NCBI GenBank assembly: GCA_963755195.1
Contig: CAVWIZ010000008.1
Location: 688,957 to 752,956 of the forward strand
Reading direction: 5' to 3'
Source: an uncultured Acidobacteriota bacterium
Lineage (GTDB): Bacteria > Acidobacteriota > Vicinamibacteria > Vicinamibacterales > CAVVIG01
DNA: 64,000 nucleotides
Positions within the stretch are counted from its first letter, which is position 1; each line of letters starts with the position of its first letter. This document shows positions 1 to 64,000 of this stretch, one piece after another. Both the position numbers and the translations under genes were made by a program. The notes below the pieces were generated by a model. That model was not told the origin of the DNA. It was given only the letters and a program-made list of their open reading frames with translations, and did no database searches.

Positions 1-290
1 AACTTCCCGGCGCGAAAGGCCGGGTTGAGCGGCGCCGCCACGGCGCACGCTGCCACCGACAGAAACACCACGGCGGCTTCGGGACCGTCTGGCAGGACGA
101 TCGCGACGCGATCGGCGGGCCCTATGCCAAAGCTGCGTAAAGCGCGGCGGTTGCGTTGCAGCTGTTCCGCGAGACCCCGGTAGGTGAGCGGCGTTCGATC
201 GGCCCCTTCGATGGCGATTGCATCCGGCTGTCTCTTCGCTAACGACGTCAGGAGGCCGCTCAGCTGTTGGTGTTCAGGTTCGAGTTTCAT
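1..290 (-). CDS. AMP-binding enzyme (acyl-CoA synthetase / adenylation domain), N-terminal part; runs off the window edge
   Basis: Manual translation: MKLEPEHQQLSGLL...PDAIAIEGADRTPLTYRGL...GIGPADRVAIVLPDGPEAAVVFLSVAACAVAAPLNPAF, a typical ANL-superfamily N-terminus. Not in the ORF track because it is truncated. Confidence 0.8.
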   Translation of the reverse strand, partial: MKLEPEHQQLSGLLTSLAKRQPDAIAIEGADRTPLTYRGLAEQLQRNRRALRSFGIGPADRVAIVLPDGPEAAVVFLSVAACAVAAPLNPAFRAGK

Positions 291-544
291 CTCTTGAACA
301 GGTCCTCTGAGTCAGGAATTCGATCCTGTTGCTCAGGCCTTCAACGAGCTCCTGGCAGACGGACACGCTGGAGAACGCAAGCGGAGGGCCACCTTGAATC
401 GGCCAGATCCCTGAGAATCTCTGTTTGCGCGACAGAAGGTGTCGTGACCAACGACAAAAGGCTTCCTGGAGGGCGACTTCGGCGCCGCCTCGACCGCTGA
501 CCGGACGCGATGCCGCGGGGTTGGACCAAGCTCAGCCGCGCGAC

Positions 545-1402
545 TCAGGAGGACGGGCGGACAACCGGAGCGGCAATCGCGGCCAGGTCGTCTTTCCCGT
601 GCCCGGCCGCGATCATCGCGTCCATCCGAGCCGCGAGTGCAGGGAGCACGATGACCGGCTGATTACCGGCCGACTCGAGCATCAGCCGGAGGTCCTTGCG
701 CGCCATTGAGAGCTCGAACATCGCCGAAAAGTCGCCGGCGGCCATTTTCTTGCCCCGCATGGGGATTGCCATGCTGGTGTTGAACCTCGAGAACAAGGCA
801 ATGGCCTCGTCGCCCGCGACGCCGAGATTGCTCGCCATCGCAAGCACGTCGGTCAGGCCGGCGTTGATCGCAAACAGCATCGAATTGCCGAAGAGCTTGT
901 AGGCCGCGGCCAGGTCGCTTCGCTCTCCCAGATACCAGACATCGCCCGTCATGCGCGCCAGCGCCGGCTGGGCCGCCTCGAAAATACCCGATGGCCCCGA
1001 CACCATGATGAGGCCTTTGCCGTCGCGGCACATCTGCGGCGACATGAACACCGGCGTGTGGAGAAACCGAACGCCGGCCTCGGCGAGCCGAGCCGCACGG
1101 CTTCTCGTGGTGACAGGCGACGTCGTGGAGTGGTCCATCACGATCGCATCGCGCCGCAGCCGTGGCGTCACCTCCGCCAGAATCGCGTCAACCACGGCAT
1201 CGTCGGTAAGCGCGAGATGAACATGATCGGCAGCCGCCACACCGTCGGCCGCCGTCTGTGCGACGAAAGCGCCGGCAGCCTGGAGGGGCTGAAGTTTGGA
1301 TGCGGTGCGATTCCACACCGTCACCGAGTCGCCTTGCGCGAGCATGCGCTCGACCATCGCCCCGCCAAGCAGGCCCGTCCCGAGAAACGTCACGTTGTTC
1401 AT
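545..1402 (-). CDS. NAD(P)-dependent oxidoreductase, 3-hydroxyisobutyrate dehydrogenase family
   Basis: GTGLLG Rossmann motif, VWNRT, DHSTTSP, YKLFGN catalytic Lys region; 285 aa. Confidence 0.9.
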   Translation of the reverse strand: MNNVTFLGTGLLGGAMVERMLAQGDSVTVWNRTASKLQPLQAAGAFVAQTAADGVAAADHVHLALTDDAVVDAILAEVTPRLRRDAIVMDHSTTSPVTTRSRAARLAEAGVRFLHTPVFMSPQMCRDGKGLIMVSGPSGIFEAAQPALARMTGDVWYLGERSDLAAAYKLFGNSMLFAINAGLTDVLAMASNLGVAGDEAIALFSRFNTSMAIPMRGKKMAAGDFSAMFELSMARKDLRLMLESAGNQPVIVLPALAARMDAMIAAGHGKDDLAAIAAPVVRPSS

Positions 1403-1475
1403 GGCCTGACACTATCGTGGAAGAAGGGATCCCTTCAACTCTGGTCCACTCGCGACCCATGCTAGGCTTCGCCTG

Positions 1476-3392
1476 ATGTCGTCGCGACAATCGCGCAAGC
1501 CGCGCGGCCCCGTTCGACCGATCGCCCGCCTGATCCTTCCACTCAGTCTCATCGTCGTGGTTGGCGTCGCCGTGTATTGGAACGGCCTCAACGGGCCGCT
1601 CGTGTGGGACGACGACCCGGCGATCGTGACCAACCAGACGATTCGGTCCGTTCTGCCGCTTTCCGGTTCCCTGTCGCCTCCGGTGGAAACGTCGGTTGCG
1701 GGACGACCGATCGTCAACCTCTCGCTCGCATTCAACTACGCGATGGGCGGTCTCAACGAAACGGGCTATCACGTGTGGAACCTCGCCGTGCTCATGGCGT
1801 GCGCGGCGCTGCTGTTCGGCATTGTGGCGAGGACGCTCGCGGCGCAGCACTACGCTCGCGGCGGAGCCGCCGACGCGGTGGCGCTTGTGGCGGCGCTCAC
1901 CTGGCTCGTCCACCCGCTGCTCAGCGAAACGGTCGACTACGTGACGCAGCGGACCGAGTCGATGATGGGGCTGTTCTTTCTGCTGACCCTCTACGCGGCC
2001 ATTCGCGCCCGGCGCCAGAGACACTCGACGGCCTGGCAGATCGTCTGCGTGGTGTCGTGCGCGCTCGGCATGGCGACGAAAGAGTCGATGGCCGTGGCAC
2101 CGCTGGCCGTCTTGCTGTACGACCGCGTCTTCGAATTCGGATCGATGCGCGAGGCCGTGACGGCGCGCGGATGGCTCTATGCCGGGCTGGCCGCCACGTG
2201 GGTCGAGCTGGGCGCCGTGATGTGGCGCTGGCCGCGTTCGACGGTAGGGCTGACGACCGTCGGGCCGTGGACGTATTTGCTGAACCAGGCCGAGATGATT
2301 GCGCGCTACCTGGGCCTCGCCGTCTGGCCGCGATCGCTCGTCCTCGACTACGGTCTGCCCCGCGCGCTCACGGTGCGCGACGTGGTGCCGCAGGCGCTGC
2401 TCCTGCTGCTCATGCTGGCGGGCACGGCGATCGCGCTCGTGCGCTGGCCTCCATTCGGGTTCCTTGGCGCTATGTTCTTTCTCACGCTCGCTCCCACGTC
2501 GAGCATCGTCCCCATCGCGTCCGAGGTGGGGTCGGAGCGGCGGATGTTTCTGCCGCTCGCGGCGCTCGTCGTGCTCGTCGTGACGTTGGCATGGGTCGGC
2601 CTTGGCCGGATGCGCGCCAGGTGGCCTGCGTGGTTTCCAGGGTTTTCGAACGCTGCCGTGTGCGCAGCCGTCGTCGTGGTGGCGGCGCTCGGCATCCGGA
2701 CGGTGTACCGCAACGCGGAATACGCCACGCCGATTTCGCTGTGGGAAAGCGTGGTGGCACGACGGCCGCAGGGCCGGGCGCGGTTTGCGCTCGCGACCGA
2801 GCTCATCACGGCCGGCCGGCACGATGAGGCCATCGCGCAGCTGCGAGAAGCCGTCGACGACTATCCCGACGCGCGCGCGGGCCTGGGCACGGAGCTCTTC
2901 TTTCAGCGCCAAACGCTCGAGGCGATCGACGTGCTGGACGCGTTCGTGCGCGCCAGGCCGACACTGCCCAATCGAATTCCCGCGCGGATCATGCTCGGTG
3001 AGGCGCTGGTGTCGGAAAACCGGCTCGACGAAGGGGCGAGCCAGTTCAAGGCGGTGCTGGATCTCGACCCAGACAACGGTGCGGCGCGACAGGGTCTCGT
3101 CAAGGCGAACCGGAATCGAGCCGCGCGCCTGCTCGAGCAGGGCAATCCGACGCAGGCGGCCGTTCAGGCGCGTGAAGCGCTGAGCATCGATCCCGGAGAC
3201 GCGGATTCGCACAACCTGCTGGGCGTGGCACTGGCATCGCAGGGCCAGTTCGCGGAAGCCGTCGCGGAGTTTCGCCAGGTGCTGCAGATCGATCCGAAGC
3301 ATCCGTCAGCCGGCAATAACATGGCGCGGGCCACCGCGACGTTGAACGGAAAGCGGCCGGCCGCCGCCGCCGCAGTGGTTCATCCGGAATGA
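1476..3392 (+). CDS. TMTC-like membrane protein (GT-C glycosyltransferase-like region plus C-terminal TPR repeats)
   Basis: N-terminal WDD motif, RPIVNLSLAFNY, HPLLSETVDYVTQRTES, TKES, ERRMFLP, multiple TM helices, TPR repeats at the C-terminus. Confidence 0.8.
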   Translation: MSSRQSRKPRGPVRPIARLILPLSLIVVVGVAVYWNGLNGPLVWDDDPAIVTNQTIRSVLPLSGSLSPPVETSVAGRPIVNLSLAFNYAMGGLNETGYHVWNLAVLMACAALLFGIVARTLAAQHYARGGAADAVALVAALTWLVHPLLSETVDYVTQRTESMMGLFFLLTLYAAIRARRQRHSTAWQIVCVVSCALGMATKESMAVAPLAVLLYDRVFEFGSMREAVTARGWLYAGLAATWVELGAVMWRWPRSTVGLTTVGPWTYLLNQAEMIARYLGLAVWPRSLVLDYGLPRALTVRDVVPQALLLLLMLAGTAIALVRWPPFGFLGAMFFLTLAPTSSIVPIASEVGSERRMFLPLAALVVLVVTLAWVGLGRMRARWPAWFPGFSNAAVCAAVVVVAALGIRTVYRNAEYATPISLWESVVARRPQGRARFALATELITAGRHDEAIAQLREAVDDYPDARAGLGTELFFQRQTLEAIDVLDAFVRARPTLPNRIPARIMLGEALVSENRLDEGASQFKAVLDLDPDNGAARQGLVKANRNRAARLLEQGNPTQAAVQAREALSIDPGDADSHNLLGVALASQGQFAEAVAEFRQVLQIDPKHPSAGNNMARATATLNGKRPAAAAAVVHPE

Positions 3393-3399
3393 GGCGAGC

Positions 3400-4218
3400 T
3401 CACGCGAGCTCTTCAGGTACGGCGAACACATCGAAGTGCTTCCATCGGGTGAGGTCGTCCGGCCCGAGCTCTTCACCCCGGTACTCGAGCTCCTCGCACT
3501 TGAACACGCGATAACCGAGCTGGCGCAGATCGGCGTAGTAGCCGGCGCGCTCGGCGTCGGGCAGGTGCTTGTAGATTTCCGTCTTGATATAGGGCCGGCG
3601 CGTCCTCAGGAGATCGACGAGCGATCGGGCCACGGCCCGATCGAAACCTTCCGTGTCTATCTTGATGTAGCGAAGCCGGGCCATCTCGGCCGCCGCGTGC
3701 TGTCGCAAGTATTCCGCGAGATTCTTCCCCTCGACGCGCAGCGCGGAAAAGTGTCCATGCTTCCAGCGACTGAGGCCGGTGTGGAATCCCCCGTTGCAAT
3801 ACCCAGAGTCCGAGTACTCGAACTCGAACTCGCCGTCCTGGGGCATCGCCGCGAACATCAGTGGCACGATACGGGCGTTCAGGGCGTTGAGCGTGGCGTT
3901 GAGCGCCAGCACCTTGAAGACGTACGGATTCGGCTCGAGGGCGAACACCGTGCCGCTCGGTCCGACCGCGAGCGCCATCGGCAGCGTCGAGTCGCCGGTG
4001 TGCGCGCCGATGTCGATGGCGACGTCGCCCTCGCGCAGGAAGGATCGCAGCGCGTCCACGCTGGCCTGCGTCACCGTCTTCGGCGTTTCGCCGGGGTGCA
4101 GCCAGCGCGCGAAGCGGACGTCGCCGTCGGTCGGCAGCGGAAACGTCAGGATTTCGAATCCATATTCGCGCGGCGCCGACTTGAACCCGAGCGCCCGCGG
4201 CAGATCCTTCAGCTTCAC
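3400..4218 (-). CDS. FkbM-family SAM-dependent methyltransferase
   Basis: VAIDIGAHTG, FALEPNP and IKIDTEGFD motifs. The GTG start overlaps the upstream TGA (GTGA coupling at 4215-4218). Confidence 0.85.
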   Translation of the reverse strand: MKLKDLPRALGFKSAPREYGFEILTFPLPTDGDVRFARWLHPGETPKTVTQASVDALRSFLREGDVAIDIGAHTGDSTLPMALAVGPSGTVFALEPNPYVFKVLALNATLNALNARIVPLMFAAMPQDGEFEFEYSDSGYCNGGFHTGLSRWKHGHFSALRVEGKNLAEYLRQHAAAEMARLRYIKIDTEGFDRAVARSLVDLLRTRRPYIKTEIYKHLPDAERAGYYADLRQLGYRVFKCEELEYRGEELGPDDLTRWKHFDVFAVPEELA

Positions 4219-5564
4219 GGCGCGCTCAACGACGCGCGTAACGCCGCGCGATCGATTTCCTTCCCTCGCAAGTACACCCGCGCGATCCGTCGCGTGTTGG
4301 TGATGGCGTCGAGCGGACTGGCATCGAGCACGATGAAGTCGGCGCTCTTGCCGGCGGCCACCGTTCCGAGCCGGTCGAGCTTCAGGATCTCGGCCGCCGT
4401 TCGTGTCGCCGCCACGATTGCCTCCGCCGGCGTCAGGCCGCACCTCACCATGTCGGCCAGCTCGGTGTGCGCGGTCCACCCGACATCGACACCGGCGTCG
4501 GTAGCGAAGGCGATCTTCACGCCCGCATCGTGGATCTTCTTCAAATTGCGGCACTGAATTCCGAACGCCTCCTGCTGCGTTTTCAGCTCGGCGGGCGTCC
4601 GGCTCGCCAGTTGGTCGCGCATCCGCTTGAGCTGGCTGGCGGGAAGCGTGTCGCTCAGCCAGTCGATGTCGTCCGCCACTCCCCGCTCCGGCAGGTTCGG
4701 CTGTACCCAGACGTTGGGATGCTGTTTGACGAGCGCCAGGTATTCCTCGTCCACATCCCTGTCGCGCACGCCGTGAGCAAAACCATCGACGCCGGCCCTG
4801 AGGAGGTCTTTGCCGTCCGCCAGATTGAAGATGTGAGCGACGACGCGCGTGCCGCGTTTGTGGGCTTCGTCGATGATCGCGCGGTACACGTTCGGCTGAA
4901 TCTTCGGCACGGTGCCGTTCCGATCGTCCACCCAGATCTTGATCATCGGCACTTGCCGGGCGACCATCTCCTCGACGTCCTTTCTGCCTTCCGCTTCGGT
5001 CATCGCGCCGAATGGCACGCCCAGGCGATAGGCCGCCGTTGGTCCCGCCATGGGCGTCGCCGCAATCCCTCGGCCAACGGTCAGAAACAGCGCCGCGTTC
5101 GGAATGACTTCCCGCCGCAGCTGGTACGGAAGCTCCGGATCGACATCCCACCGGTCGAGGCCCATGCTCATCGTGGCTGCGGCCCCGTAGTACGCGTACC
5201 GCTGCAGATGGTCGATCAGCATGGCCCGCGTGAAGTTCTCCTTGCTCGACACGCCGGTCTTCTGGTTCGTGTACCCGATGTGATTGTGGGGATCCACGAT
5301 CGCCGGCATGACGGTCTTGCCAGTCAGATCGACGCGGGCCGCGCCTGCCGGCGGCGAAAGCTCGCCCTTGCGGCCGACCCTCGTGAAGGTGTCGTTCTCC
5401 ACGAGGAACGCGGCGTTCTCGATCGGGGCGCGGCCATCGCCGGTGATGAGCCGCGCGCCCTCGAAGAGCACGGCTCTCACTGCAGGAGCCTGGCTCGCGG
5501 AAAGCCAGAAGGGCGCCACAAGAGAAAAGCAGAGCAGAGAACAGAGTGCCTTGACAGAACGCAT
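4215..5564 (-). CDS. Secreted amidohydrolase-family protein
   Basis: Signal peptide; DPHNH (HxH), KIWVDD, AH/HG, ATDAG metal ligands; GTVAAGKSADFIVL C-terminal motif. Confidence 0.85.
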   Translation of the reverse strand: MRSVKALCSLLCFSLVAPFWLSASQAPAVRAVLFEGARLITGDGRAPIENAAFLVENDTFTRVGRKGELSPPAGAARVDLTGKTVMPAIVDPHNHIGYTNQKTGVSSKENFTRAMLIDHLQRYAYYGAAATMSMGLDRWDVDPELPYQLRREVIPNAALFLTVGRGIAATPMAGPTAAYRLGVPFGAMTEAEGRKDVEEMVARQVPMIKIWVDDRNGTVPKIQPNVYRAIIDEAHKRGTRVVAHIFNLADGKDLLRAGVDGFAHGVRDRDVDEEYLALVKQHPNVWVQPNLPERGVADDIDWLSDTLPASQLKRMRDQLASRTPAELKTQQEAFGIQCRNLKKIHDAGVKIAFATDAGVDVGWTAHTELADMVRCGLTPAEAIVAATRTAAEILKLDRLGTVAAGKSADFIVLDASPLDAITNTRRIARVYLRGKEIDRAALRASLSAP

Positions 5565-5674
5565 AGATGCCCCTTCGCCACCAACCAAGTGTGCGTGTCA
5601 AGAGGATACGCGCAATCGCTGCGAGCGTCCTCGCCAGAGCTGGAGTAAACTCCCGTGTTGCCGGGAGGACTCCA

Positions 5675-6637
5675 ATGAGAATCGCCGCCGTCGCCGTGGC
5701 CGTCGTCGTGCTCGCGTGTGTTCCTGCCCTCGCACAGCGGCCTTCCGATCCCGCGCTGCTCGTGCCACAAAGCGCGCCGGAATTGGACTACGTCGCCGTG
5801 GCGAATCCTCTCACGTTTCCCGCGGGCACGAGCATCGGAGCCGCCGCGAGCGTCGCGTTTGACGCGAAAGGGCATCTTTGGGTGCTCAATCGTGGTTCGC
5901 AACCGCTGGCCGAGTTCGAGGCGAACGGCACGTTCATTCGCGCCTTTGGCGAAGGTCTCTTCAACCGGACCCACGGACTGAGGTTCGATCGCGACGGCAA
6001 CTTGTGGGTCACCGACGTCGGCGCCCACATCGTCGTCAAACTGGATCCGCAGGGACGAACGCTGCTGACGCTGGGGATCAAGGGAGAGGCGGGCAACTGG
6101 GACGAGTCCACCGGATCGCGCCGCTTGAATCAACCGAACGACGTCGCATTCGGCGGCAACGGAGACGTCTTCGTCGTGCAAGGGCACACCCCGGGGGCCG
6201 CCGGCGATCCCCGCGTCCTCAAGTTCGACAAGAACGGGCGCTTCATCAAGTCGTGGGGCGGGAAAGGCAAGGAGCCCGGAAAGTTCGAGGTGGCTCATGG
6301 GATCGCGATCGATGCCAAGGGCCTCCTATGGGTCACGGACCGCGAAAACCAACGAATCCAGGTCTTCGATGCCGACGGATTATTCATCAAGGAACTGAAA
6401 TACGCTGGCCTTCCCTGCGCGCTGGATATCGGGAAGCAGTACATCTACATGGTCAACGGTTTTGCCGGCCAGGTGCTGAGGCTCGATCTGAACGGCGCGG
6501 TGCTCGCGGCGACAGGAAAGCCCGGCAAAGGCGTCGGCGAGTTCGGGGAAGCACACTTCATCGCCGTGAGCCCACAGGGCGAGTTGTGGGTCGCCGACAG
6601 CGTCAACAGCGCCGTCCAGAAGTTCGTCAAGAAATAG
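5675..6637 (+). CDS. NHL-repeat protein (peptidyl-alpha-hydroxyglycine alpha-amidating lyase-like beta-propeller)
   Basis: Signal peptide; repeated HGLRFD/PNDVAF/HGIAID...WVTDRENQRIQVFD NHL motifs; GGAGG RBS upstream. Confidence 0.85.
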   Translation: MRIAAVAVAVVVLACVPALAQRPSDPALLVPQSAPELDYVAVANPLTFPAGTSIGAAASVAFDAKGHLWVLNRGSQPLAEFEANGTFIRAFGEGLFNRTHGLRFDRDGNLWVTDVGAHIVVKLDPQGRTLLTLGIKGEAGNWDESTGSRRLNQPNDVAFGGNGDVFVVQGHTPGAAGDPRVLKFDKNGRFIKSWGGKGKEPGKFEVAHGIAIDAKGLLWVTDRENQRIQVFDADGLFIKELKYAGLPCALDIGKQYIYMVNGFAGQVLRLDLNGAVLAATGKPGKGVGEFGEAHFIAVSPQGELWVADSVNSAVQKFVKK

Positions 6638-6863
6638 CCGACCCTACCCCCCTCCCCTCGCTCGGATGTCTGCCTCTGGAGTGACTAAGTTCCGGGGTTT
6701 TCCGATGGTCTTCCCGAGTTTGGCTGCCTAAGGTCGCAGAATCCTAGACATTCCGCCGATCCGCAACCGGGCGCCACCCCTGCCTGCCTGGTCCTGGTGT
6801 TGCTCTTCGTTTAGCGCAAGAAGACCTCTGTGGCCTCTCGAATGCCACAAAAACGCGTTGGGG

Positions 6864-9800
6864 ATGGCTCGCAGGATGACGACGACGGGACCGCGCTCGA
6901 TCGTACGAAAAACACCTATCCGGATGCTCATCGTGGCTACGGCTGCGTTCGTGCTGGCGGGGCGGGGCTCCGATCGGCCGACTCTCCAGGCGGCGGGCTC
7001 GTCATGCGGAGCGACGATCAACCCGATTCAGTGCGAGAACCAGCTGGCCCGGCAATCCGCGAGCGAATGGGACATCGCCGGCGCGGGCGACCCGACCATC
7101 CAGGGCTTCGCGACCGACATCAGCGTCGACAAGAGCGCCGACCTGCCGGCGAATCGCACGGTCTATTTCAAGATCAACACCGACGCGGCCAACTACGGCA
7201 TCGACATCTATCGGCTCGGCTACTACGGCGGCATGGGTGCTCGCAAGGTCGCGACGGTTCAGCCGTCGGCGGCGCTGCCGCAAAACCAGCCGAGCTGTCT
7301 GACCGAGGCCGCGACCGGGCTGCATCGACTGCGGCAACTGGGCGATCTCCGCGTCGTGGCTCGTCCCCACGGACGCGGTCTCCGGCATCTACGTCGCGAA
7401 GCTGACACGCTGCGGACACCGGCGGCGCCAGCCACATCATCTTCGTCGTCCGCGACGACGCCCGCCAGTCGGATGTGATTGTTCAGACGTCGGACACGAC
7501 CTGGCAGGCCTATAACGACTACGGCGGCAACAGCCTCTATGTCGGCGGCGCGGACGCGCCGGGAATCAATCCTGCGTCGTACGCAATCGCCGCCGCGCGT
7601 ACAAGGTGAGCTACAACCGGCCGACTGTGACGCGCGAGAGAAATCCTCAGAGCTTCCTGTTCGGTGCCGAGTACCCGATGCTGCGCTGGCTCGAAGCGAA
7701 CGGCTACGACGTGAAGTACTGGGCCGGCGTCGACACCGATCGTCGCGGCACCGATTTGATCGGGGCGCGCCAGCCCGAAGACCTTCTCTCTCGGTCGGGC
7801 ACGACGAGTACTGGTCGGGCGGTCAGCGCGCGAACGTCGAAGCGGCGCGCGACGCCGGCGTCAACCTGACGTTCTTCAGCGGCAACGAGATGTTCTGGAA
7901 GACGCGCTGGGAAGCCGAGCATCGACGGTTCGGGCACTCTGAATCGGACACTCGTCAGCTACAAGGAAACGCTCGCCAACGCGAAGATCGATCCCAATCC
8001 GGAATGGACCGGCACGTGGCGCGATCCGCGCTTCAGCCCTCCCGGCGACGGCGGCCGTCCGGAAAATGCGCTGACCGGCACGCCTGTGGACGGTCAACTG
8101 CTGCTCGTACGCGATCACGGTGCCCGCGGCGATGGGCCAGGCGCGCTTCTGGCGGAACACGCCGGTCGCAACGCTCGCGCCGGGCACCGTGACCACGCTG
8201 TCGCCCGAATCTCTGGGCTACGAGTGGGACGAAAATCTCGACAACGGCTTCCGGCCGGCCGGCCTCGTGCCAGTTGTCATTGACACAGCATCAGTCGCGT
8301 GAACCGAAGGTGTTCGACTACGGGTCGACGTTCGGCCCCGGCGCGGCGACCCACAGCCTCACGCTGTATCGCCATGCGAGCGGCGCGCTCGTCTTCGGCG
8401 CCGGCACCGTCCAGTGGTCGTGGGGTCTCGACGGCACGCACGACCGGCGGCGGCAGCGCACATTCCCGATGTCGCGATGCAGCAGGCCACCGTCAATCTG
8501 TTCGCCGACATGCGGGCGCAGCCGAGCACGCTGCAGCCGGGCCTCGCGACCGCGACCGCTTCGACCGACGTCTGCGCGCCGACTTCGACGATCACGTCAC
8601 CAGTCGCGGGCGCGCCGGTCGGGTCTGGCACGCCGGTGACGGTCTCAGGGACGGCCGTCGACGCCGGCGGCGGTGCGGTGGCGGCGGTTGAGGTCTCGAT
8701 CGACGGCGGCGCGACGTGGCACGCGGCGCAGGGCGGTGCCAGTCTGGACCTACACGTGGTTGCCTGGGACGCCCGGCGCACGCCACCATCCAAAGCCGCG
8801 CGATCGACGACAGCGGCAACATCGAAACGCCGTGACCGGACATGACGGTCACCGTCGGCGCGGGCAACTGTCCGTGCACGAGCCTGTGGACGTCGAGCGC
8901 CGTTCCGGCAGCCTCGGATTCAGGAGACGAACCCCGGTCGAGCTCGGCGTCAAGTTCCACAGCGATGTCGACACGTAGGTGACCGGGGTGCGTTTCTACA
9001 AGAGTCCCGGCAACACGGGCACGCACGTCGCGAACCTGTGGACCAGCGCCGGCGTCAAGTCTGGCGAGCGCCACGTTCGCCGCCGAAACGCCCTTCGGCT
9101 GGCAGCAGGTTCTCTTCAGCGCGCCGGTCGCCATCTCCGCCGGCACGACCTACGTCGCCTCGTATCACACCAACGTCGGCCACTACTCGGTCACGAGCGG
9201 CTACTTCGACGCGCGCGGCGTCGACTCGCCGCCGCTCCATGCGCCGTCGAGCTACAGCAGCGGGCGGCAACGGCGTCTACGTGCTACGGCGCGAGCGCCT
9301 TCCCGACCGACACGTACAACGCCACCAACTACTGGGTGGACGTCGTGCTCGACCAGAATGACCGTCGATACGACGCCACCGGTCATCTCGTCGATCAAGG
9401 CCATCTCGCTCGACAGCTCCACGGCTGTCGCGACTGGACGACGGACGAAGAGCGCCACATCCCGCGTCGACTACTCGACGATCCCGGCGTTTCCGGCGGC
9501 GCGACTCTCAGCGCCACCGACGCCGCTTACGTCACGTCGCACAGCCTCACGATCAGCGGGCTGAAGGCCGAACACGACGTACTACTATCGGGTCACCTCG
9601 GTCGATCGGACCGGGCAACGCGGCCACTTCGCCGCCGAGCACGTTCACGACGCTCGGCGCGACCTTCCGTGACACCACGTCCGTCCGATTTCAGCGCGGG
9701 AACGCGCGCTCGGCACGTACGTGGCGGAAACGCTCGACGGCGAAGCTGATTCTCGCGCCGGCCGTCGGATCGGAGTTCTCAGGGTCCGCGCTCCCACCAG

Positions 9801-12800
9801 GCTGGAGCAGCGTCGCCTTGGGGCGCGGGCGGGACCAGCGCAGTCGGCGGCGGCGTCCTCTTCGTAGACGGCGCGCTCGTCGGCGTCGTGCACGATCCTG
9901 TGGCAGGCAGCTGCGTCGATGACGCCGACGTTTCTGCCCGGCCACTCGCTCGAGTTCATGGCGACGTTCACCGGCGACGCGTTCCAGCACTCCGGCTTCG
10001 GCGTGACGTTCGGCGGCGCCGCCGTGGGCGATGTTCAGCACCAAATCGGCGGCACACTCTGGGCGCGGACCAACTCGGAGTCTCGGCTCGCAGGAGACGC
10101 GATCTCGGCAGCAGCTTCCTCGGCACACCGCATCGCTTCCGCATCGACTGGAACGCTGACGCAGCGTGGCCTACCTCGTGGACGGCGTCCAGGTGGCCTC
10201 GCACTCGATCGCTCTCCCGGACCGATGCGGCCGATTGCCGCAAGCGACTACAACGTCTTCGGCGGCAACATCGTGATCGACTGGATGCGGATGGATCCGT
10301 TCGCGCCGGCGGGCACGTTTCTCTCGCGGGTCTTCGACGCCGAGTCGCCGGTCGATTGGCACACGATCGCCTGGACCGCCAGTTCGACGACCCCGGAGTC
10401 GACGATCAGCGTGCGCATGGGCGATACGCCCACACCCGACGGCACCTGGACCGCCTTCGTGCCGGTCGCGCTCCTGGCGCGATCAGCGGCCGCTCGCGAT
10501 ACATCCAATATCGCGTGAATCTCGCGACGAACGATGTGAGCAAGACGCCGGAGCTCGAGGACATCGTGATCAGCACCGACAGCGCTCCGAACGCCGTCGA
10601 CGACGCCGCGACAACCACCCAGGACACGCCCTACACGTTCCCGGCCTCCGGCCCGGGCGCGCTCGTGTTCAACGACCTCGATCCCGACACCGGCGACGAG
10701 CTCCGCGTGGTCGCGATCACGATGCCGGCACACGGCACCGCCGCGCTCAACGAGGATGGATCGGTGACCTACAATCCGTCCGCGGGCTTCACCGGAACCG
10801 ACACGTTCAGCTACACGGTCAGCGACGGGCTGTTTGGCTCCTCGGCGGATGTCACGATGTCAGTCGGCCTCGCCAATCGTCCGCCGGTCGCGGTTGACGA
10901 CGCGTTCGTCGTGAGCCAGGGAGCGGTGCTGGCCGTCCCGGCCGGCGCCGGCGTGCTCGCGAACGACTCCGATCCTGACGGCGGTTCGATGACCGCGATC
11001 ATGGTGACGTGGCCGGCCCACGGGACGCTGACGTGCAATGCCGATGGCTCGTTCACGTATACGCCATCGGCAGGCTGGTCCGGCGCCGACAGCTTCACGT
11101 ACCGAGCGTCCGACACGCTGAACAGTCTCAGCAACATCGCCACGGCTTCGATCAACGTGACACCGGTGAACCGTGCGCCGAGCTTCGTGAGAGGCGCCAA
11201 CCAGACCGTGCTCGAGGATGCCGGCGCGCGCAGCGTCACGGGATGGGCGACCGCCATCAGCGCGGGCGCCGCGAGCGAATCGGGCCAGGCGCTCAACTTC
11301 ATCGTCAGCAACAACAACAACGCGCTGTTCTCGGCGCAGCCGGCGGTCGATGCGAACGGGACGCCTGACCTACACGCCCGCCGCGAACGCCAACGGGGCC
11401 GCCACGGTGACGGTGCAACTGCACGACAACGGCGGCACGGCCAACGGCGGCGCCGACACCAGCGCGGCGCAGACCTTCACCATCACGGTGACGGCCGTGA
11501 ACGACGCGCCCAGCTTCGCGAAGGGCGCCAATCAGACCGCCTCAGCGACGCCGGCGCGCAGACGGTGTCCGGCTGGGCCACCGCGCTGCAGCGCCGGCCC
11601 GGCCGACGAAGCCGGCCAGACGCTCAACTTCATCGTCAGCAACAACAACAACGCGCTGTTCTCGGTGCAGCCGGCCGTCGCCGCGAACGGCACGCTGACC
11701 TACACGCCGCGGCCAACGCCAACGGGTTCGCCACGGTCACCGTGCAGGCGCACGACAACGGCGGCACGGCCAACGGCGGCGTCGACACCAGCGCGGCGCA
11801 GACGTTCACGATCACGTGTCGCCGTCAACCATGCGCCGAGCTTCACCAAGGGCGCCAACCAGACCGTGCTCGAGGATGCCGGCGCGCGGACCGTCACGGC
11901 CTGGGCGACGGCGATCAGCGCCGGCGCCGCCAGCGAAGCCGGCCAGGCGCTGAACTTCATCGTCAGCAACAACAACAACGCGCTGTTCTCCGTCCAGCCG
12001 GCGATCGCGCGCGAACGGCACGCTGACCTACACGCCTGCCGGCCAACGCCAACGGGCGCGCGACGGTCACCGTGCAGCTGCACGACAACGGCGGCACGGC
12101 CAACGGCGGCGTCGACACGAGCGCGGCGCAGACCTTCACCATCACCGTGACGGCCGTGAACGACGCGCCGAGCTTCACCAAGGGCGCCGAATCAGGCGAT
12201 CGCGACGACCGCGGGCGCGCAGACGGTGTCCGGCTGGGCGACGGCGCATCAGCGCCGGCCCGGCCGACGAAGCGGCGCAGGCGCTGAACTTCATCGTCAC
12301 GCAACAACAACAACGCGCTGTTCTCGGTGCAGCCGGCCGTCTCGGCGAACGGGACGCTGACCTACACGCCGGCCGCGAACGCCAACGGGATCGCCACGGT
12401 CACCGTGCAGCTGCACGACAACGGCGGCACGGCCAACGGCGGCGTCGACACCAGCGCGGCGCAGACCTTCACGATCAGCGTGACAGCGGTCAACGACGCG
12501 CCGAGCTTCATCAAGGGCGCCAACCAGACCGTGCTCGAGGATGCCGGCGCGCGCACCGTCACCGGCTGGGCCACCGCCATCAGCGCGGGCGCCGCGAACG
12601 AAGCGGGCCAGGCGCTCAACTTCATCGTCAGCAACAACAACAACGCGCTGTTCTCCGCGCAGCCGGCGATCGCGCGCGAACGGCACGCTGACTTACACGC
12701 CGGCCGCGAACGCCAACGGCACCGCCACCGTCACCGTGCAGACTGCACGACAACGGCGGCACGGCCAACGGCGGCGTCGACACCAGCGCGGCGCAGACGT

Positions 12801-13739
12801 TCACCATCACCGTGACGGCCGTGAACGACGCGCCCGGCTTCACCAAGGGCGCCGATCAGACGGATCGCGGACGTCCGCCGGGGCGCAGACGGTCGCCGGC
12901 TGGGCCACCGCGCTGCAGCGCCGGCCCGGCCGACGAAGCCGGCCAGGCGCTCAACTTCATCGTCAGCAACAGCAACAACGCGCTGTTCTCGGTGCAACCG
13001 GCCGTCGCCTCGAACGGGACGCTGACCTACACGCCCGAACGCAAGCGGCGGCGGGACGGCCACGGTCACGGTGCAGCTGCACGACAACGGCGGCACCGCC
13101 AACGGCGGCAGCGACACCAGCGCCGCGCAGACCTTCACGATCACGGTCAGAGGACGGGATACCACGCCGCCGGTGCTGACGCTGCCGGCCGGCATCACGA
13201 AGGAAGCGACCGGGCCAAGAGGCGCGCAGGTGACCTACACCGCGACGGCGATAGACGCGGTCAACGGCCCGACGCTCGTGCTGTGCTGGCCGCTGCCCGG
13301 AATGACGTTCCGGCTCGGAGTCACCAGGGTCACGTGCGCGAGCGCCGATCGGTCCTTCAATGTGGCCACGGGACACTTCAACGTGACGGTCGTGGACAGG
13401 ACGGCGCCGAGCATCACGACGGTCAGGCCCAGCTCGACCGTTCTGTCGAACCCCGATCACCGGATGGTCCCGATCAGCGTGGCGGTCACCGCCTCGGACC
13501 TGGTCGATTCGAGCCCCGTCTGCAAGATCGCGTCGGTGGCGAGCAACGAGCCGATTAGCGGAACAGGCAGCGGGGATCTCTCGCCAGATTGGTGGGTGAC
13601 CGGGAACCTGACGGTCAACCTGCGTGCCGAACGCGCCTGGAGCGGCTCCGGACGAACCTACGCCCTGACCGTGCAGTGCACCGACGCGTCCGGCAACGCG
13701 GCGACAAAGACCACCACCGTGGCAGTGCCGCGCTGGTGA
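6864..13739 (+). CDS. Giant secreted multidomain protein (dimethylformamidase beta-like domain, Ig-like, DUF4082, cadherin-like repeats, HYR-like and C-terminal domain); many frameshifts
   Basis: Consecutive fragments in shifting frames: [48 protein letters not shown]...VRFYK...NYWVDV (DUF4082), [10 protein letters not shown], six ~110-aa repeats, [10 protein letters not shown] (HYR-like). Start codon uncertain. Confidence 0.75.
11166..13148 (+). repeat. Six tandem ~330-bp intragenic repeats encoding cadherin/Ig-like units
   Basis: Unit starts (VN[D/R/H]APSF..GA[N/D]Q) at ~11166, 11497, 11824, 12156, 12489, 12821; each contains aacttcatcgtcagcaacaacaac and cacgacaacggcggcacggccaacggc (minor variants). 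Confidence 0.9.
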
Positions 13740-13836
13740 TGTCTGCCTCGAGCGCAATCGAGTAAATCGGACGTGGCCATTTGAGGCAAACCGGCGTCTA
13801 ATTCTAGAATCTGATTCTGGGATTGGAGGTCGTACG

Positions 13837-14967
13837 ATGTCGCCTCTGGGTCTAATCGTCGCGATGTTACTCAGCCAGGCCGCGCCGTCCGCGACCACCG
13901 GACGCATCGCCGGCCGCGTCACGATCGAGGGCGCCAACACACCCATCGTCGGGGCCCGCGTCCAGCTGTTTCCCGCCGGACGGCCGAACGCACCGATCGG
14001 CACCGTTCGTGCCGCAAGCGCACCATCACCAACCAGGATGGCCTCTTCGTCTTCGACCAGGTCGCGCCGGGCGAGTACCGGCTCGACGTGCAGAAGACCG
14101 GATTCGCGCCGTTCGGTCCGAGTGGACGTTCCGGCACGATTCAAGTGGCCGCGGGTCAGGTCGTGGACGGCGTAGGCGTGCAGCTCCAGAAAGGCGGCGT
14201 GATCACCGGGAAGGTCCTCGATCCGTCGGGCGAGCCGTTCACCGACGCACGTGTCATGGCCATGCGCCGTACCAACGCGCCCGCCGGGATTGCCGCGCCG
14301 CGATTCATGCCGGCGCCGTCGCAGGGCCAGCAGCAGACCAACGACCTCGGTGAGTTTCGTATCTCCGGTCTCGCGCCCGGCGATTACTACGTGGCGGTCA
14401 CCCGGAGTGCTGTCACGCCATTCGGCGGATCAGCTCCGACGCCCGCGTCGAACGGGAGTCGCGCGAACCGCCCTCACCACCACGTACTATCCGGGCACGA
14501 TCGACCCGGCCGGGGCGCAGTCGGTCGCGGTAGCAGCCGGCGCGGAAGTCGGCAACCTCGTGTTCACCATGCAGGCCGCACCCGTGTTTCGTGTGTCGGG
14601 CCTGGTTGTCGACGAAGACGGCGCGCCGCTCGCGCGCTCGATGGTGATGTTGATGAGCGACCCACGCAGCGGCAACTTCATGGGCCCGTCCGGCAACACG
14701 CAGACCCAGGAGGATGGCCGATTTGTCATCAGCGACGTTCCCGCTGGGAGTTACCGCATCACGGCCACGATTCCGATGACCTTCAGCAGCAGTCAAGGCA
14801 TCAGCGGTGGTGTCGTCGGCGGGACTATCGGCGGTGGTGTCGCGGGCGGGACCATCACCACCTTTAGCAGCGGCGGCGGTACCCGGATCGAGCAGCCATC
14901 TGAAATCGTCGTGACAGATGCCGACGTCAAGGGCGTGCGGGTGGTCGTTCGCCGCCAGGCGCAGTGA
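13837..14967 (+). CDS. Secreted carboxypeptidase-regulatory-like domain protein (frameshifted)
   Basis: GRIAGRV, GVITGKVLDPSGEP, TNDLGEFRISGLAPGDYYV, TYYPGT, QTQEDGRFVISDVPAGSY across three frames; GGAGG RBS. Confidence 0.75.
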
Positions 14968-15227
14968 CGGATACCGGGCCTTCGACCACGCTGCCGGTGC
15001 GCTCGGCTGACGAGTCCGGCGTCTTTACGCCACACAAACAACTGATCCAAGAATCCGAAGATCAGCGCGCAAGGGCCAAATCCCGAGCTTTTTTGCTGTC
15101 ATACGAACGTCATACCTCGTGTAGAGTGTTGCTGCACAGGTCGAGGCGATAGGCAGCTGTCTATCGTCTCTCGGCCCGTCTGAAACAACCTTTTCGGAAG
15201 CCAATGAGCCAAGGAGTCCAGCGAACA

Positions 15228-18200
15228 ATGCGCACGATCATCAGGACACTGGTACTGGCAGGCTATAGCCGCGATACTTCCGCAGCGCCGCGTGGGCCCA
15301 GGCGGCCCTCGCCGGCACCGTCAAGGACGCGTCGGGCGCCGTGCTGCCCGGGCGTCACCGTCGAAGCGTCGAGCCCGGCACTGATTGAAAAGACCCGGTC
15401 GGCGACGACCGACGCCACCGGGCAGTACCGCATCGAGAGCCTGCAGCCGGGCACCTACACGGTGACGTTCACGCTCGCCGGCTTCTCGACACTGAAGCGC
15501 GAAGACGTCGAGCTGTCGGGCAGCGGGCGTCGTCACGATCGACGCGGACATGAAGGTCGGCGGCGTCGCGGAGACGATCACCGTCACCGGCGAGACGCCG
15601 GTCGTCGACGTGGCGAGCACGACGCGCACGGTCACGCTCGACAACGAGACGATGCGGAACCTGCCGGCCGTTCGCAGCTACAGCTATGTGCTCACGACCG
15701 TGCCGGGCCTGCAGTCGAACATCACCGACGTCAACACCGGCCCGGTGTTCGCGATCTTTCCCGTGCACGGCGGCCGCGGCGTCGAGTCGCGCCTCACGGT
15801 GGAAGGCCTGAACATCAGCAACCCGCCGGGCGGCAACCAGCCGCCGAACTACACCGCCGACATCGGCAACGCGACGGAAGTCACGGTGCAGACGGCGGGC
15901 GGCCTCGGCGAGTTCGAGACCGCGGGCGTGCAGATGAACATCGTGCCGAAGCAGGGCGGCAACAGCATGAGCGGCCTGTGTCGCGGCCTCCGGCTTCTCG
16001 AAAGGCATGCAGTCGAACAACTACTCGTCCGACCTGCAGGCGCGCGGCGCGGGTGCGCCGAACCCGACCTACCACGTCTACGACGTCAACGCGGCAGTCG
16101 GCGGGCCGATCCTGAAGGACAAGCTCTGGTTCTTCATGAGCGTCCGCCAGCAGGGGACGCGCCGCAACATCCTGAACGTCTACTACAACAACAACGCGGG
16201 CGATCCGACGAAGTGGACCTACGCGCCGGATTTCAACCGGCCGGCCTTCTACGACCGCCAGTGCGAGAACTACACGCCGCGCATCACGTGGCAGGCGTCG
16301 TCGAAGAACAAGTTCACGTTCTCGTGGGACGAACAGCCCGTGTGCCGCACGTGCAGCGGCACGGCGTCGTTCAGCGGCTCGCCCTCGTCCGACGACGGCC
16401 CCGGAAGCGGACGGCCACGGCGAGTTCAGCCCGCAGCGCGTCCAGACCATGCGCTGGACGAATCCGATGACGAGCCGGCTGCTCCTCGAAGCCGGCCTCG
16501 GCAACACGTACTATCAGTGGGGCGACCGCGAGCTCGATCCGAATCCGACCCGCGATCTGATTCGTGTGACGGAAACCCAGGCGGTCATCAACCCGCAGGG
16601 GACGGTCGGGTCGATGACTTACCGCTCGCAGAACTGGCTGATCAACCAGACCGACGGCGCGAACTGGTTCCTGAACGCGTCGTATGTCACCGGGTCGCAC
16701 AGCATGAAGTTCGGCTACCAGGGCAACTGGTGGCGCGACGATCGGGAGATCCACGCGAATACGCAGAACCTGGCGTACACCTTCACCCGTGGCATGTCCG
16801 AATACGATCACCGAGTACGCGAATCCCTACTTCAACAACGGGCGCGCGGCGATGACGTCGTTCTTCGCGCAGGATCAGTGGACGATGAAGCGGCTGACGC
16901 TGCAGGGCGCGATCCGCTACGACCATCCGTGGAGCTGGTTCCCGGCGGTGACGCAGCCGAAGAGCACGTTCTTCCCCGGCGTCGACTTCGACCGGGCGGA
17001 CGGCGTGACCGGCTACAACGACATCACGCCGCGCTTCGGCGCCGCGTATGACGTCCTGCGGCAACGGCAAGACGGCGCTCAAGCTCAGCGTCGGCAAGTA
17101 CCTGCAGGGCGCGAGCGTCGGGCAATCTCGTGGCGAACGCGAATCCGTCGCTCCGCATTCCGGGCGGCGACGCCGCGGCGTTCGCGCAATCCGATCGGTG
17201 ACCCGCACAGTGGACGGACACCAACGGCAACTTCGTCCCGGACTGCAACCTGCAGAATGCGGACGCGCAGAGCCCGGCGACGACCGGCAGCATCGACACC
17301 TGCGGCGCGATCAGCAACGTGGCTGTTCGGCTCGAACCAGTTCGTCGGCGCGAACTTCGACCCGGGCGTGCTCAGCGGGTGGGGCGTGCGTCCGTCGGAC
17401 TGGTCGTACGGCGTGTCGGTGCAGCAGCAGCTCTTCCCGAAGGCGTCGGTTGAAGTCGGGTACTACCGCCGCACGTTCGTCAGTACACGACCGACGACGG
17501 TGACCGACGACCTCAACGTCGGACCGAACGACTTGACGCCGTTCTTCCTGACGGCGCCGAGCCGACGCGCGTCTGCCGGGCGGCGGCGGATACCAGGTCG
17601 GGCCGCTGTACAACCAGACGCCGGCGGCGTTTATGCGGGTGCAGGATCTGCTGATCAAGTCGACGAAGGACGTCGGCGACGACACGCGCATCTTCAACGG
17701 CGTGGACGTGACGTTCAACGTGCGCACCGTGAGAGGCTTCACCTTCTCGGGCGGCACCAGCACCGGCAAGGTCGTCAACGACTGGTGCTCGGTTCGGTCG
17801 GCGATTCCCGAGGTGGGACAGTTCATCCTCAACCCGTATTGCCACGTCGAGTCGCCGTTCCAGACGTCGTTCAACGGTCAGGCCTCGTACATCGTCCCGA
17901 AGGTCGACGTGCTGATCAGCGGCGTCTATCGCGATCGTCCCATCCTCAACGGGACGCCGAACAACGCCAGCGACCGACCAGCTCGGCGGCTCGACTGGCC
18001 GCGAACCTGACGTTCACCGCGACGGATGCGTTCGGGCAGGCGATCGCACAGCAGATCGGCCGGCAACCTGACGGGCGGCCCGTTCACGGTGAACCTGATC
18101 ACTCCGGGCGCGATGTACGGCGGCGGGTCGATCTACGGCGACGCGCAACCGGAACATCGATATCAGCATCAAGAAGATCATCCGCCTGGGTAGCGCGGCG

Positions 18201-18357
18201 CCTCACGGCGGGCCTCGACATCTACAACCTGGTGAACGCCGATACGACGCTGTTCTACAACACGGCGTACGTGCCAACCGCCAACAACGCCTGGCTCACG
18301 TCGCTGGGGTACATGAACCCGCGCGTCTTCCGCATCGCGGGCGAGTTCGCCTTCTAG
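15228..18357 (+). CDS. TonB-dependent receptor, Oar-like (frameshifted)
   Basis: GVTVEASSPALIEK, ETITVTGETPVVD, GGPILKDKLWFF, QDQWTMKRLTLQGAIRYD, C-terminal PRVFRIAGEFAF. Confidence 0.85.
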
Positions 18358-18367
18358 AGTTCGCCTC

Positions 18368-18403
18368 ACCGATGGAGCCTGCACGATTGCAGGCTCCATC
18401 GGT
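18368..18403 (+). terminator. Perfect 16-bp hairpin after the first TBDR
   Basis: accgatggagcctgca-cgat-tgcaggctccatcggt; no strong U-tract. Confidence 0.65.
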
Positions 18404-18628
18404 TCTCAGCTCGGCACGAGCTTGCCCGCCAGCGCGCGATTCTCCGCCATGTGGCATGTCAGATCTGCTCGCCCGACCTCCAAGAATCCAGATTCTTGAA
18501 TCCTGAATCTTCTGAATTGAAACGCGGTTGACATTGTGTATTTACAATGCACAACCGGTGCGCTAGTGTGTGCTCACAGTTAACGGAACGATCGAGATTT
18601 CCGCTCATCTGGAAGGAGAACCCGCGGT

Positions 18629-21600
18629 ATGCGAACCGTCACGAAGTGTCTGGCGATCCTCGTCGTCCTGTTCCTCCCCGCCACCGTGTTGGCGCAAGCC
18701 TCGTTGACAGGCACTGCACGTGACGGATCGGGCGCCGTGCTGCCCGGCGTCACCGTCGAGGCCTCGAGCCCGGCGCTCATCGAAAAAACCCGCACCGCCG
18801 TCACCGACGGCACCGGACAGTACCGCATCATCGACCTGCGTCCCGGCACCTACGAGGTGACCTTCACGCTGACCGGCTTCAGCACCGTCAAGCGCGAGGG
18901 CATCGAGCTCACGGGCTCGTTCGTCGCGACGATCAACGCCGACCTGAAGGTCGGCGCTCTCGCCGAGACGATCACGGTCACGGGCGAGACGCCGGTGGTC
19001 GACGTCCAGAGCGCGAAGCGCGAAGTCGTGTTGAACAATGACGTCATCCAGACGCTCCCGGCCACGCGCTCCGCGGGCGCGCTGCTCAACGCCGTGGCCG
19101 GACTGCAGGTCGACACCAACGGCCCGGCGCTGTCGCCGACGATGACGTTCTTCAACGCGCACTCGAGCACCATCAATTCGAACTTCGTCGCGGGCGAAGG
19201 GCGCTACACCGTGAACGGGTTCCCGGTGAGCGCCTCGCGCAGCGGCGGCCCGTCGTCCTATGTCTACGACACGGCGAACGCGCAGGAAGTCGGAGTGACC
19301 GTTGGCGGCGGCATCGGCGAGAGCGACATCGGCGGGCCGTCGATGAACATCATCCCGAAATCAGGCGGCAACGCGTTCAAGGGCTCGGCCTTCCTCAGCA
19401 GCGCCGGCACGTGGTCGAGCGGCGACAACCTGACCACCGACCTCAAGGCGCTCAACCCGAACCTGCAAGCAGACGCCCGGCATCATGAGCGCGTACGACT
19501 GGAGCGGAGCCTACGGAGGACCGATCGTCAAGGACCGCCTCTGGTTCTTCGGCTCCTACCGCGCGCTCGACACGCAGACTGCGCAGGACGGCATCGTGGC
19601 GAACAAGTACGCCGGCGACCCGCTGCACTGGGACTGGGCGGCGGACAATCCAACGACCACGCGCCTCGTGCAGGATCGCCAGATGATCATCGGCCGCATC
19701 ACGGCGCAGCTCAGCAAGAGCCGCTTCTCGTTCAACTCGGAGTACCAGCACCGCTGCGAGGGCACGCCGCTGAAGGTCGACACGCAGGGTTGCCACGACC
19801 GCGGCGCGGACTGGATCGGTCTCGGCAACAACGCGGCGCCCACCCAGATGTCGCCCGAAGCGACGTCCACCGCCGCACGCGGATATTTCGACGTGCCGTT
19901 CTACGTCAACCAGGGCACGTGGACGATGGCGGCGAGCAACAAGCTGCTGTTCGAAGCCGGCTTTCAGGCGTTCCGGTACCAGCCGATCTTCGGGCATCCG
20001 CCGCCTGACGGCGTCACGGGCCTGATTCCGGTGACGGAGCAGTCAAACGCGATCAACGCCGCGACGGGCCTGCCCTACGCGCCCGTGGCGACCTACCGCT
20101 ATCGCGGCGTGGAATCATGGGGTCCGGCGAGCGGCAAGAACAACGACATCGCCGGGTCGATGCTCGTACGTCACCGGGGCCCACAGCGCGAAGGTGGGCT
20201 TGCAGTCCCGCCGGCTCGACCTGCAGGACGACGATCTGGCGGGCCAGACGCAGCTCGGCTATCGATTCAACCAGGGCGTCCCGAATGCGGTCAGTTACTA
20301 CCTGCCGGAGATGGGCCGCCGGACGATCACGTACAACACCGGCGCCTACGTCCAGGATACGTGGACGCACAACCGCCTGACGCTGCAGGGGGCCCTCCGC
20401 TACGATCGCGTGACGAGCTACGCGCCCGTCGAAGGGAACGGCACGTTCGGGAAGTCGTCGTTCCTGAACCCGCAGCCGATCACGATCGTCGAGACGCCGG
20501 GCGTGCAGGCGTTCAACGACATCACGCCGCGGGTGGGCGTCGCCTACGACCTGTTCGGGAGCGGCAAGACGGCCATCAAGCTGAACTGGGGCCGCTACCT
20601 CGCGTATGCGGCGAACGACTCGCCGTATACGTCGACCAACCCCGGCGCCACGATCACGCGCAACGTGCAGAACCGCGGCTGGAACTCCTCAGTTGCGGCC
20701 GGCGGCAACGGCGACAAGGTCGTCGACTGCAACCTGCTCAACCCGAATGCCAACGGCGAGTGCGCCGCGGCAGTCGGCACGGCGCGGACCTTCGGTCAGG
20801 CCGGCGCCGCGACCATCGTCGACCCGGCGGTGCTGAACGGCTGGGGCGTGCGTCCGAACGACTATCAGACCACGCTGACGCTGCAGCACCAGATCGTGCC
20901 GCGCGTGTCGGCCGACGTCAGCTACACGCACCGGACGTTCCACGGCTTCTTCGTCACCGACGACCTGGCCCGCAACGCGAGCACCGCGTACGAAACGTAT
21001 ACGCTCACCGCACCGAACGATCCACGGCTGCCGAACGCAAACCAGCCGATCACGTACTACACGGTCAAGGCGGCGGCCAACGCGACGGCGCAGACGATTC
21101 TGCGGCCGGAGACGTTCTTCGGCCCCGAGCGGGACAGCCACTGGAACGGATTCGACGTGACGGTGAACGCGCGGCTGCGCCAGGGCCTCACGCTGCAGGT
21201 CGGCACCTCCACCGGCGGCGCCGTCGTCGACACCTGCGCGACGGTCACGACGTTCAACAACGTGGGCGTCGGCGGGCGTCGAGGCCGGGCCCGATCCGCG
21301 CAGCTGCCGCAACGTCGATCCGTGGCAGACGACGGTGCGCGGGCTGGCGAGCTACACGATTCCGAAGATCGACGTGCTCATCAGCGGCACGGTGCGCTCG
21401 CAGCCGCCGCTGCAGCTGACCGCCAACTGGGTGGTGCCGAACTCGGTGATCAGACGCCTCGCTCGGCCATCTGCCGGCGGGCGCGACGGCCACGGGCACC
21501 ACCACGCTGGCGTTGCTCGCGCTCGCCGACTCGAACAAGCTGTACGTCGATCAGCGCCGAACGCAGATCGACATGCGCTTCGCAAAGGTCCTGCGGTTCG

Positions 21601-21782
21601 GCCGCACGCGGTCGGACATCGGACTCGACCTCTACAACCTGTTGAACACGAACTACGCGACCGCGTTCAACACGACCTACACCTACAACACGGACAACGC
21701 GCCAAGGGCCGCCGGGTGGGGTACACCGACAGGCATCTTCCAGCCGCGGTTCGTGCGGATCAACTTCACGCTGGACTTCTAG
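18629..21782 (+). CDS. TonB-dependent receptor, Oar-like (frameshifted)
   Basis: Signal peptide, GAVLPGVTVEASSPALIEK, GGPIVKDRLWFF, QDTWTHNRLTLQGALRYD, C-terminal PRFVRINFTLDF; GGAG RBS. Confidence 0.85.
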
Positions 21783-21957
21783 TATCAGGATTCGCGCTCA
21801 CAGGGCTGATCGCCGCGACACCGCGGCGATCAGCCAGTCTCTCTTCAGCCATTCCTGCCGTATCGCGACACTGAACAGTCACTGAACACCTCTGTAATCG
21901 GTCCGGTTGGCCCAATTGGCGTAAGCAATCTATAATCTCTGCCTCGTTATCAGGCTC

Positions 21958-22908
21958 ATGGGGACGAAGCGAATCATCGCGGTTGTGGGGGCGACCGGCA
22001 AACAGGGCGGAAGTCTTGCGCGGGCGCTCCTCGGCGACCATGCGGGCGACTTCGCGCTGCGCGTGCTGACGCGAAAACCCTCAGGCGATCGCGCCCAGGC
22101 GCTCGCCCGCCTCGGCGCCGAAGTGGTCTACGCCGACGCTGACGATCTCGGCGCGCTCAAGCGCGCGTTCGCCGGCGCGTACGGCGCCTACTGCATGACC
22201 GATTTCTGGGGCGGGCACGGCGACCCCGAGCGTGAGCGCGTCCAAGGAGCGACGATGGCCGAAGCGGCGCGCTGCACGGGAGTGCAGCACGTCATCTGGT
22301 CGACGCTCGAAGACACGCGCCGCTACGTCCCGCTGGCCGACTCGCGGCTGCCGACGCTGCTCGGCAGATACAAGGTGCCGCACTACGACGGCAAGGGCGA
22401 AGCCGATGATGCCTTCCGCAGCCTTGACGTGCCGACCACGTTCTTTCTGACGTCCTTCTATTGGGAAAACCTGCTGAACTTCCCCGGCATGGGACCGAAA
22501 CGAAACGCGGCCGGCGAGCTCGTCTTCGCGATGCCGATGGCCGACGGGAAACTGCCGGGCATTGCGGTCGACGACATCGGACTGTGCGCACTCGGTGTGT
22601 TCCGGCAGACGTGCAACATCGGACAGACGATCGGCGTCGCCGGCGAACATCCGACCTGCGAGCAGATGGCGGCGTCGCTCACGAGGGTGCTTGGGCAACG
22701 CGTCCGCTACGAGAACGTCGATCCGGTCGCCTTCCGGACGTCGGATTTCACGGGGGCTGCTGAACTGTCGAACATGCTGCAGTTCAAGCGCGATTTCCAG
22801 GACGTCTTCTGCGGGACCCGCAACGTCGAGCGTTCGAGACAGCTCAACCCGGCGCTACAGACCTTCGACCAGTGGCTCGCCCGCCACGCGGGCCGATTCA
22901 CCCTCTAG
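21958..22908 (+). CDS. NmrA/HSCARG family NAD(P)-binding protein
   Basis: VVGATGKQGGS, WSTLED, VPHYDGKGE, TSFYWEN motifs. Confidence 0.9.
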   Translation: MGTKRIIAVVGATGKQGGSLARALLGDHAGDFALRVLTRKPSGDRAQALARLGAEVVYADADDLGALKRAFAGAYGAYCMTDFWGGHGDPERERVQGATMAEAARCTGVQHVIWSTLEDTRRYVPLADSRLPTLLGRYKVPHYDGKGEADDAFRSLDVPTTFFLTSFYWENLLNFPGMGPKRNAAGELVFAMPMADGKLPGIAVDDIGLCALGVFRQTCNIGQTIGVAGEHPTCEQMAASLTRVLGQRVRYENVDPVAFRTSDFTGAAELSNMLQFKRDFQDVFCGTRNVERSRQLNPALQTFDQWLARHAGRFTL

Positions 22909-23891
22909 CGAACCGTCGGCGATGCCGCCGGCTTCTCCGCCGACCGCTGGGCGCTCAGGATGTTCGGCATCGCGTAGTTGCCTTCGTGGCACGCGTACTC
23001 GAAGACCTGCTGGCTGCGATCCTTCCTGGTCAGCTTCATCGTGAACGTCCACGGCCGCACCCAGGTGTGCGGGGCCTCGAGCGTCACGCTCCAGTCCACC
23101 GCCGTCGCCGACAGCGGCTTGAAACGCTCGGTCATCTTCAGGTCGTCGCTCGCGCCGCGATAGGCGCTGCGCGACGTGAAGTTCGTGGTCTCGACGACCA
23201 GCGTGTCGCCTTCCCAACGGCCGCGGGCGTCGCCGAGATCGAGACGGATGGCCTTGCCGAGGTGCGGACGGCCGTCGAGCGGAATGACGCGCGTTTCGTG
23301 AATCATCTCGTAGCGGATGGCCGCCCAGCCCTGGCCCTGCTCGATCTCATAGTTGCTGCCGTAGCCGGCCGGCATCATCGAGTTCGGAATGCCGCGCGTG
23401 ATGCAGCGATCGTAGAGGCCCATGTCCTCGTAGCTGTCGAACGGGCCGAGCGGGTTGGCGTTCGTGCTGATGCCGCGCTGCGGGCGCCGCAGACGCTCCT
23501 GCCCTTCCGGCGTCAGCGCGGGGATCCTCCCGTCTGGCGGATCGGTCACGAGCCAGACGCGGCTGTTCCGGCGCTGGAATGAATCGAAAATCAGATGAGT
23601 CGGAGGCCGGAGGCCGCCGGCGAATTCCGTGCCCGCGACGCCCGCATTGAACTGCTCGGTGCGCTGCTCGTTGATCTTCTTCAGCTCGGCAGGCGTGATG
23701 TCTTCCATCCGGCGGCCGGCGAATTCAGACGGCCGTTCGAGCGGCGTCCCCGTCTCATCGTCGTTGCTGTAGACACCGCTGAGATCCGGATCGCCCCACG
23801 GCGTGCGAGGCGTCTTGAACGTCTGGGCGGACGTGAGAGCCACGGCGACGAGCGTGAGCAGTGCGGCGGTCACGACAAATCGGTTCAACAT
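22905..23891 (-). CDS. Secreted hypothetical protein (PWGDPDL...EYACHEGN family)
   Basis: Signal peptide; DRCITRG, HETRVIPLDGRPH, GRWEGDTLVVETTNF, FEYACHEGN; GGAG RBS. Confidence 0.75.
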   Translation of the reverse strand: MLNRFVVTAALLTLVAVALTSAQTFKTPRTPWGDPDLSGVYSNDDETGTPLERPSEFAGRRMEDITPAELKKINEQRTEQFNAGVAGTEFAGGLRPPTHLIFDSFQRRNSRVWLVTDPPDGRIPALTPEGQERLRRPQRGISTNANPLGPFDSYEDMGLYDRCITRGIPNSMMPAGYGSNYEIEQGQGWAAIRYEMIHETRVIPLDGRPHLGKAIRLDLGDARGRWEGDTLVVETTNFTSRSAYRGASDDLKMTERFKPLSATAVDWSVTLEAPHTWVRPWTFTMKLTRKDRSQQVFEYACHEGNYAMPNILSAQRSAEKPAASPTVR

Positions 23892-23910
23892 GGCCACTCC
23901 AGGCGGAACA

Positions 23911-24777
23911 CTACGGTTTCATATCCGACAGATCGTACGCCGACACTCTGTTGAGACCCAGGTGAGGAACAACGAGACGGTTGCGGTCCGCAACGAACGC
24001 GATGTCCGCCGGCTGCGCGGCGAGCGTCCTGACGAGACGCACCTCTCCCTTCGAGTTTACGTGAAAGAGCCGTCCGCCGCCGACGTCGCTGACGATGTAC
24101 CCGCCGCGGCCGTCCGCTTCGATGCCGTCCGGCGTGCCGATCGACCCGGTCGTCACCTGCGTCAGCGCCTTCGTGGTCAAGTCGATCGCAAATAGCGACC
24201 CCGGCGTGCCCCCGCCGCCGCGGCCCGGACGGCCGTCCGTCGCGACGATCAGCCTGTTGCCGTCGACGAGCACGCCGTTCGGCAGCTCGAGCTGCGGCGA
24301 CTCCACGAAGACCGAGGCCGCTCCGTGACGGACCACCCACACGCGATTCTGAAACGAGTCCGTGGCGTAGATGGCGCCGTCGGTTCCGGTCGCGACGTCG
24401 TTCAGGAACCTGGCGTCCGCGATCGTGACGCGTGAGCTGATGCGGACGGCCGCGATATCGATACCAACGACTTCGTCGATATCGGCGACATACAGCGTGC
24501 GCTGATGCGCGCGCATCCCCTTGGGCGCATTGAGGCCGCTGATCCATTTCGCGTCGACGAGCTTGCCGTCGAGCGTGAGCTTCGCGATCCGGCCGTTGCC
24601 GTCGCGCGCGGCTGCGTCGCCGCCGATTTGCGAAGAGAAGAGAAATCCTGACGGCGCGTCGAAGTAGACGCTCTCGGGGCTGTCCATGCCTTCGGTGACG
24701 GTCCACACGGGCGCGGCCGGCGTCGGCGCCTGCGCGAGCGCGGCGGCGACAAGAACCGCGGAAAGAACAGCTCTCAT
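23911..24777 (-). CDS. Secreted SMP-30/gluconolactonase-like beta-propeller protein
   Basis: Signal peptide; PESV, LNAPKGM, FLNDVA, PNGV, PDGIE, PADI blade motifs; start overlaps the eboE stop. Confidence 0.75.
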   Translation of the reverse strand: MRAVLSAVLVAAALAQAPTPAAPVWTVTEGMDSPESVYFDAPSGFLFSSQIGGDAAARDGNGRIAKLTLDGKLVDAKWISGLNAPKGMRAHQRTLYVADIDEVVGIDIAAVRISSRVTIADARFLNDVATGTDGAIYATDSFQNRVWVVRHGAASVFVESPQLELPNGVLVDGNRLIVATDGRPGRGGGGTPGSLFAIDLTTKALTQVTTGSIGTPDGIEADGRGGYIVSDVGGGRLFHVNSKGEVRLVRTLAAQPADIAFVADRNRLVVPHLGLNRVSAYDLSDMKP

Positions 24778-25973
24778 CACGCCAGCTGCTCTTTCACCCA
24801 CTCGAGCTCGCGGCAGACGTATTCAACGATGTCGCCCGTCTTCAGGTGATCCGGGAGCACGTCCCAGGTGTAGGTTTCGATTTCGAGCTGGCGCGAGAGC
24901 GGCGTCTTCTTGTGCATGGCGAGCGCCTGCTCGATCGCGAACTGCGTCGACTTGAACGGCCCGAGGTCTTTCAGGAAGATCGGGACGTGGAAGTGCGACC
25001 TCCACTGCCGCGGCGTCTTGTCCTTGTCCCAGCCTTCGAACGCGTCTTCGAGATTCATGAAATGCTCGAGGTGATCCCCGCGACACTCGACCGTCTGCGA
25101 CAGATAGACCGTTTTGGCAAAGTGCTTCAGCGCTTCGATCTTTTCATCGGAGACTTCGCCGATAAACATCGACGCGGCTTCCTGAAGCTTCACGATCGGG
25201 ATCCCCGCGTCGACCAGCTTCTGCAGCGACACCGGGATGTCTTCGAAGCCGACGGCCTGATGGCCGATGTCGAACACGACGCCCAGATGGCGGCGTAGTG
25301 CGGCAATCGCCGTGTCCATCGGAATGTTGGCCAATTTGCTCAGGCGCGCCGCGGCTTTGCCGGTGTAGAGGTGCTCGCGGAAATAGGCGATCGTCTCGTC
25401 GGTCGTCTCCAGGTGGCAGCGCGGCTCCGGCTCGAGGCCGAGTGTAATGAGCTTCCCCGTCTCCCGCTCAAGCTCCACAAGATGGGCGCAGACGCGGATC
25501 ACGTTCTCGGTGAACTTGTCGACAACGTCCTGTCCGGTGACCCTCGGCTTGAAGCCGAGCGGCGCGGTCTGAATCGACGGCGCGATGTGCGGGGGACAAA
25601 TGTCCGCGAGGATGTCCGCGACGTTGCACGTGTACACGGTCCGCTCCTCGGACCGCCAGTCCGGCTCGTAGACCTTCTCCTTGACGATCGTGTTCTTGAA
25701 CGCGCCGTAGACAAACGCGTTGGCCGTGTAGACGTACATGTCGTTGTCGTTGAGGAACGACTTGAGCTTCTGGCGCTCCGCCTTGCTGCCGGCCAGGGTG
25801 GCCACGGTGGGCGCGGACAGCCGAATGCACACGCCGAAGGGTTGATTCGGCGAGATGCGCTTCTTGACCTGCGGCAGATACGTCTGCAGGCTGTTCCATA
25901 GCTGATCCCAATCGTCCGCGGGGTGAACGAGGGTGGAGTACGTGAGATGACCGAGGCCGTGTCCGAGGTCCAT
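24777..25973 (-). CDS. eboE: EboE-family TIM-barrel (xylose isomerase-like) protein
   Basis: HLTYSTLVHP, VKEKVYEPDW, LGLEPEP, DIGHQAVGFE, WRSHFHVPIF, LEIETYTWDVLP motifs characteristic of EboE. Confidence 0.85.
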   Translation of the reverse strand: MDLGHGLGHLTYSTLVHPADDWDQLWNSLQTYLPQVKKRISPNQPFGVCIRLSAPTVATLAGSKAERQKLKSFLNDNDMYVYTANAFVYGAFKNTIVKEKVYEPDWRSEERTVYTCNVADILADICPPHIAPSIQTAPLGFKPRVTGQDVVDKFTENVIRVCAHLVELERETGKLITLGLEPEPRCHLETTDETIAYFREHLYTGKAAARLSKLANIPMDTAIAALRRHLGVVFDIGHQAVGFEDIPVSLQKLVDAGIPIVKLQEAASMFIGEVSDEKIEALKHFAKTVYLSQTVECRGDHLEHFMNLEDAFEGWDKDKTPRQWRSHFHVPIFLKDLGPFKSTQFAIEQALAMHKKTPLSRQLEIETYTWDVLPDHLKTGDIVEYVCRELEWVKEQLA

Positions 25974-25997
25974 GTGATGGAGCTCCAAAGTGAAACG

Positions 25998-27023
25998 TCA
26001 AGTTATCTGTTCAATCTTCCCCGTCGCCGCGGATCGCACCACGGCTTCAGTGACAGCGGCGCCGTGAATCATTTCATCGAGCGGAATCGGGAAGGCGGGG
26101 CCGCCGCTCGCGGCCCGGCCGAACGCCTCGAGACACGCGCGCGTGACGTCGAGCCTGTCCGCTTCCCAGACCCGGGCGTCGCCTTTGATCGGCTGAAACT
26201 TGCACGTGCCGAACAGCCGCGTCCGGCGTTCTTCGGACGACGCGCCCGCGACGTGCGTCATGCCTTCGAGCCGCACCGAGCCCTTCGACCCGAACACCTG
26301 GAAGCTGAAGCCCGGGCCTGTCGCCGTCATCGTGCCGAGATACCCAGACATCCCGTCCTTCATCCGGAAGAGCATCGAGGTCGTGTCGTCGCTGTCCACC
26401 TGCACCACGCGGCGGAAGCTCTGGCAGTAGACCTGCGAGATGGGACCGCAGAGATCGATCATGCCGTCGATGGCGTGGACGCCCATCGGCGTCAGCGCGC
26501 CGCACGGTGTTTCGTGCTTGTCTGCGCGCCAGGCGTCCGGCTTGAGCGCGAGCCCATTGGGAAACGTCATCGTCGCCTCCACGTGAAGAATCGTCCCGAG
26601 CTCGCCCGTCTCGACCTGCTGGCGGAGCTTCGTCATCTCGGGATGGAACCGCCGGTTGTAGCCGAGGCCGAGCGTGACACCGGCCTGCCTGGCCGCCGCG
26701 ACGGAGGTTTCGGCATCCGCCTTCGTCAGCGCGAACGGCTTCTCGCAGAACACATGCTTGCCGGCCTTCGCGGCCGCGATGACTTCCTGCGTGTGGAGCG
26801 AGTGGGGCGTCGCGAGCACGACCGCCTGCACCGACGGATCGGCCAGCACCTGCTCGTAGTTCCCGTGCAGCGTGAGCTTCTGGGCGTCGGCGAACGCCTT
26901 CAGCTCAGGCGAGATCGTGCGCGACGTGCCGGCGACGAACCGAAGGTCGCCGCTCACGCCCTGCACCGACTCGACCAGCGTCTTGCCCCACCACCCCATC
27001 CCGACAATCGCCGCTTTGATCAT
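25998..27023 (-). CDS. Gfo/Idh/MocA family oxidoreductase
   Basis: VGMGWWG, ATPHSLH, KHVFCEKP, GYNRRF, GVHAID. Confidence 0.9.
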   Translation of the reverse strand: MIKAAIVGMGWWGKTLVESVQGVSGDLRFVAGTSRTISPELKAFADAQKLTLHGNYEQVLADPSVQAVVLATPHSLHTQEVIAAAKAGKHVFCEKPFALTKADAETSVAAARQAGVTLGLGYNRRFHPEMTKLRQQVETGELGTILHVEATMTFPNGLALKPDAWRADKHETPCGALTPMGVHAIDGMIDLCGPISQVYCQSFRRVVQVDSDDTTSMLFRMKDGMSGYLGTMTATGPGFSFQVFGSKGSVRLEGMTHVAGASSEERRTRLFGTCKFQPIKGDARVWEADRLDVTRACLEAFGRAASGGPAFPIPLDEMIHGAAVTEAVVRSAATGKIEQIT

Positions 27024-27046
27024 CCCTAACCCCTAGCCCCTAACCT

Positions 27047-28228
27047 CTACGTGGTGCGTATGAGCGACATCCGCGGATCGGCCGCCAGGCTCTCGGTGTA
27101 GGGAATCCCGAGTTCCTTCTTGACGACATTCACGCCCTGCACGAGCGCCACCATCTTGTAGAAGGCGTGGCGGCGGCTCATGCCTTCGCGGCCCATGCCG
27201 CAGTCGGACGAGAGGACCAGCCGTTCTGCCGGGATCACCTTGAGGGCGTCGCGCACGAGCGTCGCGACCTCCTCGGGCGACTCCACCTGCAGTGTGTGAT
27301 GGTCGATCGCGCCGATGCCGACCTTCATCTTGGTGATGTGCTTGCCGACATCCGCCAAGTCCGCGCAGTTGCTGCTCTTCATCTCGAACGTGATGACGTC
27401 CGCGTCCACCTGGTTGAGGAGTTCCAAGGCCGGCTTGTACGTCTGGACCGCCGAGAACATGCGCTGCTGCGACGGGTTGCCCCAGCACGTGTGGCACCAG
27501 ACTTCGGTCTTCGCGCGGAGACCTTTGACGGTGTTGTTGAACACCTTCAGCATGAACTCGGGGTTGATGACCGGGTCTTTGTAGCCCCGCGCCGCGAGCA
27601 GATGAATCTGCGGCTCCTCCATCTGGATCACCTGGCAGCCGGCATCGGCGAGGTCGTGCAGTTCCTGGTTGAACGCTTCGCTCATCGCCATGATCCGCGA
27701 CGGGAGGTCCTTGTAGTGCTCGTCCTGTACCGCAAACGCCACGAGCTCGGGCGTGACGGTGCCGAACTTGACGGGCTTCGTGGTGAGGCGCTGCGCCGCT
27801 TTGAAGATCTCCGCGTATTGCATTTCGCCGGGGCCAATCGGCCCGACGATCTTCGGCATCACGCGCGCTTCGAGGTAATCGTGGAGAATGTGCCCGCGCG
27901 GAAACCCGATGCCGCCCGCGCCGACCCGCGCCAGTTTCGGATGCGTCGCGTCGAATCCGGACATGTGGTGCGGCGGATAGCTCGTCCAGCTCTGGCCGCC
28001 GACGTCCTGGTCGAACCGGCAGTCGCCGTCGGTCACGATGTCGAGGCCCGCAACCTCCTGTTCGCGCAGGTAGACCGAGAGCGCGTCCACGTATTGCTCG
28101 CGGAACCGGCTGATGACCATCGCGTCGAGAAACGACTTGAGGCCGAGATTTTCGGTGTACCAGCTCGGGCGCGGCAGCGAACCCGTCACGGTCGTCGGCA
28201 TCACGGTGCCGGCAGTAGCTTTCAGCAT
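27047..28228 (-). CDS. Cobalamin-independent methionine synthase II-like (MetE C-terminal fold) Zn enzyme
   Basis: TTVTGSLPRP, GLDIVTDGD, IQMEEP, HTCWGN (HxC), SSDCG (Cys ligand); 393 aa, catalytic domain only. Confidence 0.85.
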   Translation of the reverse strand: MLKATAGTVMPTTVTGSLPRPSWYTENLGLKSFLDAMVISRFREQYVDALSVYLREQEVAGLDIVTDGDCRFDQDVGGQSWTSYPPHHMSGFDATHPKLARVGAGGIGFPRGHILHDYLEARVMPKIVGPIGPGEMQYAEIFKAAQRLTTKPVKFGTVTPELVAFAVQDEHYKDLPSRIMAMSEAFNQELHDLADAGCQVIQMEEPQIHLLAARGYKDPVINPEFMLKVFNNTVKGLRAKTEVWCHTCWGNPSQQRMFSAVQTYKPALELLNQVDADVITFEMKSSNCADLADVGKHITKMKVGIGAIDHHTLQVESPEEVATLVRDALKVIPAERLVLSSDCGMGREGMSRRHAFYKMVALVQGVNVVKKELGIPYTESLAADPRMSLIRTT

Positions 28229-28360
28229 GATTGAACACCCCTCTGGAATCGTAGTCGCATGGACAACATACGATCATGTCACGCGGAAATGTACAGTGTC
28301 AATGCACACGCCGCGTCCCGAGAGCACTTCCTCAGAGTTTCTGTAATAATCCGTGACCTG

Positions 28361-29035
28361 ATGGCGACAAAAGGGCGCAAGCCCGAACGGGACAGCAACA
28401 AGTCCGCCGCCAGCCGGGCCAAGGCCGCGAGCGGCATCGGTCCCAGGTTGCGACAGGCACGCGAGCAAAAGAAGATGTCGGTCCGGGGATTGGCTCGCTA
28501 TGTCGGCGTCTCGCCGAGTCTAGTGTCGCAGATCGAGCGCGGCCGTGTCATGCCGTCCGTCGGAACGCTCTATGCGATCGCGAACGAGCTTGGCCTGGTC
28601 GTCGACGACCTCTTCACCGGCACGCAGCCACGCAGCAAGGGCCGCGAGCGGGTCGAGACGGCCGCCGATATCCAGAATCCCGTGCTGAAGATCGGGCAAC
28701 GCAAACGAATCCGCCTCGCCGATGGCGTGCAGTGGGAACGTCTGACGCCGACGCCTGACCAGGACGTCGAATTCCTGGTGGTGTCCTATAACATCGGCGC
28801 CGAATCGTGTGCGAAGGACGCGTTGATCCGCCACGGCGGCAAGGAGTACACGTTCATGATTCGAGGCCGGCTCGGGATCAAGATCGGCTTCGAGGAATTC
28901 GAGCTCGGCCCTGGAGATTCCATCGCGTTTGACGCGCAGATGCCCCATCGCCTCTGGACCATCGGCCAGGAACCGGCCGAAGCCATCTGGGTGGTCCTCA
29001 ATCGTCACGGCGACAATCGCGTTCAGCCGTCCTGA
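28361..29035 (+). CDS. XRE-family HTH regulator with C-terminal cupin domain
   Basis: GPRLRQAR...VSPSLVSQIERG...PSVGTL (HTH_3); HGGKE...LGPGDSIAFDAQMPHR (cupin). Confidence 0.9.
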   Translation: MATKGRKPERDSNKSAASRAKAASGIGPRLRQAREQKKMSVRGLARYVGVSPSLVSQIERGRVMPSVGTLYAIANELGLVVDDLFTGTQPRSKGRERVETAADIQNPVLKIGQRKRIRLADGVQWERLTPTPDQDVEFLVVSYNIGAESCAKDALIRHGGKEYTFMIRGRLGIKIGFEEFELGPGDSIAFDAQMPHRLWTIGQEPAEAIWVVLNRHGDNRVQPS

Positions 29036-29052
29036 CATCGTTCGGGTGCAAC

Positions 29053-29085
29053 AAAAAGGCCCGCCCTCTTGCGAGAGCGGGCCTT
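29053..29085 (-). terminator. Rho-independent terminator for the third TBDR (possibly bidirectional)
   Basis: aaaaaggcccgccctct-tgcg-agagcgggcctt hairpin with a U-tract on the minus strand, between convergent genes. Confidence 0.7.
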
Positions 29086-29139
29086 CAGAAGAACCGAAAA
29101 GTTTGACGCTACCGGCTCGTTGACGCCGGTCTTTCCAAT

Positions 29140-32100
29140 TTAGAAATCGTATCGAACCGCAAACTTCACGAACCTCGGCTGGATGACGGTCAGCGGCAGC
29201 CGCCAGACCGGGCCGAACGATCCGAGTTCCGCGATCACCGCGTCCGAGTTGAACGCGTTATAGAGGTCGAGGTTCAGATCGAACTTTCCCTTCCCGACAT
29301 TCAGGACCTTCGTGAACCGCAGATCGATCTGGTTGAGCCGGTCGCCCCACATCGTGCCGGGCTGGATCAGGTTCACGTTGGCCTGAGCGTTGGTGAACTG
29401 CCGCGGCAGGTCCGTCGTCGCCAGCCGGTTCCCGTTGTTGTAGATGTTGGTCGCCGGGACCTGCGGGCCGGGCAGGCTCTGGAACGTACCGGCCACGCGG
29501 ATGCCCCACCACGGCGTGAGATAGCTGGCGAGGCCCTTGTAGAGCGGTTGAACCGGCGTCTCCTGGTGACAGAAGGATTGCGAACTGAGCGAGCCGAGCG
29601 GCGCAATGGGCGCCTGGACTCCGGCCGGTAACGCCGCCGGAATCGACAGCACCTCTGGCACGGCAGCGACGATCGCGCAGTTGTCCGTCATCCCCTTGCC
29701 GGCGCTGACGCCGCCCTGGAGGAGCAGACCGTTCCGCAGCCGCGCGTCCACGCTCACATCGAAGCCGTCCCAGTGCTGGAACACAGCGCCGAAGGTGTCG
29801 GCGCTCTTCATGACGTTCTTGGGCGCGACGACGAAGTTGGGATCGTAGAGGCCACCGATCTTCTGTCCGGCGTTCGGGAGCGTGAAGCCATTGCCGGTGT
29901 TGCTGGGCACCGTCACCGAGAACTGCGTGAAGTCGCTCGCGGCGAGCGCCTCGTTGTCCAGCACGTTGAAGTTGCCGCCGATCCGCCTGAAGTATCCGAT
30001 GTTGGCGGAGATACGCGGCGCAATCTGCTGCTGGACGCCGACCGAGAACTCCCAGTTGTAGGGCCGCACACCCCACCCCTGCATGATGGCCGGGGAGTAC
30101 ACCGTGCCCGGCACCGCCGTGCCGAACGTCGGAACGAGCCACTGCCCGCACTCGCCGTTCGCGGTGCTGATCGTCAGGTTGCAGTCCGGCACGAAGTTGC
30201 CCGTACGCGGATCTCCAGCACCGAAGAGCGAGTCGCTCCAGGAGCGGTTGGTCTGCGTCGAGATCGTCGAAGCCGGGTTGTTGGCTTGGGCGTAGCGGAT
30301 CGAGTCCTGCTCGACCCCACGGCTGATGCTCGCCTTGATGGCCGTCTTGCCGTCGCCGAGCAGATCGTACGCCGCGGAGACGCGCGGATCGAAGTCCTTC
30401 CAGTTCGGCACGTTCTCGACCGCCGCAAAGGAGGTGTTTCGATTTGGCGCCCACTTGTGCGGTGCCGCCGTGAACGGCTCGGTGGACTCGTTCTGGAAAT
30501 CGAGTCGGATGCCGCCGCTCAGCGTCAGCCGGTTTATCGTCCATCGATCCTGCGCGTAGATGCCCAGGTTGTGGTTGAGATTCATCTGCCACCCATAGAC
30601 CGGCGCCTGGACCGTGACGAATGCCGGCGCGCCCGCCGTGGTGGTGTACCAGATGCCGCCGGTGGAGTCGTTGTTGTCACCGCGCCAGAAATGGCCGCGC
30701 TGCAAGTCGAAGCCGACCTTGGCGTTGTGAGAGCCGGTGACGTAGCTCATCGAGCCAGTGAACGATTGCGACGGCAGGCGGTCGTCGTTATTCGCTCCCG
30801 TCGGCGCGCGGTAGAAGAAGTTGCCGGCCGTCTGCTCCGTAATCGAGATGCAGGCGGGGGCCAGCGAACCCTGCGACGGGCACTGGCCAACCAGTTCACG
30901 ATTCAAGTCGATCGTATCCGGGCTCTCGCCCGCCATCACGCCCACCTCGAACAGCACCTTGTTGGTCGCGGCATAGGTCCACTTCGTCGTGGACAGCTGC
31001 GTGTGCCACGTCGTGATACGTGCCGCTTCAGGCGACGCGGCGAAGATCTGGAGGAGCCAGTGCGGATCGACCTTGTACTGATAGGCGTACCAGCTCGAGA
31101 TCTTCTGCTTGTCAGAGATCGCCCACGTGATCCGCCCGTTGTTATCGTACGTGTAGGTGCCCGCGTACCCCTGCTTCGAGAGGTCGTTGGTCCGAGTGAT
31201 CGCAGTTACGTCGGTCGGGTAATAGCGCGACGCGAGGTAGTACTCGTTCGTGAAGTAGCGCGACGTCGCGTAGAACCACAGCTTGTCCTGCTTGATGGGA
31301 CCGCCGAAGGCGCCGTTGAGGTCGTACAGCGTCTTGAGCGTCGACGACGCCGTCTGGACGCCCCGCGCCTTGAGGTTGTCCGTCACGTTCGAGGCCTGGA
31401 GCTTCGGACCCGAACCGTTCACGAGGAACGAGCCGCTGAACCGGTTGCCGCCCGACCGCGGAATCGCGTTCATGATCACGCCGTTGGTGCCGGTCTCCGC
31501 CATCTGACCGGACATCTGCACGTTCACCTCGTCGAACAGCAGCGGTGACAGGCTCATGTTGGTCAGGTTGGAGCTGATGTACATGTTGCCGATCCGCATG
31601 CCGTCGATGAGCGACACGCCATCTCCGGGGTTGTTGCCATGCGCGGAAACCTGGGCGCCGGTCTGGTCGCCGAGGACGCCGCCAACGTCGGTGTTCGATG
31701 CCCGGACGGCAGGCACGAGCGCCGCCATCTGGATCCACGACCCGCCGGAGGGGAGCTCCTTGAACGCCTGAGCCGTCATCGTCCGAGTCTGAGCGGCAGA
31801 TTGAATATCGACGACCGGCGTTTCGCCCGTAATGGTGATGGTTTCGGCCAGGGCGCCCACTTTCAGCTCGGCGTTCACCTGGGCGTTGACCGCGACCGAC
31901 ACTTCCACGCCTTCCTGCCGGACCGTGCTGAAGCCCGCCAGGGTGAACGTGGCGGAGTAGATGCCGGGCGGGAGGTTCACGATTCGATACTGCCCCGCGC
32001 CGTCAGTGACGGCGGTGCGCAGCTTTTCGATGAGCGCCGGACTTGCAACCTCGACGCTCACGCCGGGCAGCACCGCGCCGGATGGATCCTTTGCGACGCC

Positions 32101-32190
32101 GGCAATCGTGCCGAGGGTTTGTGCCGGGCTCGTCACGGCGAACGCCAGCAACATCAAGATGGCCAACCCGACTCTAGTCTTCAGGCGCAT
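29140..32190 (-). CDS. TonB-dependent receptor, Oar-like (intact)
   Basis: Uninterrupted ORF; signal peptide MRLKTRVG..., GGPIKQDKLWFY, QDRWTINRLTLSGGIRLD, C-terminal PRFVKFAVRYDF. Confidence 0.9.
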   Translation of the reverse strand: MRLKTRVGLAILMLLAFAVTSPAQTLGTIAGVAKDPSGAVLPGVSVEVASPALIEKLRTAVTDGAGQYRIVNLPPGIYSATFTLAGFSTVRQEGVEVSVAVNAQVNAELKVGALAETITITGETPVVDIQSAAQTRTMTAQAFKELPSGGSWIQMAALVPAVRASNTDVGGVLGDQTGAQVSAHGNNPGDGVSLIDGMRIGNMYISSNLTNMSLSPLLFDEVNVQMSGQMAETGTNGVIMNAIPRSGGNRFSGSFLVNGSGPKLQASNVTDNLKARGVQTASSTLKTLYDLNGAFGGPIKQDKLWFYATSRYFTNEYYLASRYYPTDVTAITRTNDLSKQGYAGTYTYDNNGRITWAISDKQKISSWYAYQYKVDPHWLLQIFAASPEAARITTWHTQLSTTKWTYAATNKVLFEVGVMAGESPDTIDLNRELVGQCPSQGSLAPACISITEQTAGNFFYRAPTGANNDDRLPSQSFTGSMSYVTGSHNAKVGFDLQRGHFWRGDNNDSTGGIWYTTTAGAPAFVTVQAPVYGWQMNLNHNLGIYAQDRWTINRLTLSGGIRLDFQNESTEPFTAAPHKWAPNRNTSFAAVENVPNWKDFDPRVSAAYDLLGDGKTAIKASISRGVEQDSIRYAQANNPASTISTQTNRSWSDSLFGAGDPRTGNFVPDCNLTISTANGECGQWLVPTFGTAVPGTVYSPAIMQGWGVRPYNWEFSVGVQQQIAPRISANIGYFRRIGGNFNVLDNEALAASDFTQFSVTVPSNTGNGFTLPNAGQKIGGLYDPNFVVAPKNVMKSADTFGAVFQHWDGFDVSVDARLRNGLLLQGGVSAGKGMTDNCAIVAAVPEVLSIPAALPAGVQAPIAPLGSLSSQSFCHQETPVQPLYKGLASYLTPWWGIRVAGTFQSLPGPQVPATNIYNNGNRLATTDLPRQFTNAQANVNLIQPGTMWGDRLNQIDLRFTKVLNVGKGKFDLNLDLYNAFNSDAVIAELGSFGPVWRLPLTVIQPRFVKFAVRYDF

Positions 32191-32415
32191 GGGCTTCTTC
32201 CCCCTGTTTGTGGGACGGAAAACACGACAATGTGTAGTTTCACGAAACACTAGCGCATCAGGTGTTCAGCGTCAATACGGTTCAGGGCCTAATTTCGGGT
32301 CTTGAAATCGCAGAACAAGGATTTGGATTTCGCCGCCTTAGACAGCCCGCTTGACGGCACGTTCAGCCGCCATTAACATCTGGCCCGGTTCTCCAACACC
32401 TTACAAGCAGGCCCG

Positions 32416-33519
32416 ATGACCACCAGAATCGTTGACACCCTTCTCCCCACCACCATGGTCGGCTCGTATCCGCGACCGCATTGGTTCAGACATCAGCTGC
32501 TCGGCCGCGACGTTCGCGTCGCGTTCAAGGAAGTCCAGCACGAAGAGGCCTACGACGACGCGGTCGCCACCGTCATCCGCGACCAGGAAGAAGCGGGTCT
32601 CGACATCGTCACCGATGGCAACATGTGGTACGACGACTACGTCGGCTCCATCGGCGCGTTCTGCTGGTACCTATACGAGCGCATCCCGGGATTCGAGCCG
32701 GCCCGCGAGCCGCATCCCTCGTTTGTCAACGCCGAAGCCAGCTTCAGCAAGGCCATGTTTGACGACTGGGGCGGCGTCATCAACAGCGGCCCGGTGTCCC
32801 GCGGCCCGATCCGGTGGGCGGACCTCTATAAGGTGGCCCGGAGACACGCGAAGGTGCCGGTAAAAGTGTCAGTGGGGGCCGGTCCGGTGAACCTCGCGTG
32901 GCACGCGTACTTCAAACACTACAAGAACGCCAAGGAGCTCAGTCTGGCACTGGCGCCGGTGTTCAACGCGGAAATGAAGGAGCTCGTCGCGGCGGGCGCC
33001 ACGTACTTGCAGATTGAGGATCTCGGCGCCTGGATGCCGCTCTTCACGAACGACAAGAACGACTACGTGTGGATCAAGGACGCGATCGCCCAGTGCTGCG
33101 ACGGAGTGAAGGCCAGGATTGGCTGGCACTTCTGCTTTGGCAACGCGTGGGGCAACGACCTGCTCAGCGGCTCATTCCCGGAAGGCTACCAGACGGTGCT
33201 CCCGAACCTGTTCGATACCCCCGGCATCAACGAGTTCGTGCTCGACTACGCGAACCGGGACATGGCTGGTATCGAATTCCTGAAGAAGCTGCCCAAGGAC
33301 ACCGGCGTCCAGGTTGGCGTCCTCGACATCCGCACCAACGCGATCGAGACGCCGGAGCAGATCGCCAAGCGTATTCGCAAGGTGCTTGCGCACGTGCCGG
33401 CGGAGAAGGTCACCCTCAGCACCGACTGCGGCATGAAGCCGCTCGCGCGCATGGTCGCCAAAATGAAGCTGCGCGCGCTCGCCGACGCGGCCGCCATCGT
33501 CCGCAAGGAAATCAAATAG
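32416..33519 (+). CDS. Second cobalamin-independent methionine synthase II-like Zn enzyme
   Basis: TTMVGSYPRP, GLDIVTDGN, HFCFGN (HxC), STDCG. Confidence 0.85.
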   Translation: MTTRIVDTLLPTTMVGSYPRPHWFRHQLLGRDVRVAFKEVQHEEAYDDAVATVIRDQEEAGLDIVTDGNMWYDDYVGSIGAFCWYLYERIPGFEPAREPHPSFVNAEASFSKAMFDDWGGVINSGPVSRGPIRWADLYKVARRHAKVPVKVSVGAGPVNLAWHAYFKHYKNAKELSLALAPVFNAEMKELVAAGATYLQIEDLGAWMPLFTNDKNDYVWIKDAIAQCCDGVKARIGWHFCFGNAWGNDLLSGSFPEGYQTVLPNLFDTPGINEFVLDYANRDMAGIEFLKKLPKDTGVQVGVLDIRTNAIETPEQIAKRIRKVLAHVPAEKVTLSTDCGMKPLARMVAKMKLRALADAAAIVRKEIK

Positions 33520-33521
33520 AG

Positions 33522-34322
33522 TTACTTCGCGGCGCCGCACGGCCGCGGATTCCAGCCGGCCGCATCTCGCTGCTTCTTGAATTGGTACGTCTTGATGTAC
33601 GCCGGCTGAAAATAGGCAGGGTCATCGACCATCGTCGTCACGACGAGATATTCCTGGCCGGTGCCGTCGATGAGGCGGACGAAGTACTCCGTGATGGTCG
33701 TATTCGGACCGTAGGGAACGCCGTTCTTGCGGACGTATCCGGGACGCAGATGATTGGTGACCACCTTCAGCTGGCCGACCCGGGCGGCGCCTCCCCGAGC
33801 CGGAGCCGGCCCTCCTCTTCCAGCCGCCGGGAACTCCCAGCGGGCGAGCGAGTATCCCTGCCATGAGGCTTCGGCCGGCGGCGGATGCGCGGTCGCGAGC
33901 TGCGGTGTGTTCTCGAAGAAGAACCGGCGCGTCTGCGTGCCGGCGTCGATGTCCATCTTGATCGTGTGGTCGTCGTCCCAGGTGACGTGCAGCCGGGCCG
34001 GCAGCCGCATGATGCCGCCGGCGCCGTACGCCTTGCATTGCTCGCCCGCCGCGGCATCCTTCGCCGGATCCCACTCGTTGGTGACCCGGCGCGCCTCCGC
34101 CGTCACCGGCAGGTAGTCCACATTCCCCTTGGGGGGCGTCAGCATGCGGTAGCGCCAATCGTCCGTGACGAGCGACACCCAATATCCCGCGATGTCAAAC
34201 GGCGCGGCCGTGCGCCCGGCTGCCGGCGGGTTCGGCGGCGCTCCCTGTCCTCGCCCCTGGGCGTGCAGGTGCAGACCGAGCGCAGCGACGGCGAGCGTGG
34301 ACACGATGAGGAGTCTGCGCAC
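33522..34322 (-). CDS. Secreted hypothetical protein
   Basis: Signal peptide; GYWVS, QCKAYGAGG, WQGYSLARWE, GYVRKNGVPY, WNPRPC; resembles the 22905 and 35413 proteins. Confidence 0.7.
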   Translation of the reverse strand: MRRLLIVSTLAVAALGLHLHAQGRGQGAPPNPPAAGRTAAPFDIAGYWVSLVTDDWRYRMLTPPKGNVDYLPVTAEARRVTNEWDPAKDAAAGEQCKAYGAGGIMRLPARLHVTWDDDHTIKMDIDAGTQTRRFFFENTPQLATAHPPPAEASWQGYSLARWEFPAAGRGGPAPARGGAARVGQLKVVTNHLRPGYVRKNGVPYGPNTTITEYFVRLIDGTGQEYLVVTTMVDDPAYFQPAYIKTYQFKKQRDAAGWNPRPCGAAK

Positions 34323-34331
34323 AATGCCTCT

Positions 34332-35402
34332 CTACGATTTCGGATTGAGGCTGCGATACACCGCCTCGACAAACATGTCAGGCGTGTTCGAAGCGCTTCG
34401 TCCGAACCGCCCGTCGTAGTCCCTCGTCAGTTTCGCGGCCTTGATCTGCGGCAGCGTCATGCCCTTCTTGACGGCCGCGCGCACGCGATCGCGCATGATG
34501 GTCACCATGTCGCGGTAATAGGCGACATCCGCCGAGTCGGTGAGGCGGCCATGCCCCGGCACGATCATCGTGCCTCCCTCCATCATGTGCTCGACGACCG
34601 CCATCTCGAGGATCCAGTTCAGCGCATCGACGACGCCTTGAATGCTGCCGCCTTTGTCGACGTCGATGACCGGATAGCTCGTCATATTCAGGACGTCGCC
34701 GGCCGCGAGCACTTCGGATTCGCGGAACTGTACGATGGTGTCGCCGTCGGTGTGCGCCGCCGGCATGTGCCACAGGACGACGCCTTCTCCGTTGAAGAAG
34801 TTCAGCTTGAAGCTCGCGCCTTCGTAGGCTTCGCTCGGCAACGCGGCCGACGGCAAGGGCGATCCCTTTGGCTGGTGCGACGGCGCTTTCTCATGCGCCA
34901 TGATCCAGGCGTCCTGCGGGGCAAGACCGATGTGACTGCGGCCGGCGGCCGAAAACACGGCGTTCCCGCCCATGTGGTCGGCATCGAAACTCGTGTTGAT
35001 GATGCCGACGATGGGCTTGGGCGCGGGCGGCGCCGAGGTCATCTGAAGGAACGTCGAGCTGTTCCACCACGAGCAGCCCTGCACGAGCCCCACGCAGGAT
35101 TTCTGCGGCATCCGCATCGAGGTCACTTGACGATCGAGCGTCCTGACGGCCGCGAGCAGTTTGTCGCTCATGGCCGCGGCCCCCGTGTCGACGAGGAGTA
35201 CGCCGTCTTTGCCGATGGACGCGACGACATTGCTGCCGCCGGCGGTAATCAGCCAGATGTTGCCTTTGACCGGAATCACGCGCACATCACTGCTCGGGGC
35301 GGGCTGTTGTGCGCCAAGGTCGGCGTACCACGGCTGCGCCAGGATCACCACGGCCGCGATCGCCAGAACAGATGCGCGGAGCGTTGTCACTGCGGCAGTC
35401 AT
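34332..35402 (-). CDS. Secreted MBL-fold (cyclase-like) protein with a degenerate metal motif
   Basis: GVLLVDTG, INTSFDADHMGGN, AHTDGD, AGD, VPGHG. Confidence 0.8.
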   Translation of the reverse strand: MTAAVTTLRASVLAIAAVVILAQPWYADLGAQQPAPSSDVRVIPVKGNIWLITAGGSNVVASIGKDGVLLVDTGAAAMSDKLLAAVRTLDRQVTSMRMPQKSCVGLVQGCSWWNSSTFLQMTSAPPAPKPIVGIINTSFDADHMGGNAVFSAAGRSHIGLAPQDAWIMAHEKAPSHQPKGSPLPSAALPSEAYEGASFKLNFFNGEGVVLWHMPAAHTDGDTIVQFRESEVLAAGDVLNMTSYPVIDVDKGGSIQGVVDALNWILEMAVVEHMMEGGTMIVPGHGRLTDSADVAYYRDMVTIMRDRVRAAVKKGMTLPQIKAAKLTRDYDGRFGRSASNTPDMFVEAVYRSLNPKS

Positions 35403-35412
35403 CTCGGGCCTC

Positions 35413-36309
35413 TCAGCGGCCAATGTTTGCGCCGCGATCGCCGTTGGTCCACGCGCTATCCCGGAGTTTCTGCCCGTACTCGGGATAGATCGTCTCGACA
35501 CCGCCGGTCGCGGCGTTCGCCGCGCCGCCGTACCGGGTGCGGATGTCCTTGAGGAACGGATTCTCGCCCAACTGGAAGTGCGGCACCTTGCCCTTCTCGA
35601 GGCCTTCATACACGGAGGTGCAGGGATGCGGCGGCACGAGCGAGTTGACCGTCAAGCGATACTCGGCGCTCCGAATGAGCGGCTCCGCCAGATAGATCGG
35701 ATCGTGAATGATGTTGACCCAGGTCAGGATGTCGCCGCGGCGGATCCACCACGACGTGACGGTCGCTTCGTCGGTGGCCATCGCGCCATTCCGGCGGATG
35801 TAGTCTTCCTTCAAGTGCGACGTCTCGATCCTGAGCATGTCGCCTTCCCACTTCGCCGTCGAGAATCCGCCCCACGAGTGCGGGGCCTCGGCCGGAGGAG
35901 GATCGCGGCCATCGAGGTACACGGGCATGTTCGTGGATTGATGCCACTCCGGCTGAAACGCCACGATTTCGCGCGAGTACGGATCGACTTCCTTGCTGAT
36001 GCGCAACTGGGTCGGCCCCCGATAGATGTACGCCCATCCGTGCGGCCGGCACTGATATTCAGGCAGCGACAGGATCGATGCGTCCCAGGTTTCAGCCCTG
36101 GCGAGGCCGTCCGCATTGAGCGGCAAGCCATAGAAGTCGCCGACCCACGGGTTCTCGCTGTTGTCCTGCGAACGGACCACGGTCCACTCGCCGGAGAAAT
36201 CCGTGGTCACGCCAGGGGGGGCGTTCTGCGCGACGCCGTTTCCCGCGGCGAAGGCCGCCCACAGTGCTGCCGTGAGAGCGACGACGATCAGACGTCTTGT
36301 CTTGCGCAT
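35413..36309 (-). CDS. Secreted hypothetical protein
   Basis: Signal peptide; DFSGEW, QCRPHGW, GFSTAKWEGDML, IRRNG, PHPC; GAGG RBS. Confidence 0.7.
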   Translation of the reverse strand: MRKTRRLIVVALTAALWAAFAAGNGVAQNAPPGVTTDFSGEWTVVRSQDNSENPWVGDFYGLPLNADGLARAETWDASILSLPEYQCRPHGWAYIYRGPTQLRISKEVDPYSREIVAFQPEWHQSTNMPVYLDGRDPPPAEAPHSWGGFSTAKWEGDMLRIETSHLKEDYIRRNGAMATDEATVTSWWIRRGDILTWVNIIHDPIYLAEPLIRSAEYRLTVNSLVPPHPCTSVYEGLEKGKVPHFQLGENPFLKDIRTRYGGAANAATGGVETIYPEYGQKLRDSAWTNGDRGANIGR

Positions 36310-36600
36310 CGGATAGCCTCGGTACGCGCCGTTTTTTGCGTGAAAGAGCCGCCGCATGGACCGTATCTCAATGATTCGTTCAGTGTCAATGAACAGCCCC
36401 GACGCCCAATCCTTCCTGAGGTGTGCATCGGAATCGTAAGGATTCCGCGAGATTTCGTGCGGGCCGGCTAGAGCGTCCTTCTCACGGCGTCGAATGCCCA
36501 CACGGCCGCTCGCAGCGCTCGCAACGATCGCAGCGTTTAGGGGCATTTAAGCGGAATTCTCGGCGGTCACTGCGTCCGCCGCGGTGATCGTTCTTACGGG

Positions 36601-39600
36601 CTAGGGCGCGTGCGAGACGATGATCGCCGCCTTCTCCTTTGATGCATTGCCGGAAGCGTCCGTACACTTCACGGTAATCGTATAGGTGCGGTCGCGATGC
36701 TTCCGCGCGTTCGCCGAGATGTTCAGCGTCAGGTCGCTGGTAATGGCCCAGTCGATGACGGCGTCGTGGTCGATGTCTTTGCCCTGGCCGCCGACTCTGA
36801 TGATCTTGCACGCCGGCGACGAATCCGCGAGATCGGTCACCGCGACGGCGATTGAGATCGGCACGGTCTGATCGCTATCGGGCAGCAGCGTCACGCTCGG
36901 CGTCACGCTGATGATGTCGGGCGCCGTCGTGTCGCGGACCACGACCCTGAACGTGTCGGCGTCGCCCTTCCCCCGATGGTTCATCGCCGAGCACGTGACC
37001 GTGGTCTCCCCGAGAGGGAAGGTCGATCCGGACGCTGGAGCGCACGTCACCTCAAGAGCCCCTTCGATTGGATCCGTCGCCGTCGCCGTGAATGTCACCA
37101 CCCTGCCGGTCGGACCCTCCGCTTCGACCCTCTGGTGTCCTGGCACCGTCACCTTCGGCGGCTTGTTCACTGCCTTCGCATAGCTCACGCAATCGCCCTG
37201 ATTCGTGAACGTCACCGGGAAGTTGAACGTCTGCCAGCCGCCCCTCTTACACTCGTCGGCGCTCTGCGGCGGACCGATCAGCGTGACCGGAGCCGAAAGC
37301 GCGGCACCGTTGAGCGTGACGTTTCCCGCCACCGCATCGACGGCGAAGCCCGTCAGTATCCCGGCGGCACTAGACGTCTCCGTGTAAGTAACGCTGGACC
37401 CACTCCCGACCATAACGACGACCGGGAAACCGTTGAGCACCGTCGTAATTTGCGCCGGGCCTCCAGCGCCTACCTCGACGGTCGACGTGGCGACCGGATC
37501 GGTGAGGACGTAAGCGCCGTCGGGGAGCGAGATCGTCGCGACCTTGCCGTCAAGTTGAATCTGGACTGGACCACTCCCTGCTCCGCTGACCGCGACCTCC
37601 ACGCCAGCGCCCGGGTTCGGCGTGGCATCCACGATCGTCACGGCCTTGCCATTGCGCGCCAGGATTGTGCCGACACTGCTCCCGCCAAGTGCTGGGATCG
37701 CGTCAGAGAACGTCTCGTTCGTTGCATCGAACGGCAACGGATCGACATCGTCGGCAATGCCGTCGTTGTCGTTGTCGGTATCGACGCAGTTCCTGATGCC
37801 GTCGCCGTCTGCATCCGGGAAGCCCTCGTCGATCCCTTCGTTGCCGTCGTTGTCGACGCCGTCACACATCTCGGGCTTCGACGTGGGGTTGAGCGGGTTG
37901 GAGCCGAAGAAGTTTCCCGGAGGAACGCCCGCTGAGCCCACCTCCTGGATGTTGGTGATGCCGTCGCCGTCGCCGTCCTCGTTCGCGTCCGTCCCAATCG
38001 TTCCCGGCGAACCCGTTTCGACGCCGTCGGCCGCGAGGAACGCGCCATTGACTCCGGCGGCGCTCAAGGTCGAGATGACTGGAAGCGGCAGCGTCGTGCT
38101 GCCGAGGCCAGCGCTGTTGTCGAACGTGAAGCCGGTGACCGATGCGCCGAAGCTGACGCCAGTGATCCGGTTGCCGAGCGCGTCGAAGAGATTCACCGCG
38201 TCGCCGCTGCTGCTCAAGCCGACACCGACGCCACCGTAGAAGCCGACGAGGAAGCCGGCCGGCAACGTCGGCGATCCAGTCCACGCCGTCGCGAAGTTGG
38301 CCAGAAGCGTCGCGTCGGTGGACCCATCCGCGAGGCCCTCGATGAAGACGGCTGACTTTCCCGGCAGGAATCGTCGTCACGCCCCGAAGCGCGACCGGAA
38401 AGGCCGAAGGTGTTCGAGTTGTCGTCCATCTTCCAGCCGGTGAGGTCCACCGGCGTGTTGCCGGTGTTCGTCACCTCGAACCAGTCGGCGGCGTAAAGGC
38501 TGTGCCTGCTGCTCCAGGGCGAGACCTCGGAGATGCTGACTCGGGACGCAATCGTTCCCGGCGAGCCGATCTCATTCGCGTCGTTCGCGGCGACGAAGGC
38601 GCCATTGACGCCGCGAGCGCTCAGCTGCGAGATGGCGGCGCTGTTCAGGCCGGCCGCGTTGTCGAAGGTCGGGAACGACGGGCCTGCCGGGAGAAACACC
38701 GAAGGACACCTTGGCCTGCAACACGCCGCTGCCGTTGTAGAGGACGACGGCATCGCCGCCCGTGCTCAGGCCGACGCCGCCTCCGGAGTAGCTGCCGATC
38801 TGAAGGCCCGCCGGCGGGTTCGCGCCGAACCAGGTGTTCAGGAAGGCCGCCGCGGCACCGGCGAGGTTGCCGGTTTCGATGAAGATCACCGACTCGCCGG
38901 GCAGCGATGCTGGTGATGCCGTTCAACGGCACCGCGGCCGCGAAGGATTCCGAGCTGTCGTCCATCTTCCAGCCGGTGATGTCCACGGCGGCGCCGCCGA
39001 TATTCGTCACCTCGAACCAGTCGGCGGCCACGGGCTGTTGCCGCTGGACCACGGCGCCACCTCGGAGATGATCAGCTTGCCTACCGGCCCGACCGTTCCA
39101 GGCGAGCCGATCTCGGTCGCGTCGTTCGCCGCCGACGAAGGCGCCATGAACGCCGACGGCGCTCAGCAGCGAGATCGCGGCGTTGTTGAGCCCGGCGGCA
39201 TTGTCGAAGGTCGCGAACGGCGCGCTCGCGGGCGAAGCGCCGAAGGTCACGCTGGCCTGCAGCGCGCCGCCGCCGTCGTAGAGGTTGACGGCATCGCCGC
39301 CGGTGCTCAGGCCGACGCCGCCGCCGGAGTAGCTGCCGATCTGAAGACCCGCCGGCGGATTCGCGCCGAACCAGGTGGTCCGGAATGCGGCCGCCGCGCC
39401 GGCGAGGTCGCCGGTTTCGATGAAGATCACCGACTCGCCGGGGGCGATGCTGGTGATGCCGTTCAGCGCGACCGCATTGGCGAACGCGTTCGAGTTGTCG
39501 TCCATCTTCCAGCCGGTGATGTTCACGGCGCTGGCGCCGGTATTCGTCACCTCGAACCAGTCGGCGCCGACGGGGCTGTTGCCGCTGGACCACGGCGCCA

Positions 39601-41494
39601 CCTCGGAGATGACGAGCGACGGAGCGGAGGGCGGCGCCTTCGACCACATCGGTGACCGTCAAGCGCAAAGGCGGCGGTCGCATCCGGAGTCGCGCCAACC
39701 GTCGGGTCGTCGACCGCGACGGTGACGCTGTAGCTGGTCTTGGTTTCGAAATCGAGGACTGGTGCCGGCCTTGATGTACAACCCCGTGCTCGTCAACTTC
39801 GAAGAAGCTCGGCATCCGGCCCCGTCACCGTCAGGTTGTTCGTTCCGAGTCCATCGTCGGTGATGACGACGTCCGCCACTTTGATCCGCGCGGCGGTGCT
39901 GGTGTTCTCCGCGATCGTGTTGACCTGATTGTTCAGCGCGAGGGCGGTCGGCGCCTGATTCGGAACCGGGGACGGCGCGTAGACCCACAGCTGCGGGTGA
40001 TCGAAATCGCCGCCGCCGTTCTCGCTGACGACATACAGAAAGCCGTTGCCGTCCATCGTGAGCCCTTCATGCTGCTGGGCCGGCAACGGACAACGGATTG
40101 CCGGGATCGGAGACGAATCGTCAGCGAGTTGGAGACGACGCCGGATCGGTCGATGTTGACGATCTTGCCCGATTCCTGGCTCAGCACCAGCAGGTGGCTG
40201 GAATCGGGCCCGCTCAGCGACGGCAGATTCGACAGCGCGAACACGTCGGCGAAGTCCAGGAGGTTGGCCAGCGCCGGATCGAACAGGTTGATCGAGTTCA
40301 CGGTGGTCGGCGAACCGTTGGTCGCGGTGCCCGCCGCGAAATCGATGCCGGTTTGAAAGATCCCTTCGGGCTGCGTCTCCTTGACGACGATGAATCCGCC
40401 GGTCAGCGGGTCGTAGGAGATGCCTTCGATCCCGATGTTGTCCACGAACGTGCCGAGCTTGACGGTTTGCGCGCCGCCTCTCGTCAGCGTGGTGCCGGCG
40501 GCGTAGGTGAACAGGACGACCTGCCGATCGCGCTCCTCGGTCATGACGAACTTGCCGCCGCCGACGTAGGTGAGGCCTTCCGGATCGTAGAACTCCGTGC
40601 CTTGCGGACTGCCGCCCGGGGCCAGCGTCATCGAGTCGATCAATTGCCCGGTCTTCGTGACCTGAACGATCGACGTGCCGCCGTCGCCGACGACGAACAG
40701 CGTGTCGGTGTCCCAGTTGTAGGTCACCGCCGAGACTTCCTGGGCCAGCAGGCTGTTGGCAGGCGGAGTGGTCCTCGTCGGTTCGGGCAGGTCGAATCGG
40801 CCGACCCGGACATAGGTGGAGAGATCCAGCCCGGTCAGCGGAGACGCATTGATTCGACGGCCTGGCGAGCCGGTTTCTGCGCCATTGAACGAGAGGAACG
40901 CGCCGTTGACCCCGGCGACACTCAACGGTCGAGACCGCCGGAAGCGGGAGCGTCGTGCTGCCGAGACCGGCCGTGTTGTCGAACGTGGCGGTTGGCGGTG
41001 GCTGCGCCGAAGCTGACGCCGGTGACCCGGTTTCCGCTCGCGTCGAAGAGATTCACCGCGTCGCCGCCGGTGCTCAGGCCCACGCCGGAACCGCCGTAGG
41101 CCCCGATGAGGAAACCGGCGGGCGGCGTCGCAGCTCCCAAACCAGGCCGTCGAGAAGTTGGCGATGACGGTCGCGTCGGCGAGGCCAACCGTGGCGTTCT
41201 CGAAGAAGACGGCCGACTTCCCGGCGGGGATGCTCGTCACGCCGCGGAGCGCGACCGCGGTGGCGAACGCGTTCGAGTTGTCGTCCATCTTCCAGCCGGT
41301 GATGTCCACGGCGCTGGTGCCGGTGTTCGTCACCTCGAACCAGTCGGCGGCGTAGGTGCCATTGCCGCTGCCGGCGGGATGCACCTCGGAGATGACGACG
41401 CTCGGCGTCGCCGCCGCGGAGACGCGGCAGGCGCCGAATCCACGAATGCCATCAGCACGGTGACGACGCCGAAGGCGAAGTATCTGGCTCTCAT
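36601..41494 (-). CDS. Large secreted protein with four lamin-tail (LTD) domains, an SdiA-regulated/YjiK-like propeller, Asp-rich Ca-binding repeats, HYR-like and C-terminal domain (frameshifted)
   Basis: Repeated ISEV.PWSS...ADWFEVTN.G...DITGWKMDD; EVSAVTYN..DTLFVVGD, DPEGLTY, EGISYD, LSQES, HEGLTMD; DGDGDG/DNDNDG repeats; GGAG RBS before the ATG at 41494. Confidence 0.75.
38100..41395 (-). repeat. Four homologous LTD-encoding segments
   Basis: Near-identical cacctcgaaccagtcggc and gtcgtccatcttccagccggtga blocks at ~38420-38490, 38957-39028, 39497-39566 and 41280-41350. Confidence 0.8.
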
Positions 41495-41685
41495 GAGCTC
41501 TCCTGTTGTGGGTTCACAGACCTCTTCCCTCTCGGCGCGCTGCTCTCAGAAAGAGAAGGAATCAGTTAGTAGTCGGTTGAGAGGAAATCGAGCCGGGCGA
41601 AGACCCAGCCTCAGGTGGGAGTCTGTCGTAGAGGTGTGACCGGACCGTCAACGCGGCGTAAACATCCCGTGAACAGGCTGTTGGT

Positions 41686-44048
41686 TCACTTCACCACGAT
41701 TGACGCCGACGCATAACGACCCTGCGCGTCACGGGCGCTGATGACGTGGCGGCCGGGCGTCAACGCCCAGTTGAGCGCGGCGTCCGGTCCGGTCGTGCCG
41801 ATCAGCGCGTCGTCCACACGCCATTCGAGCGACGCCATCCCATCGGTCGCGCCGCGGAGACCGACCGTTTGAAATTCGCGGCGCAAGGTGGGATCGATGA
41901 GGTAGACGGCTCCGTCCGGCGGATTGAGCACGCGGACGGCCTCGCCTGACACGCGCGTCCGACGGGAGGATGGAGACGACATCCGGATCGCACTGGCAGC
42001 AGCCGGCGGCGGCGCGGCGACCGCGACATTCAGCAGCCGCTGGCTCGCGGCCCACGCCTGATACGCCGCCGGCCATTGCACGACGACGCCTCGCGGCGTC
42101 CGCCGATGCCAGTCGCACGGCTCCGCGAAGCCCTCATCCGCCACCCATTCCTCCAGCTGCCGCGGACACTCGGGAGTCGCCGCCAGGCCGGACAACGCGC
42201 AGACCACCCGGCGCGTCGTGCGCTCCGGCGTTGCGACGGTGGCGCTCGGCTGCGGATCGGGAAGCACACCGTGCGCGCGGCGCGCCGCTGCGAGCATGAT
42301 GGCGTGGAAGATCGGGCCCGCGCCGGTCACCCCCGACGATCCCATGAGCGGCCGCCGGTCGAAATTTCCCACCCAGACGCCGACGGTCACGTCGCGGGTG
42401 TAGCCGATGGTCCAGTTGTCGTGATACGCCTGCGAGGTGCCGGTCTTCGCCGCCACGGCAAAAGGAAACTCCAGGCTGCCGCCGCGCCCGAATGCAAAGG
42501 CCCGTGCTTCATCATCCGACAGGATATCGGTGATCCAGAACGCCGTGCGCGACGACACCAGCGGCCGCGACTCGGGCGGGCTCGTGCGTTCGAAGCAGCG
42601 TCGGCGTGATGACGCTTCCGCCGCGTGCAAACGCGGCGTAGGCGGCCACGAGTTGGTCGAGCCTGACCTCGGCGTCGCCCAGCGTCACGCCGAGACCATA
42701 GTAGAGGCCGGTCCTGTCGAACGTCGTCAGACCGGCCGTTCGCAGAAAGCGCAGCAGGTTCGCGACGCCGATTCGCGACGCCAGCGTCACGGCCGGCACG
42801 TTTTGCGATCCGGCGAGCGCCTGCCTCGCCAGCAGCGGACCGTGAAAGTGACCGTCGTAGTTCCGCGGGCTATAGACCACGCCGTCCTGGCCGGTCGGGA
42901 AGTACGACGGCACGTCGGGCAGTACGGTTGCCGGCGACCCGCCTTCTTCGAATGCCAGCGCGTACGTGAACGGCTTCAGCGCCGACCCCGGCTGCCGCGG
43001 CGTCACCACACCGTCGATGCGACCACCATGTTCCACATCGTCATAGTCGCCGCTTCCCTCCCACGCCAGCCATTCCCCTGTGGCATTGTCCAGCACGACC
43101 GCCGCCACGTTATGGGCGCCGTGCCGCTCGAGCGACGGGCGAACGGCGCGAATAATGCCACTGACGTCCCGCTGCAGCGAGGCATCGAGCGTGGTGACGA
43201 CCCGCCGCGGACGCGAAGTACCGTCCTTGTGGGAGACATCCAGAACATCGAGAACGCGGGCGACGAAGTGCGGGGCGAGAAAGGCCGCGGCCTCGGGCGC
43301 GAGCGTCAGCCGCTCGTTCATCGCGGCCCGCACACCAACCGGATCGAGTGCCCCACTCTTCGCCATCTGGGCGATGACGCGCTCCTGACGCAGCCGCGCG
43401 CGCCTGGGATCGCGATAGGGGTTGAACGACGAAGGCCGCTGCGGGAGCGACGCGAGGAACGCGGCTTGAGCCGGCGTCAGCAATGACGCCCCGTGTCCGA
43501 AGTACGCGCCGGCTCGCGCGATCGGCGCCCGTGAGCTGGTTGCCGTACGGCGCCAGGTTCAAGTAGAGCGCCAGGATCTGACGCTTCGACAGCCGATGCT
43601 CGAGGCGCACGGCGAGAACCGCCTCGCGCGCCTTGGCGCCGACACTGCGCCGTCCGCGTGAGCCGCCTCGCGCCAGCAGGAGCTTCGCAACCTGTTGAGT
43701 GATCGTTGACCCGCCCTCCAGCCGTTTGCGACTTCGCACATTTCGTGCGGCGGCGCGGACGACAGCGATGGCGTCGAGGCCTGGATGCTTGAAGAAGCGA
43801 CGGTCCTCGGCGGCTATCGTGGCATCGACAAGCGTCGGTGGCAGCTGGTCCGCCGTCATCCAGGACGTCCGGCCGCCATCGGCGCTCCGCGACTCGTACA
43901 GCAGTTCGCCGTTCCGGTCCACGATCGCCATCGACTCCGCATGCTCGAAATCGAGCAGGCCCGGCGGCAGCGGACCGAGCCGCACATAGCAGAGGCCAGC
44001 CAATGCCACAGCCAAGGCGGCCATCGAGAGACGGCGGCGGAGGGTCAT
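41686..44048 (-). CDS. pbpC: Penicillin-binding protein 1C (frameshifted)
   Basis: Transglycosylase EDRRF, GGSTITQQ; transpeptidase GSALKPF (SxxK), SQN, KTGT; immediately downstream of alpha-2-macroglobulin. Confidence 0.9.
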
Positions 44049-47000
44049 CGCGTGACCTCGATGGTCTGCGTGGCGGCCCGGCCGGACACCTCCGGCGAGT
44101 ACATCTCTTCGGCCCGCGACGGCGCCACGGTGAACGTGCCTGCCGTCGTGGCGCGAACGACATACGAGAACTCGTGGTGTCCCTCGGCCAGCCGCGTCGC
44201 AAACAACTCGACGCGATCGTCGTGGCGCTCGACGTGATCGAACGTGCCGCGACGCCAGATCTGATCCCAGCTCGATTGACTCGTCCCGTCCTGCTGGTCG
44301 TTGCCCCTCGCCACGTCAGTCGCCGTCGTCGCGAACCACGATTCGACCGGCTCGAACCCGGCCGGGATCGGATCGGTGACGGCCACGTAGCGGCGCTCCT
44401 TCGGAAGATCGAGCACCAGCTTCACACGGATCAAATCGCCGGCTGCGAACGATTCCGCCGGTGCACCGTCCTGGCCGTCCCGCATGACGGCATAGCGCCG
44501 CTCGAGGTGGAATCCGTTGTCGCGGGAGGTCAGCGTGGCCGCATCCGGCGCGTAGGTGAGGCGCGCGTTGTAAAACGCCGTCCCGGCGCCCTCGCGATGC
44601 ACGGCGATTGCACTCGCGGCAATTTGCGACAGCTGGGCCATCGGCACGTCTTTGGTTACCGAGGTTGTCGTCCGACCTTTGAACGTTTCGCGGAGGAGTT
44701 CTTTCGCGCCGAGCGCGATCGTCGCCGTGAAATCCGGCGTGACGGCTTCGTACTTGCGGTAGTAGTCAACGAGCGCCTTCATGGCAATCGCGTTTTCCTG
44801 GGTGTTGCCCCATCGGCCGTTCTTCCGCGCGCCGACCAGCCACCGCACCATCCCGACAACGTCGGTGGACGATGCGGACGTTCGAATCTTCGTGCTCAGC
44901 ACGAGCGCGGTGGTGCGAACGTTGGAGTTCCAGAAATACAGCAGATACGGATCGGCCAGTTCTTCGACGTGGGACGTGCCGGCCTCCGGAAGAATGGCGT
45001 TGTCGATTCTCCGTCGCAACTCGGCCAGGCGCGCGCCGGTCTCGCCCTTCGCCGTCATCGCGTCGAGCAGATAGGACAGCGCGAATACCGGCATCCGATC
45101 GAGGTAGCCATACAGGCGCGTGATATGTGAGTCCTGGTTCCGGCCGCCCCTGACCAATACCTTCACGGCAAATGATTCCCAGGCCGTGTAGGCCGGCCAC
45201 CAGCCTTCGTTCACCGGCTGTGCCTCGGCGAGCTCACGCTGGAGATAGTCGTACGCCCGTTCCATCACCGCGGGGTCGACCTGATACTTCAGCGACGCGG
45301 CTGTTTGATAGACGTCCAGCACGTAACTGGTCAGGTACGGCGATACCGTGAGGCACTCGCCGGGCCAGTACGCGAATCCGCCGGACGAGCATTGGTAGGC
45401 GTCGAGCCCCTTCAGCTCCTTCTGCGTCCGTAGGCGAAGGTCTCTTGCGTCAATCCCCGGAATCTTGAACGCCTCACCCAAATCGGAGGCGACGGCCATG
45501 ACGAACGCACGCGACGCCCGCTGCTCCGCGCACCCGTAGGGGTATTCGACAACATAACGCGCGCCTTCGTGGAGACCGACCAGGGCGGTTGACGACACCT
45601 CGACCCGAAGTCCGCCCACGCCGGGCACGATCCCTTTCGGCATTTCGAACGGCTGCTTCGCGTCCGGCGCGGCCTCGCCGTACACGGCGACGCTCTCCGG
45701 CGAAACCATCACTTCGACCGGAATGCTCTCTTCGAACGCGTCGCCCTCGTTGCCGAGCCGCACCGTCGTCTGGACCCGCGCGCGCCCGACGCCTGTGGCC
45801 ACGACGTCGAAGCGGACTTCCGCGCTTCCACCGGCGCCGACCTGGACGACGCGGCGGGTCTCACCGGTCACCTGCAGCACCTCCGGATCCAGACTGCGCA
45901 TGGTGACGATGGCCGAGCCCGGCTGTTTGAGCTGGCTGGTCACGACCGATCCGAAATAGGCCTTGTCGCCCCTCGCCATGAACCGCGGGAAGGCGGCCTT
46001 CAGCACGACCGGCTTGTTGATCCGGATTTCGCTGTCAGCCGATCCGAATCGCGACGCCTTGTCGGCCGCCACCGCCATGATGCGGTAGGTCGTCAGCGAC
46101 TCGGGAAGCTTGATGTCGGCGCTCGCATGCCCACGTGAATCGGTCGCCACCGATCCGAGCCAGAACGCGAGGACCCGAAAATCCTTCCGCAGCTGGCTCA
46201 CGCCGCTTTCGGCGCCGCCTCCGCCGCCATCCGTCTCACCCTTCGGCGTCAGGACGCGCCGGCTGACGATTCGCTGCCGGCTGTCCGTGTTCATCACCTG
46301 AAGGGCCTTCTCCACATAGACCGACTTCAACACGTCGGGCGTCGTGAATCCGGTCAGCGAGAGGACGCCGTAGTCGACGGCCCACAGCGTCACTTCACTC
46401 GCGGCCGCGGCGCCCTGGGCGTCTTTGACCAGCACGTCGACTTTGGCCGATCCGGCCGGCCGGAACTCGTCTTTGTTGGCCTTGACGACGACCGACAGCC
46501 TCTTCGACGCGTCCTCGACGTTCAGACTCGCGTACCCGAGCCGAAACGACGGCTTGCCGGGATCGCTCGCGTCGTCCGCGGCGTCGGCCGCGGTCCTCCC
46601 CTTGACCAGGAGCACCGAGACAAAGATGTTCGGGATGTCACCGGCCGAGATCGGGACGGTGACCGTCTGCTGCGTGGACGTCAGCCGGAAGGTCGAGTGC
46701 GAACGGATGCCCTCGCGTTCCACCGTCATGAGCGCCGTCGCCTGCTCCCATGGCGACTTGATCATGAGATGCGCCGTGTCACCCGGCTTGTAGGTTTCCT
46801 GCTCGGGCACGAGATCGATGCGGTTGTGATCGTACCGCTCCCACGCGGTGTAGCCGGCGCCGATCGCGTAGAACGGCAGCTGCGTGACCGCTTTGTGCGT
46901 GCCGTCTGCTGCCGTCGCCCTCAGCACGTACGAACCGCCGTTCTTGAGGGGCACCGCCAGCGCGACCGGCTCGACAGCGCTCGTGATCGTGAACCGGCCG

Positions 47001-49868
47001 ACCTCGGATTCATTCCGCGTCGTGTCCCACGTGTAGAAGCCGTTTCCTTCGGCACGGCGCACGCTGTGGTATTGGATTTCGACGAGCGAGAGCTCGACGT
47101 GAACGCCCGGCACCGGCGTGCCGCCGGGAGACACCGCGACAACGGTGGTGTTCAACCCGTCCTTCTGCGACACAAACAAGGACGGCCGCGCAAGCCCGAT
47201 GTACCAGGGCGCCGGGTGGACGACCGCGCTGGCGCGGCCGGCAATGTGCTGGCGTGACACATCTTCCACGTCGCCTTCCAACGTGTACTGATAAGGATAT
47301 CCGTCGCTCACCGGCGTCTCGAGGTCGAGAAGGAGCTGTCCCTTCGCGTCGAGCGCTCCGCTCTTGGCCTCGAGCTGGCCGTTGCGGCTGAACGGCGCCG
47401 CGTTCGCAGCAGCCGACGAACGTGAACCGCGATTCCGGATACTTGTTGAGCACCGCCGCCGGCGCTCCGTAGACGGGTGTTCGCGAGTAGGTCCACGCGA
47501 CCGGCCGCTTCTGCATCGGCGCGCCGAACAGGTACCGCGCGGTCACGACGCCTTTGAGCGGTGAGCCGGCCAACGCGGAATCGCCGGCCAGGTTCGCATC
47601 CACGCGGAACTCCGGACGGCGGTACGCCGCCACCAGGAACGCACCGCGCACGACCTTGCGATACGGCGCCTGCCAGTCCGGCTCGTCTTCCTCCTCCGGT
47701 TTCGGACGACCCGGCTCGAGCGCTTCTTTGTCGAGGCTGACGAGCAACTGGTAGTTGCCGAGCGCGCTGTCACCTGGCAGCTTCGTGATCCACTCGGCGG
47801 CACTCCAGGCATTCGTTGTGACGGTTCGCCGATCGACGACCTTGTCGCGACCGTCCTTCAGCAGGACGTGCAGCGGCGTGCCGGAACCAATCAGTTGGAT
47901 GCCGTTCGGCGTATCGCGGCGGAGGATCGCTTTGAGGTGCACCTCCTCGCCAAGCTTGTAGACCCCGCGATCGCTGAAGACCGTGCCGCGTAACAGCGGC
48001 TGCGCCTCATTGAGATCGTAGCGGTTGCCAAACTCGTAGGGCTGGATCCCCTCGTTCCAGTCGCTGCCGACATAACTGATGTCGCCGTCCTTTGCGGCGG
48101 TCACGATGAACTTGAACTCCCACGAACGCCGCGGAGTGCGCAGCGGCATCGCCGGGCCGAGGGCGACGCCGTCGGCGCTCGTCCGTCCGCTCCAGGCCAC
48201 GCTGTTGTCGAGGCGGACAATCGACACGTCCGCGGCGCCCACCGGCGCGCCCGTGTCAAGCCGGGTGACGAATACCAGCGTGTTCTGCGGACTGTCCTTG
48301 ACGGTGATGCCGAGGTTGGTGACCTGGACAATGGTCGCAATCGGATGCGTGTCGCCGTCGCCGTAAGGCCGCGCGCGCGGAATCGTCGCGCCGGGCTGGA
48401 TTGCGGCCCACACGAGACCAGTGCCCGACGAGCCGAGCGCCCCTGCGAGATTCAAGCCGTGCGACAGGATGCGGTCTGGCGTCGCGGCAAGCGTACGGGC
48501 CGATCCGTTTCCAGGGGGCGCCGTCCTGAAGTCGGTATTCCGAAGATTGACGATGGCCGGCATCAGCTGCTGCGGCGTCAACGGCTGCACCCACTGCCGT
48601 GCCGCCAGGAAGTTGCGTCCGGAGAACGGAAGCGGCCCACTGTCCTTCTCCCACACGCCGTGGCCGTCGCCGAAGCTCACGAATGCGCGGGCGTGCCAGT
48701 TGTCCACGATACCCGTCCAGGTATAACCGAGCGCCTGACCGTCAACCGCCGTGAGTGAGCCGTCGACGGTGTAGGCCCAGGCGCGGTCCGGCGTCTGACG
48801 GTCGTAGCCAAGGTCTTCCGGGGTGAAACTGGCCACGCTTTCCTGGCGGCTTCGATAGGTTTCACGAGGCGACGCCAGCGGACGAACGGCAGTGCCGGCT
48901 CCCCCACCGGAGACGTCGCGCACGGTCGTCAGGCGCTTCAGCGCGTCGAGCCGCACCGGCGACCGCAGCTGGGCGAAGTTGTACGCGTCGGCATCGCATT
49001 GACGGCGGCAGTAGAAGGCGTCCACGAACAACGTGTGTTCGAGCTGGATCACGTGGCTCTGTTCGGCGGCGGGTGTGGACGGGCCCTGAATGGCCGGGAC
49101 ACGATTGTCGATCGCCAGGCGCATCCAGCCATCGAGCGCCGGCGCCGACGCGGTCTCGAGCACGACGAGATCGGGGGCCGGTGGAAATCGCTGCCGATCC
49201 CAGTTCGTGGCGAGCGCCAGCGCGACGGGCGCGCGCGAACGGGTCGTCGCCCGTGTCGCGGCCACCTTGGCGTTGAACCGCCCCGCCTCGGCCGGACCGA
49301 TGCGCTGCAACTCCTCGGGCGTCAGGTCGGGCAAAGTCCAGTCGTGCGGTTCGTAGCGGGCGGTCGTGTGCGCGAGCACATCAGCGGGACGGACCGGCTG
49401 ATTGAATCGTAGAGTGACCACGACTTTCTGGTCGTACCGCCCGCCGACGCGGTACCAGTTGGTCTCGAGAAGCCGGGCGGTTGGCGTCGTGAAGTTGAAG
49501 GTGTAGGGGCGATCGAGCCGCCGGCCACCCTGGGCGGTCGTGCTCGACGCGATGGTCACATCGTACCGGGTGGCGAACGGCAACGGCGTACGGGGGTCCG
49601 GCGTAAAGACCAGGATGGTCGGACCGGCCCAGCGAAAGCTGCCCCTGATGGCGGGGCGAACGCTGAAAAACGGCGCCGTCACCTCATCCGGAATCCGTCC
49701 GAGCGCGACCATCGGTTCCGAGAACCGGATGCGGATCTCGTTGGCTTCGGCGAGCGAAGCAATCTCGCCGGCCGGCTGGGCGCTGACAACCGTCAGGGAA
49801 CTCTGTGCGCGCAGCCCCGGCGCCGCCAACGCAACCAGGAAGGTCAGCAGCAGGTGTCTGTAGCGCAT
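44045..49868 (-). CDS. Bacterial alpha-2-macroglobulin (frameshift near 47400)
   Basis: FSDRGVYKLGE, YRRPEF, LWAVDYGVL, YPYGCAEQ (CxEQ thioester), WGNTQEN, AEEMYSPE. Confidence 0.9.
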
Positions 49869-50039
49869 GGTCGTGCCTTTGGCTCGAGCTCAGGGAGGGT
49901 TTACCGCGCCGCTCAGTACCTGAGTGTCGGTAATGAGTTGGACACCGATAGTCGCGGGCGAGCGTCAACTCAACAATATGCGATTGACGACCGTGCGGCT
50001 GGCCGCCTGTCCCGTGACTGCACAGTCCGGCACGAGGAA

Positions 50040-50876
50040 TCAGTGCGTCATCGAGTAGACGATGGCGTTGACGCCGAAGGCGTAGCCCTCGGGGGCAAAC
50101 TGCAGGAAGTATTGGTGGTCGTCGCCTTCGCGCTCGAACGCGTCGCCGACGTCGGTGTTGTGGGTCATCAGCACCATGATGCGGCCGTCCTCGTCCATGA
50201 TGGCGCGCACGTGCGGCACCGCGCTGTCGGCGCCGCGCTCTGACGTCCGGCCGCCCGAACCGCCCCAGAAGTTGATCGACGGAACCTGAGGAATGCGCTT
50301 GATGTTGTAGAGCGTGTGAAAGAGCGTGTGCTCGAGCGGAACGTCCACAATCGGGTAACGCTCCGGCGGCAGCGCCTTGGCAATCTGCCGAGCCCAGGCG
50401 CTGAAGGCGAGCTCGCCCCAGAAATCGTCCACCCAGAGGAACCCGCCCTTCAGCACGTAGTCGTGCAGCCGCTCGGCTTCGGCCTCGTCGAAGTACGCGC
50501 CGCCCGGCTCCGTCATCATCACGAACGGGCAATGGTAAAGCAGGGGATCGGTCAGCCGGACGACGACATGGTTGTAGTCCTCGTGCGGATGGCGCGTGAC
50601 GGTGGTCGTCGTGAGCTCGGAAAGCCGGAAGGTCAGGTTGATGTCGGCGCGCGGGTAATCGACGCCCCAGCCGTCGCCGTCGCCGTCGGGGGCGTTGCGA
50701 AAGACAATGCGGCAGAACAGAAAGTTGCCGTTGAAGTCTTCCGGCGTGGCCATCTTCGGGGCCGGTCCGCGGAACCCGCCAAAGCCGCGGCGGCGGCCCT
50801 GCGCGCCGGCCAACGTCGCGAGCAGCGCGGCGAGCAGGAAGCCGGTCAGCGCTTTCCGGTGGCGCCGGAGGTGCAC
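50040..50876 (-). CDS. DUF4159 domain protein
   Basis: WGVDYPRADINL, PFVMMTEPG, GGFLWVDDFW, HNTDVGDA, NAIVYSMTH. Confidence 0.8.
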   Translation of the reverse strand: MHLRRHRKALTGFLLAALLATLAGAQGRRRGFGGFRGPAPKMATPEDFNGNFLFCRIVFRNAPDGDGDGWGVDYPRADINLTFRLSELTTTTVTRHPHEDYNHVVVRLTDPLLYHCPFVMMTEPGGAYFDEAEAERLHDYVLKGGFLWVDDFWGELAFSAWARQIAKALPPERYPIVDVPLEHTLFHTLYNIKRIPQVPSINFWGGSGGRTSERGADSAVPHVRAIMDEDGRIMVLMTHNTDVGDAFEREGDDHQYFLQFAPEGYAFGVNAIVYSMTH

Positions 50877-50924
50877 GTGCGTAGTCTACATCCCGTCAGG
50901 GATATCATCTGAGCGGAGAGACTC

Positions 50925-52208
50925 ATGAAGCAGAAGCGCTTTGCGCTGAGACGTCTGGCATCGATCGTCATGGTCGTCGGCGCCTTGATGGCACCGGTGG
51001 CTGCCCAAGCGCCGGCGCCGGGGCGCGGCGGTCCACAGGGTCCGACGGTGACGTCACCCGAGATCGGCGCCGACCGGCGCGTGACGTTCCGCGATTCTCG
51101 CGCCAACCGCGCAGACCGTGGAGCTGCGGAGTCCCGGCGACATCCCTGGCATCGGCGGCCGCGGCGTCGCGCCGCCGCAGCTGACCAAGGACGCCGACGG
51201 CGTGTGGGAACGCGACGGTCGGCCCGTTGCCCGCCGGCGCCTATCGCTACGTCTTCGTCGTCAACGGCGTTCCGGTCGTCGATTCGCGCAATCCGATGAC
51301 GAGCCAGACCAACACCACGGTCTACAGCCTTGCCGTCGTGCCCGGCTCGGACGTGTTCGACACGAAGAACGTGCCGCACGGCGCGGTCGCCTCGGTCCAC
51401 TACTACTCGACCGCGCTCGGCGGCATCCGGCGCGTGCACGTGTACACGCCGCCCGGATACGAGACGAACCGCGAGCGTTATCCCGTGTTCTATCTGCTGC
51501 ACGGCGCCGGCGACGTCGACGATTCGTGGACCTCGGTCGGCCGCGCGGGCTTCATCCTCGACAACCTGATCGCGGCGAACAAGGCGAAGCCGATGATCGT
51601 CGTGATGCCGGCCGGTCACGTCAACGGCGCCGGCGCGGCGCTTGGCGGCGTGGTCCCGGCCGCCGCCGCGCAGGGGATGCCGGGCATCGGCGGCAGGACC
51701 GGATCCGTTCGCCAGCGACTTCATGACCGACCTGATGCCGTACGTCGAGAAGAACTACCGCGTGCTGACCGATCGTCAGAGCCGCGCGATCGCGGGCCTC
51801 TCGATGGGCGGCAACCAGACGCTGAACATCGCGATTCCGCATCTGGAGAAGTTCGCGTACATCGGCGTCTTCAGCTCCGGCATCATCAGCGGCGGGCGCG
51901 GCGGCGCCGCGCCGGCGGACGAACACACCGTTCGGAGAAGCGTGGGAGAAGCAGAACCTGGCCGCGCTCGACAACGCCGCCAACAAGCGAGGCCTCAACC
52001 TCCTGTGGTTCAGCACCGGCAAAGACGACTGGCCTGATCGACGACGACGAGGAGCACGGTGGAGCTGTTGAAGAAGCACGGCTTCAAGCCCGTGTTCATC
52101 GAGAGCGAAGGCGCGCACACCTGGCTCAACTGGCGCGACTATCTGTCGGTGTTCGCGCCGCAGTTGTTCCAGCCGCAGCGATCGTCCCCAAGTGCCTTGG
52201 GGCGATAA
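50925..52208 (+). CDS. Secreted esterase (alpha/beta hydrolase, Fes-like, N-terminal Ig/CBM48-like domain; frameshifted)
   Basis: [25 protein letters not shown] (GxSxG), GAHTWLNWR. Confidence 0.8.
52181..52206. terminator. Hairpin between the convergent esterase genes
   Basis: atcgtccccaag-tgc-cttggggcgat. Confidence 0.4.
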
Positions 52209-52212
52209 CGGT

Positions 52213-53780
52213 TCACGGGCGGCACACGAAATTCTTCGCGTCCTCGGCGTCGCCAGAGCCTGAGTACTGCGGGTGATTCGGATACGCGCACAGCGGACGC
52301 GTACGGCCTGGAAACGCCGCGCCCGTCGCGATCACTGAATCCGGCGGCGTGCCCTTCTCGACCCAGTCGACGACGGCGCCCAGCATGTCGAAGCTGTCTG
52401 TCGCCCGACCGCCGGCGCAGTGGCCCATGCCGGGCACCAGAAAGAAGCGGCTCCACGAGGACACCTTGTCCATGCCGCCGTTGTCCGCGCTCATCTTCTC
52501 GTAGTAGTCGATGGTGTCGAGCGCGGAGAACCACGGATCGCTGGCGCCGTGATAGAAGAGCAGCTTGCCGCCGCGAGACGAGAAGGTGCTGAGGTTCGTC
52601 CACCATTTCGTGTCGCCGACGGCCCGCGGATCTCGCGCCAGCGTCAGCGCTTCTTTGTCCACGTCCACGTCGGTCGACAGGTTCGCCGGACCCAGCGGAC
52701 CTGACCCGGGGCTCAGCAGACCCGGAATGCCGCCACCGCTGCGCGGTGATGCCGGTGTCGTACAGGAATCCCGGGTAGATCTGATTTCCGCGTGAGTCTC
52801 TGGGACCCGCGAAGGCCTTCTTGATGGCCGCGGTCTGCTGCGGCGTCAGGCACGCGTCGGTCTTCGCGCCCTTGCAGGTCAGCGCGGCCACGGGATCGAA
52901 ATCGCAGGCGCGGATGTCGAAGATCATGCCGTCCTTCACGCCGTCCTTCGCGTCGCAGACGTTGAGGAGCGTGTCGACGATCAACGTTCTTGTCGCCGTC
53001 CGAAAACACCTGGTCCGGAATCGGCTTGCCGGCGGCATCCTTCGGCGCAATCTGGTTCAACGCGATCGCGACCCATCGATCGCCCAGGCCCGAATACCCG
53101 GTGCGCATCGCCGGCGCTCCGGCGACGACGCCGTCGAAGTAGGTCGGATAGCGCTCGGTCATCAGCATCGCCTCGCGTCCGCCCGTCGAGCAGCCGGCGA
53201 AATACGAATGATCGGCGGGCCGGCCGTAGTACTGCGCGACGATCTGCTTGGCGAGCACGGCAACCCGGCCAACGGCCACGTACGCGAAGTCGAGGCTGGC
53301 CTGCTGATCGCGCATGAAGCTGCCGTCGAACGCGCCGCCGCTGCTCTGGTGGCCGGTGTCGGTGGTGACGACGGCGAATCCGCGGGCGAGTCCGGGCGTG
53401 CTGCCGGCAGCCTGCGCGCCAAGCGGCAGAGCGACCGTGCCGTTCAATCCGCCGCCGCCCTGAAACAGAAAGCGTCCGTTCCAGTTGTCCGGCAACGCGA
53501 CTGCAAAGCCAATCCCGTACGGCTTACCATCGACGCCGACGCGTCGATCGATGGTGCCGTCCACACGGCAATACGCCGGGAGACTGATCGCGGCGCCGCC
53601 GCGGCCGCCCCGACCCTGAGGCGCCGGGCCGGCTGGAACCGCCTGCGCTTTCGTGATGTCGAGCGCCACACCCGGCGCCTGAAACGTTGTCATCGCCGAG
53701 CACTTCGAGGACGCGTCCTGGCCCTGGGCGGCTGGCGCCACGAGCAACAGTGAACCCATCAGAATGTGGAAGATGCGCAT
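52213..53780 (-). CDS. Tannase/feruloyl esterase family hydrolase (frameshifted)
   Basis: [34 protein letters not shown] (CS-D-HC motif), RTRPLCAYP. Confidence 0.9.
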
Positions 53781-53845
53781 GCGGATAGCTTACATGAATG
53801 ACCGGGAAGCCGCCGCTGAGGAAGGACGGATTCGTGACAGGAAGA

Positions 53846-54208
53846 TCGACCGCACGCGCCCGCACTGCCGGTACCGCAGTTATGGCCTGCGAGTGAACCG
53901 GCAGCACGGACGCGTCACGTTTTGCTCAGAGCACGCCGTAGACTCGCGCCATCAGCGGCGTCGATCGCGCTCCCAGTTGTGGCGATCGCGGTCCCATTCG
54001 CGGCGATCGCGCTCGTAGCTACGCCAGTCGTGCCGATCCCAGCGCCGCTCCACGAACCTCGCGCGCGGGACCCAGCCACCAGCCACCCATCGGTGGCCGT
54101 GGTAGTAGCCGGGCTGCCAGACGTAGCCGGGGTACGGAGCCTGGCGATAGTACCCGTCATAGCCGTACGGGCCCGGCGCGACAACAACAGGCGGCGCGCC
54201 GATTCCGA
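53846..54208. repeat. 363-bp direct repeat, copy 1
   Basis: Aligns ungapped to 62350-62712; about 8 substitutions by manual count. Confidence 0.95.
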
Positions 54209-54305
54209 CATGGATCGAGAAGCGCGAGTCCGCGCTCGCAGTCGCCACGCTCAGCGCGCCGAACAGAACCGTCAGACCAGCCGTTCGCAGCATCATGCGT
54301 TTCAT
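53952..54305 (-). CDS. Small secreted YXWGXW-repeat-like protein with Arg/Asp-rich tail
   Basis: Signal peptide; PYPGYVWQPGYY, WVAGGWV; tail of (W/Y)xRDRR-like repeats; GGAGG RBS. Confidence 0.7.
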   Translation of the reverse strand: MKRMMLRTAGLTVLFGALSVATASADSRFSIHVGIGAPPVVVAPGPYGYDGYYRQAPYPGYVWQPGYYHGHRWVAGGWVPRARFVERRWDRHDWRSYERDRREWDRDRHNWERDRRR

Positions 54306-54331
54306 GACCGCCTCCATCTGCGGGGAGGGAG

Positions 54332-54347
54332 TGCGAGTGCGATGCCA
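54332..54347 (-). promoter_or_regulatory. Candidate sigma-54 promoter
   Basis: TGGCATCGCACTCGCA matches TGGCAC-N5-TTGCA with correct GG/GC spacing. Confidence 0.45.
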
Positions 54348-54520
54348 GTTTCCTTATGCGATTTCAGGCCTGGTTTCCTCGATCTCCTGATGGGCTGTCC
54401 TCTGCGAACGACAAACTCATGGCTCAACCACATTGCACGTTCCAGCGCTGAGCTTGGGCGGGTCAGCCGGCGCGTAGCCGCTGACGTGCCGAACACCGTT
54501 CACCAAGCCCGATCACCCGT

Positions 54521-55006
54521 CTACGGCGATTCCAGTCGCTTCTTGAGCGCGGCGAGGTCTTTTCGATTTGCGCGGCGCATCGCGCCCGCGATGAAGGGAG
54601 CGAGCCACTTGGAAAACCCGGTGGGCGTTCCTCGGTTTCGCAGGGTCATCCGCGTGGCTCCCTCTGGAGTGGTCTCCCAGGTGTAAGTCGTCTCCATGGG
54701 AAACGGACCCTCAGCCGTTCGCATCACCAGTCGTTCACCCGGCGCCAGCTCAACCACTTCGTACGTGTACGCCATTCGCCGCCCGAGAAAATGGGCCACG
54801 AATGTGATTTGCGACCCTATCGTGACGGGCGGCGGCGTTTTCCACTCGACAGCCTTGATGTTGACGTACCACTCGGGGACATGGTCCGGGTTCGCCGCAT
54901 AGCCGGACACCGTCGCACGCGAGCAGTTGATGAGAATGCTGCTCGAGACGTCCACGCTCGGCGGGCCTGACCAGACGCGAGCCGCTTTTGCCAGGGGTCG
55001 GGTCAT
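54521..55006 (-). CDS. SRPBCC (polyketide cyclase/dehydrase-like) family protein
   Basis: YAANPDHVPEWYVNI, FLGRRMAYTYEV, GPFPMETTYTW, RRANRKDLAALK; start uncertain. Confidence 0.8.
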   Translation of the reverse strand: MTRPLAKAARVWSGPPSVDVSSSILINCSRATVSGYAANPDHVPEWYVNIKAVEWKTPPPVTIGSQITFVAHFLGRRMAYTYEVVELAPGERLVMRTAEGPFPMETTYTWETTPEGATRMTLRNRGTPTGFSKWLAPFIAGAMRRANRKDLAALKKRLESP

Positions 55007-55048
55007 GATGCCTTCATGATCGGATCAATAGACCGGGACGCACGCCAC

Positions 55049-55538
55049 TTACACGGTCGGAGGGCGACCGCGCCTGTTATGGACGTATCGACCGATGAGG
55101 TAGTCGACAGAGAAGACTCCTGGTCCGCGCGTGAGGAGCAGCACGAGGATCGCGCCCCAGACCAGATGCTCATTGTACGCGTTGGGGTACACGAAGGTTT
55201 GAATAACAGCGATCATTCCCAGGAGCGGAAGCGTCGCGATGCGGGTTGCGAGTCCGAGAAAAAGAAGAATCGGGATCGTCAGCTCCTGGACCATGGCGAT
55301 GCGTGCCGCCACAGCCGGATCGAGCAACGGCACGCGATATTCCTCCTGAAACAGTCTGACCGCGAATTCCCAGGACTGGTACTTCAGGAGCCCCGCCTTG
55401 AAGAAGGTTGCCCCGACACCAATGCGTCCGGCGAGTTGAATGATCGACAGCGGGAAACGCGCCGAGCCTGACGCGCATCGCATCGAGCCACGCGATACCG
55501 GTCGAGTCAATCGCGGGCGTGGCCGGCTCGGGGCTCAC
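55049..55538 (-). CDS. DoxX-family membrane protein (BufD-like; frameshift near 55455)
   Basis: FFKAGLLK, LFQEEYRVP, ELTIPILLFLGLATR, QTFVYP, EHLVW, GPGVFSVD. Confidence 0.85.
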
Positions 55539-55541
55539 AGG

Positions 55542-56132
55542 TCAGCTCCCGTCGATTGTGCCGCCACTCGACGGACGAACTCTTCGCTCACTGAGGCGAT
55601 TCATCTGCAGCTCTCCTCGAAGGCCCCGAATCTCCAGCCAGACCTCCTCTTGCCGGAGCGCATAGGCGTCGGGCGCAGTGTCAGTCAGGAACAAGCCGAT
55701 CAGCTCGTCGAGTGCCCAGTCCAGGTGGATGTACTGCACGTTCGGCGACTCCTCGGTCGCCAGTGCCAGGCGGCCGAGGTGCCATTCAAGTTCGGCGAAC
55801 TGCGCCAGGTACGGCAGAGACCCGGCAGCGGGATGCGCGCCAAGGTACCGCGGGAAACCGTCGCCATACTCGGCGACGCACGGTCTGCACGGAGGATGCT
55901 CGCGAATGAAGGACGTCGCGACGTGAGTCACGAGATCGGAACCGACCAGCCACACGGTAGCCGGGAACCGTTCGACGAGCGCGCGGGTCAGGCTCGCCAC
56001 ATAGTGGCGCTGATGAATCGCAAGCCGGTGTTCGGGACGAGTCCCCCCTAACAGTACCGGCGCCACGGCCGCGCTGTTGCCGTCGACCAGCGCGTCACGA
56101 ATGCCGGCTTGAATGTCAGCCAGCGTAAGCAC
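55542..56132 (-). CDS. DUF2063 family MNIO partner protein (BufC-like)
   Basis: [43 protein letters not shown]; lies between DUF692 and DoxX. Confidence 0.8.
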
Positions 56133-56995
56133 GGCGATCCTCTCTCGCGGCTTCTCGAATGCGATCGGCTGCGGCGGCCTCTCCCGTCAGGACCGCCAAG
56201 GCCGGCAGATCGTTGTCCCATTCCACGATCGTGGGCTGCGGGCCGAAGCGGCGGATGGCATGGGCATACAGGTCCCATGCCGGTTCCGCCACGGCGTGCG
56301 CGTGGGTATCGACCAGCAATGTTCCACCTGGCGTCGCCTCATCCGCTTCGGGCGTGAAGCCCCCAAGGTGGAGTTCCGCGACCGCCTCAGCCGGGAACTC
56401 GTCGATGAAGCGATACGCGTCGTACCCCATGTTGTGGCCGCTGAGATAGGACGTTGCTGACATCACAGAGGAGCCGACAACCGGTCGCGTTCACCAGTGC
56501 GTGCAGAAACTCGAGCTCGGTCATGGTCGACGTCGCCAACGAGACGTAGGTTGAGGGATTCTCGATGACGTACGCGCGCCCCAGGACGTCCTGAACCTCC
56601 GCAAGATGCGCCGCGACCACGCGGAGCGTCTCTGCCGTGTAGGGCAACGGCAAGAGATCGTTGAGATACGCGCCACCCACTGTGGACCAGGCCAGGTGCC
56701 CAGAGACGAGCACCGGATTCAGCCGATCCACCAACGCCCGAAGTCGCGTCAGGTGCCCACGGTCGATGCCGTCGGCGCTGCCGATGGAGATGCCGACGGT
56801 GTGCACCGAGATCGGATAATCGCGAGCGAGATCCGTCAGTAACTCGAGTCCGTGCGGATTCGCGAGGAAGTTCTCCGGATGAATCTCGAGCCATCCGACG
56901 GATGGGCGAGTGGCCACCACCTCGGCAATGTGCGGAAGCCGAAGGCCGATGCCGGTCCGTTCAGCCGCGTGTCTGGCGTCACTGGTGATGGCCAC
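56116..56995 (-). CDS. DUF692 multinuclear non-heme iron oxidase (MNIO, BufB-like; frameshift near 56450)
   Basis: [68 protein letters not shown]. Confidence 0.9.
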
Positions 56996-57009
56996 GTTCC
57001 CTCTCCTCG

Positions 57010-57280
57010 TTACTTCGGTTGAAGGCTGCCGCCGACGATGCGGTCGCAGTAGCCCGCCGGCACGTAGATCCAGGCTTTCGGGTCGCTGGCTGAGCTTCGA
57101 CGATCCCCCACACGAGTTGTTGCCGGTCGAGGCGCAGTCGTTCTTGCCGGCCTTCGCGATGCCGTAGCACTTCTCCGTCTTGAACGCGGTGGGCGGCGGG
57201 ACCGGTTTCTGCGCCGAGAGCACGACGGGTGCGACAACGGCCACGGCCAGAGCGGATGCGATCAGATAACGAGTGTTCAT
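57010..57280 (-). CDS. DUF2282 bufferin-type RiPP precursor (BufA1-like; one-base frameshift near 57090)
   Basis: Signal peptide, then EKCYGIAKAGKNDCASTGNNSCGG...AWIYVPAGYCDRIVGG (four Cys). Confidence 0.9.
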
Positions 57281-57353
57281 GCGTACCTCTCCAATGAGTT
57301 GCGCGTCGCCAAATCGACGACCGGGCGGCCGGATATCGGCGGCCAGTGGTGTA

Positions 57354-57379
57354 TTCGGAGCCAGCGCGGGAAAGGTTAC
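57354..57379 (-). promoter_or_regulatory. SigF (ECF16)-type promoter for the buf operon
   Basis: Minus strand GTAACC-tttcccgcgctggctc(16)-CGAA. Confidence 0.8.
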
Positions 57380-57391
57380 GATGACGGTTCG

Positions 57392-57968
57392 ATGGATGAG
57401 TCCCCAGAGCCGGACGAGCACCTGAGCCGTCTCATGGCGCGTGCCCAGCAGGGCGACAGCAACGCCTACCTCACCCTGCTACGGGCGATTACGCCGCGGA
57501 TCCGGCAGCTCGTGCGGGCAAGGCGAGGGTTCCTCGGCGAAAGCGTTGTTGAAGACGTCGTGCAGGAGGTCCTCCTGTCGGTCCACACCGTGCGAGCGAC
57601 CTACGATCCGGCGCGCCCCCTCATGCCGTGGCTGTCGGCCATCGTACGGCATCGGCTGGCGGATGCAGGTCGGCGGTACGTTCGTCAAGGAGCGCACGAG
57701 ATTGGTGTCGACGACCTCGACGTAACCTTTCAGGCTCCCGTAGCGAATAGCCGTGAGGAGACGTTCGGCGATCCGGACGCCTTGGCACGAGGCCATTCAG
57801 GCGTTGCCGCCGGGCCAGCGCCAGGCGGTGGAGTTGCTCAAGTTGCGCGAACTCTCGCTGAAGGAGGCATCGGCGCTGACAGGATTGAGCGTTGGTGCGT
57901 TGAAACTTGCGACCCATCGCGCCATGGCATCGCTGCGACGGGCGCTTCGAGGGATTGACGAAGGATGA
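57392..57968 (+). CDS. ECF sigma-70 factor, SigF/ECF16 type (frameshift near 57785)
   Basis: LMARAQQGD, EDVVQEVLL, TYDPARPLMPWL, LPPGQRQAVELLKLRELSLKEA...KLATHR; followed by NrsF. Confidence 0.9.
57722..57747 (+). promoter_or_regulatory. Second SigF-type promoter, internal to the sigma gene
   Basis: GTAACC-tttcaggctcccgtag(16)-CGAA, ~220 bp upstream of the nrsF start. Confidence 0.65.
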
Positions 57969-58624
57969 ACACCGACGATCTGATTGACCGTCTCGGTCGC
58001 GACGTGACTGTGGCGAAGCCCTTGCCGGCGCCCGGGATGCGAACCGCTGTGTGGATGGTCTGGGCCCTGAGCTACCTCGTCGTGGTGGCCATGATGATGT
58101 TCGCGGTCATGTCATCGGCCGGAGTCACGCTCACCCCGCTCTATCTCGCGCAGCAAGGTGCGGCGTTGGTGACCGGGATCATGGCCGCGCGCGCCGCGTT
58201 TGCGTCGGTGATTCCTGGCGTGAACAACCGCGTCTGGATGATGCCCGCCATCGGCGCGGGAGTATGGAGCCTGTTGCTGTTATGGGCGGGCGTGCTCGAT
58301 CTGCAAGCGGTGGGGACACTCGGGGTGACCAGTCAGAGCGACTGGCCCTGCGTCGCCTCAATGACACTGGGCGGTCTCGTCGTCGGAGCCCCTCTCGTGT
58401 GGATGTTGCGGCGTGGCGCTCCGCTGACGCCTGGCCGAACGGCCTTCCTGGCCGCGTTGGCCGCGTTGAGCTTCGCCAATATCGAAGCGTGCCTGACGCG
58501 TCCACACGCGTTCGCCTTGACTGTCCTCCTGTGGCATGGAGGCACAGTCGCCGCGGTCGCAGCGCTGTGCGCGCTGACAGGCCGTCGCTGGTTGCGCTGG
58601 CCTGATATGGCGACGACGCAGTGA
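57965..58624 (+). CDS. nrsF: NrsF/DUF1109 membrane anti-sigma factor
   Basis: MNTDDLIDRL, ~6 TM helices, WPC, LRRGAP, ACL...WH; ATGA overlap with the sigma gene. Confidence 0.8.
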   Translation: MNTDDLIDRLGRDVTVAKPLPAPGMRTAVWMVWALSYLVVVAMMMFAVMSSAGVTLTPLYLAQQGAALVTGIMAARAAFASVIPGVNNRVWMMPAIGAGVWSLLLLWAGVLDLQAVGTLGVTSQSDWPCVASMTLGGLVVGAPLVWMLRRGAPLTPGRTAFLAALAALSFANIEACLTRPHAFALTVLLWHGGTVAAVAALCALTGRRWLRWPDMATTQ

Positions 58625-58687
58625 GAACGAGGCCCGTTTTGGACGTACCGCGTTCGCTTGCTGACAAAGAGAAGTAGGAGGTAAGGT

Positions 58688-59779
58688 GTGCACATGGGCC
58701 CTACGTCAAACCGAATGACTGGCATGGTCGCCTGTGCAGTCGCCTGCGCGCTCGTCAGCCTGGTCGCTCAACCAACGGCTCAGCAGTCGGCGCTCCAGCC
58801 GACGCTCTATGACGTCCAGAAGCTCGGGCCCCAAATCGGAACGCGGGTGCCTGATTTCAGGCTGCTCGATCAGAAAGGACAGTCGCGGACGCTGGCATCC
58901 CTGATGGGGCCCAAGGGGCTCATGCTGGTGTTCTTCCGATCGGCGGACTGGTGACCCTATTGCAAGACGCAGCTCGTGGAGCTGCAAGGCCGTGTGGCGG
59001 AACTGAAGCGTCAGGGTCTCTCCCTGTCCGCCATTAGCTACGATCCTGTGGCCGTCCTGGCCGACTTTTCGAAGCGCCGTGGCATTTCGTTCCCGCTGTT
59101 GTCGGATCCGGGATCGGCCACCATCAAACGGTACGGGATTCTCAACACGACGGTACCCGAGACGAATCAACAGAGCTACGGCATTCCATTTCCCGGTACG
59201 TTCATGGTGAACACGCAAGGCGTGGTCACAACGCGTTTCTTCGAGCAGGCGTATCAGGAGCGAAGCACGGTCGGCAGCATCATGGCCAGACTCGGCAACA
59301 CGGTTGACGTGCAGGCCGCCACCATCACATCTCCGCAGCTCGAGATGACCTCGTTTGCAACCGACAGCACGGTTGCCCCCGGGACGCAATTCTCTCTGGT
59401 CCTCGATGTCCGGCCAGGGCGAGGGGTTCACGTGTACGCGCCCGGCGTCGACGGGTACAAGCCGATCGCGTTGTCGGTCGAGGCACAGCCCGGTCTCGTG
59501 ACGCGTCGTGCGCAGTATCCCCCGTCTGAGGACTACCATTTCAAGCCCTTGAACGAACACGTGCAGGTCTATCAGCGGCCGTTTCGGATCGTGCAGGACG
59601 TGTTGGTCGACCCATCGCCCCAGGGGCTCTCGGCGTTGAAGGATGTGTCTGTGTTGACGATCAAAGGCGTGCTCAACTACCAGGCGTGCGACGACAAGGT
59701 GTGCTTCACGCCCCAGTCGGTGCCCCTTACATGGACGTTGACGCTTCGACAGTTGGACCGCGAGCGCGCAAAGCCGTGA
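58688..59779 (+). CDS. Secreted selenoprotein: AhpC/TSA-like redoxin with UxxC motif fused to a DsbD-N-like domain (in-frame TGA at 58952-58954 read as Sec)
   Basis: ORFs 58688-58954 and 58976-59779 are in the same frame and join as FFRSADW-TGA-PYCKTQLVEL; PDFRLLDQ, AISYD, FPLLSD, PGTF; C-terminal HVYAP...YQACDDKVCFTP; AGGAGG RBS. Confidence 0.85.
58969..58985 (+). promoter_or_regulatory. Candidate bacterial SECIS hairpin
   Basis: GCAGCUC-GUG-GAGCUGC: perfect 7-bp stem, loop starts with G, 22 nt after the UGA. Confidence 0.7.
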
Positions 59780-59785
59780 CCCAAT

Positions 59786-60838
59786 TCAGCTATTTCCGCT
59801 CGAGCCAGGGAGGCTGAGCTTCGCGCGCACTCCGCCTTGGGGTGACGCCTCGAGATTGATCGACCCGCCATAGAGTTCGGCAAGGTCGCTCACGATGGCA
59901 AGGCCAAGGCCTGAGCCAGGCGCGGCTTCGTCGGCTCGTACGCCCCTCTGGAGAACCGCTTCCCGCAAGTTCGGCAGCGATGCCGTCTCCATCATCGTCC
60001 ACGATGATCGTCACGCGGTCCGGCGCCTCCGAAGGTCCGCCTCGACGCTGCATCGGTGGCAACGATACCCTCGACACTCACGACGACTGTCGAGCGCGCC
60101 CATTTGCAGGCGTTGTCCATGAGGTTGCCCAGCATCTCGTCGAGATCCTCCCGCTGAGCGCGAACGGTCACGTCCTCGGCCACCTGCACGTCGACGGCGA
60201 TGCTGCGCTCGGCGTGCACGCGGAGCAACGCCCGCGCGAGGCCGTCGGCCGAGCTCCTCACGCTCGACCGCGCACCGGACATCGCTCCGGACGCCACGGC
60301 ACGCGCGTGCGCGAGGTGGTAGTCCACCTGTCGTCGCATGCGCTCGACCTGCTGGTCGATGGCAGCCGCGATCTCGTGCTGGCCCGCGCCGCGGGCGCGC
60401 TCGGCCTCCTGCGCGAGGATGGCCAGCGGCGTCTTCAAACCGTGGGCGAGATCGCCGGACTTGGCGATGGCGCGCTGAATCGCCTGCTCGCGATGATCGA
60501 GCAGGGCGTTCAGGTCGTCCACGAGCGGCTGGACCTCGGCAGGATAGGCACCGTCCATCCGCCGCTCGCGACCGGCTCGCAGCCCGTTCAACCGGCTGCG
60601 CAGGTTGTCCACCGATGCCAGGCCGCCCCTCGCCACGACCAGTCCCGCGATCATGCAGAACACGGCCGTGAGGATGACGACGGGACTCTGCAGGAACCGG
60701 TGCAGGTGCATGGCGACATGGAGCCGCGACTGCTGCTCCATGAGGAAGGTAAAGGGAACCGCGCTGACAAACAGCAGGCCGACCGTCCAGAGGACGCTCG
60801 AGACCAGCAGCCGGCCGCGCAGCGATCGCCACTCTCAC
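59786..60838 (-). CDS. Sensor histidine kinase (frameshifted)
   Basis: Two TM helices, PAEVQPLV, LAHGLKTPL (H box), GNLMDNACKW (N box), DDDGDG, GSGLGLAI. Confidence 0.85.
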
Positions 60839-61491
60839 GATCCGATCCGGTAGCCAAGGCCACGCGCGGTTTCGATGATGCCGGCGCCGAGCTTGCGACG
60901 CAGCCGGGCGACGAACACTTCCACCGTGTTCGAGTCGCGGTCGGCATCCTGCGCGTAGATGTGTTCGGTCAGCTCGCTCTGCGGCACCACCCGATCGCGG
61001 TTGTGCATCAGGTAGGACAGGACACGGAATTCGTGGCTGGTCAGCCTGACTGGCTGGCCGTCGCGCGTCACGCGCGCCAGGCGCGGATCGAGCGTCACGG
61101 CCCCGCAGGCGAGCGCCGGTCTCGGCTGGCCGTTGGCACGGCGAATCAGGCCGCGCAACCTGGCCAGCACCTCCTCCATCTGAAACGGCTTCGTCACATA
61201 GTCGTCCGCGCCGTCGTCGATGCCTTTGACCCGCTCGTGCCAGCTGCCGCGGGCTGTCAGCACGAGCACCGGGACCATCAGCGCGGCGTCACGCCAGCCG
61301 CGGAGGAGCGTCAGGCCGTCCACGCGGGGCAGGCCGAGGTCGAGGATGACGGCGTCGTAGGTTTCGGTGCGGACGAGAAAGTCGGCCTGCTCGCCGTCGG
61401 CGGCGCAATCCACCGCGTATCCGGCCTCGCCAACGGCCTGTGCCAGCTGGCGCGACAGGGCCGCTTCGTCTTCCACGACCAGAATCCGCAC
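60835..61491 (-). CDS. OmpR/PhoP-family response regulator
   Basis: MRILVVEDE, LDLGLP, LTAR, GADDYVTKPF, SNTVEVFVARLRRKL, RGLGY. Confidence 0.92.
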   Translation of the reverse strand: MRILVVEDEAALSRQLAQAVGEAGYAVDCAADGEQADFLVRTETYDAVILDLGLPRVDGLTLLRGWRDAALMVPVLVLTARGSWHERVKGIDDGADDYVTKPFQMEEVLARLRGLIRRANGQPRPALACGAVTLDPRLARVTRDGQPVRLTSHEFRVLSYLMHNRDRVVPQSELTEHIYAQDADRDSNTVEVFVARLRRKLGAGIIETARGLGYRIGS

Positions 61492-61514
61492 AGTCGAAGG
61501 CTAGCCTAACTCGC

Positions 61515-61551
61515 TGAACGGCGGCTGAACGAAGTGTTCAGGCCTGGTTCA
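61515..61551. promoter_or_regulatory. Two back-to-back GTTCA-N6-GTTCA tandem sites (candidate response-regulator boxes)
   Basis: TGAAC at 61515 and 61526; GTTCA at 61536 and 61547; 11-bp spacing in both pairs, between divergent genes. Confidence 0.6.
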
Positions 61552-61576
61552 CCTGCGGTTCACTACCCTCTCGCGC

Positions 61577-62347
61577 ATGACATCACCATTTGTGTACGAC
61601 TTCGGGTACCCCTGGCCGATCACCTGGATTCACCTCATTCCGCTTGCGCTTGGACTGGCCGCGGCAGCGTTGGGGGTCAGACTCGGATGGCGACGCTGGG
61701 TGGTGGGACTCTGGGGCGTCATCGGAATCTGGGGGATCGTCGGGCTGATCCTGACCCACACGATGATGGGAGGCCTGAACGCGCCGCAGCGGCTGCCGTC
61801 GGATCAGTTCATGGCCTCCGGCCGGGGACGCGTGCTCGACGTCGGCGCCGGCTCGGGCCGTGCGCTCATCGGACTGCTGCTGGCACGTCCGCAGGCGACC
61901 GGCACCGCTCTCGACATCTACACCGGCTTCTTCGGCATCACCGACAACACGCCCGAGCGCATGATGCGCAACGCGAGGATTGCCGGGGTCGCCAACCGCG
62001 CCGACACCGTGACGGCGGATGCCACGAAGATGCCGCTGCCCGACGCCAGCTACGACGCGGCGATCAGCTCCTACGCCATCGACCACATGGGCCGGGAAGG
62101 CACGCCGAAGGCCATCCGGGAAGTGGCCCGGGTGCTCAAGCCGAACGGCGAGTTCCTGCTGGAGATTGTGAACCCGGACATCTGGGTCAAGGTGATGATG
62201 CCGATCCCGCACTTCGGCCTGAATGCACACTTCAAGCCCGACCCGGCCCGCTGGCGCGCGATGCTGAAGGCCGCCGGCTTCGAGGTGATTGAGGAGGGAA
62301 CCGGGCCGGCGACGCTGTACTGGCTGGCGCGCAAGCAGCAGACCTAG
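61577..62347 (+). CDS. Membrane-anchored class I SAM-dependent methyltransferase
   Basis: Two N-terminal TM helices; VLDVGAGSG, ADATKMPLPDASYD, RVLKPNG. Confidence 0.85.
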   Translation: MTSPFVYDFGYPWPITWIHLIPLALGLAAAALGVRLGWRRWVVGLWGVIGIWGIVGLILTHTMMGGLNAPQRLPSDQFMASGRGRVLDVGAGSGRALIGLLLARPQATGTALDIYTGFFGITDNTPERMMRNARIAGVANRADTVTADATKMPLPDASYDAAISSYAIDHMGREGTPKAIREVARVLKPNGEFLLEIVNPDIWVKVMMPIPHFGLNAHFKPDPARWRAMLKAAGFEVIEEGTGPATLYWLARKQQT

Positions 62348-62349
62348 AG

Positions 62350-62712
62350 TCGACCGCACGCGCCCGCACTGCCGGTACCGCAGCTATGGCCTGCGAGTGA
62401 ACCGGCAGCACGGACGCGTCATGTTTCGCTCAGAGCACGCCGTAGACTCGTGCCATCAGCGGCGTCGATCGCGCTCCCAGTTGCGGCGATCGCGGTCCCA
62501 TTCGCGGCGATCGCGCTCGTAGCTGCGCCAGTCGCGCCGATCCCAGCGCCGCTCCACGAACCTCGCGCGCGGGACCCAGCCACCAGCCACCCATCGGTGG
62601 CCGTGGTAGTAGCCGGGCTGCCAGACGTAGCCGGGGTACGGAGCCTGGCGATAGTACCCGTCATAGCCGTACGGGCCCGGCGCAACAACAACAGGCGGCG
62701 CGCCGATTCCGA
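62350..62712. repeat. 363-bp direct repeat, copy 2
   Basis: Matches 53846-54208. Confidence 0.95.
62456..62712 (-). pseudogene. 5'-truncated copy of the YXWGXW-like gene
   Basis: Nearly identical 3' part of 53952-54305; lacks the signal peptide, RBS and start. Confidence 0.75.
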
Positions 62713-62750
62713 ATTGCACGCTTCAGCGCCTACGAATCATCCACTTCCCG

Positions 62751-63287
62751 CTATTCAACCGAGAGAATCAAGGCTTCGGTCCAGGTGATGTCGAGCCTGT
62801 CGCCCACCTTGACCTTCGCCAGCGCCGTCTTGTCCTCGACGCGGCCGCTGTACTTCCAGCCGTTCGGACCGGCGAACGTGATCGACGGCACCGCCTGATC
62901 GATCGCCGTGATCAATGCCGTAATCGTCCGCTGCCGCGACAAGGTGCCGGCGGGTCTGCTTTCAGACCTGACGAGCGCTCCCGACGCGCTGTCGACGTTC
63001 TTCTCGCTCGGCGCCTTCAGGCGCATCACGATGTTCTCGTAGTACTTGGCGGTGATCTTGTCGCCGACCTTCAACGTGTCGAACCGCTTGATGCTCTCCG
63101 GAAAGTAGAAGATGTCGTACGTCCCGTCCGGCCTCTTCACGGTGACTTCGCGCGTCGATTTCTCGATGGCCTCGACGCTGGCTGTGACCGTTTTTGTTTC
63201 GCCGGTGAGCGTCTTGGTTTGCGCCGCGGCCGGGACCGCCGCCAGGGCCAGGATTCCGGTGACCGCGAACATACTGAGCGTCTTCAT
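62751..63287 (-). CDS. Secreted hypothetical protein (two OB-fold-like halves)
   Basis: Signal peptide; internal duplication TASVEAI...LKVGDKI / TALITAI...VKVGDRL. Confidence 0.7.
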   Translation of the reverse strand: MKTLSMFAVTGILALAAVPAAAQTKTLTGETKTVTASVEAIEKSTREVTVKRPDGTYDIFYFPESIKRFDTLKVGDKITAKYYENIVMRLKAPSEKNVDSASGALVRSESRPAGTLSRQRTITALITAIDQAVPSITFAGPNGWKYSGRVEDKTALAKVKVGDRLDITWTEALILSVE

Positions 63288-63320
63288 GGAAACACCTTTC
63301 CCTCTCCTCTGCGTTTACTG

Positions 63321-64000
63321 CTACCGCCGTCGTCCGCCGCCGCCACCTCGCGACATCCCGCCGCCGCCGCCGCCGCTCGGACGGTAGCTGCCGCTGTACC
63401 CACCGCTGGTGCGGCCGCTGCTGCTGCTGGTCGCGCGGTTATAGTCGTTCGTGCGCTGGGCACCCTCGGCGCGCGCGGCTGAATCACGATTGAGCTGCCC
63501 GGTCGTGTTTGGGTTGGGACGGGCGCCGCCGTTCACTTCCGACCAGCCCCCGCCGGCCTCTTTCTTGTAGACGTTCCCGTCGCGGCCGGCGTAGACGTCG
63601 CCGCTTCCGGTCCGCGCGACGCCGCCGCCGCCCGGTCCGGGCGTGTTGCGCGTAATCGCCTCGCCGCCGCCGCTCCCCTGCGTCGCCCTCGTCGTCGTGC
63701 CGGTGCGATTGTTCGTGACGCGAGACGTCTGTGCCCACTGGTCGCCGCGCGCAACGGCCGTCGATCCCCAACTGCCGTAGACATTCGACCCCTGCCTCGT
63801 CGCGGCGCCGGTCCCGGTGCGGGGGTTGTAGGCTGTGGCCGCGGCTCGTGAGCCGTATGGACCGTAGGCCGCGGCGCCTCGCGCGTACGTCCCCGTCCTC
63901 GGGTTGTAGCTCGCGCCGACGCCGGCCCCGCCGTACGGACCGTAGGCCGACACGCCGCGGCTGTAGGCGCCGGTCCACGGGTTGTACGAGGCGTGATACC
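63321..64000 (-). CDS. Gly-rich hypothetical protein, C-terminal part; runs off the window edge
   Basis: Repeated YNPxTGxYxRG..AYGPYG units, DVYAGRDGNVYKK, GGGRRR tail. Confidence 0.7.
   Translation of the reverse strand, partial: YHASYNPWTGAYSRGVSAYGPYGGAGVGASYNPRTGTYARGAAAYGPYGSRAAATAYNPRTGTGAATRQGSNVYGSWGSTAVARGDQWAQTSRVTNNRTGTTTRATQGSGGGEAITRNTPGPGGGGVARTGSGDVYAGRDGNVYKKEAGGGWSEVNGGARPNPNTTGQLNRDSAARAEGAQRTNDYNRATSSSSGRTSGGYSGSYRPSGGGGGGMSRGGGGGRRR

Follow-up and report, generated by a model that had tools for sequence, protein, structure and literature searches.

A −35-centred 19-bp palindrome as the likely operator of an XRE-cupin regulator in an uncultured Acidobacteriota bacterium

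The 64,000-nucleotide stretch of DNA analysed here (the window), from an uncultured Acidobacteriota bacterium, carries a gene for a 224-aa XRE-cupin regulator (28361..29035, plus strand; PF01381 and PF07883) among genes for TonB-dependent receptors, enzymes, and secreted proteins. This locus raises the question of whether the related palindromes in its intergenic regions are operators of that regulator and, if so, how far the regulon extends. A sequence-only reading had proposed that a shared palindrome delineates a regulon of ~21 kb, and it had listed six 19-mers, at 15120, 18535, 28290, 32231, 32360, and 36377, together with two weaker sites, at 21859 (upstream of an NmrA-like gene) and 32263. 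All six 19-mers were found exactly at these positions, both weaker sites were present as described, and the block does contain about 14 genes, as proposed.

The loose pattern YGTNNA-N7-TNNACA matched the window 10 times on both strands, at 7 places, a number reached by none of 100 shuffles (1.44 ± 1.52 matches). Across the 6.66-Mb genome it occurred at 67 places, 5 of them within the 21.5-kb block, and the stricter TGTNNA-N7-TNNACA occurred at 19 places, 3 of them within the block. Enrichment was also borne out by a genome-wide scan, the check that had been suggested with the original proposal, using the reversed genome as the control and a scoring matrix for which all 34 input sites came from other genomes. 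There were 8 matches above 25 bits (0 in the control), 19 above 15 bits (3 in the control), and 81 above 8 bits (55 in the control). The 8 strongest sites spanned 28.5 to 33.7 bits, and the next match appeared only at 21 bits. Three of the 8, 18535, 28290, and 36377, lie in the block; the remaining five lie outside the window, at four other loci, so the palindrome does not delineate a ~21-kb regulon. Because noise in the reversed-genome control reaches low scores, the matrix by itself does not allow 15120 and 32360 to be called. The pattern matches at 41646 and 41657 both scored below 8 bits and were treated as chance. Second-tier matches of 17 to 21 bits at C1:743517, C2:1243424, and C4:385977 were not placed in the regulon; the first two lie inside open reading frames, in stretches without clear GC3-rich genes, and an Rfam search gave no match for either.

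The consensus of the 19-bp palindrome is TGTNNAGTGTCAATGNACA, and its ideal form, TGTTCAGTG-N-CACTGAACA, is a near-perfect palindrome with paired positions 1-19, 2-18, 3-17, 6-14, 8-12, and 9-11. Among 30 sites collected with a pattern unconstrained at positions 1, 4, 5, 7, 15, 16, and 19, T was found at position 1 in 23, G at position 7 in 25, and A at position 19 in 19, and the sequence beyond positions 0 and 20 was random, giving sharp 19-bp limits. At its centre the palindrome contains TTGACA, which is the −35 hexamer of the promoter under control, and a −10 box of the TAnnnT type follows 17 to 18 bp downstream on the gene's strand. Such a box, counted by eye, was present at 15 of 28 sites on the TTGACA strand and at 0 of 28 on the opposite strand, and the mean TATAAT match at these sites was 3.36 on the TTGACA strand versus 2.18 on the other. 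A CRP/FNR-type site was ruled out on spacing, since the consensus TGTGA-N6-TCACA has 8-bp spacing whereas TGTG and CACA are 11 bp apart here. A literature search did not find the 19-bp motif in any of the publications it covered.

The promoter geometry upheld the earlier claim that the sites overlap −35 boxes, and the accompanying caveat, that the hexamer itself adds to the similarity, was correct, although conservation also extends to the flanks beyond the hexamer. With TTGACA at its centre, the 19-mer might be an extended promoter element, a −35 box with flanks spread by duplication of promoter cassettes, with arms read by no dedicated factor, and such a spread would fit the near-copy promoters that share a GGTGGAACAAT tail. 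This is very improbable: the palindromic pairing of the arms is not required of a one-sided promoter element, the bases just outside the 19 bp are random, and the arms occur with other centres (TGTTCATATGCAATGAACA in genome G016 and CGTGCA-N7-TGCACG in Conexibacter) and, at 32231, over a −10 box.

Strong putative operators were located in three promoters of the block. The first (28290..28308, minus strand; 32.6 bits, genome rank 4) is centred on the TTGACA −35 box of the MetE-like 1 promoter (TTGACA-18-CATGAT), which precedes a five-gene operon (22905..28228, minus strand; assigned with Pfam and NCBIfam) encoding MetE-like 1 (27047-28228), a Gfo/Idh/MocA oxidoreductase (25998-27023), an EboE-type TIM barrel (24777-25988; equivalog NF035939, 400 bits versus a cut-off of 250), a secreted SMP-30/SGL-like protein (23911-24801), and a secreted protein of unknown family (22905-23897). 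The order MetE1-GFO-EboE is kept at loci L062 and L075, and MetE1-GFO is kept at L063; a PDB sequence search with MetE-like 1 returned generic relatives only. The second (36377..36395, minus strand; 31.5 bits, rank 7) is likewise centred on a TTGACA −35 box, that of a three-gene operon (33522..36309, minus strand; Pfam and NCBIfam) encoding a metallo-beta-lactamase-fold protein (open reading frame 34332-35609) and two secreted unknown proteins (35413-36309 and 33522-34322); the operon has the same order at L058, L062, and L075, and sites were found before its orthologues in G002, G003, G004, and G011 (L039, L031, L055, and L044). The third (18535..18553, plus strand; 28.5 bits, rank 8) lies in the promoter of TonB-dependent receptor 2 (18629..21782, plus strand; PF13620), where the centre reads TTTACA on the plus strand with TAGTGT 17 bp downstream, and it has an orthologous counterpart before the G004 relative (L086:1195). 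In this assembly the frame of receptor 2 has at least 4 breaks (frame order 3-1-2-3-1). A possible auxiliary site, absent from the original list, starts in the −10 box of receptor 2 (18567..18585, plus strand; 7.9 bits, within noise) and is placed relative to TAGTGT as 32231 is at receptor 3.

At the intact TonB-dependent receptor 3 (29140..32190, minus strand; PF13620), which has its ATG at 32190 and an N-terminus resembling a signal peptide (the longest open reading frame runs to 32250), a candidate operator of medium strength (32231..32249, minus strand; 16.9 bits, rank 15, in the score zone with 19 real and 3 control matches) overlaps the −10 box (TAGTGT) and the start region. A degenerate candidate on the TTGACG −35 box of the same gene (32263..32281, minus strand; 4.1 bits) has a good left half-site and a lost right arm, and it is the positional counterpart of strong sites before the receptor 3 orthologues in G002, G003, and G004. 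The NmrA-like NAD(P)-binding protein gene (21958..22908, plus strand; PF05368, 144 bits) is preceded by a direct repeat of the perfect 9-bp half-site CACTGAACA, its two copies 11 bp apart (21869..21888, plus strand), which are two of 12 occurrences on both strands of the genome; the best 19-mer there scored 8.7 bits, and full sites were found at the NmrA orthologues in G004 and G009.

The two remaining sites of the original list fared differently from one another. The weak candidate TGTAGAGTGTTGCTGCACA (15120..15138, no strand assigned; 10.2 bits, rank 43), upstream of TonB-dependent receptor 1 (15204..18357, plus strand; CarboxypepD_reg type, PF13620), falls within matrix noise but has orthologous sites in two relatives: its left half is identical to that of a site at the corresponding position before the G004 relative (L081:1044; 25 bits, first matrix), and a 21-bit site precedes the G002 relative (L079:1024). 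The frame of receptor 1 is broken at least 5 times in this assembly (tblastn frame order 1-2-3-1-2-3). The proposed operator of MetE-like 2 (32360..32378, plus strand) was not sustained: it is a doubtful, arms-only match (0.1 bits, unranked) whose arms fit YGTNNA-N7-TNNACA, it lies within the spacer and −10 box of the promoter (TTGACG-17-TAACAT), and the motif was absent from 5 of 5 orthologous promoters in relatives. MetE-like 2 itself (32416..33519, plus strand; PF01717, 87.5 bits) comprises the catalytic domain only, and its orthologue at L063 shares a gene row with a receptor, MetE1, and GFO.

Among 41 related genomes, GTNNANTGTCAATNNAC was present in 2 to 7 copies in each of the 9 genomes with an orthologue of the XRE-cupin gene (E ≤ 5e-88) and, as one copy, in 1 of the 32 genomes without it, with the reversed pattern giving 0 to 1 match per genome. 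The nine genomes are kin from 5 genera, and the phyletic count therefore overstates independence. In the other 8 genomes, sites stand upstream of the same target gene families. The upstream region of the XRE gene keeps a site in 8 of 9 relatives, and the exception belongs to a lineage (G024/L009, L063) that has the orthologue and showed no site upstream of it. A further 150 genomes of the class yielded the orthologue in G131 only, with two tandem sites directly upstream, and six genomes had single pattern matches. Furthermore, 12 of 22 named loci with an XRE relative had a match above 14 bits within 470 bp upstream, including 5 betaproteobacterial loci whose neighbours encode a bicupin, an SDR, and an ABC transporter and are not the acidobacterial genes. 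Acidobacteriota and Betaproteobacteria share one recognition helix, SPSLVSQIERG, from which that of Conexibacter departs; two Conexibacter loci carry CGTGCA-N7-TGCACG with its different centre, and Gaiellales and Thermoleophilia loci have the shared helix and only a degenerate motif match. The motif could track the gene cluster instead of the regulator, a link broken only by the betaproteobacterial loci.

Autoregulation by occlusion is not evident, because the 28290 site ends 37 bp upstream of the −10 box of the XRE-cupin gene. That the site is not placed to occlude this promoter, and that the G024 lineage has motif copies with none upstream of its XRE gene, would suit an operator of another regulator encoded elsewhere, with the XRE-cupin gene merely a target. 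Such an arrangement is improbable, given that the motif accompanies the orthologue into Betaproteobacteria, where the acidobacterial target genes are not nearby, that it is found in 9/9 genomes with the orthologue versus 1/32 without, and that no rival regulator gene was found in the block or its flanks. The assignment of the sites to the local XRE-cupin protein thus gained a comparative tie, through orthologue co-occurrence and position, and lost 32360, which had no counterpart in relatives; overall, the comparisons support regarding the sites as operator-like palindromes tied to this protein.

The regulator has an N-terminal helix-turn-helix (PF01381 HTH_3, 54.5 bits versus a cut-off of 23; residues 30-79) and a C-terminal cupin domain (PF07883 Cupin_2, 45 bits versus 27.2; residues 155-212), with H158, E162, and H196 invariant in 20 orthologues. 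Its start codon is backed by orthologue N-termini and a conserved TATAAT, and TAATAAT lies ~10 nt before the ATG. A PDB sequence search gave generic relatives only. Modelled as a homodimer through the cupin domains, the protein scored 0.67, versus 0.01 for the best of 3 controls. Of proteins solved as one-chain pairs, 20 of 30 came up to the pass mark, as did 1 of 23 solved single chains; dimers of this kind have been solved, and resemblance to them may be all that the score shows. Contacts agreed by at least 90% between runs, and the partner pLDDT in the model was at least 76. The conserved −35-centred operator is likely to be bound by a dimer of the XRE-cupin protein (28361-29035) that would block RNA polymerase until a ligand binds the cupin. 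The dimer would dock on the 19-bp palindrome and, lying over the −35 box, would keep RNA polymerase off, thereby repressing and not activating, and a small ligand in the cupin domain would lift the repression.

The same protein might instead bind the palindrome as an activator contacting RNA polymerase at the −35 region. The overlap with that region resembles class II activator sites, the NmrA-promoter site in this genome (G000) and in G004 lies upstream of the −35 box and not on it, and the promoter of the XRE gene itself also has a site upstream of it. As a rule, however, −35 boxes are poor in promoters that depend on an activator, whereas TTGACA is perfect in 28/28 pattern-derived sites (a count forced by the search pattern) and is also found in the matrix-found sites. 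In addition, receptor 3 has a second site over its −10 box and start region, and, according to Trouillon et al. (2021, PMC7901475), the targets of the Pseudomonas aeruginosa XRE-cupin factors studied were each upregulated in the corresponding mutant. Activation is therefore unlikely.

Repression by the XRE-cupin protein would resemble the action of those P. aeruginosa factors (PauR, PsdR, ErfA, PA0535, and others), which have the same order of XRE helix-turn-helix followed by cupin. According to that work (PMC7901475), all of those studied are local inhibitors acting on metabolic or uptake neighbours, palindromic motifs were derived for PsdR, PauR, and ErfA, and binding is mostly in core promoters, as is the case for the palindromic predicted sites here; the expectation that sites overlap −35 boxes was drawn from this behaviour of XRE-cupin repressors. 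PauR, as described there, binds at several sites, regulates 29 genes, and also has a site ahead of its own gene. The present system differs in its phylum (Acidobacteriota, likely Vicinamibacterales), in its motif, in the predicted operator centre being the −35 hexamer itself, in targets that are mostly TonB-dependent receptors and unannotated secreted proteins, and in being known from sequence alone. The best NCBIfam match of the regulator was PuuR, the putrescine utilisation repressor of Escherichia coli (NF007408; residues 25-198, with helix-turn-helix and cupin aligned), but the score of 50 bits versus a cut-off of 211 indicates that it is not a PuuR equivalog, and there were no putrescine genes among the targets.

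The regulon in this genome likely comprises the 14 genes of the block and at least four other predicted loci. Members in the block include the three receptors, the two MetE-like enzymes, and the Gfo/Idh/MocA, EboE-type TIM barrel, NmrA, and MBL-fold proteins; those elsewhere include two or three further TonB-dependent receptors, an MFS transporter operon, a gallate dioxygenase, and six paralogues of an unannotated secreted protein family. A Foldseek search with the model of a 330-aa secreted protein gave no match at E ≤ 0.001. In the Protein Atlas, the 30 nearest clusters were all unnamed. The gallate dioxygenase (G000:C8:957858-959159; NF009904, 775.3 bits versus a cut-off of 412, residues 1-428) is the fused LigB and LigA form. 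Its orthologues in 3 of 3 relatives with the gene lacked the motif, and its predicted membership is specific to this genome. The GGTGGAACAAT tail is common to this gene, a 307-aa gene, and relatives, whose promoters are near-copies beyond the motif.

As a weak guess, the substrate may be a phenolic or methylated compound of plant origin. The neighbours in Betaproteobacteria and Thermoleophilia (bicupin, SDR, Peripla_BP_6 ABC transporter, OYE, M24 peptidase, and amidohydrolase) gave no defined pathway from which to name it, and a full-text literature search did not find cobalamin-independent methionine synthase with O-demethylase or gallate among the matches listed. The words sampled from 15100-21800 were present in any one public sequencing run at a fraction of 0.16 at most. 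A more speculative reading, rather doubtful at present, treats the 19-mer as a portable cassette of promoter and operator, a palindrome whose centre becomes TTGACA through one asymmetric base. With it, Vicinamibacterales would place a large uptake system under a single small-molecule sensor; the system would consist of MetE-like enzymes, a secreted FABP/calycin-like family that has thousands of unannotated homologues, and five or six TonB-dependent receptors, and in this genome the cassette would newly have captured the gallate dioxygenase. If this were true, the gallate capture would suggest that the substrate is a plant polyphenol that yields gallate.

The regulatory principle adds nothing new beyond the Pseudomonas XRE-cupin factors; the interest lies in the organisms. 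Vicinamibacteria are abundant in soil, with few cultures and almost no known regulation, and their genomes encode dozens of TonB-dependent receptors of unknown cargo (24 to 45 matches to receptor 2 per genome at E ≤ 1e-30). The regulon appears to turn over among close relatives, the gallate dioxygenase and MetE-like 2 (with the doubtful site 32360) being recruited only here. The specificity of the motif, with 8 strong sites and 0 in the control, suffices to trace the regulon in metagenomes, and the putative operator, by grouping a handful of receptors with particular enzymes and an unannotated secreted family, offers a handle on what one subset of these receptors imports.

All six 19-bp sites of the sequence-only reading (15120, 18535, 28290, 32231, 32360, and 36377), together with two weaker ones at 32263 and before an NmrA-like gene, were present where that reading had placed them. 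The pattern YGTNNA-N7-TNNACA matched the window 10 times against 1.44 matches expected, a count reached in 0 of 100 shuffles. Across the 6.66-Mb genome it occurred at 67 places (background, about 9 per Mb), 5 of them within the block of about 14 genes at 15.1 to 36.4 kb, and TGTNNA-N7-TNNACA occurred at 19 places, 3 of them within the block. Two matrices were scanned over the genome, the first built from seven foreign sites and the later one from 34 sites outside this genome. The best eight hits scored 28.5 to 33.7 bits, with the next only at 21 bits. In this genome-wide scan, a check proposed by the sequence-only reading, 8 hits exceeded 25 bits against 0 in the reversed-genome control, and the numbers above 20, 15, and 8 bits were 10, 19, and 81 against 1, 3, and 55, respectively. 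Three second-tier hits of 17 to 21 bits on other contigs (C1:743517, C2:1243424, and C4:385977) were not assigned to the regulon; the first two fall inside open reading frames where the surrounding sequence shows no clear GC3-rich genes, and they had no Rfam match.

Three of the eight strongest sites lay within the block, at 28290 (rank 4), 36377 (rank 7), and 18535 (rank 8). The other five were spread over four loci outside it. Two of them (C8:882342 and C8:883743) precede a secreted 307-aa paralogue and a VWA-like gene. C8:959253 stands 94 bp ahead of a gallate dioxygenase gene (NF009904, 775 bits; cut-off, 412), and weaker sites nearby, at 960424 and 963733, surround a paralogue of 348 aa and one or two more receptors. 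C4:263925 separates a 315-aa paralogue from an MFS-277aa-ADH gene row, and C8:71730 precedes another receptor. The palindrome had been read as delineating a regulon of ~21 kb; this outline did not survive the scan, and the five outside sites argue for a regulon scattered over roughly a dozen predicted promoters, of which the block is the largest cluster. The gallate dioxygenase gene looks like a recent recruit in this genome. No site was found before its orthologues in G001, G002, and G004 (91 to 92% identity; 0 of 3), whose upstream regions differ from the one here and are motif-free, and G009 and G016 yielded no copy of the gene. Its promoter-operator (L022:8160-8272, equal to C8:959160-959272) is nearly identical to the promoters of the unknown-family genes, with TTGACAC..ACA, about 10 nt, and GGTGGAACAAT.

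The gene content of the block agreed with the names assigned by the sequence-only reading. It contains the CarboxypepD_reg-type TonB-dependent receptors 1 (15204-18357, plus strand) and 2 (18629-21782, plus strand); the NmrA-like gene; a minus-strand operon encoding MetE-like 1, a Gfo/Idh/MocA oxidoreductase, an EboE-type TIM barrel (400 bits for the NCBIfam equivalog, whose cut-off is 250), and two secreted proteins, the first SMP-30/SGL-like and the second, of 330 aa, with no family assigned; the XRE-cupin gene (28361-29035); TonB-dependent receptor 3; MetE-like 2; and a second minus-strand operon, in which an MBL-fold gene stands between genes for secreted proteins of 298 and 266 aa. Flanking the block are pieces of cadherin/HYR surface proteins, LTD proteins, and a penicillin-binding protein, with no second regulator gene, and the G+C content of the window (C8:688957-752956) is ~65%. 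The reading frame shifts at least five times in receptor 1 and at least four times in receptor 2, every shift being +1. Public short-read contigs of relatives have one base fewer at 15978, 16388, 16796, 19466, 20163, and 21269, near the frame junctions, so the breaks are likely single-base insertions in the assembly consensus rather than old pseudogenes. Surface-protein pieces with cadherin-like, Big_9, HYR, and CarboxypepD_reg domains at 9888-14967 also lie in several overlapping frames, probably as a further gene split by frame errors, and other genes of this genome appear split as well, e.g., a phosphorylase gene (L023:4066-5901).

Below the three top-ranked sites, the block sites were of uneven strength; in the relatives, matrix scans covered selected stretches. 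Site 32231 scored 16.9 bits (rank 15), and 15120 was weak by matrix (10.2 bits, rank 43); the left half of 15120 is identical to a site that scored 25 bits with the first matrix, in the matching position ahead of the relative in G004, and the relative in G002 has a 21-bit site there. An orthologue of site 18535 is present in G004, and no similar site was found at the three closest receptor 2 homologues (74 to 79% identity; G001, G003, and G011). The NmrA site (8.7 bits), 32263 (4.1 bits), and 32360 (0.1 bits) were at or below matrix noise. CACTGAACA was found 12 times in this genome, including two copies 11 bp apart at 21869 and 21880 before NmrA, and full sites precede NmrA in G004 and G009. 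Site 32263 reads as a decayed counterpart of strong sites before receptor 3 in G002, G003, and G004. Site 32360, proposed as an operator of MetE-like 2, falls in the spacer and -10 box of the promoter TTGACG-17-TAACAT, and the MetE-like 2 orthologues of G001 to G004 and G011, which are located elsewhere and have the promoter TTGACG-17-TAGCAT, lacked the motif in 5 of 5 cases. A functional link of MetE-like 2 to the regulon is plausible, with MetE-like 2 in the same gene row as a receptor, MetE-like 1, and the oxidoreductase at locus L063; 32360 as an operator is not established. The MetE-like 2 promoters of relatives (L091 to L094 and L097) carry another inverted repeat, GTTCGG-N13-CCGAAC, over the spacer and -10 box; it is kept in at least 4 of 5 genomes, and a different regulator may bind it.

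The anatomy of the motif was derived from 30 distinct sites in ten genomes, collected with a search pattern in which seven positions were unconstrained. T occupies position 1 in 23 of 30 sites, G occupies position 7 in 25, and A occupies position 19 in 19; position 15 has G or A exclusively, C or A predominates at position 16, and the eight columns on each side of the 19-mer are random. Positions 1-19, 2-18, 3-17, 6-14, 8-12, and 9-11 are paired, variation at 4/16 and 5/15 is roughly complementary, and one betaproteobacterial site is a perfect palindrome, GTTCAGTG-G-CACTGAAC. Symmetry is broken at position 13 only (A, not C), which creates TTGACA on the other strand. Promoters on that strand consist of TTGACA, 17 to 18 bp, and then TAnnnT, AACAAT, or CATGAT, and therefore the predicted operator is centred on the -35 hexamer. 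Counted by eye, TAnnnT occurred at this spacing in 15 of 28 sites on the TTGACA strand and in none of the 28 on the opposite strand. The TTGACA strand is that of the adjacent gene at nearly every locus (exceptions, L037 and L044), and TAGTGT at 17 bp is common to receptors 2 and 3. Receptor 3 has a second site (32231) beginning in the -10 box, and receptor 2 has a weak counterpart at 18567 (7.9 bits).

The motif was found to accompany the regulator. Eight further genomes from the same family have orthologues (68 to 82% identity), and TGTNNANTGTCAATGMACA lies upstream of the XRE gene in 8 of the 9 genomes, amid otherwise unconserved DNA; it was not seen there at L009 in G024. Among 41 related genomes, GTNNANTGTCAATNNAC had 2 to 7 copies in each of the nine with an orthologue against one copy, in one genome, in the 32 without, and the reversed pattern gave 0 to 1. 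Among 150 further genomes of the class, the only orthologue (G131, 60% identity) had two tandem variant sites directly upstream, and six genomes had a single pattern match each. A hit of >14 bits was found upstream at 12 of 22 named loci with a protein relative. Five of these are betaproteobacterial (58 to 65% identity), with bicupin, SDR, ABC transporter, OYE, and M24 peptidase genes as neighbours, which argues that the motif goes with the regulator and not with the acidobacterial gene cluster. Of the ten loci lacking a hit, eight are in Actinomycetota; the others are L063 and a contig end, L058. The claim that the sites are operators of the local XRE-cupin protein is supported in that the motif follows the orthologue across genomes and into Betaproteobacteria; one lineage (L009 in G024, and L063), with no site upstream of its XRE gene, counts against it. 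Two Conexibacter loci have CGTGCA-N7-TGCACG, the same arms with another centre. Acidobacteriota, Betaproteobacteria, and Gaiellales/Thermoleophilia share one recognition helix, SPSLVSQIERG, which reads SASMISQIERG in Conexibacter; Gaiellales/Thermoleophilia loci have a degenerate match only, despite the identical helix, which counts against a simple helix-to-motif rule. At L064, L067, L068, and L071 (Betaproteobacteria and Thermoleophilia), the orthologue is divergent from a conserved row encoding a 300-aa double-cupin protein, an SDR, and a Peripla_BP_6 ABC transporter, with 3-hydroxyisobutyrate-dehydrogenase-like, OYE, M24 peptidase, and amidohydrolase genes nearby.

A homodimer modelled through the cupin domains scored 0.67, the highest of 3 controls 0.01; the model passes a mark that 20 of the 30 solved pairs and one of the 23 single chains reached. 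Contacts agreed at ≥90% with pLDDT of ≥76, and since related dimers have been solved, the model may show likeness only. Cupin residues H158, E162, and H196 show no variation among 20 orthologues from three phyla and could be a metal or ligand site. In the best-supported reading, for which we infer binding, sign of control, and ligand alike, an XRE-cupin dimer on the 19-mer would occlude the -35 box until released by a ligand in its cupin domain, and genes for uptake and for periplasmic and cytoplasmic processing would then be switched on. This inferred scheme matches the measured behaviour of Pseudomonas XRE-cupin factors, which were described as local inhibitors binding mostly in core promoters, with palindromic motifs derived for PsdR, PauR, and ErfA (PMC7901475). 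Autoregulation and palindromes are described as typical of XRE factors (PMC12565409); here 37 bp separate the end of the predicted operator from the downstream -10 box of the XRE gene itself, so that autoregulation by occlusion is not evident. A TATAAT conserved in the window (28345-28363; TAATAAT here) and upstream regions L003 to L006 lies 7 to 11 nt before the XRE ATG, which would make this mRNA leaderless or nearly so.

Across genomes, the regulon core comprises receptors, the MetE-like 1-oxidoreductase-EboE genes, the 298aa-MBL-266aa operon, NmrA, and a secreted family. The six paralogues of this family in the genome all have predicted operator sites (window 22905-23897, 33522-34322, and 35413-36309; L021:7439-8362, L022:8300-9346, and L023:5977-6924). 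At least 7997 homologues exist, all hypothetical as listed; neither Pfam nor NCBIfam was found to have a model for the family, and the unrelated PF02597 was on 1 of 120 listed matches. A model of the 330-aa member (mean pLDDT, 68; beta-rich core, near 90) shows a FABP/calycin-like beta barrel, aligning with such barrels at a best VIA Z of 9.7 (rmsd, 3.3; 120 residues), with a Foldseek E value of 3e-3 only. A phenolic, plant-derived substrate is a guess from the gallate dioxygenase specific to the regulon of this genome. No description of the motif or regulon was found in the main text of the papers searched on XRE-cupin factors or on Vicinamibacter and TonB-dependent receptors, and the regulon is a well-supported further member of the already known group of XRE-cupin systems.

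What the first reader, a model, noticed from the sequence alone, without database searches (positions are those of the whole stretch)
57354..57747. Two exact GTAACC-N16-CGAA promoters, one embedded in the sigma factor's own coding sequence
Seen: GTAACCttt...CGAAta occurs upstream of bufA (minus strand, 57354-57379) and again inside the sigma ORF (plus strand, 57722-57747, encoding VTFQAPVAN in the region 2-4 linker). Both have a 16-nt spacer and share the flanking ttt and ta. Established: GTAACC-N16-CGAA is the consensus reported for Caulobacter sigma-F (ECF16). Inference: the sigma factor induces its anti-sigma and the downstream selenoprotein but not itself. That is a dual-coded negative-feedback loop, and it places the selenoprotein in the regulon.
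Basis: partly seen in the sequence, partly recalled or inferred. Interest (0 to 1): 0.7.

Follow-up and report, generated by a model that had tools for sequence, protein, structure and literature searches.

The report
Sigma gene hides its inhibitor's promoter
A metal/oxidant-stress sigma factor gene carries, inside its own coding sequence, a conserved copy of the DNA signal that related sigma factors are known to recognise, which likely lets it switch on its inhibitor rather than itself; this feedback layout is known from other sigma families, but we did not find it described for this one.

Summary
Both motifs are real and are the two best-scoring sites in the 6.66-Mb genome under a matrix trained only on non-coding sites. 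The locus is a SigF/NrsF-type (ECF16) pair beside a bufferin operon. The internal copy is constrained as DNA: 151 of 167 homologous genes have it at the same codons, and the Val codon is GTA in 69 of 71 against 6% elsewhere. These genes mostly lack an upstream self-promoter (2 of 92, shuffles 2 of 92), whereas the five studied ECF16 genes for which I saw data have one. In an NrsF-anchored sample of 93, 27 are internal, 29 upstream, 0 both, but a tree-aware test is not significant. No transcription data exist here. The selenoprotein is well supported; its place in the regulon is only partly supported (after nrsF in 7 of 15 close relatives). The sigma gene has a one-base insertion here, probably an assembly error. 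Precedents: E. coli rseAP3, C. glutamicum PrshA. This scan already noted the embedded promoter on other DNA (e1-1533276, e1-2457182). Verdict: new variant of a known kind.

The parts
57354..57379 (-). ECF16-type promoter motif (GTAACCTTT-N13-CGAAT) in front of the bufferin precursor; predicted start near 57347
   Evidence: divergent copy in 70 of 95 homolog loci with at least 300 nt upstream
57722..57747 (+). Second copy of the motif inside the sigma gene (codons 111-119 from ATG 57392, region 2-4 linker); predicted start near 57753-57755, about 210 nt before nrsF
   Evidence: start site inferred from spacing in B. japonicum (PMC3420878)
57377..57382 (+). TACGAT, candidate housekeeping -10 hexamer for a nearly leaderless sigma transcript, overlapping the -35 of the divergent promoter
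   Evidence: TACnAT in 12 of 18 loci where the divergent -35 lies within 14 nt of the start, 1 of 41 where it is farther; most of the 12 are kin; too weak for the consensus scan
57392..57968 (+). ECF sigma factor (SigF/ECF16 type); read in two frames here because of a one-base insertion near 57789
   Evidence: Sigma70_r2 and Sigma70_r4_2 on the two pieces; insertion absent from the 4 relatives aligned and from most covering contigs
57965..58624 (+). nrsF anti-sigma (PF06532), start overlapping the sigma stop by 4 nt; six hydrophobic segments; Cys129 and Cys176
58694..59779 (+). Predicted exported AhpC/TSA-redoxin + DsbD_N protein with in-frame UGA at 58952-58954 (W-U-P-Y-C); start may be GTG 58688
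58969..58985 (+). GCAGCUC-GUG-GAGCUGC hairpin 14 nt after the UGA, SECIS-like
   Evidence: 6-7 bp hairpin (-7.8 to -11.6 kcal/mol) in 7 of 7 UGA forms, -5.6 or weaker in 10 of 10 Cys forms
57010..57280 (-). bufA-like precursor (DUF2282), one-base insertion near 57090
55049..56996 (-). bufB (MNIO/DUF692), bufC (DUF2063), bufD (DoxX); each with a one-base insertion in this assembly

Best explanation
The sigma gene contains a conserved copy of the ECF16 promoter motif in its region 2-4 linker codons, and this copy likely acts as a sigma-dependent promoter that would raise the anti-sigma NrsF (and here probably the downstream selenoprotein) without raising the sigma itself. Inferred cycle: a housekeeping promoter makes a low level of sigma-nrsF message; NrsF holds the sigma at the membrane; a periplasmic metal or oxidant signal frees it (shown for Caulobacter and Bradyrhizobium homologs, not here); the holoenzyme fires the divergent bufferin promoter and the internal promoter; the internal transcript lacks the first about 120 sigma codons, so only NrsF and co-transcribed genes rise and the response is damped. 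Polymerase on the divergent promoter may also cover the sigma's own candidate -10 (weaker inference). Shown: motif, position, DNA-level conservation, lack of an upstream copy. Inferred: promoter activity, start site, feedback, read-through to the redoxin.
For: 151 of 167 homolog loci carry G[TA]AAC[CTA]-N16-CGAA at the same codons, 128 exactly; loci were collected by region-2 and region-4 peptide patterns, not the linker. At 80% dereplication (83 genes): Val GTA 69/71 vs 61/988 elsewhere; Thr ACC 66/78 vs 201/597; the codon carrying CG is xCG in 74/78 although the residue varies (Ala 38, Thr 25, Pro 10, Ser 1; background 45-51%); at 70% dereplication GTA 43/43. These two columns have the highest codon fixation of 38 four-fold columns. 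Spacer 16 in 89 of 95. Internal and divergent sites share non-core preferences (C84/88, T98/97, T91/88, T83/78 %; r 0.63, 0 of 10000 permutations). Matrix from non-coding sites ranks the window's two sites first and second in the genome. Where the motif is fully lost the VTF..AN residues go too (L087, L093, L110). Labels span Acidobacteriota, Alpha-, Beta-, Gammaproteobacteria and Gemmatimonadota. Tested precedent for the same logic: C. glutamicum sigH-rshA; E. coli rseAP3 maps to rpoE codon about 116, also the linker.
Against: No start site, RNA read or reporter for any gene of this type: no RNA holder was listed and the laid contigs cannot show starts. Exclusivity of internal and upstream copies is not established once kinship is counted (independent pairs, median p 1; 4 changes on the tree); 2 of 92 internal-type loci score at least 12 bits upstream and L233 has a near-match upstream as well. 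The redoxin follows nrsF in 7 of 15 close relatives (one truncated) and has no motif in front in L102, L145, L146. A housekeeping -10 is seen in only 35 of 92 internal-type loci (control 9). The sigma gene is frameshifted in this assembly.
Confidence: 0.72

Rival explanations
1. The internal site binds the holoenzyme, but its main job is to interfere with or titrate transcription of the sigma gene itself (roadblock or decoy); extra NrsF is incidental.
For: The site lies on the path of polymerase transcribing the sigma; perfect-consensus sites can be slow to escape (general knowledge). It is kept even where nothing regulon-like follows nrsF.
Against: Always on the sense strand, with the -10 end 205-229 nt before the sigma stop in most loci, with nrsF overlapping or abutting that stop; both precedents make a real anti-sigma transcript.
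Confidence: 0.1
2. The site is an active promoter whose product that matters is something else: a region-4-only sigma fragment, a leader RNA or the downstream genes such as the selenoprotein.
For: A start codon lies 4-9 nt after CGAA in 31 of 95 loci, in frame with region 4 in 8; the about 210-nt leader could be regulatory, as for E. coli rseAP3; thiol-redox genes follow nrsF in some loci.
Against: 64 of 95 have no such start; the leader folds no better than shuffles (z -0.44); downstream genes vary (redoxin in 8 of 73 internal-type loci with 1.5 kb downstream); nrsF is the one recurring cargo.
Confidence: 0.1
3. In this organism the sigma gene is truly frameshifted and the circuit is dead, although the motif is inherited from working relatives.
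For: One extra base near 57789 splits regions 2 and 4.
Against: Five single-base insertions fall in five genes within 2.4 kb, each absent from the relatives that cover it; selA is split too; most environmental contigs covering 57789 lack the base. This pattern fits assembly error.
Confidence: 0.06
4. The match is a by-product of a conserved VTF..AN protein motif or chance.
For: The bare pattern occurs at chance frequency genome-wide; the linker does contact polymerase and template DNA in ECF sigmas (PMC6372665).
Against: GTA is 2.6% of Val codons in this genome yet 69/71 at this position; xCG is kept across four residues; the linker is described as non-conserved and is unstructured in the model.
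Confidence: 0.02

Closest known systems
Caulobacter crescentus/vibrioides SigF-NrsF with buf1ABCD (ECF16; PMC3511200, PMC11626156, PMC8224329)
   Same: ECF sigma plus NrsF with two Cys, divergent DUF2282-DUF692-DUF2063-DoxX operon, same GTAACC-N16-CGAA motif.
   Different: Caulobacter sigF has the motif upstream of itself and is induced with nrsF under copper (log2 4.4 vs 4.2); here the copy is inside the gene and none is upstream. I did not see the Caulobacter sigF sequence, so an internal copy there is untested.
Other studied ECF16 pairs: S. meliloti RpoE7, B. japonicum EcfF and EcfS, Brucella BcrS, Azospira SigF, C. metallidurans RpoQ
   Same: NrsF-type anti-sigma and the same promoter class.
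   Different: Upstream self-promoters reported for RpoE7, EcfF, BcrS, Azospira SigF; RpoQ-dependent start 24 bp upstream of rpoQ and none listed inside it. The S. meliloti GR4 gene has the upstream and no internal motif; the EcfS protein lacks the VTF..N linker.
Corynebacterium glutamicum sigH-rshA (PMC3489674)
   Same: Same logic, shown by Northern blot and primer extension: operon from housekeeping promoters, SigH-dependent promoter inside sigH drives only the anti-sigma, proposed to shut the response down.
   Different: Different ECF group, soluble ZAS anti-sigma, different motif.
E. coli rseAP3 inside rpoE (PMC8595263); S. meliloti rpoE6 (PMC6180224)
   Same: Sigma-dependent promoter inside the sigma ORF; in E. 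coli the start is 228 nt before rseA and the motif maps to codon about 116, the linker.
   Different: Both also keep upstream autoregulation; different groups and motifs.

Membership tests
ECF16 (SigF/NrsF) | ECF sigma with regions 2 and 4 only | tested here: met
   (two pieces in this assembly; intact in homologs)
ECF16 (SigF/NrsF) | DUF1109/NrsF anti-sigma at position +1 | tested here: met
   PF06532 65 bits, cut-off 26.8
ECF16 (SigF/NrsF) | Six transmembrane helices and two conserved cysteines in the anti-sigma | tested here: met
   Six hydrophobic segments by hydropathy, Cys129 and Cys176. Across internal-type relatives the second Cys is kept in only 22 of 75
ECF16 (SigF/NrsF) | GTAACC-N16-CGAA target motif before neighbouring genes | tested here: met
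ECF16 (SigF/NrsF) | Formal assignment by the ECF-group HMMs | not testable with these tools
   No ECF-group library; best NCBIfam hits PRK12512/12536/12539 lie under their cut-offs
Autoregulated ECF16 circuit (as in the studied members) | Self-promoter upstream of the sigma gene | tested here: not met
   Best plus-strand score -0.5 bits in 57000-57400
Internal anti-sigma promoter circuit (PrshA/rseAP3 type) | Cognate motif inside the sigma ORF, sense strand, before the anti-sigma | tested here: met
Internal anti-sigma promoter circuit (PrshA/rseAP3 type) | Sigma-dependent transcript starting there | not testable with these tools
   no RNA holder listed; contigs only
Bufferin cluster | DUF2282 precursor, MNIO, DUF2063, DoxX beside SigF/NrsF | tested here: met
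   (fragments score under equivalog cut-offs because genes are split)
Bacterial selenoprotein | In-frame UGA aligned with Cys in homologs, downstream hairpin, SelA/SelB/tRNA-Sec in genome | tested here: met
   the hairpin alone is not better than shuffles (z -0.41); SECIS rules recalled, not looked up; SelD not searched

The most novel reading that the evidence does not exclude
A large, multi-phylum branch of ECF16 has swapped positive autoregulation for pure negative feedback by moving its promoter into the sigma's own linker codons, possibly more than once, with the divergent promoter also occluding the sigma's housekeeping -10; the linker is a recurrent hiding place for anti-sigma promoters in unrelated ECF groups (same position in E. 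coli rpoE), and this explains why predicted ECF16 promoters (TTC / TAC-TAAC) 'do not match experimental data': upstream searches found the divergent promoter on the wrong strand.
Probability: 0.35. Interest if true: 0.65.

Novelty: new variant of a known kind. Interest (0 to 1): 0.45.

Why it matters
ECF promoter prediction assumes an upstream self-promoter on the sense strand (PMC7776599, passages). A common ECF16 type (27 of 93 NrsF-linked sigmas sampled) lacks one and keeps the motif in coding DNA. That likely accounts for a stated discrepancy in the ECF classification, whose ECF16 motif reads as the reverse complement of the real one, and which was then used as -35 AATTCG / -10 GGTTAC in a 2026 promoter study. 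It gives a clean test, by synonymous changes, of positive versus negative feedback within one sigma family, warns that recoding such sigmas for synthetic switches removes a hidden promoter, and tentatively links bufferin/metal stress to a periplasmic selenoprotein.

Tried and rejected
No RNA holder listed; four small-share runs laid as contigs gave no start sites and are no evidence on expression. B. japonicum TSS table: no internal start in ecfS or ecfF, uninformative because EcfS lacks the linker motif and cells were uninduced. Tree-aware exclusivity test not significant; the careful tree did not finish, so quick and FastTree trees were used. A separate promoter or terminator between nrsF and the redoxin: none by scan, no special fold (z -0.72); a TTGCTG-N18-TAAGGT look-alike is not kept in relatives. 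A conserved region-4-only ORF from the internal start: 8 of 95, rejected as general. Genome-wide enrichment of the bare motif: none. Rows set aside: 10 of 105 loci with under 300 nt upstream or no anchor; 4 of 100 NrsF loci without a sigma hit and 1 fragment; L132 was mislabelled upstream-type because its contig begins inside the gene (it has the internal motif). One genome (G613) was not scored. Supplements of bioRxiv preprints and subscription papers (Staron 2009, Stockwell 2012) were not seen and could mention an internal ECF16 promoter.

Full report
Observation. GTAACC-N16-CGAA stands exactly twice in the window, 57354-57379 (-) and 57722-57747 (+), against 0.04 expected. Kohler 2012 gives this as the Caulobacter sigma-F motif (PMC3511200; abstract, first part of the text, passages and Discussion seen). 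Genome-wide the bare pattern is at chance level (5 vs about 3.9). A matrix trained on 114 non-coding sites from other loci ranks these two sites first and second in 6.66 Mb (24.5 bits each, next 20.8).

Anatomy. Minus strand: DUF2282 precursor, MNIO, DUF2063, DoxX, a bufferin cluster (PMC11626156, passages). Plus strand: ECF sigma (ATG 57392), nrsF (57965-58624, 4-nt overlap), and after 69 nt an AhpC/TSA + DsbD_N gene with in-frame UGA. The closest named homologs are labelled Vicinamibacterales/Acidobacteriota. The sigma, bufA, bufB, bufC and bufD each carry a one-base insertion absent from the aligned relatives that cover them, and selA is split likewise, so assembly error is the likely cause; this is inferred, not shown.

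Is the internal copy selected as DNA? I gathered 167 homologous loci (7, 80, 80; the tools kept the best 80 of 523 and of 547). The motif lies at the same codons in 151 (128 exact). At 80% dereplication (83 genes) Val is GTA in 69 of 71 (background 61 of 988), Thr ACC in 66 of 78, Phe TTT in 64 of 74 (background 74 of 216), and the codon holding CG is xCG in 74 of 78 across Ala, Thr, Pro and Ser. Among 38 four-fold columns these Val and Thr columns are the most fixed (0.97, 0.85; next 0.75). Glu-Thr (GAAACC) variants keep the -10 and spacing. Internal and divergent sites share their non-core preferences (r 0.63). The linker is unstructured in the model and called non-conserved for ECF sigmas (PMC6372665, passages).

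Does the sigma lack a self-promoter? In 95 loci with at least 300 nt upstream none has a strict sense-strand copy and 70 have a divergent one. With the matrix, 2 of 92 internal-type loci reach 12 bits upstream, as do 2 of 92 shuffles; 0 of 27 upstream-type loci reach it in the linker. A sample anchored on NrsF rather than on this sigma (about 950 genomes of two classes centred on G063 and G065 and of the window's phylum; 93 genes after dereplication) gives 27 internal, 29 upstream, 37 neither, 0 both. Against this: the types are clustered by descent and the independent-pairs test is not significant; L233 may have both. The window's sigma sits in an 85-row branch with 77 internal-type genes (support 86, quick tree); a distant group with the motif a few codons later (L213, L215, L216, L222, L229, L244) hints at a second origin, untested. 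A housekeeping-like -10 precedes 35 of 92 internal-type starts (control window 9) against 2 of 23 upstream-type; in this window it is TACGAT overlapping the divergent -35.

Selenoprotein. SelA, SelB and tRNA-Sec are present. UGA alternates with TGT/TGC in homologs, and the hairpin after it is strong in 7 of 7 UGA forms and weak in 10 of 10 Cys forms. Regulon membership is weaker: no terminator-like site in the gap; directly after nrsF in 7 of 15 close relatives; directly after bufD, under the other promoter, in L079 and L100; but with no motif in front in L102, L145, L146. I put co-transcription here at about 0.6.

Mechanism. Basal sigma-nrsF message from a housekeeping promoter; signal-dependent release from NrsF (shown in homologs: PMC3511200, PMC3420878 passages); activation of the bufferin operon and of an internal transcript that starts about 210 nt before nrsF and cannot encode a whole sigma; NrsF rises and ends the response. 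Everything after the sequence facts is inferred; no transcript data were available.

Known systems. Studied ECF16 pairs have upstream self-promoters: Caulobacter, B. japonicum EcfF, S. meliloti RpoE7, Brucella BcrS, Azospira, C. metallidurans RpoQ (passages and supplement rows). The logic is that of C. glutamicum PrshA (abstract and passages) and E. coli rseAP3 (passages), whose motif I map to rpoE codon about 116, the same linker. I found no description of an internal ECF16 promoter in searches of the open library; subscription papers were not covered. The ECF reclassification supplement (PMC7826278, supplement passages only) says ECF16 predicted motifs (TTC; TAC or TAAC) do not match experiment; these are the reverse complement of CGAA and GTAACC, which is what an upstream search returns when only the divergent promoter is there (my inference). 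Two earlier notes of this scan saw the embedded promoter on other DNA; they are AI notes and add no independent support.

Verdict. Observation confirmed; dual coding well supported; feedback role likely (0.72); selenoprotein link partial. New variant of a known kind; interest 0.45.

Noticed in passing
NrsF column of window residue 176; loci L004-L263: The second conserved NrsF cysteine, needed for peroxide release in OsrA (PMC3420878 abstract), is Cys in only 22 of 75 internal-type anti-sigmas and Arg in 46, while the first is kept in 74 of 75; many may sense a different signal.
   Followed up: partly
PMC7826278 supplement; PMC13492112 Table 4: The database ECF16 consensus (-35 AATTCG, -10 GGTTAC) is the reverse complement of the experimentally mapped promoter.
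   Followed up: partly
G000:C2:116729-116820 and 121400-121491: Two strong tRNA-Sec matches 4.7 kb apart, the second next to selA-selB.
   Followed up: no
L267-L292: A separate Acidobacteriota branch of NrsF-linked sigmas has neither motif; five have a distant redoxin about 1 kb after nrsF, with UGA and the same hairpin in L291.
   Followed up: partly
G000:C7:9914 (-) and C3:263949 (+): Next-best matrix sites (20.8 and 20.3 bits, spacers 17 and 15); possible further targets.
   Followed up: no
window 53750-54320 and 62290-62790: Near-duplicate stretch encoding a small Tyr/Gly/Arg-rich exported-looking protein (similar ORFs at 53952-54317 and 62456-62719).
   Followed up: no
L293 (Paraburkholderia fungorum plasmid): Internal-type sigma directly after merR of a mercury-resistance operon, with the bufferin genes downstream of nrsF under their own copy of the motif.
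   Followed up: partly
window 59786-61491 (-): Response regulator and histidine kinase converge on the redoxin; no ECF16 motif found there.
   Followed up: partly
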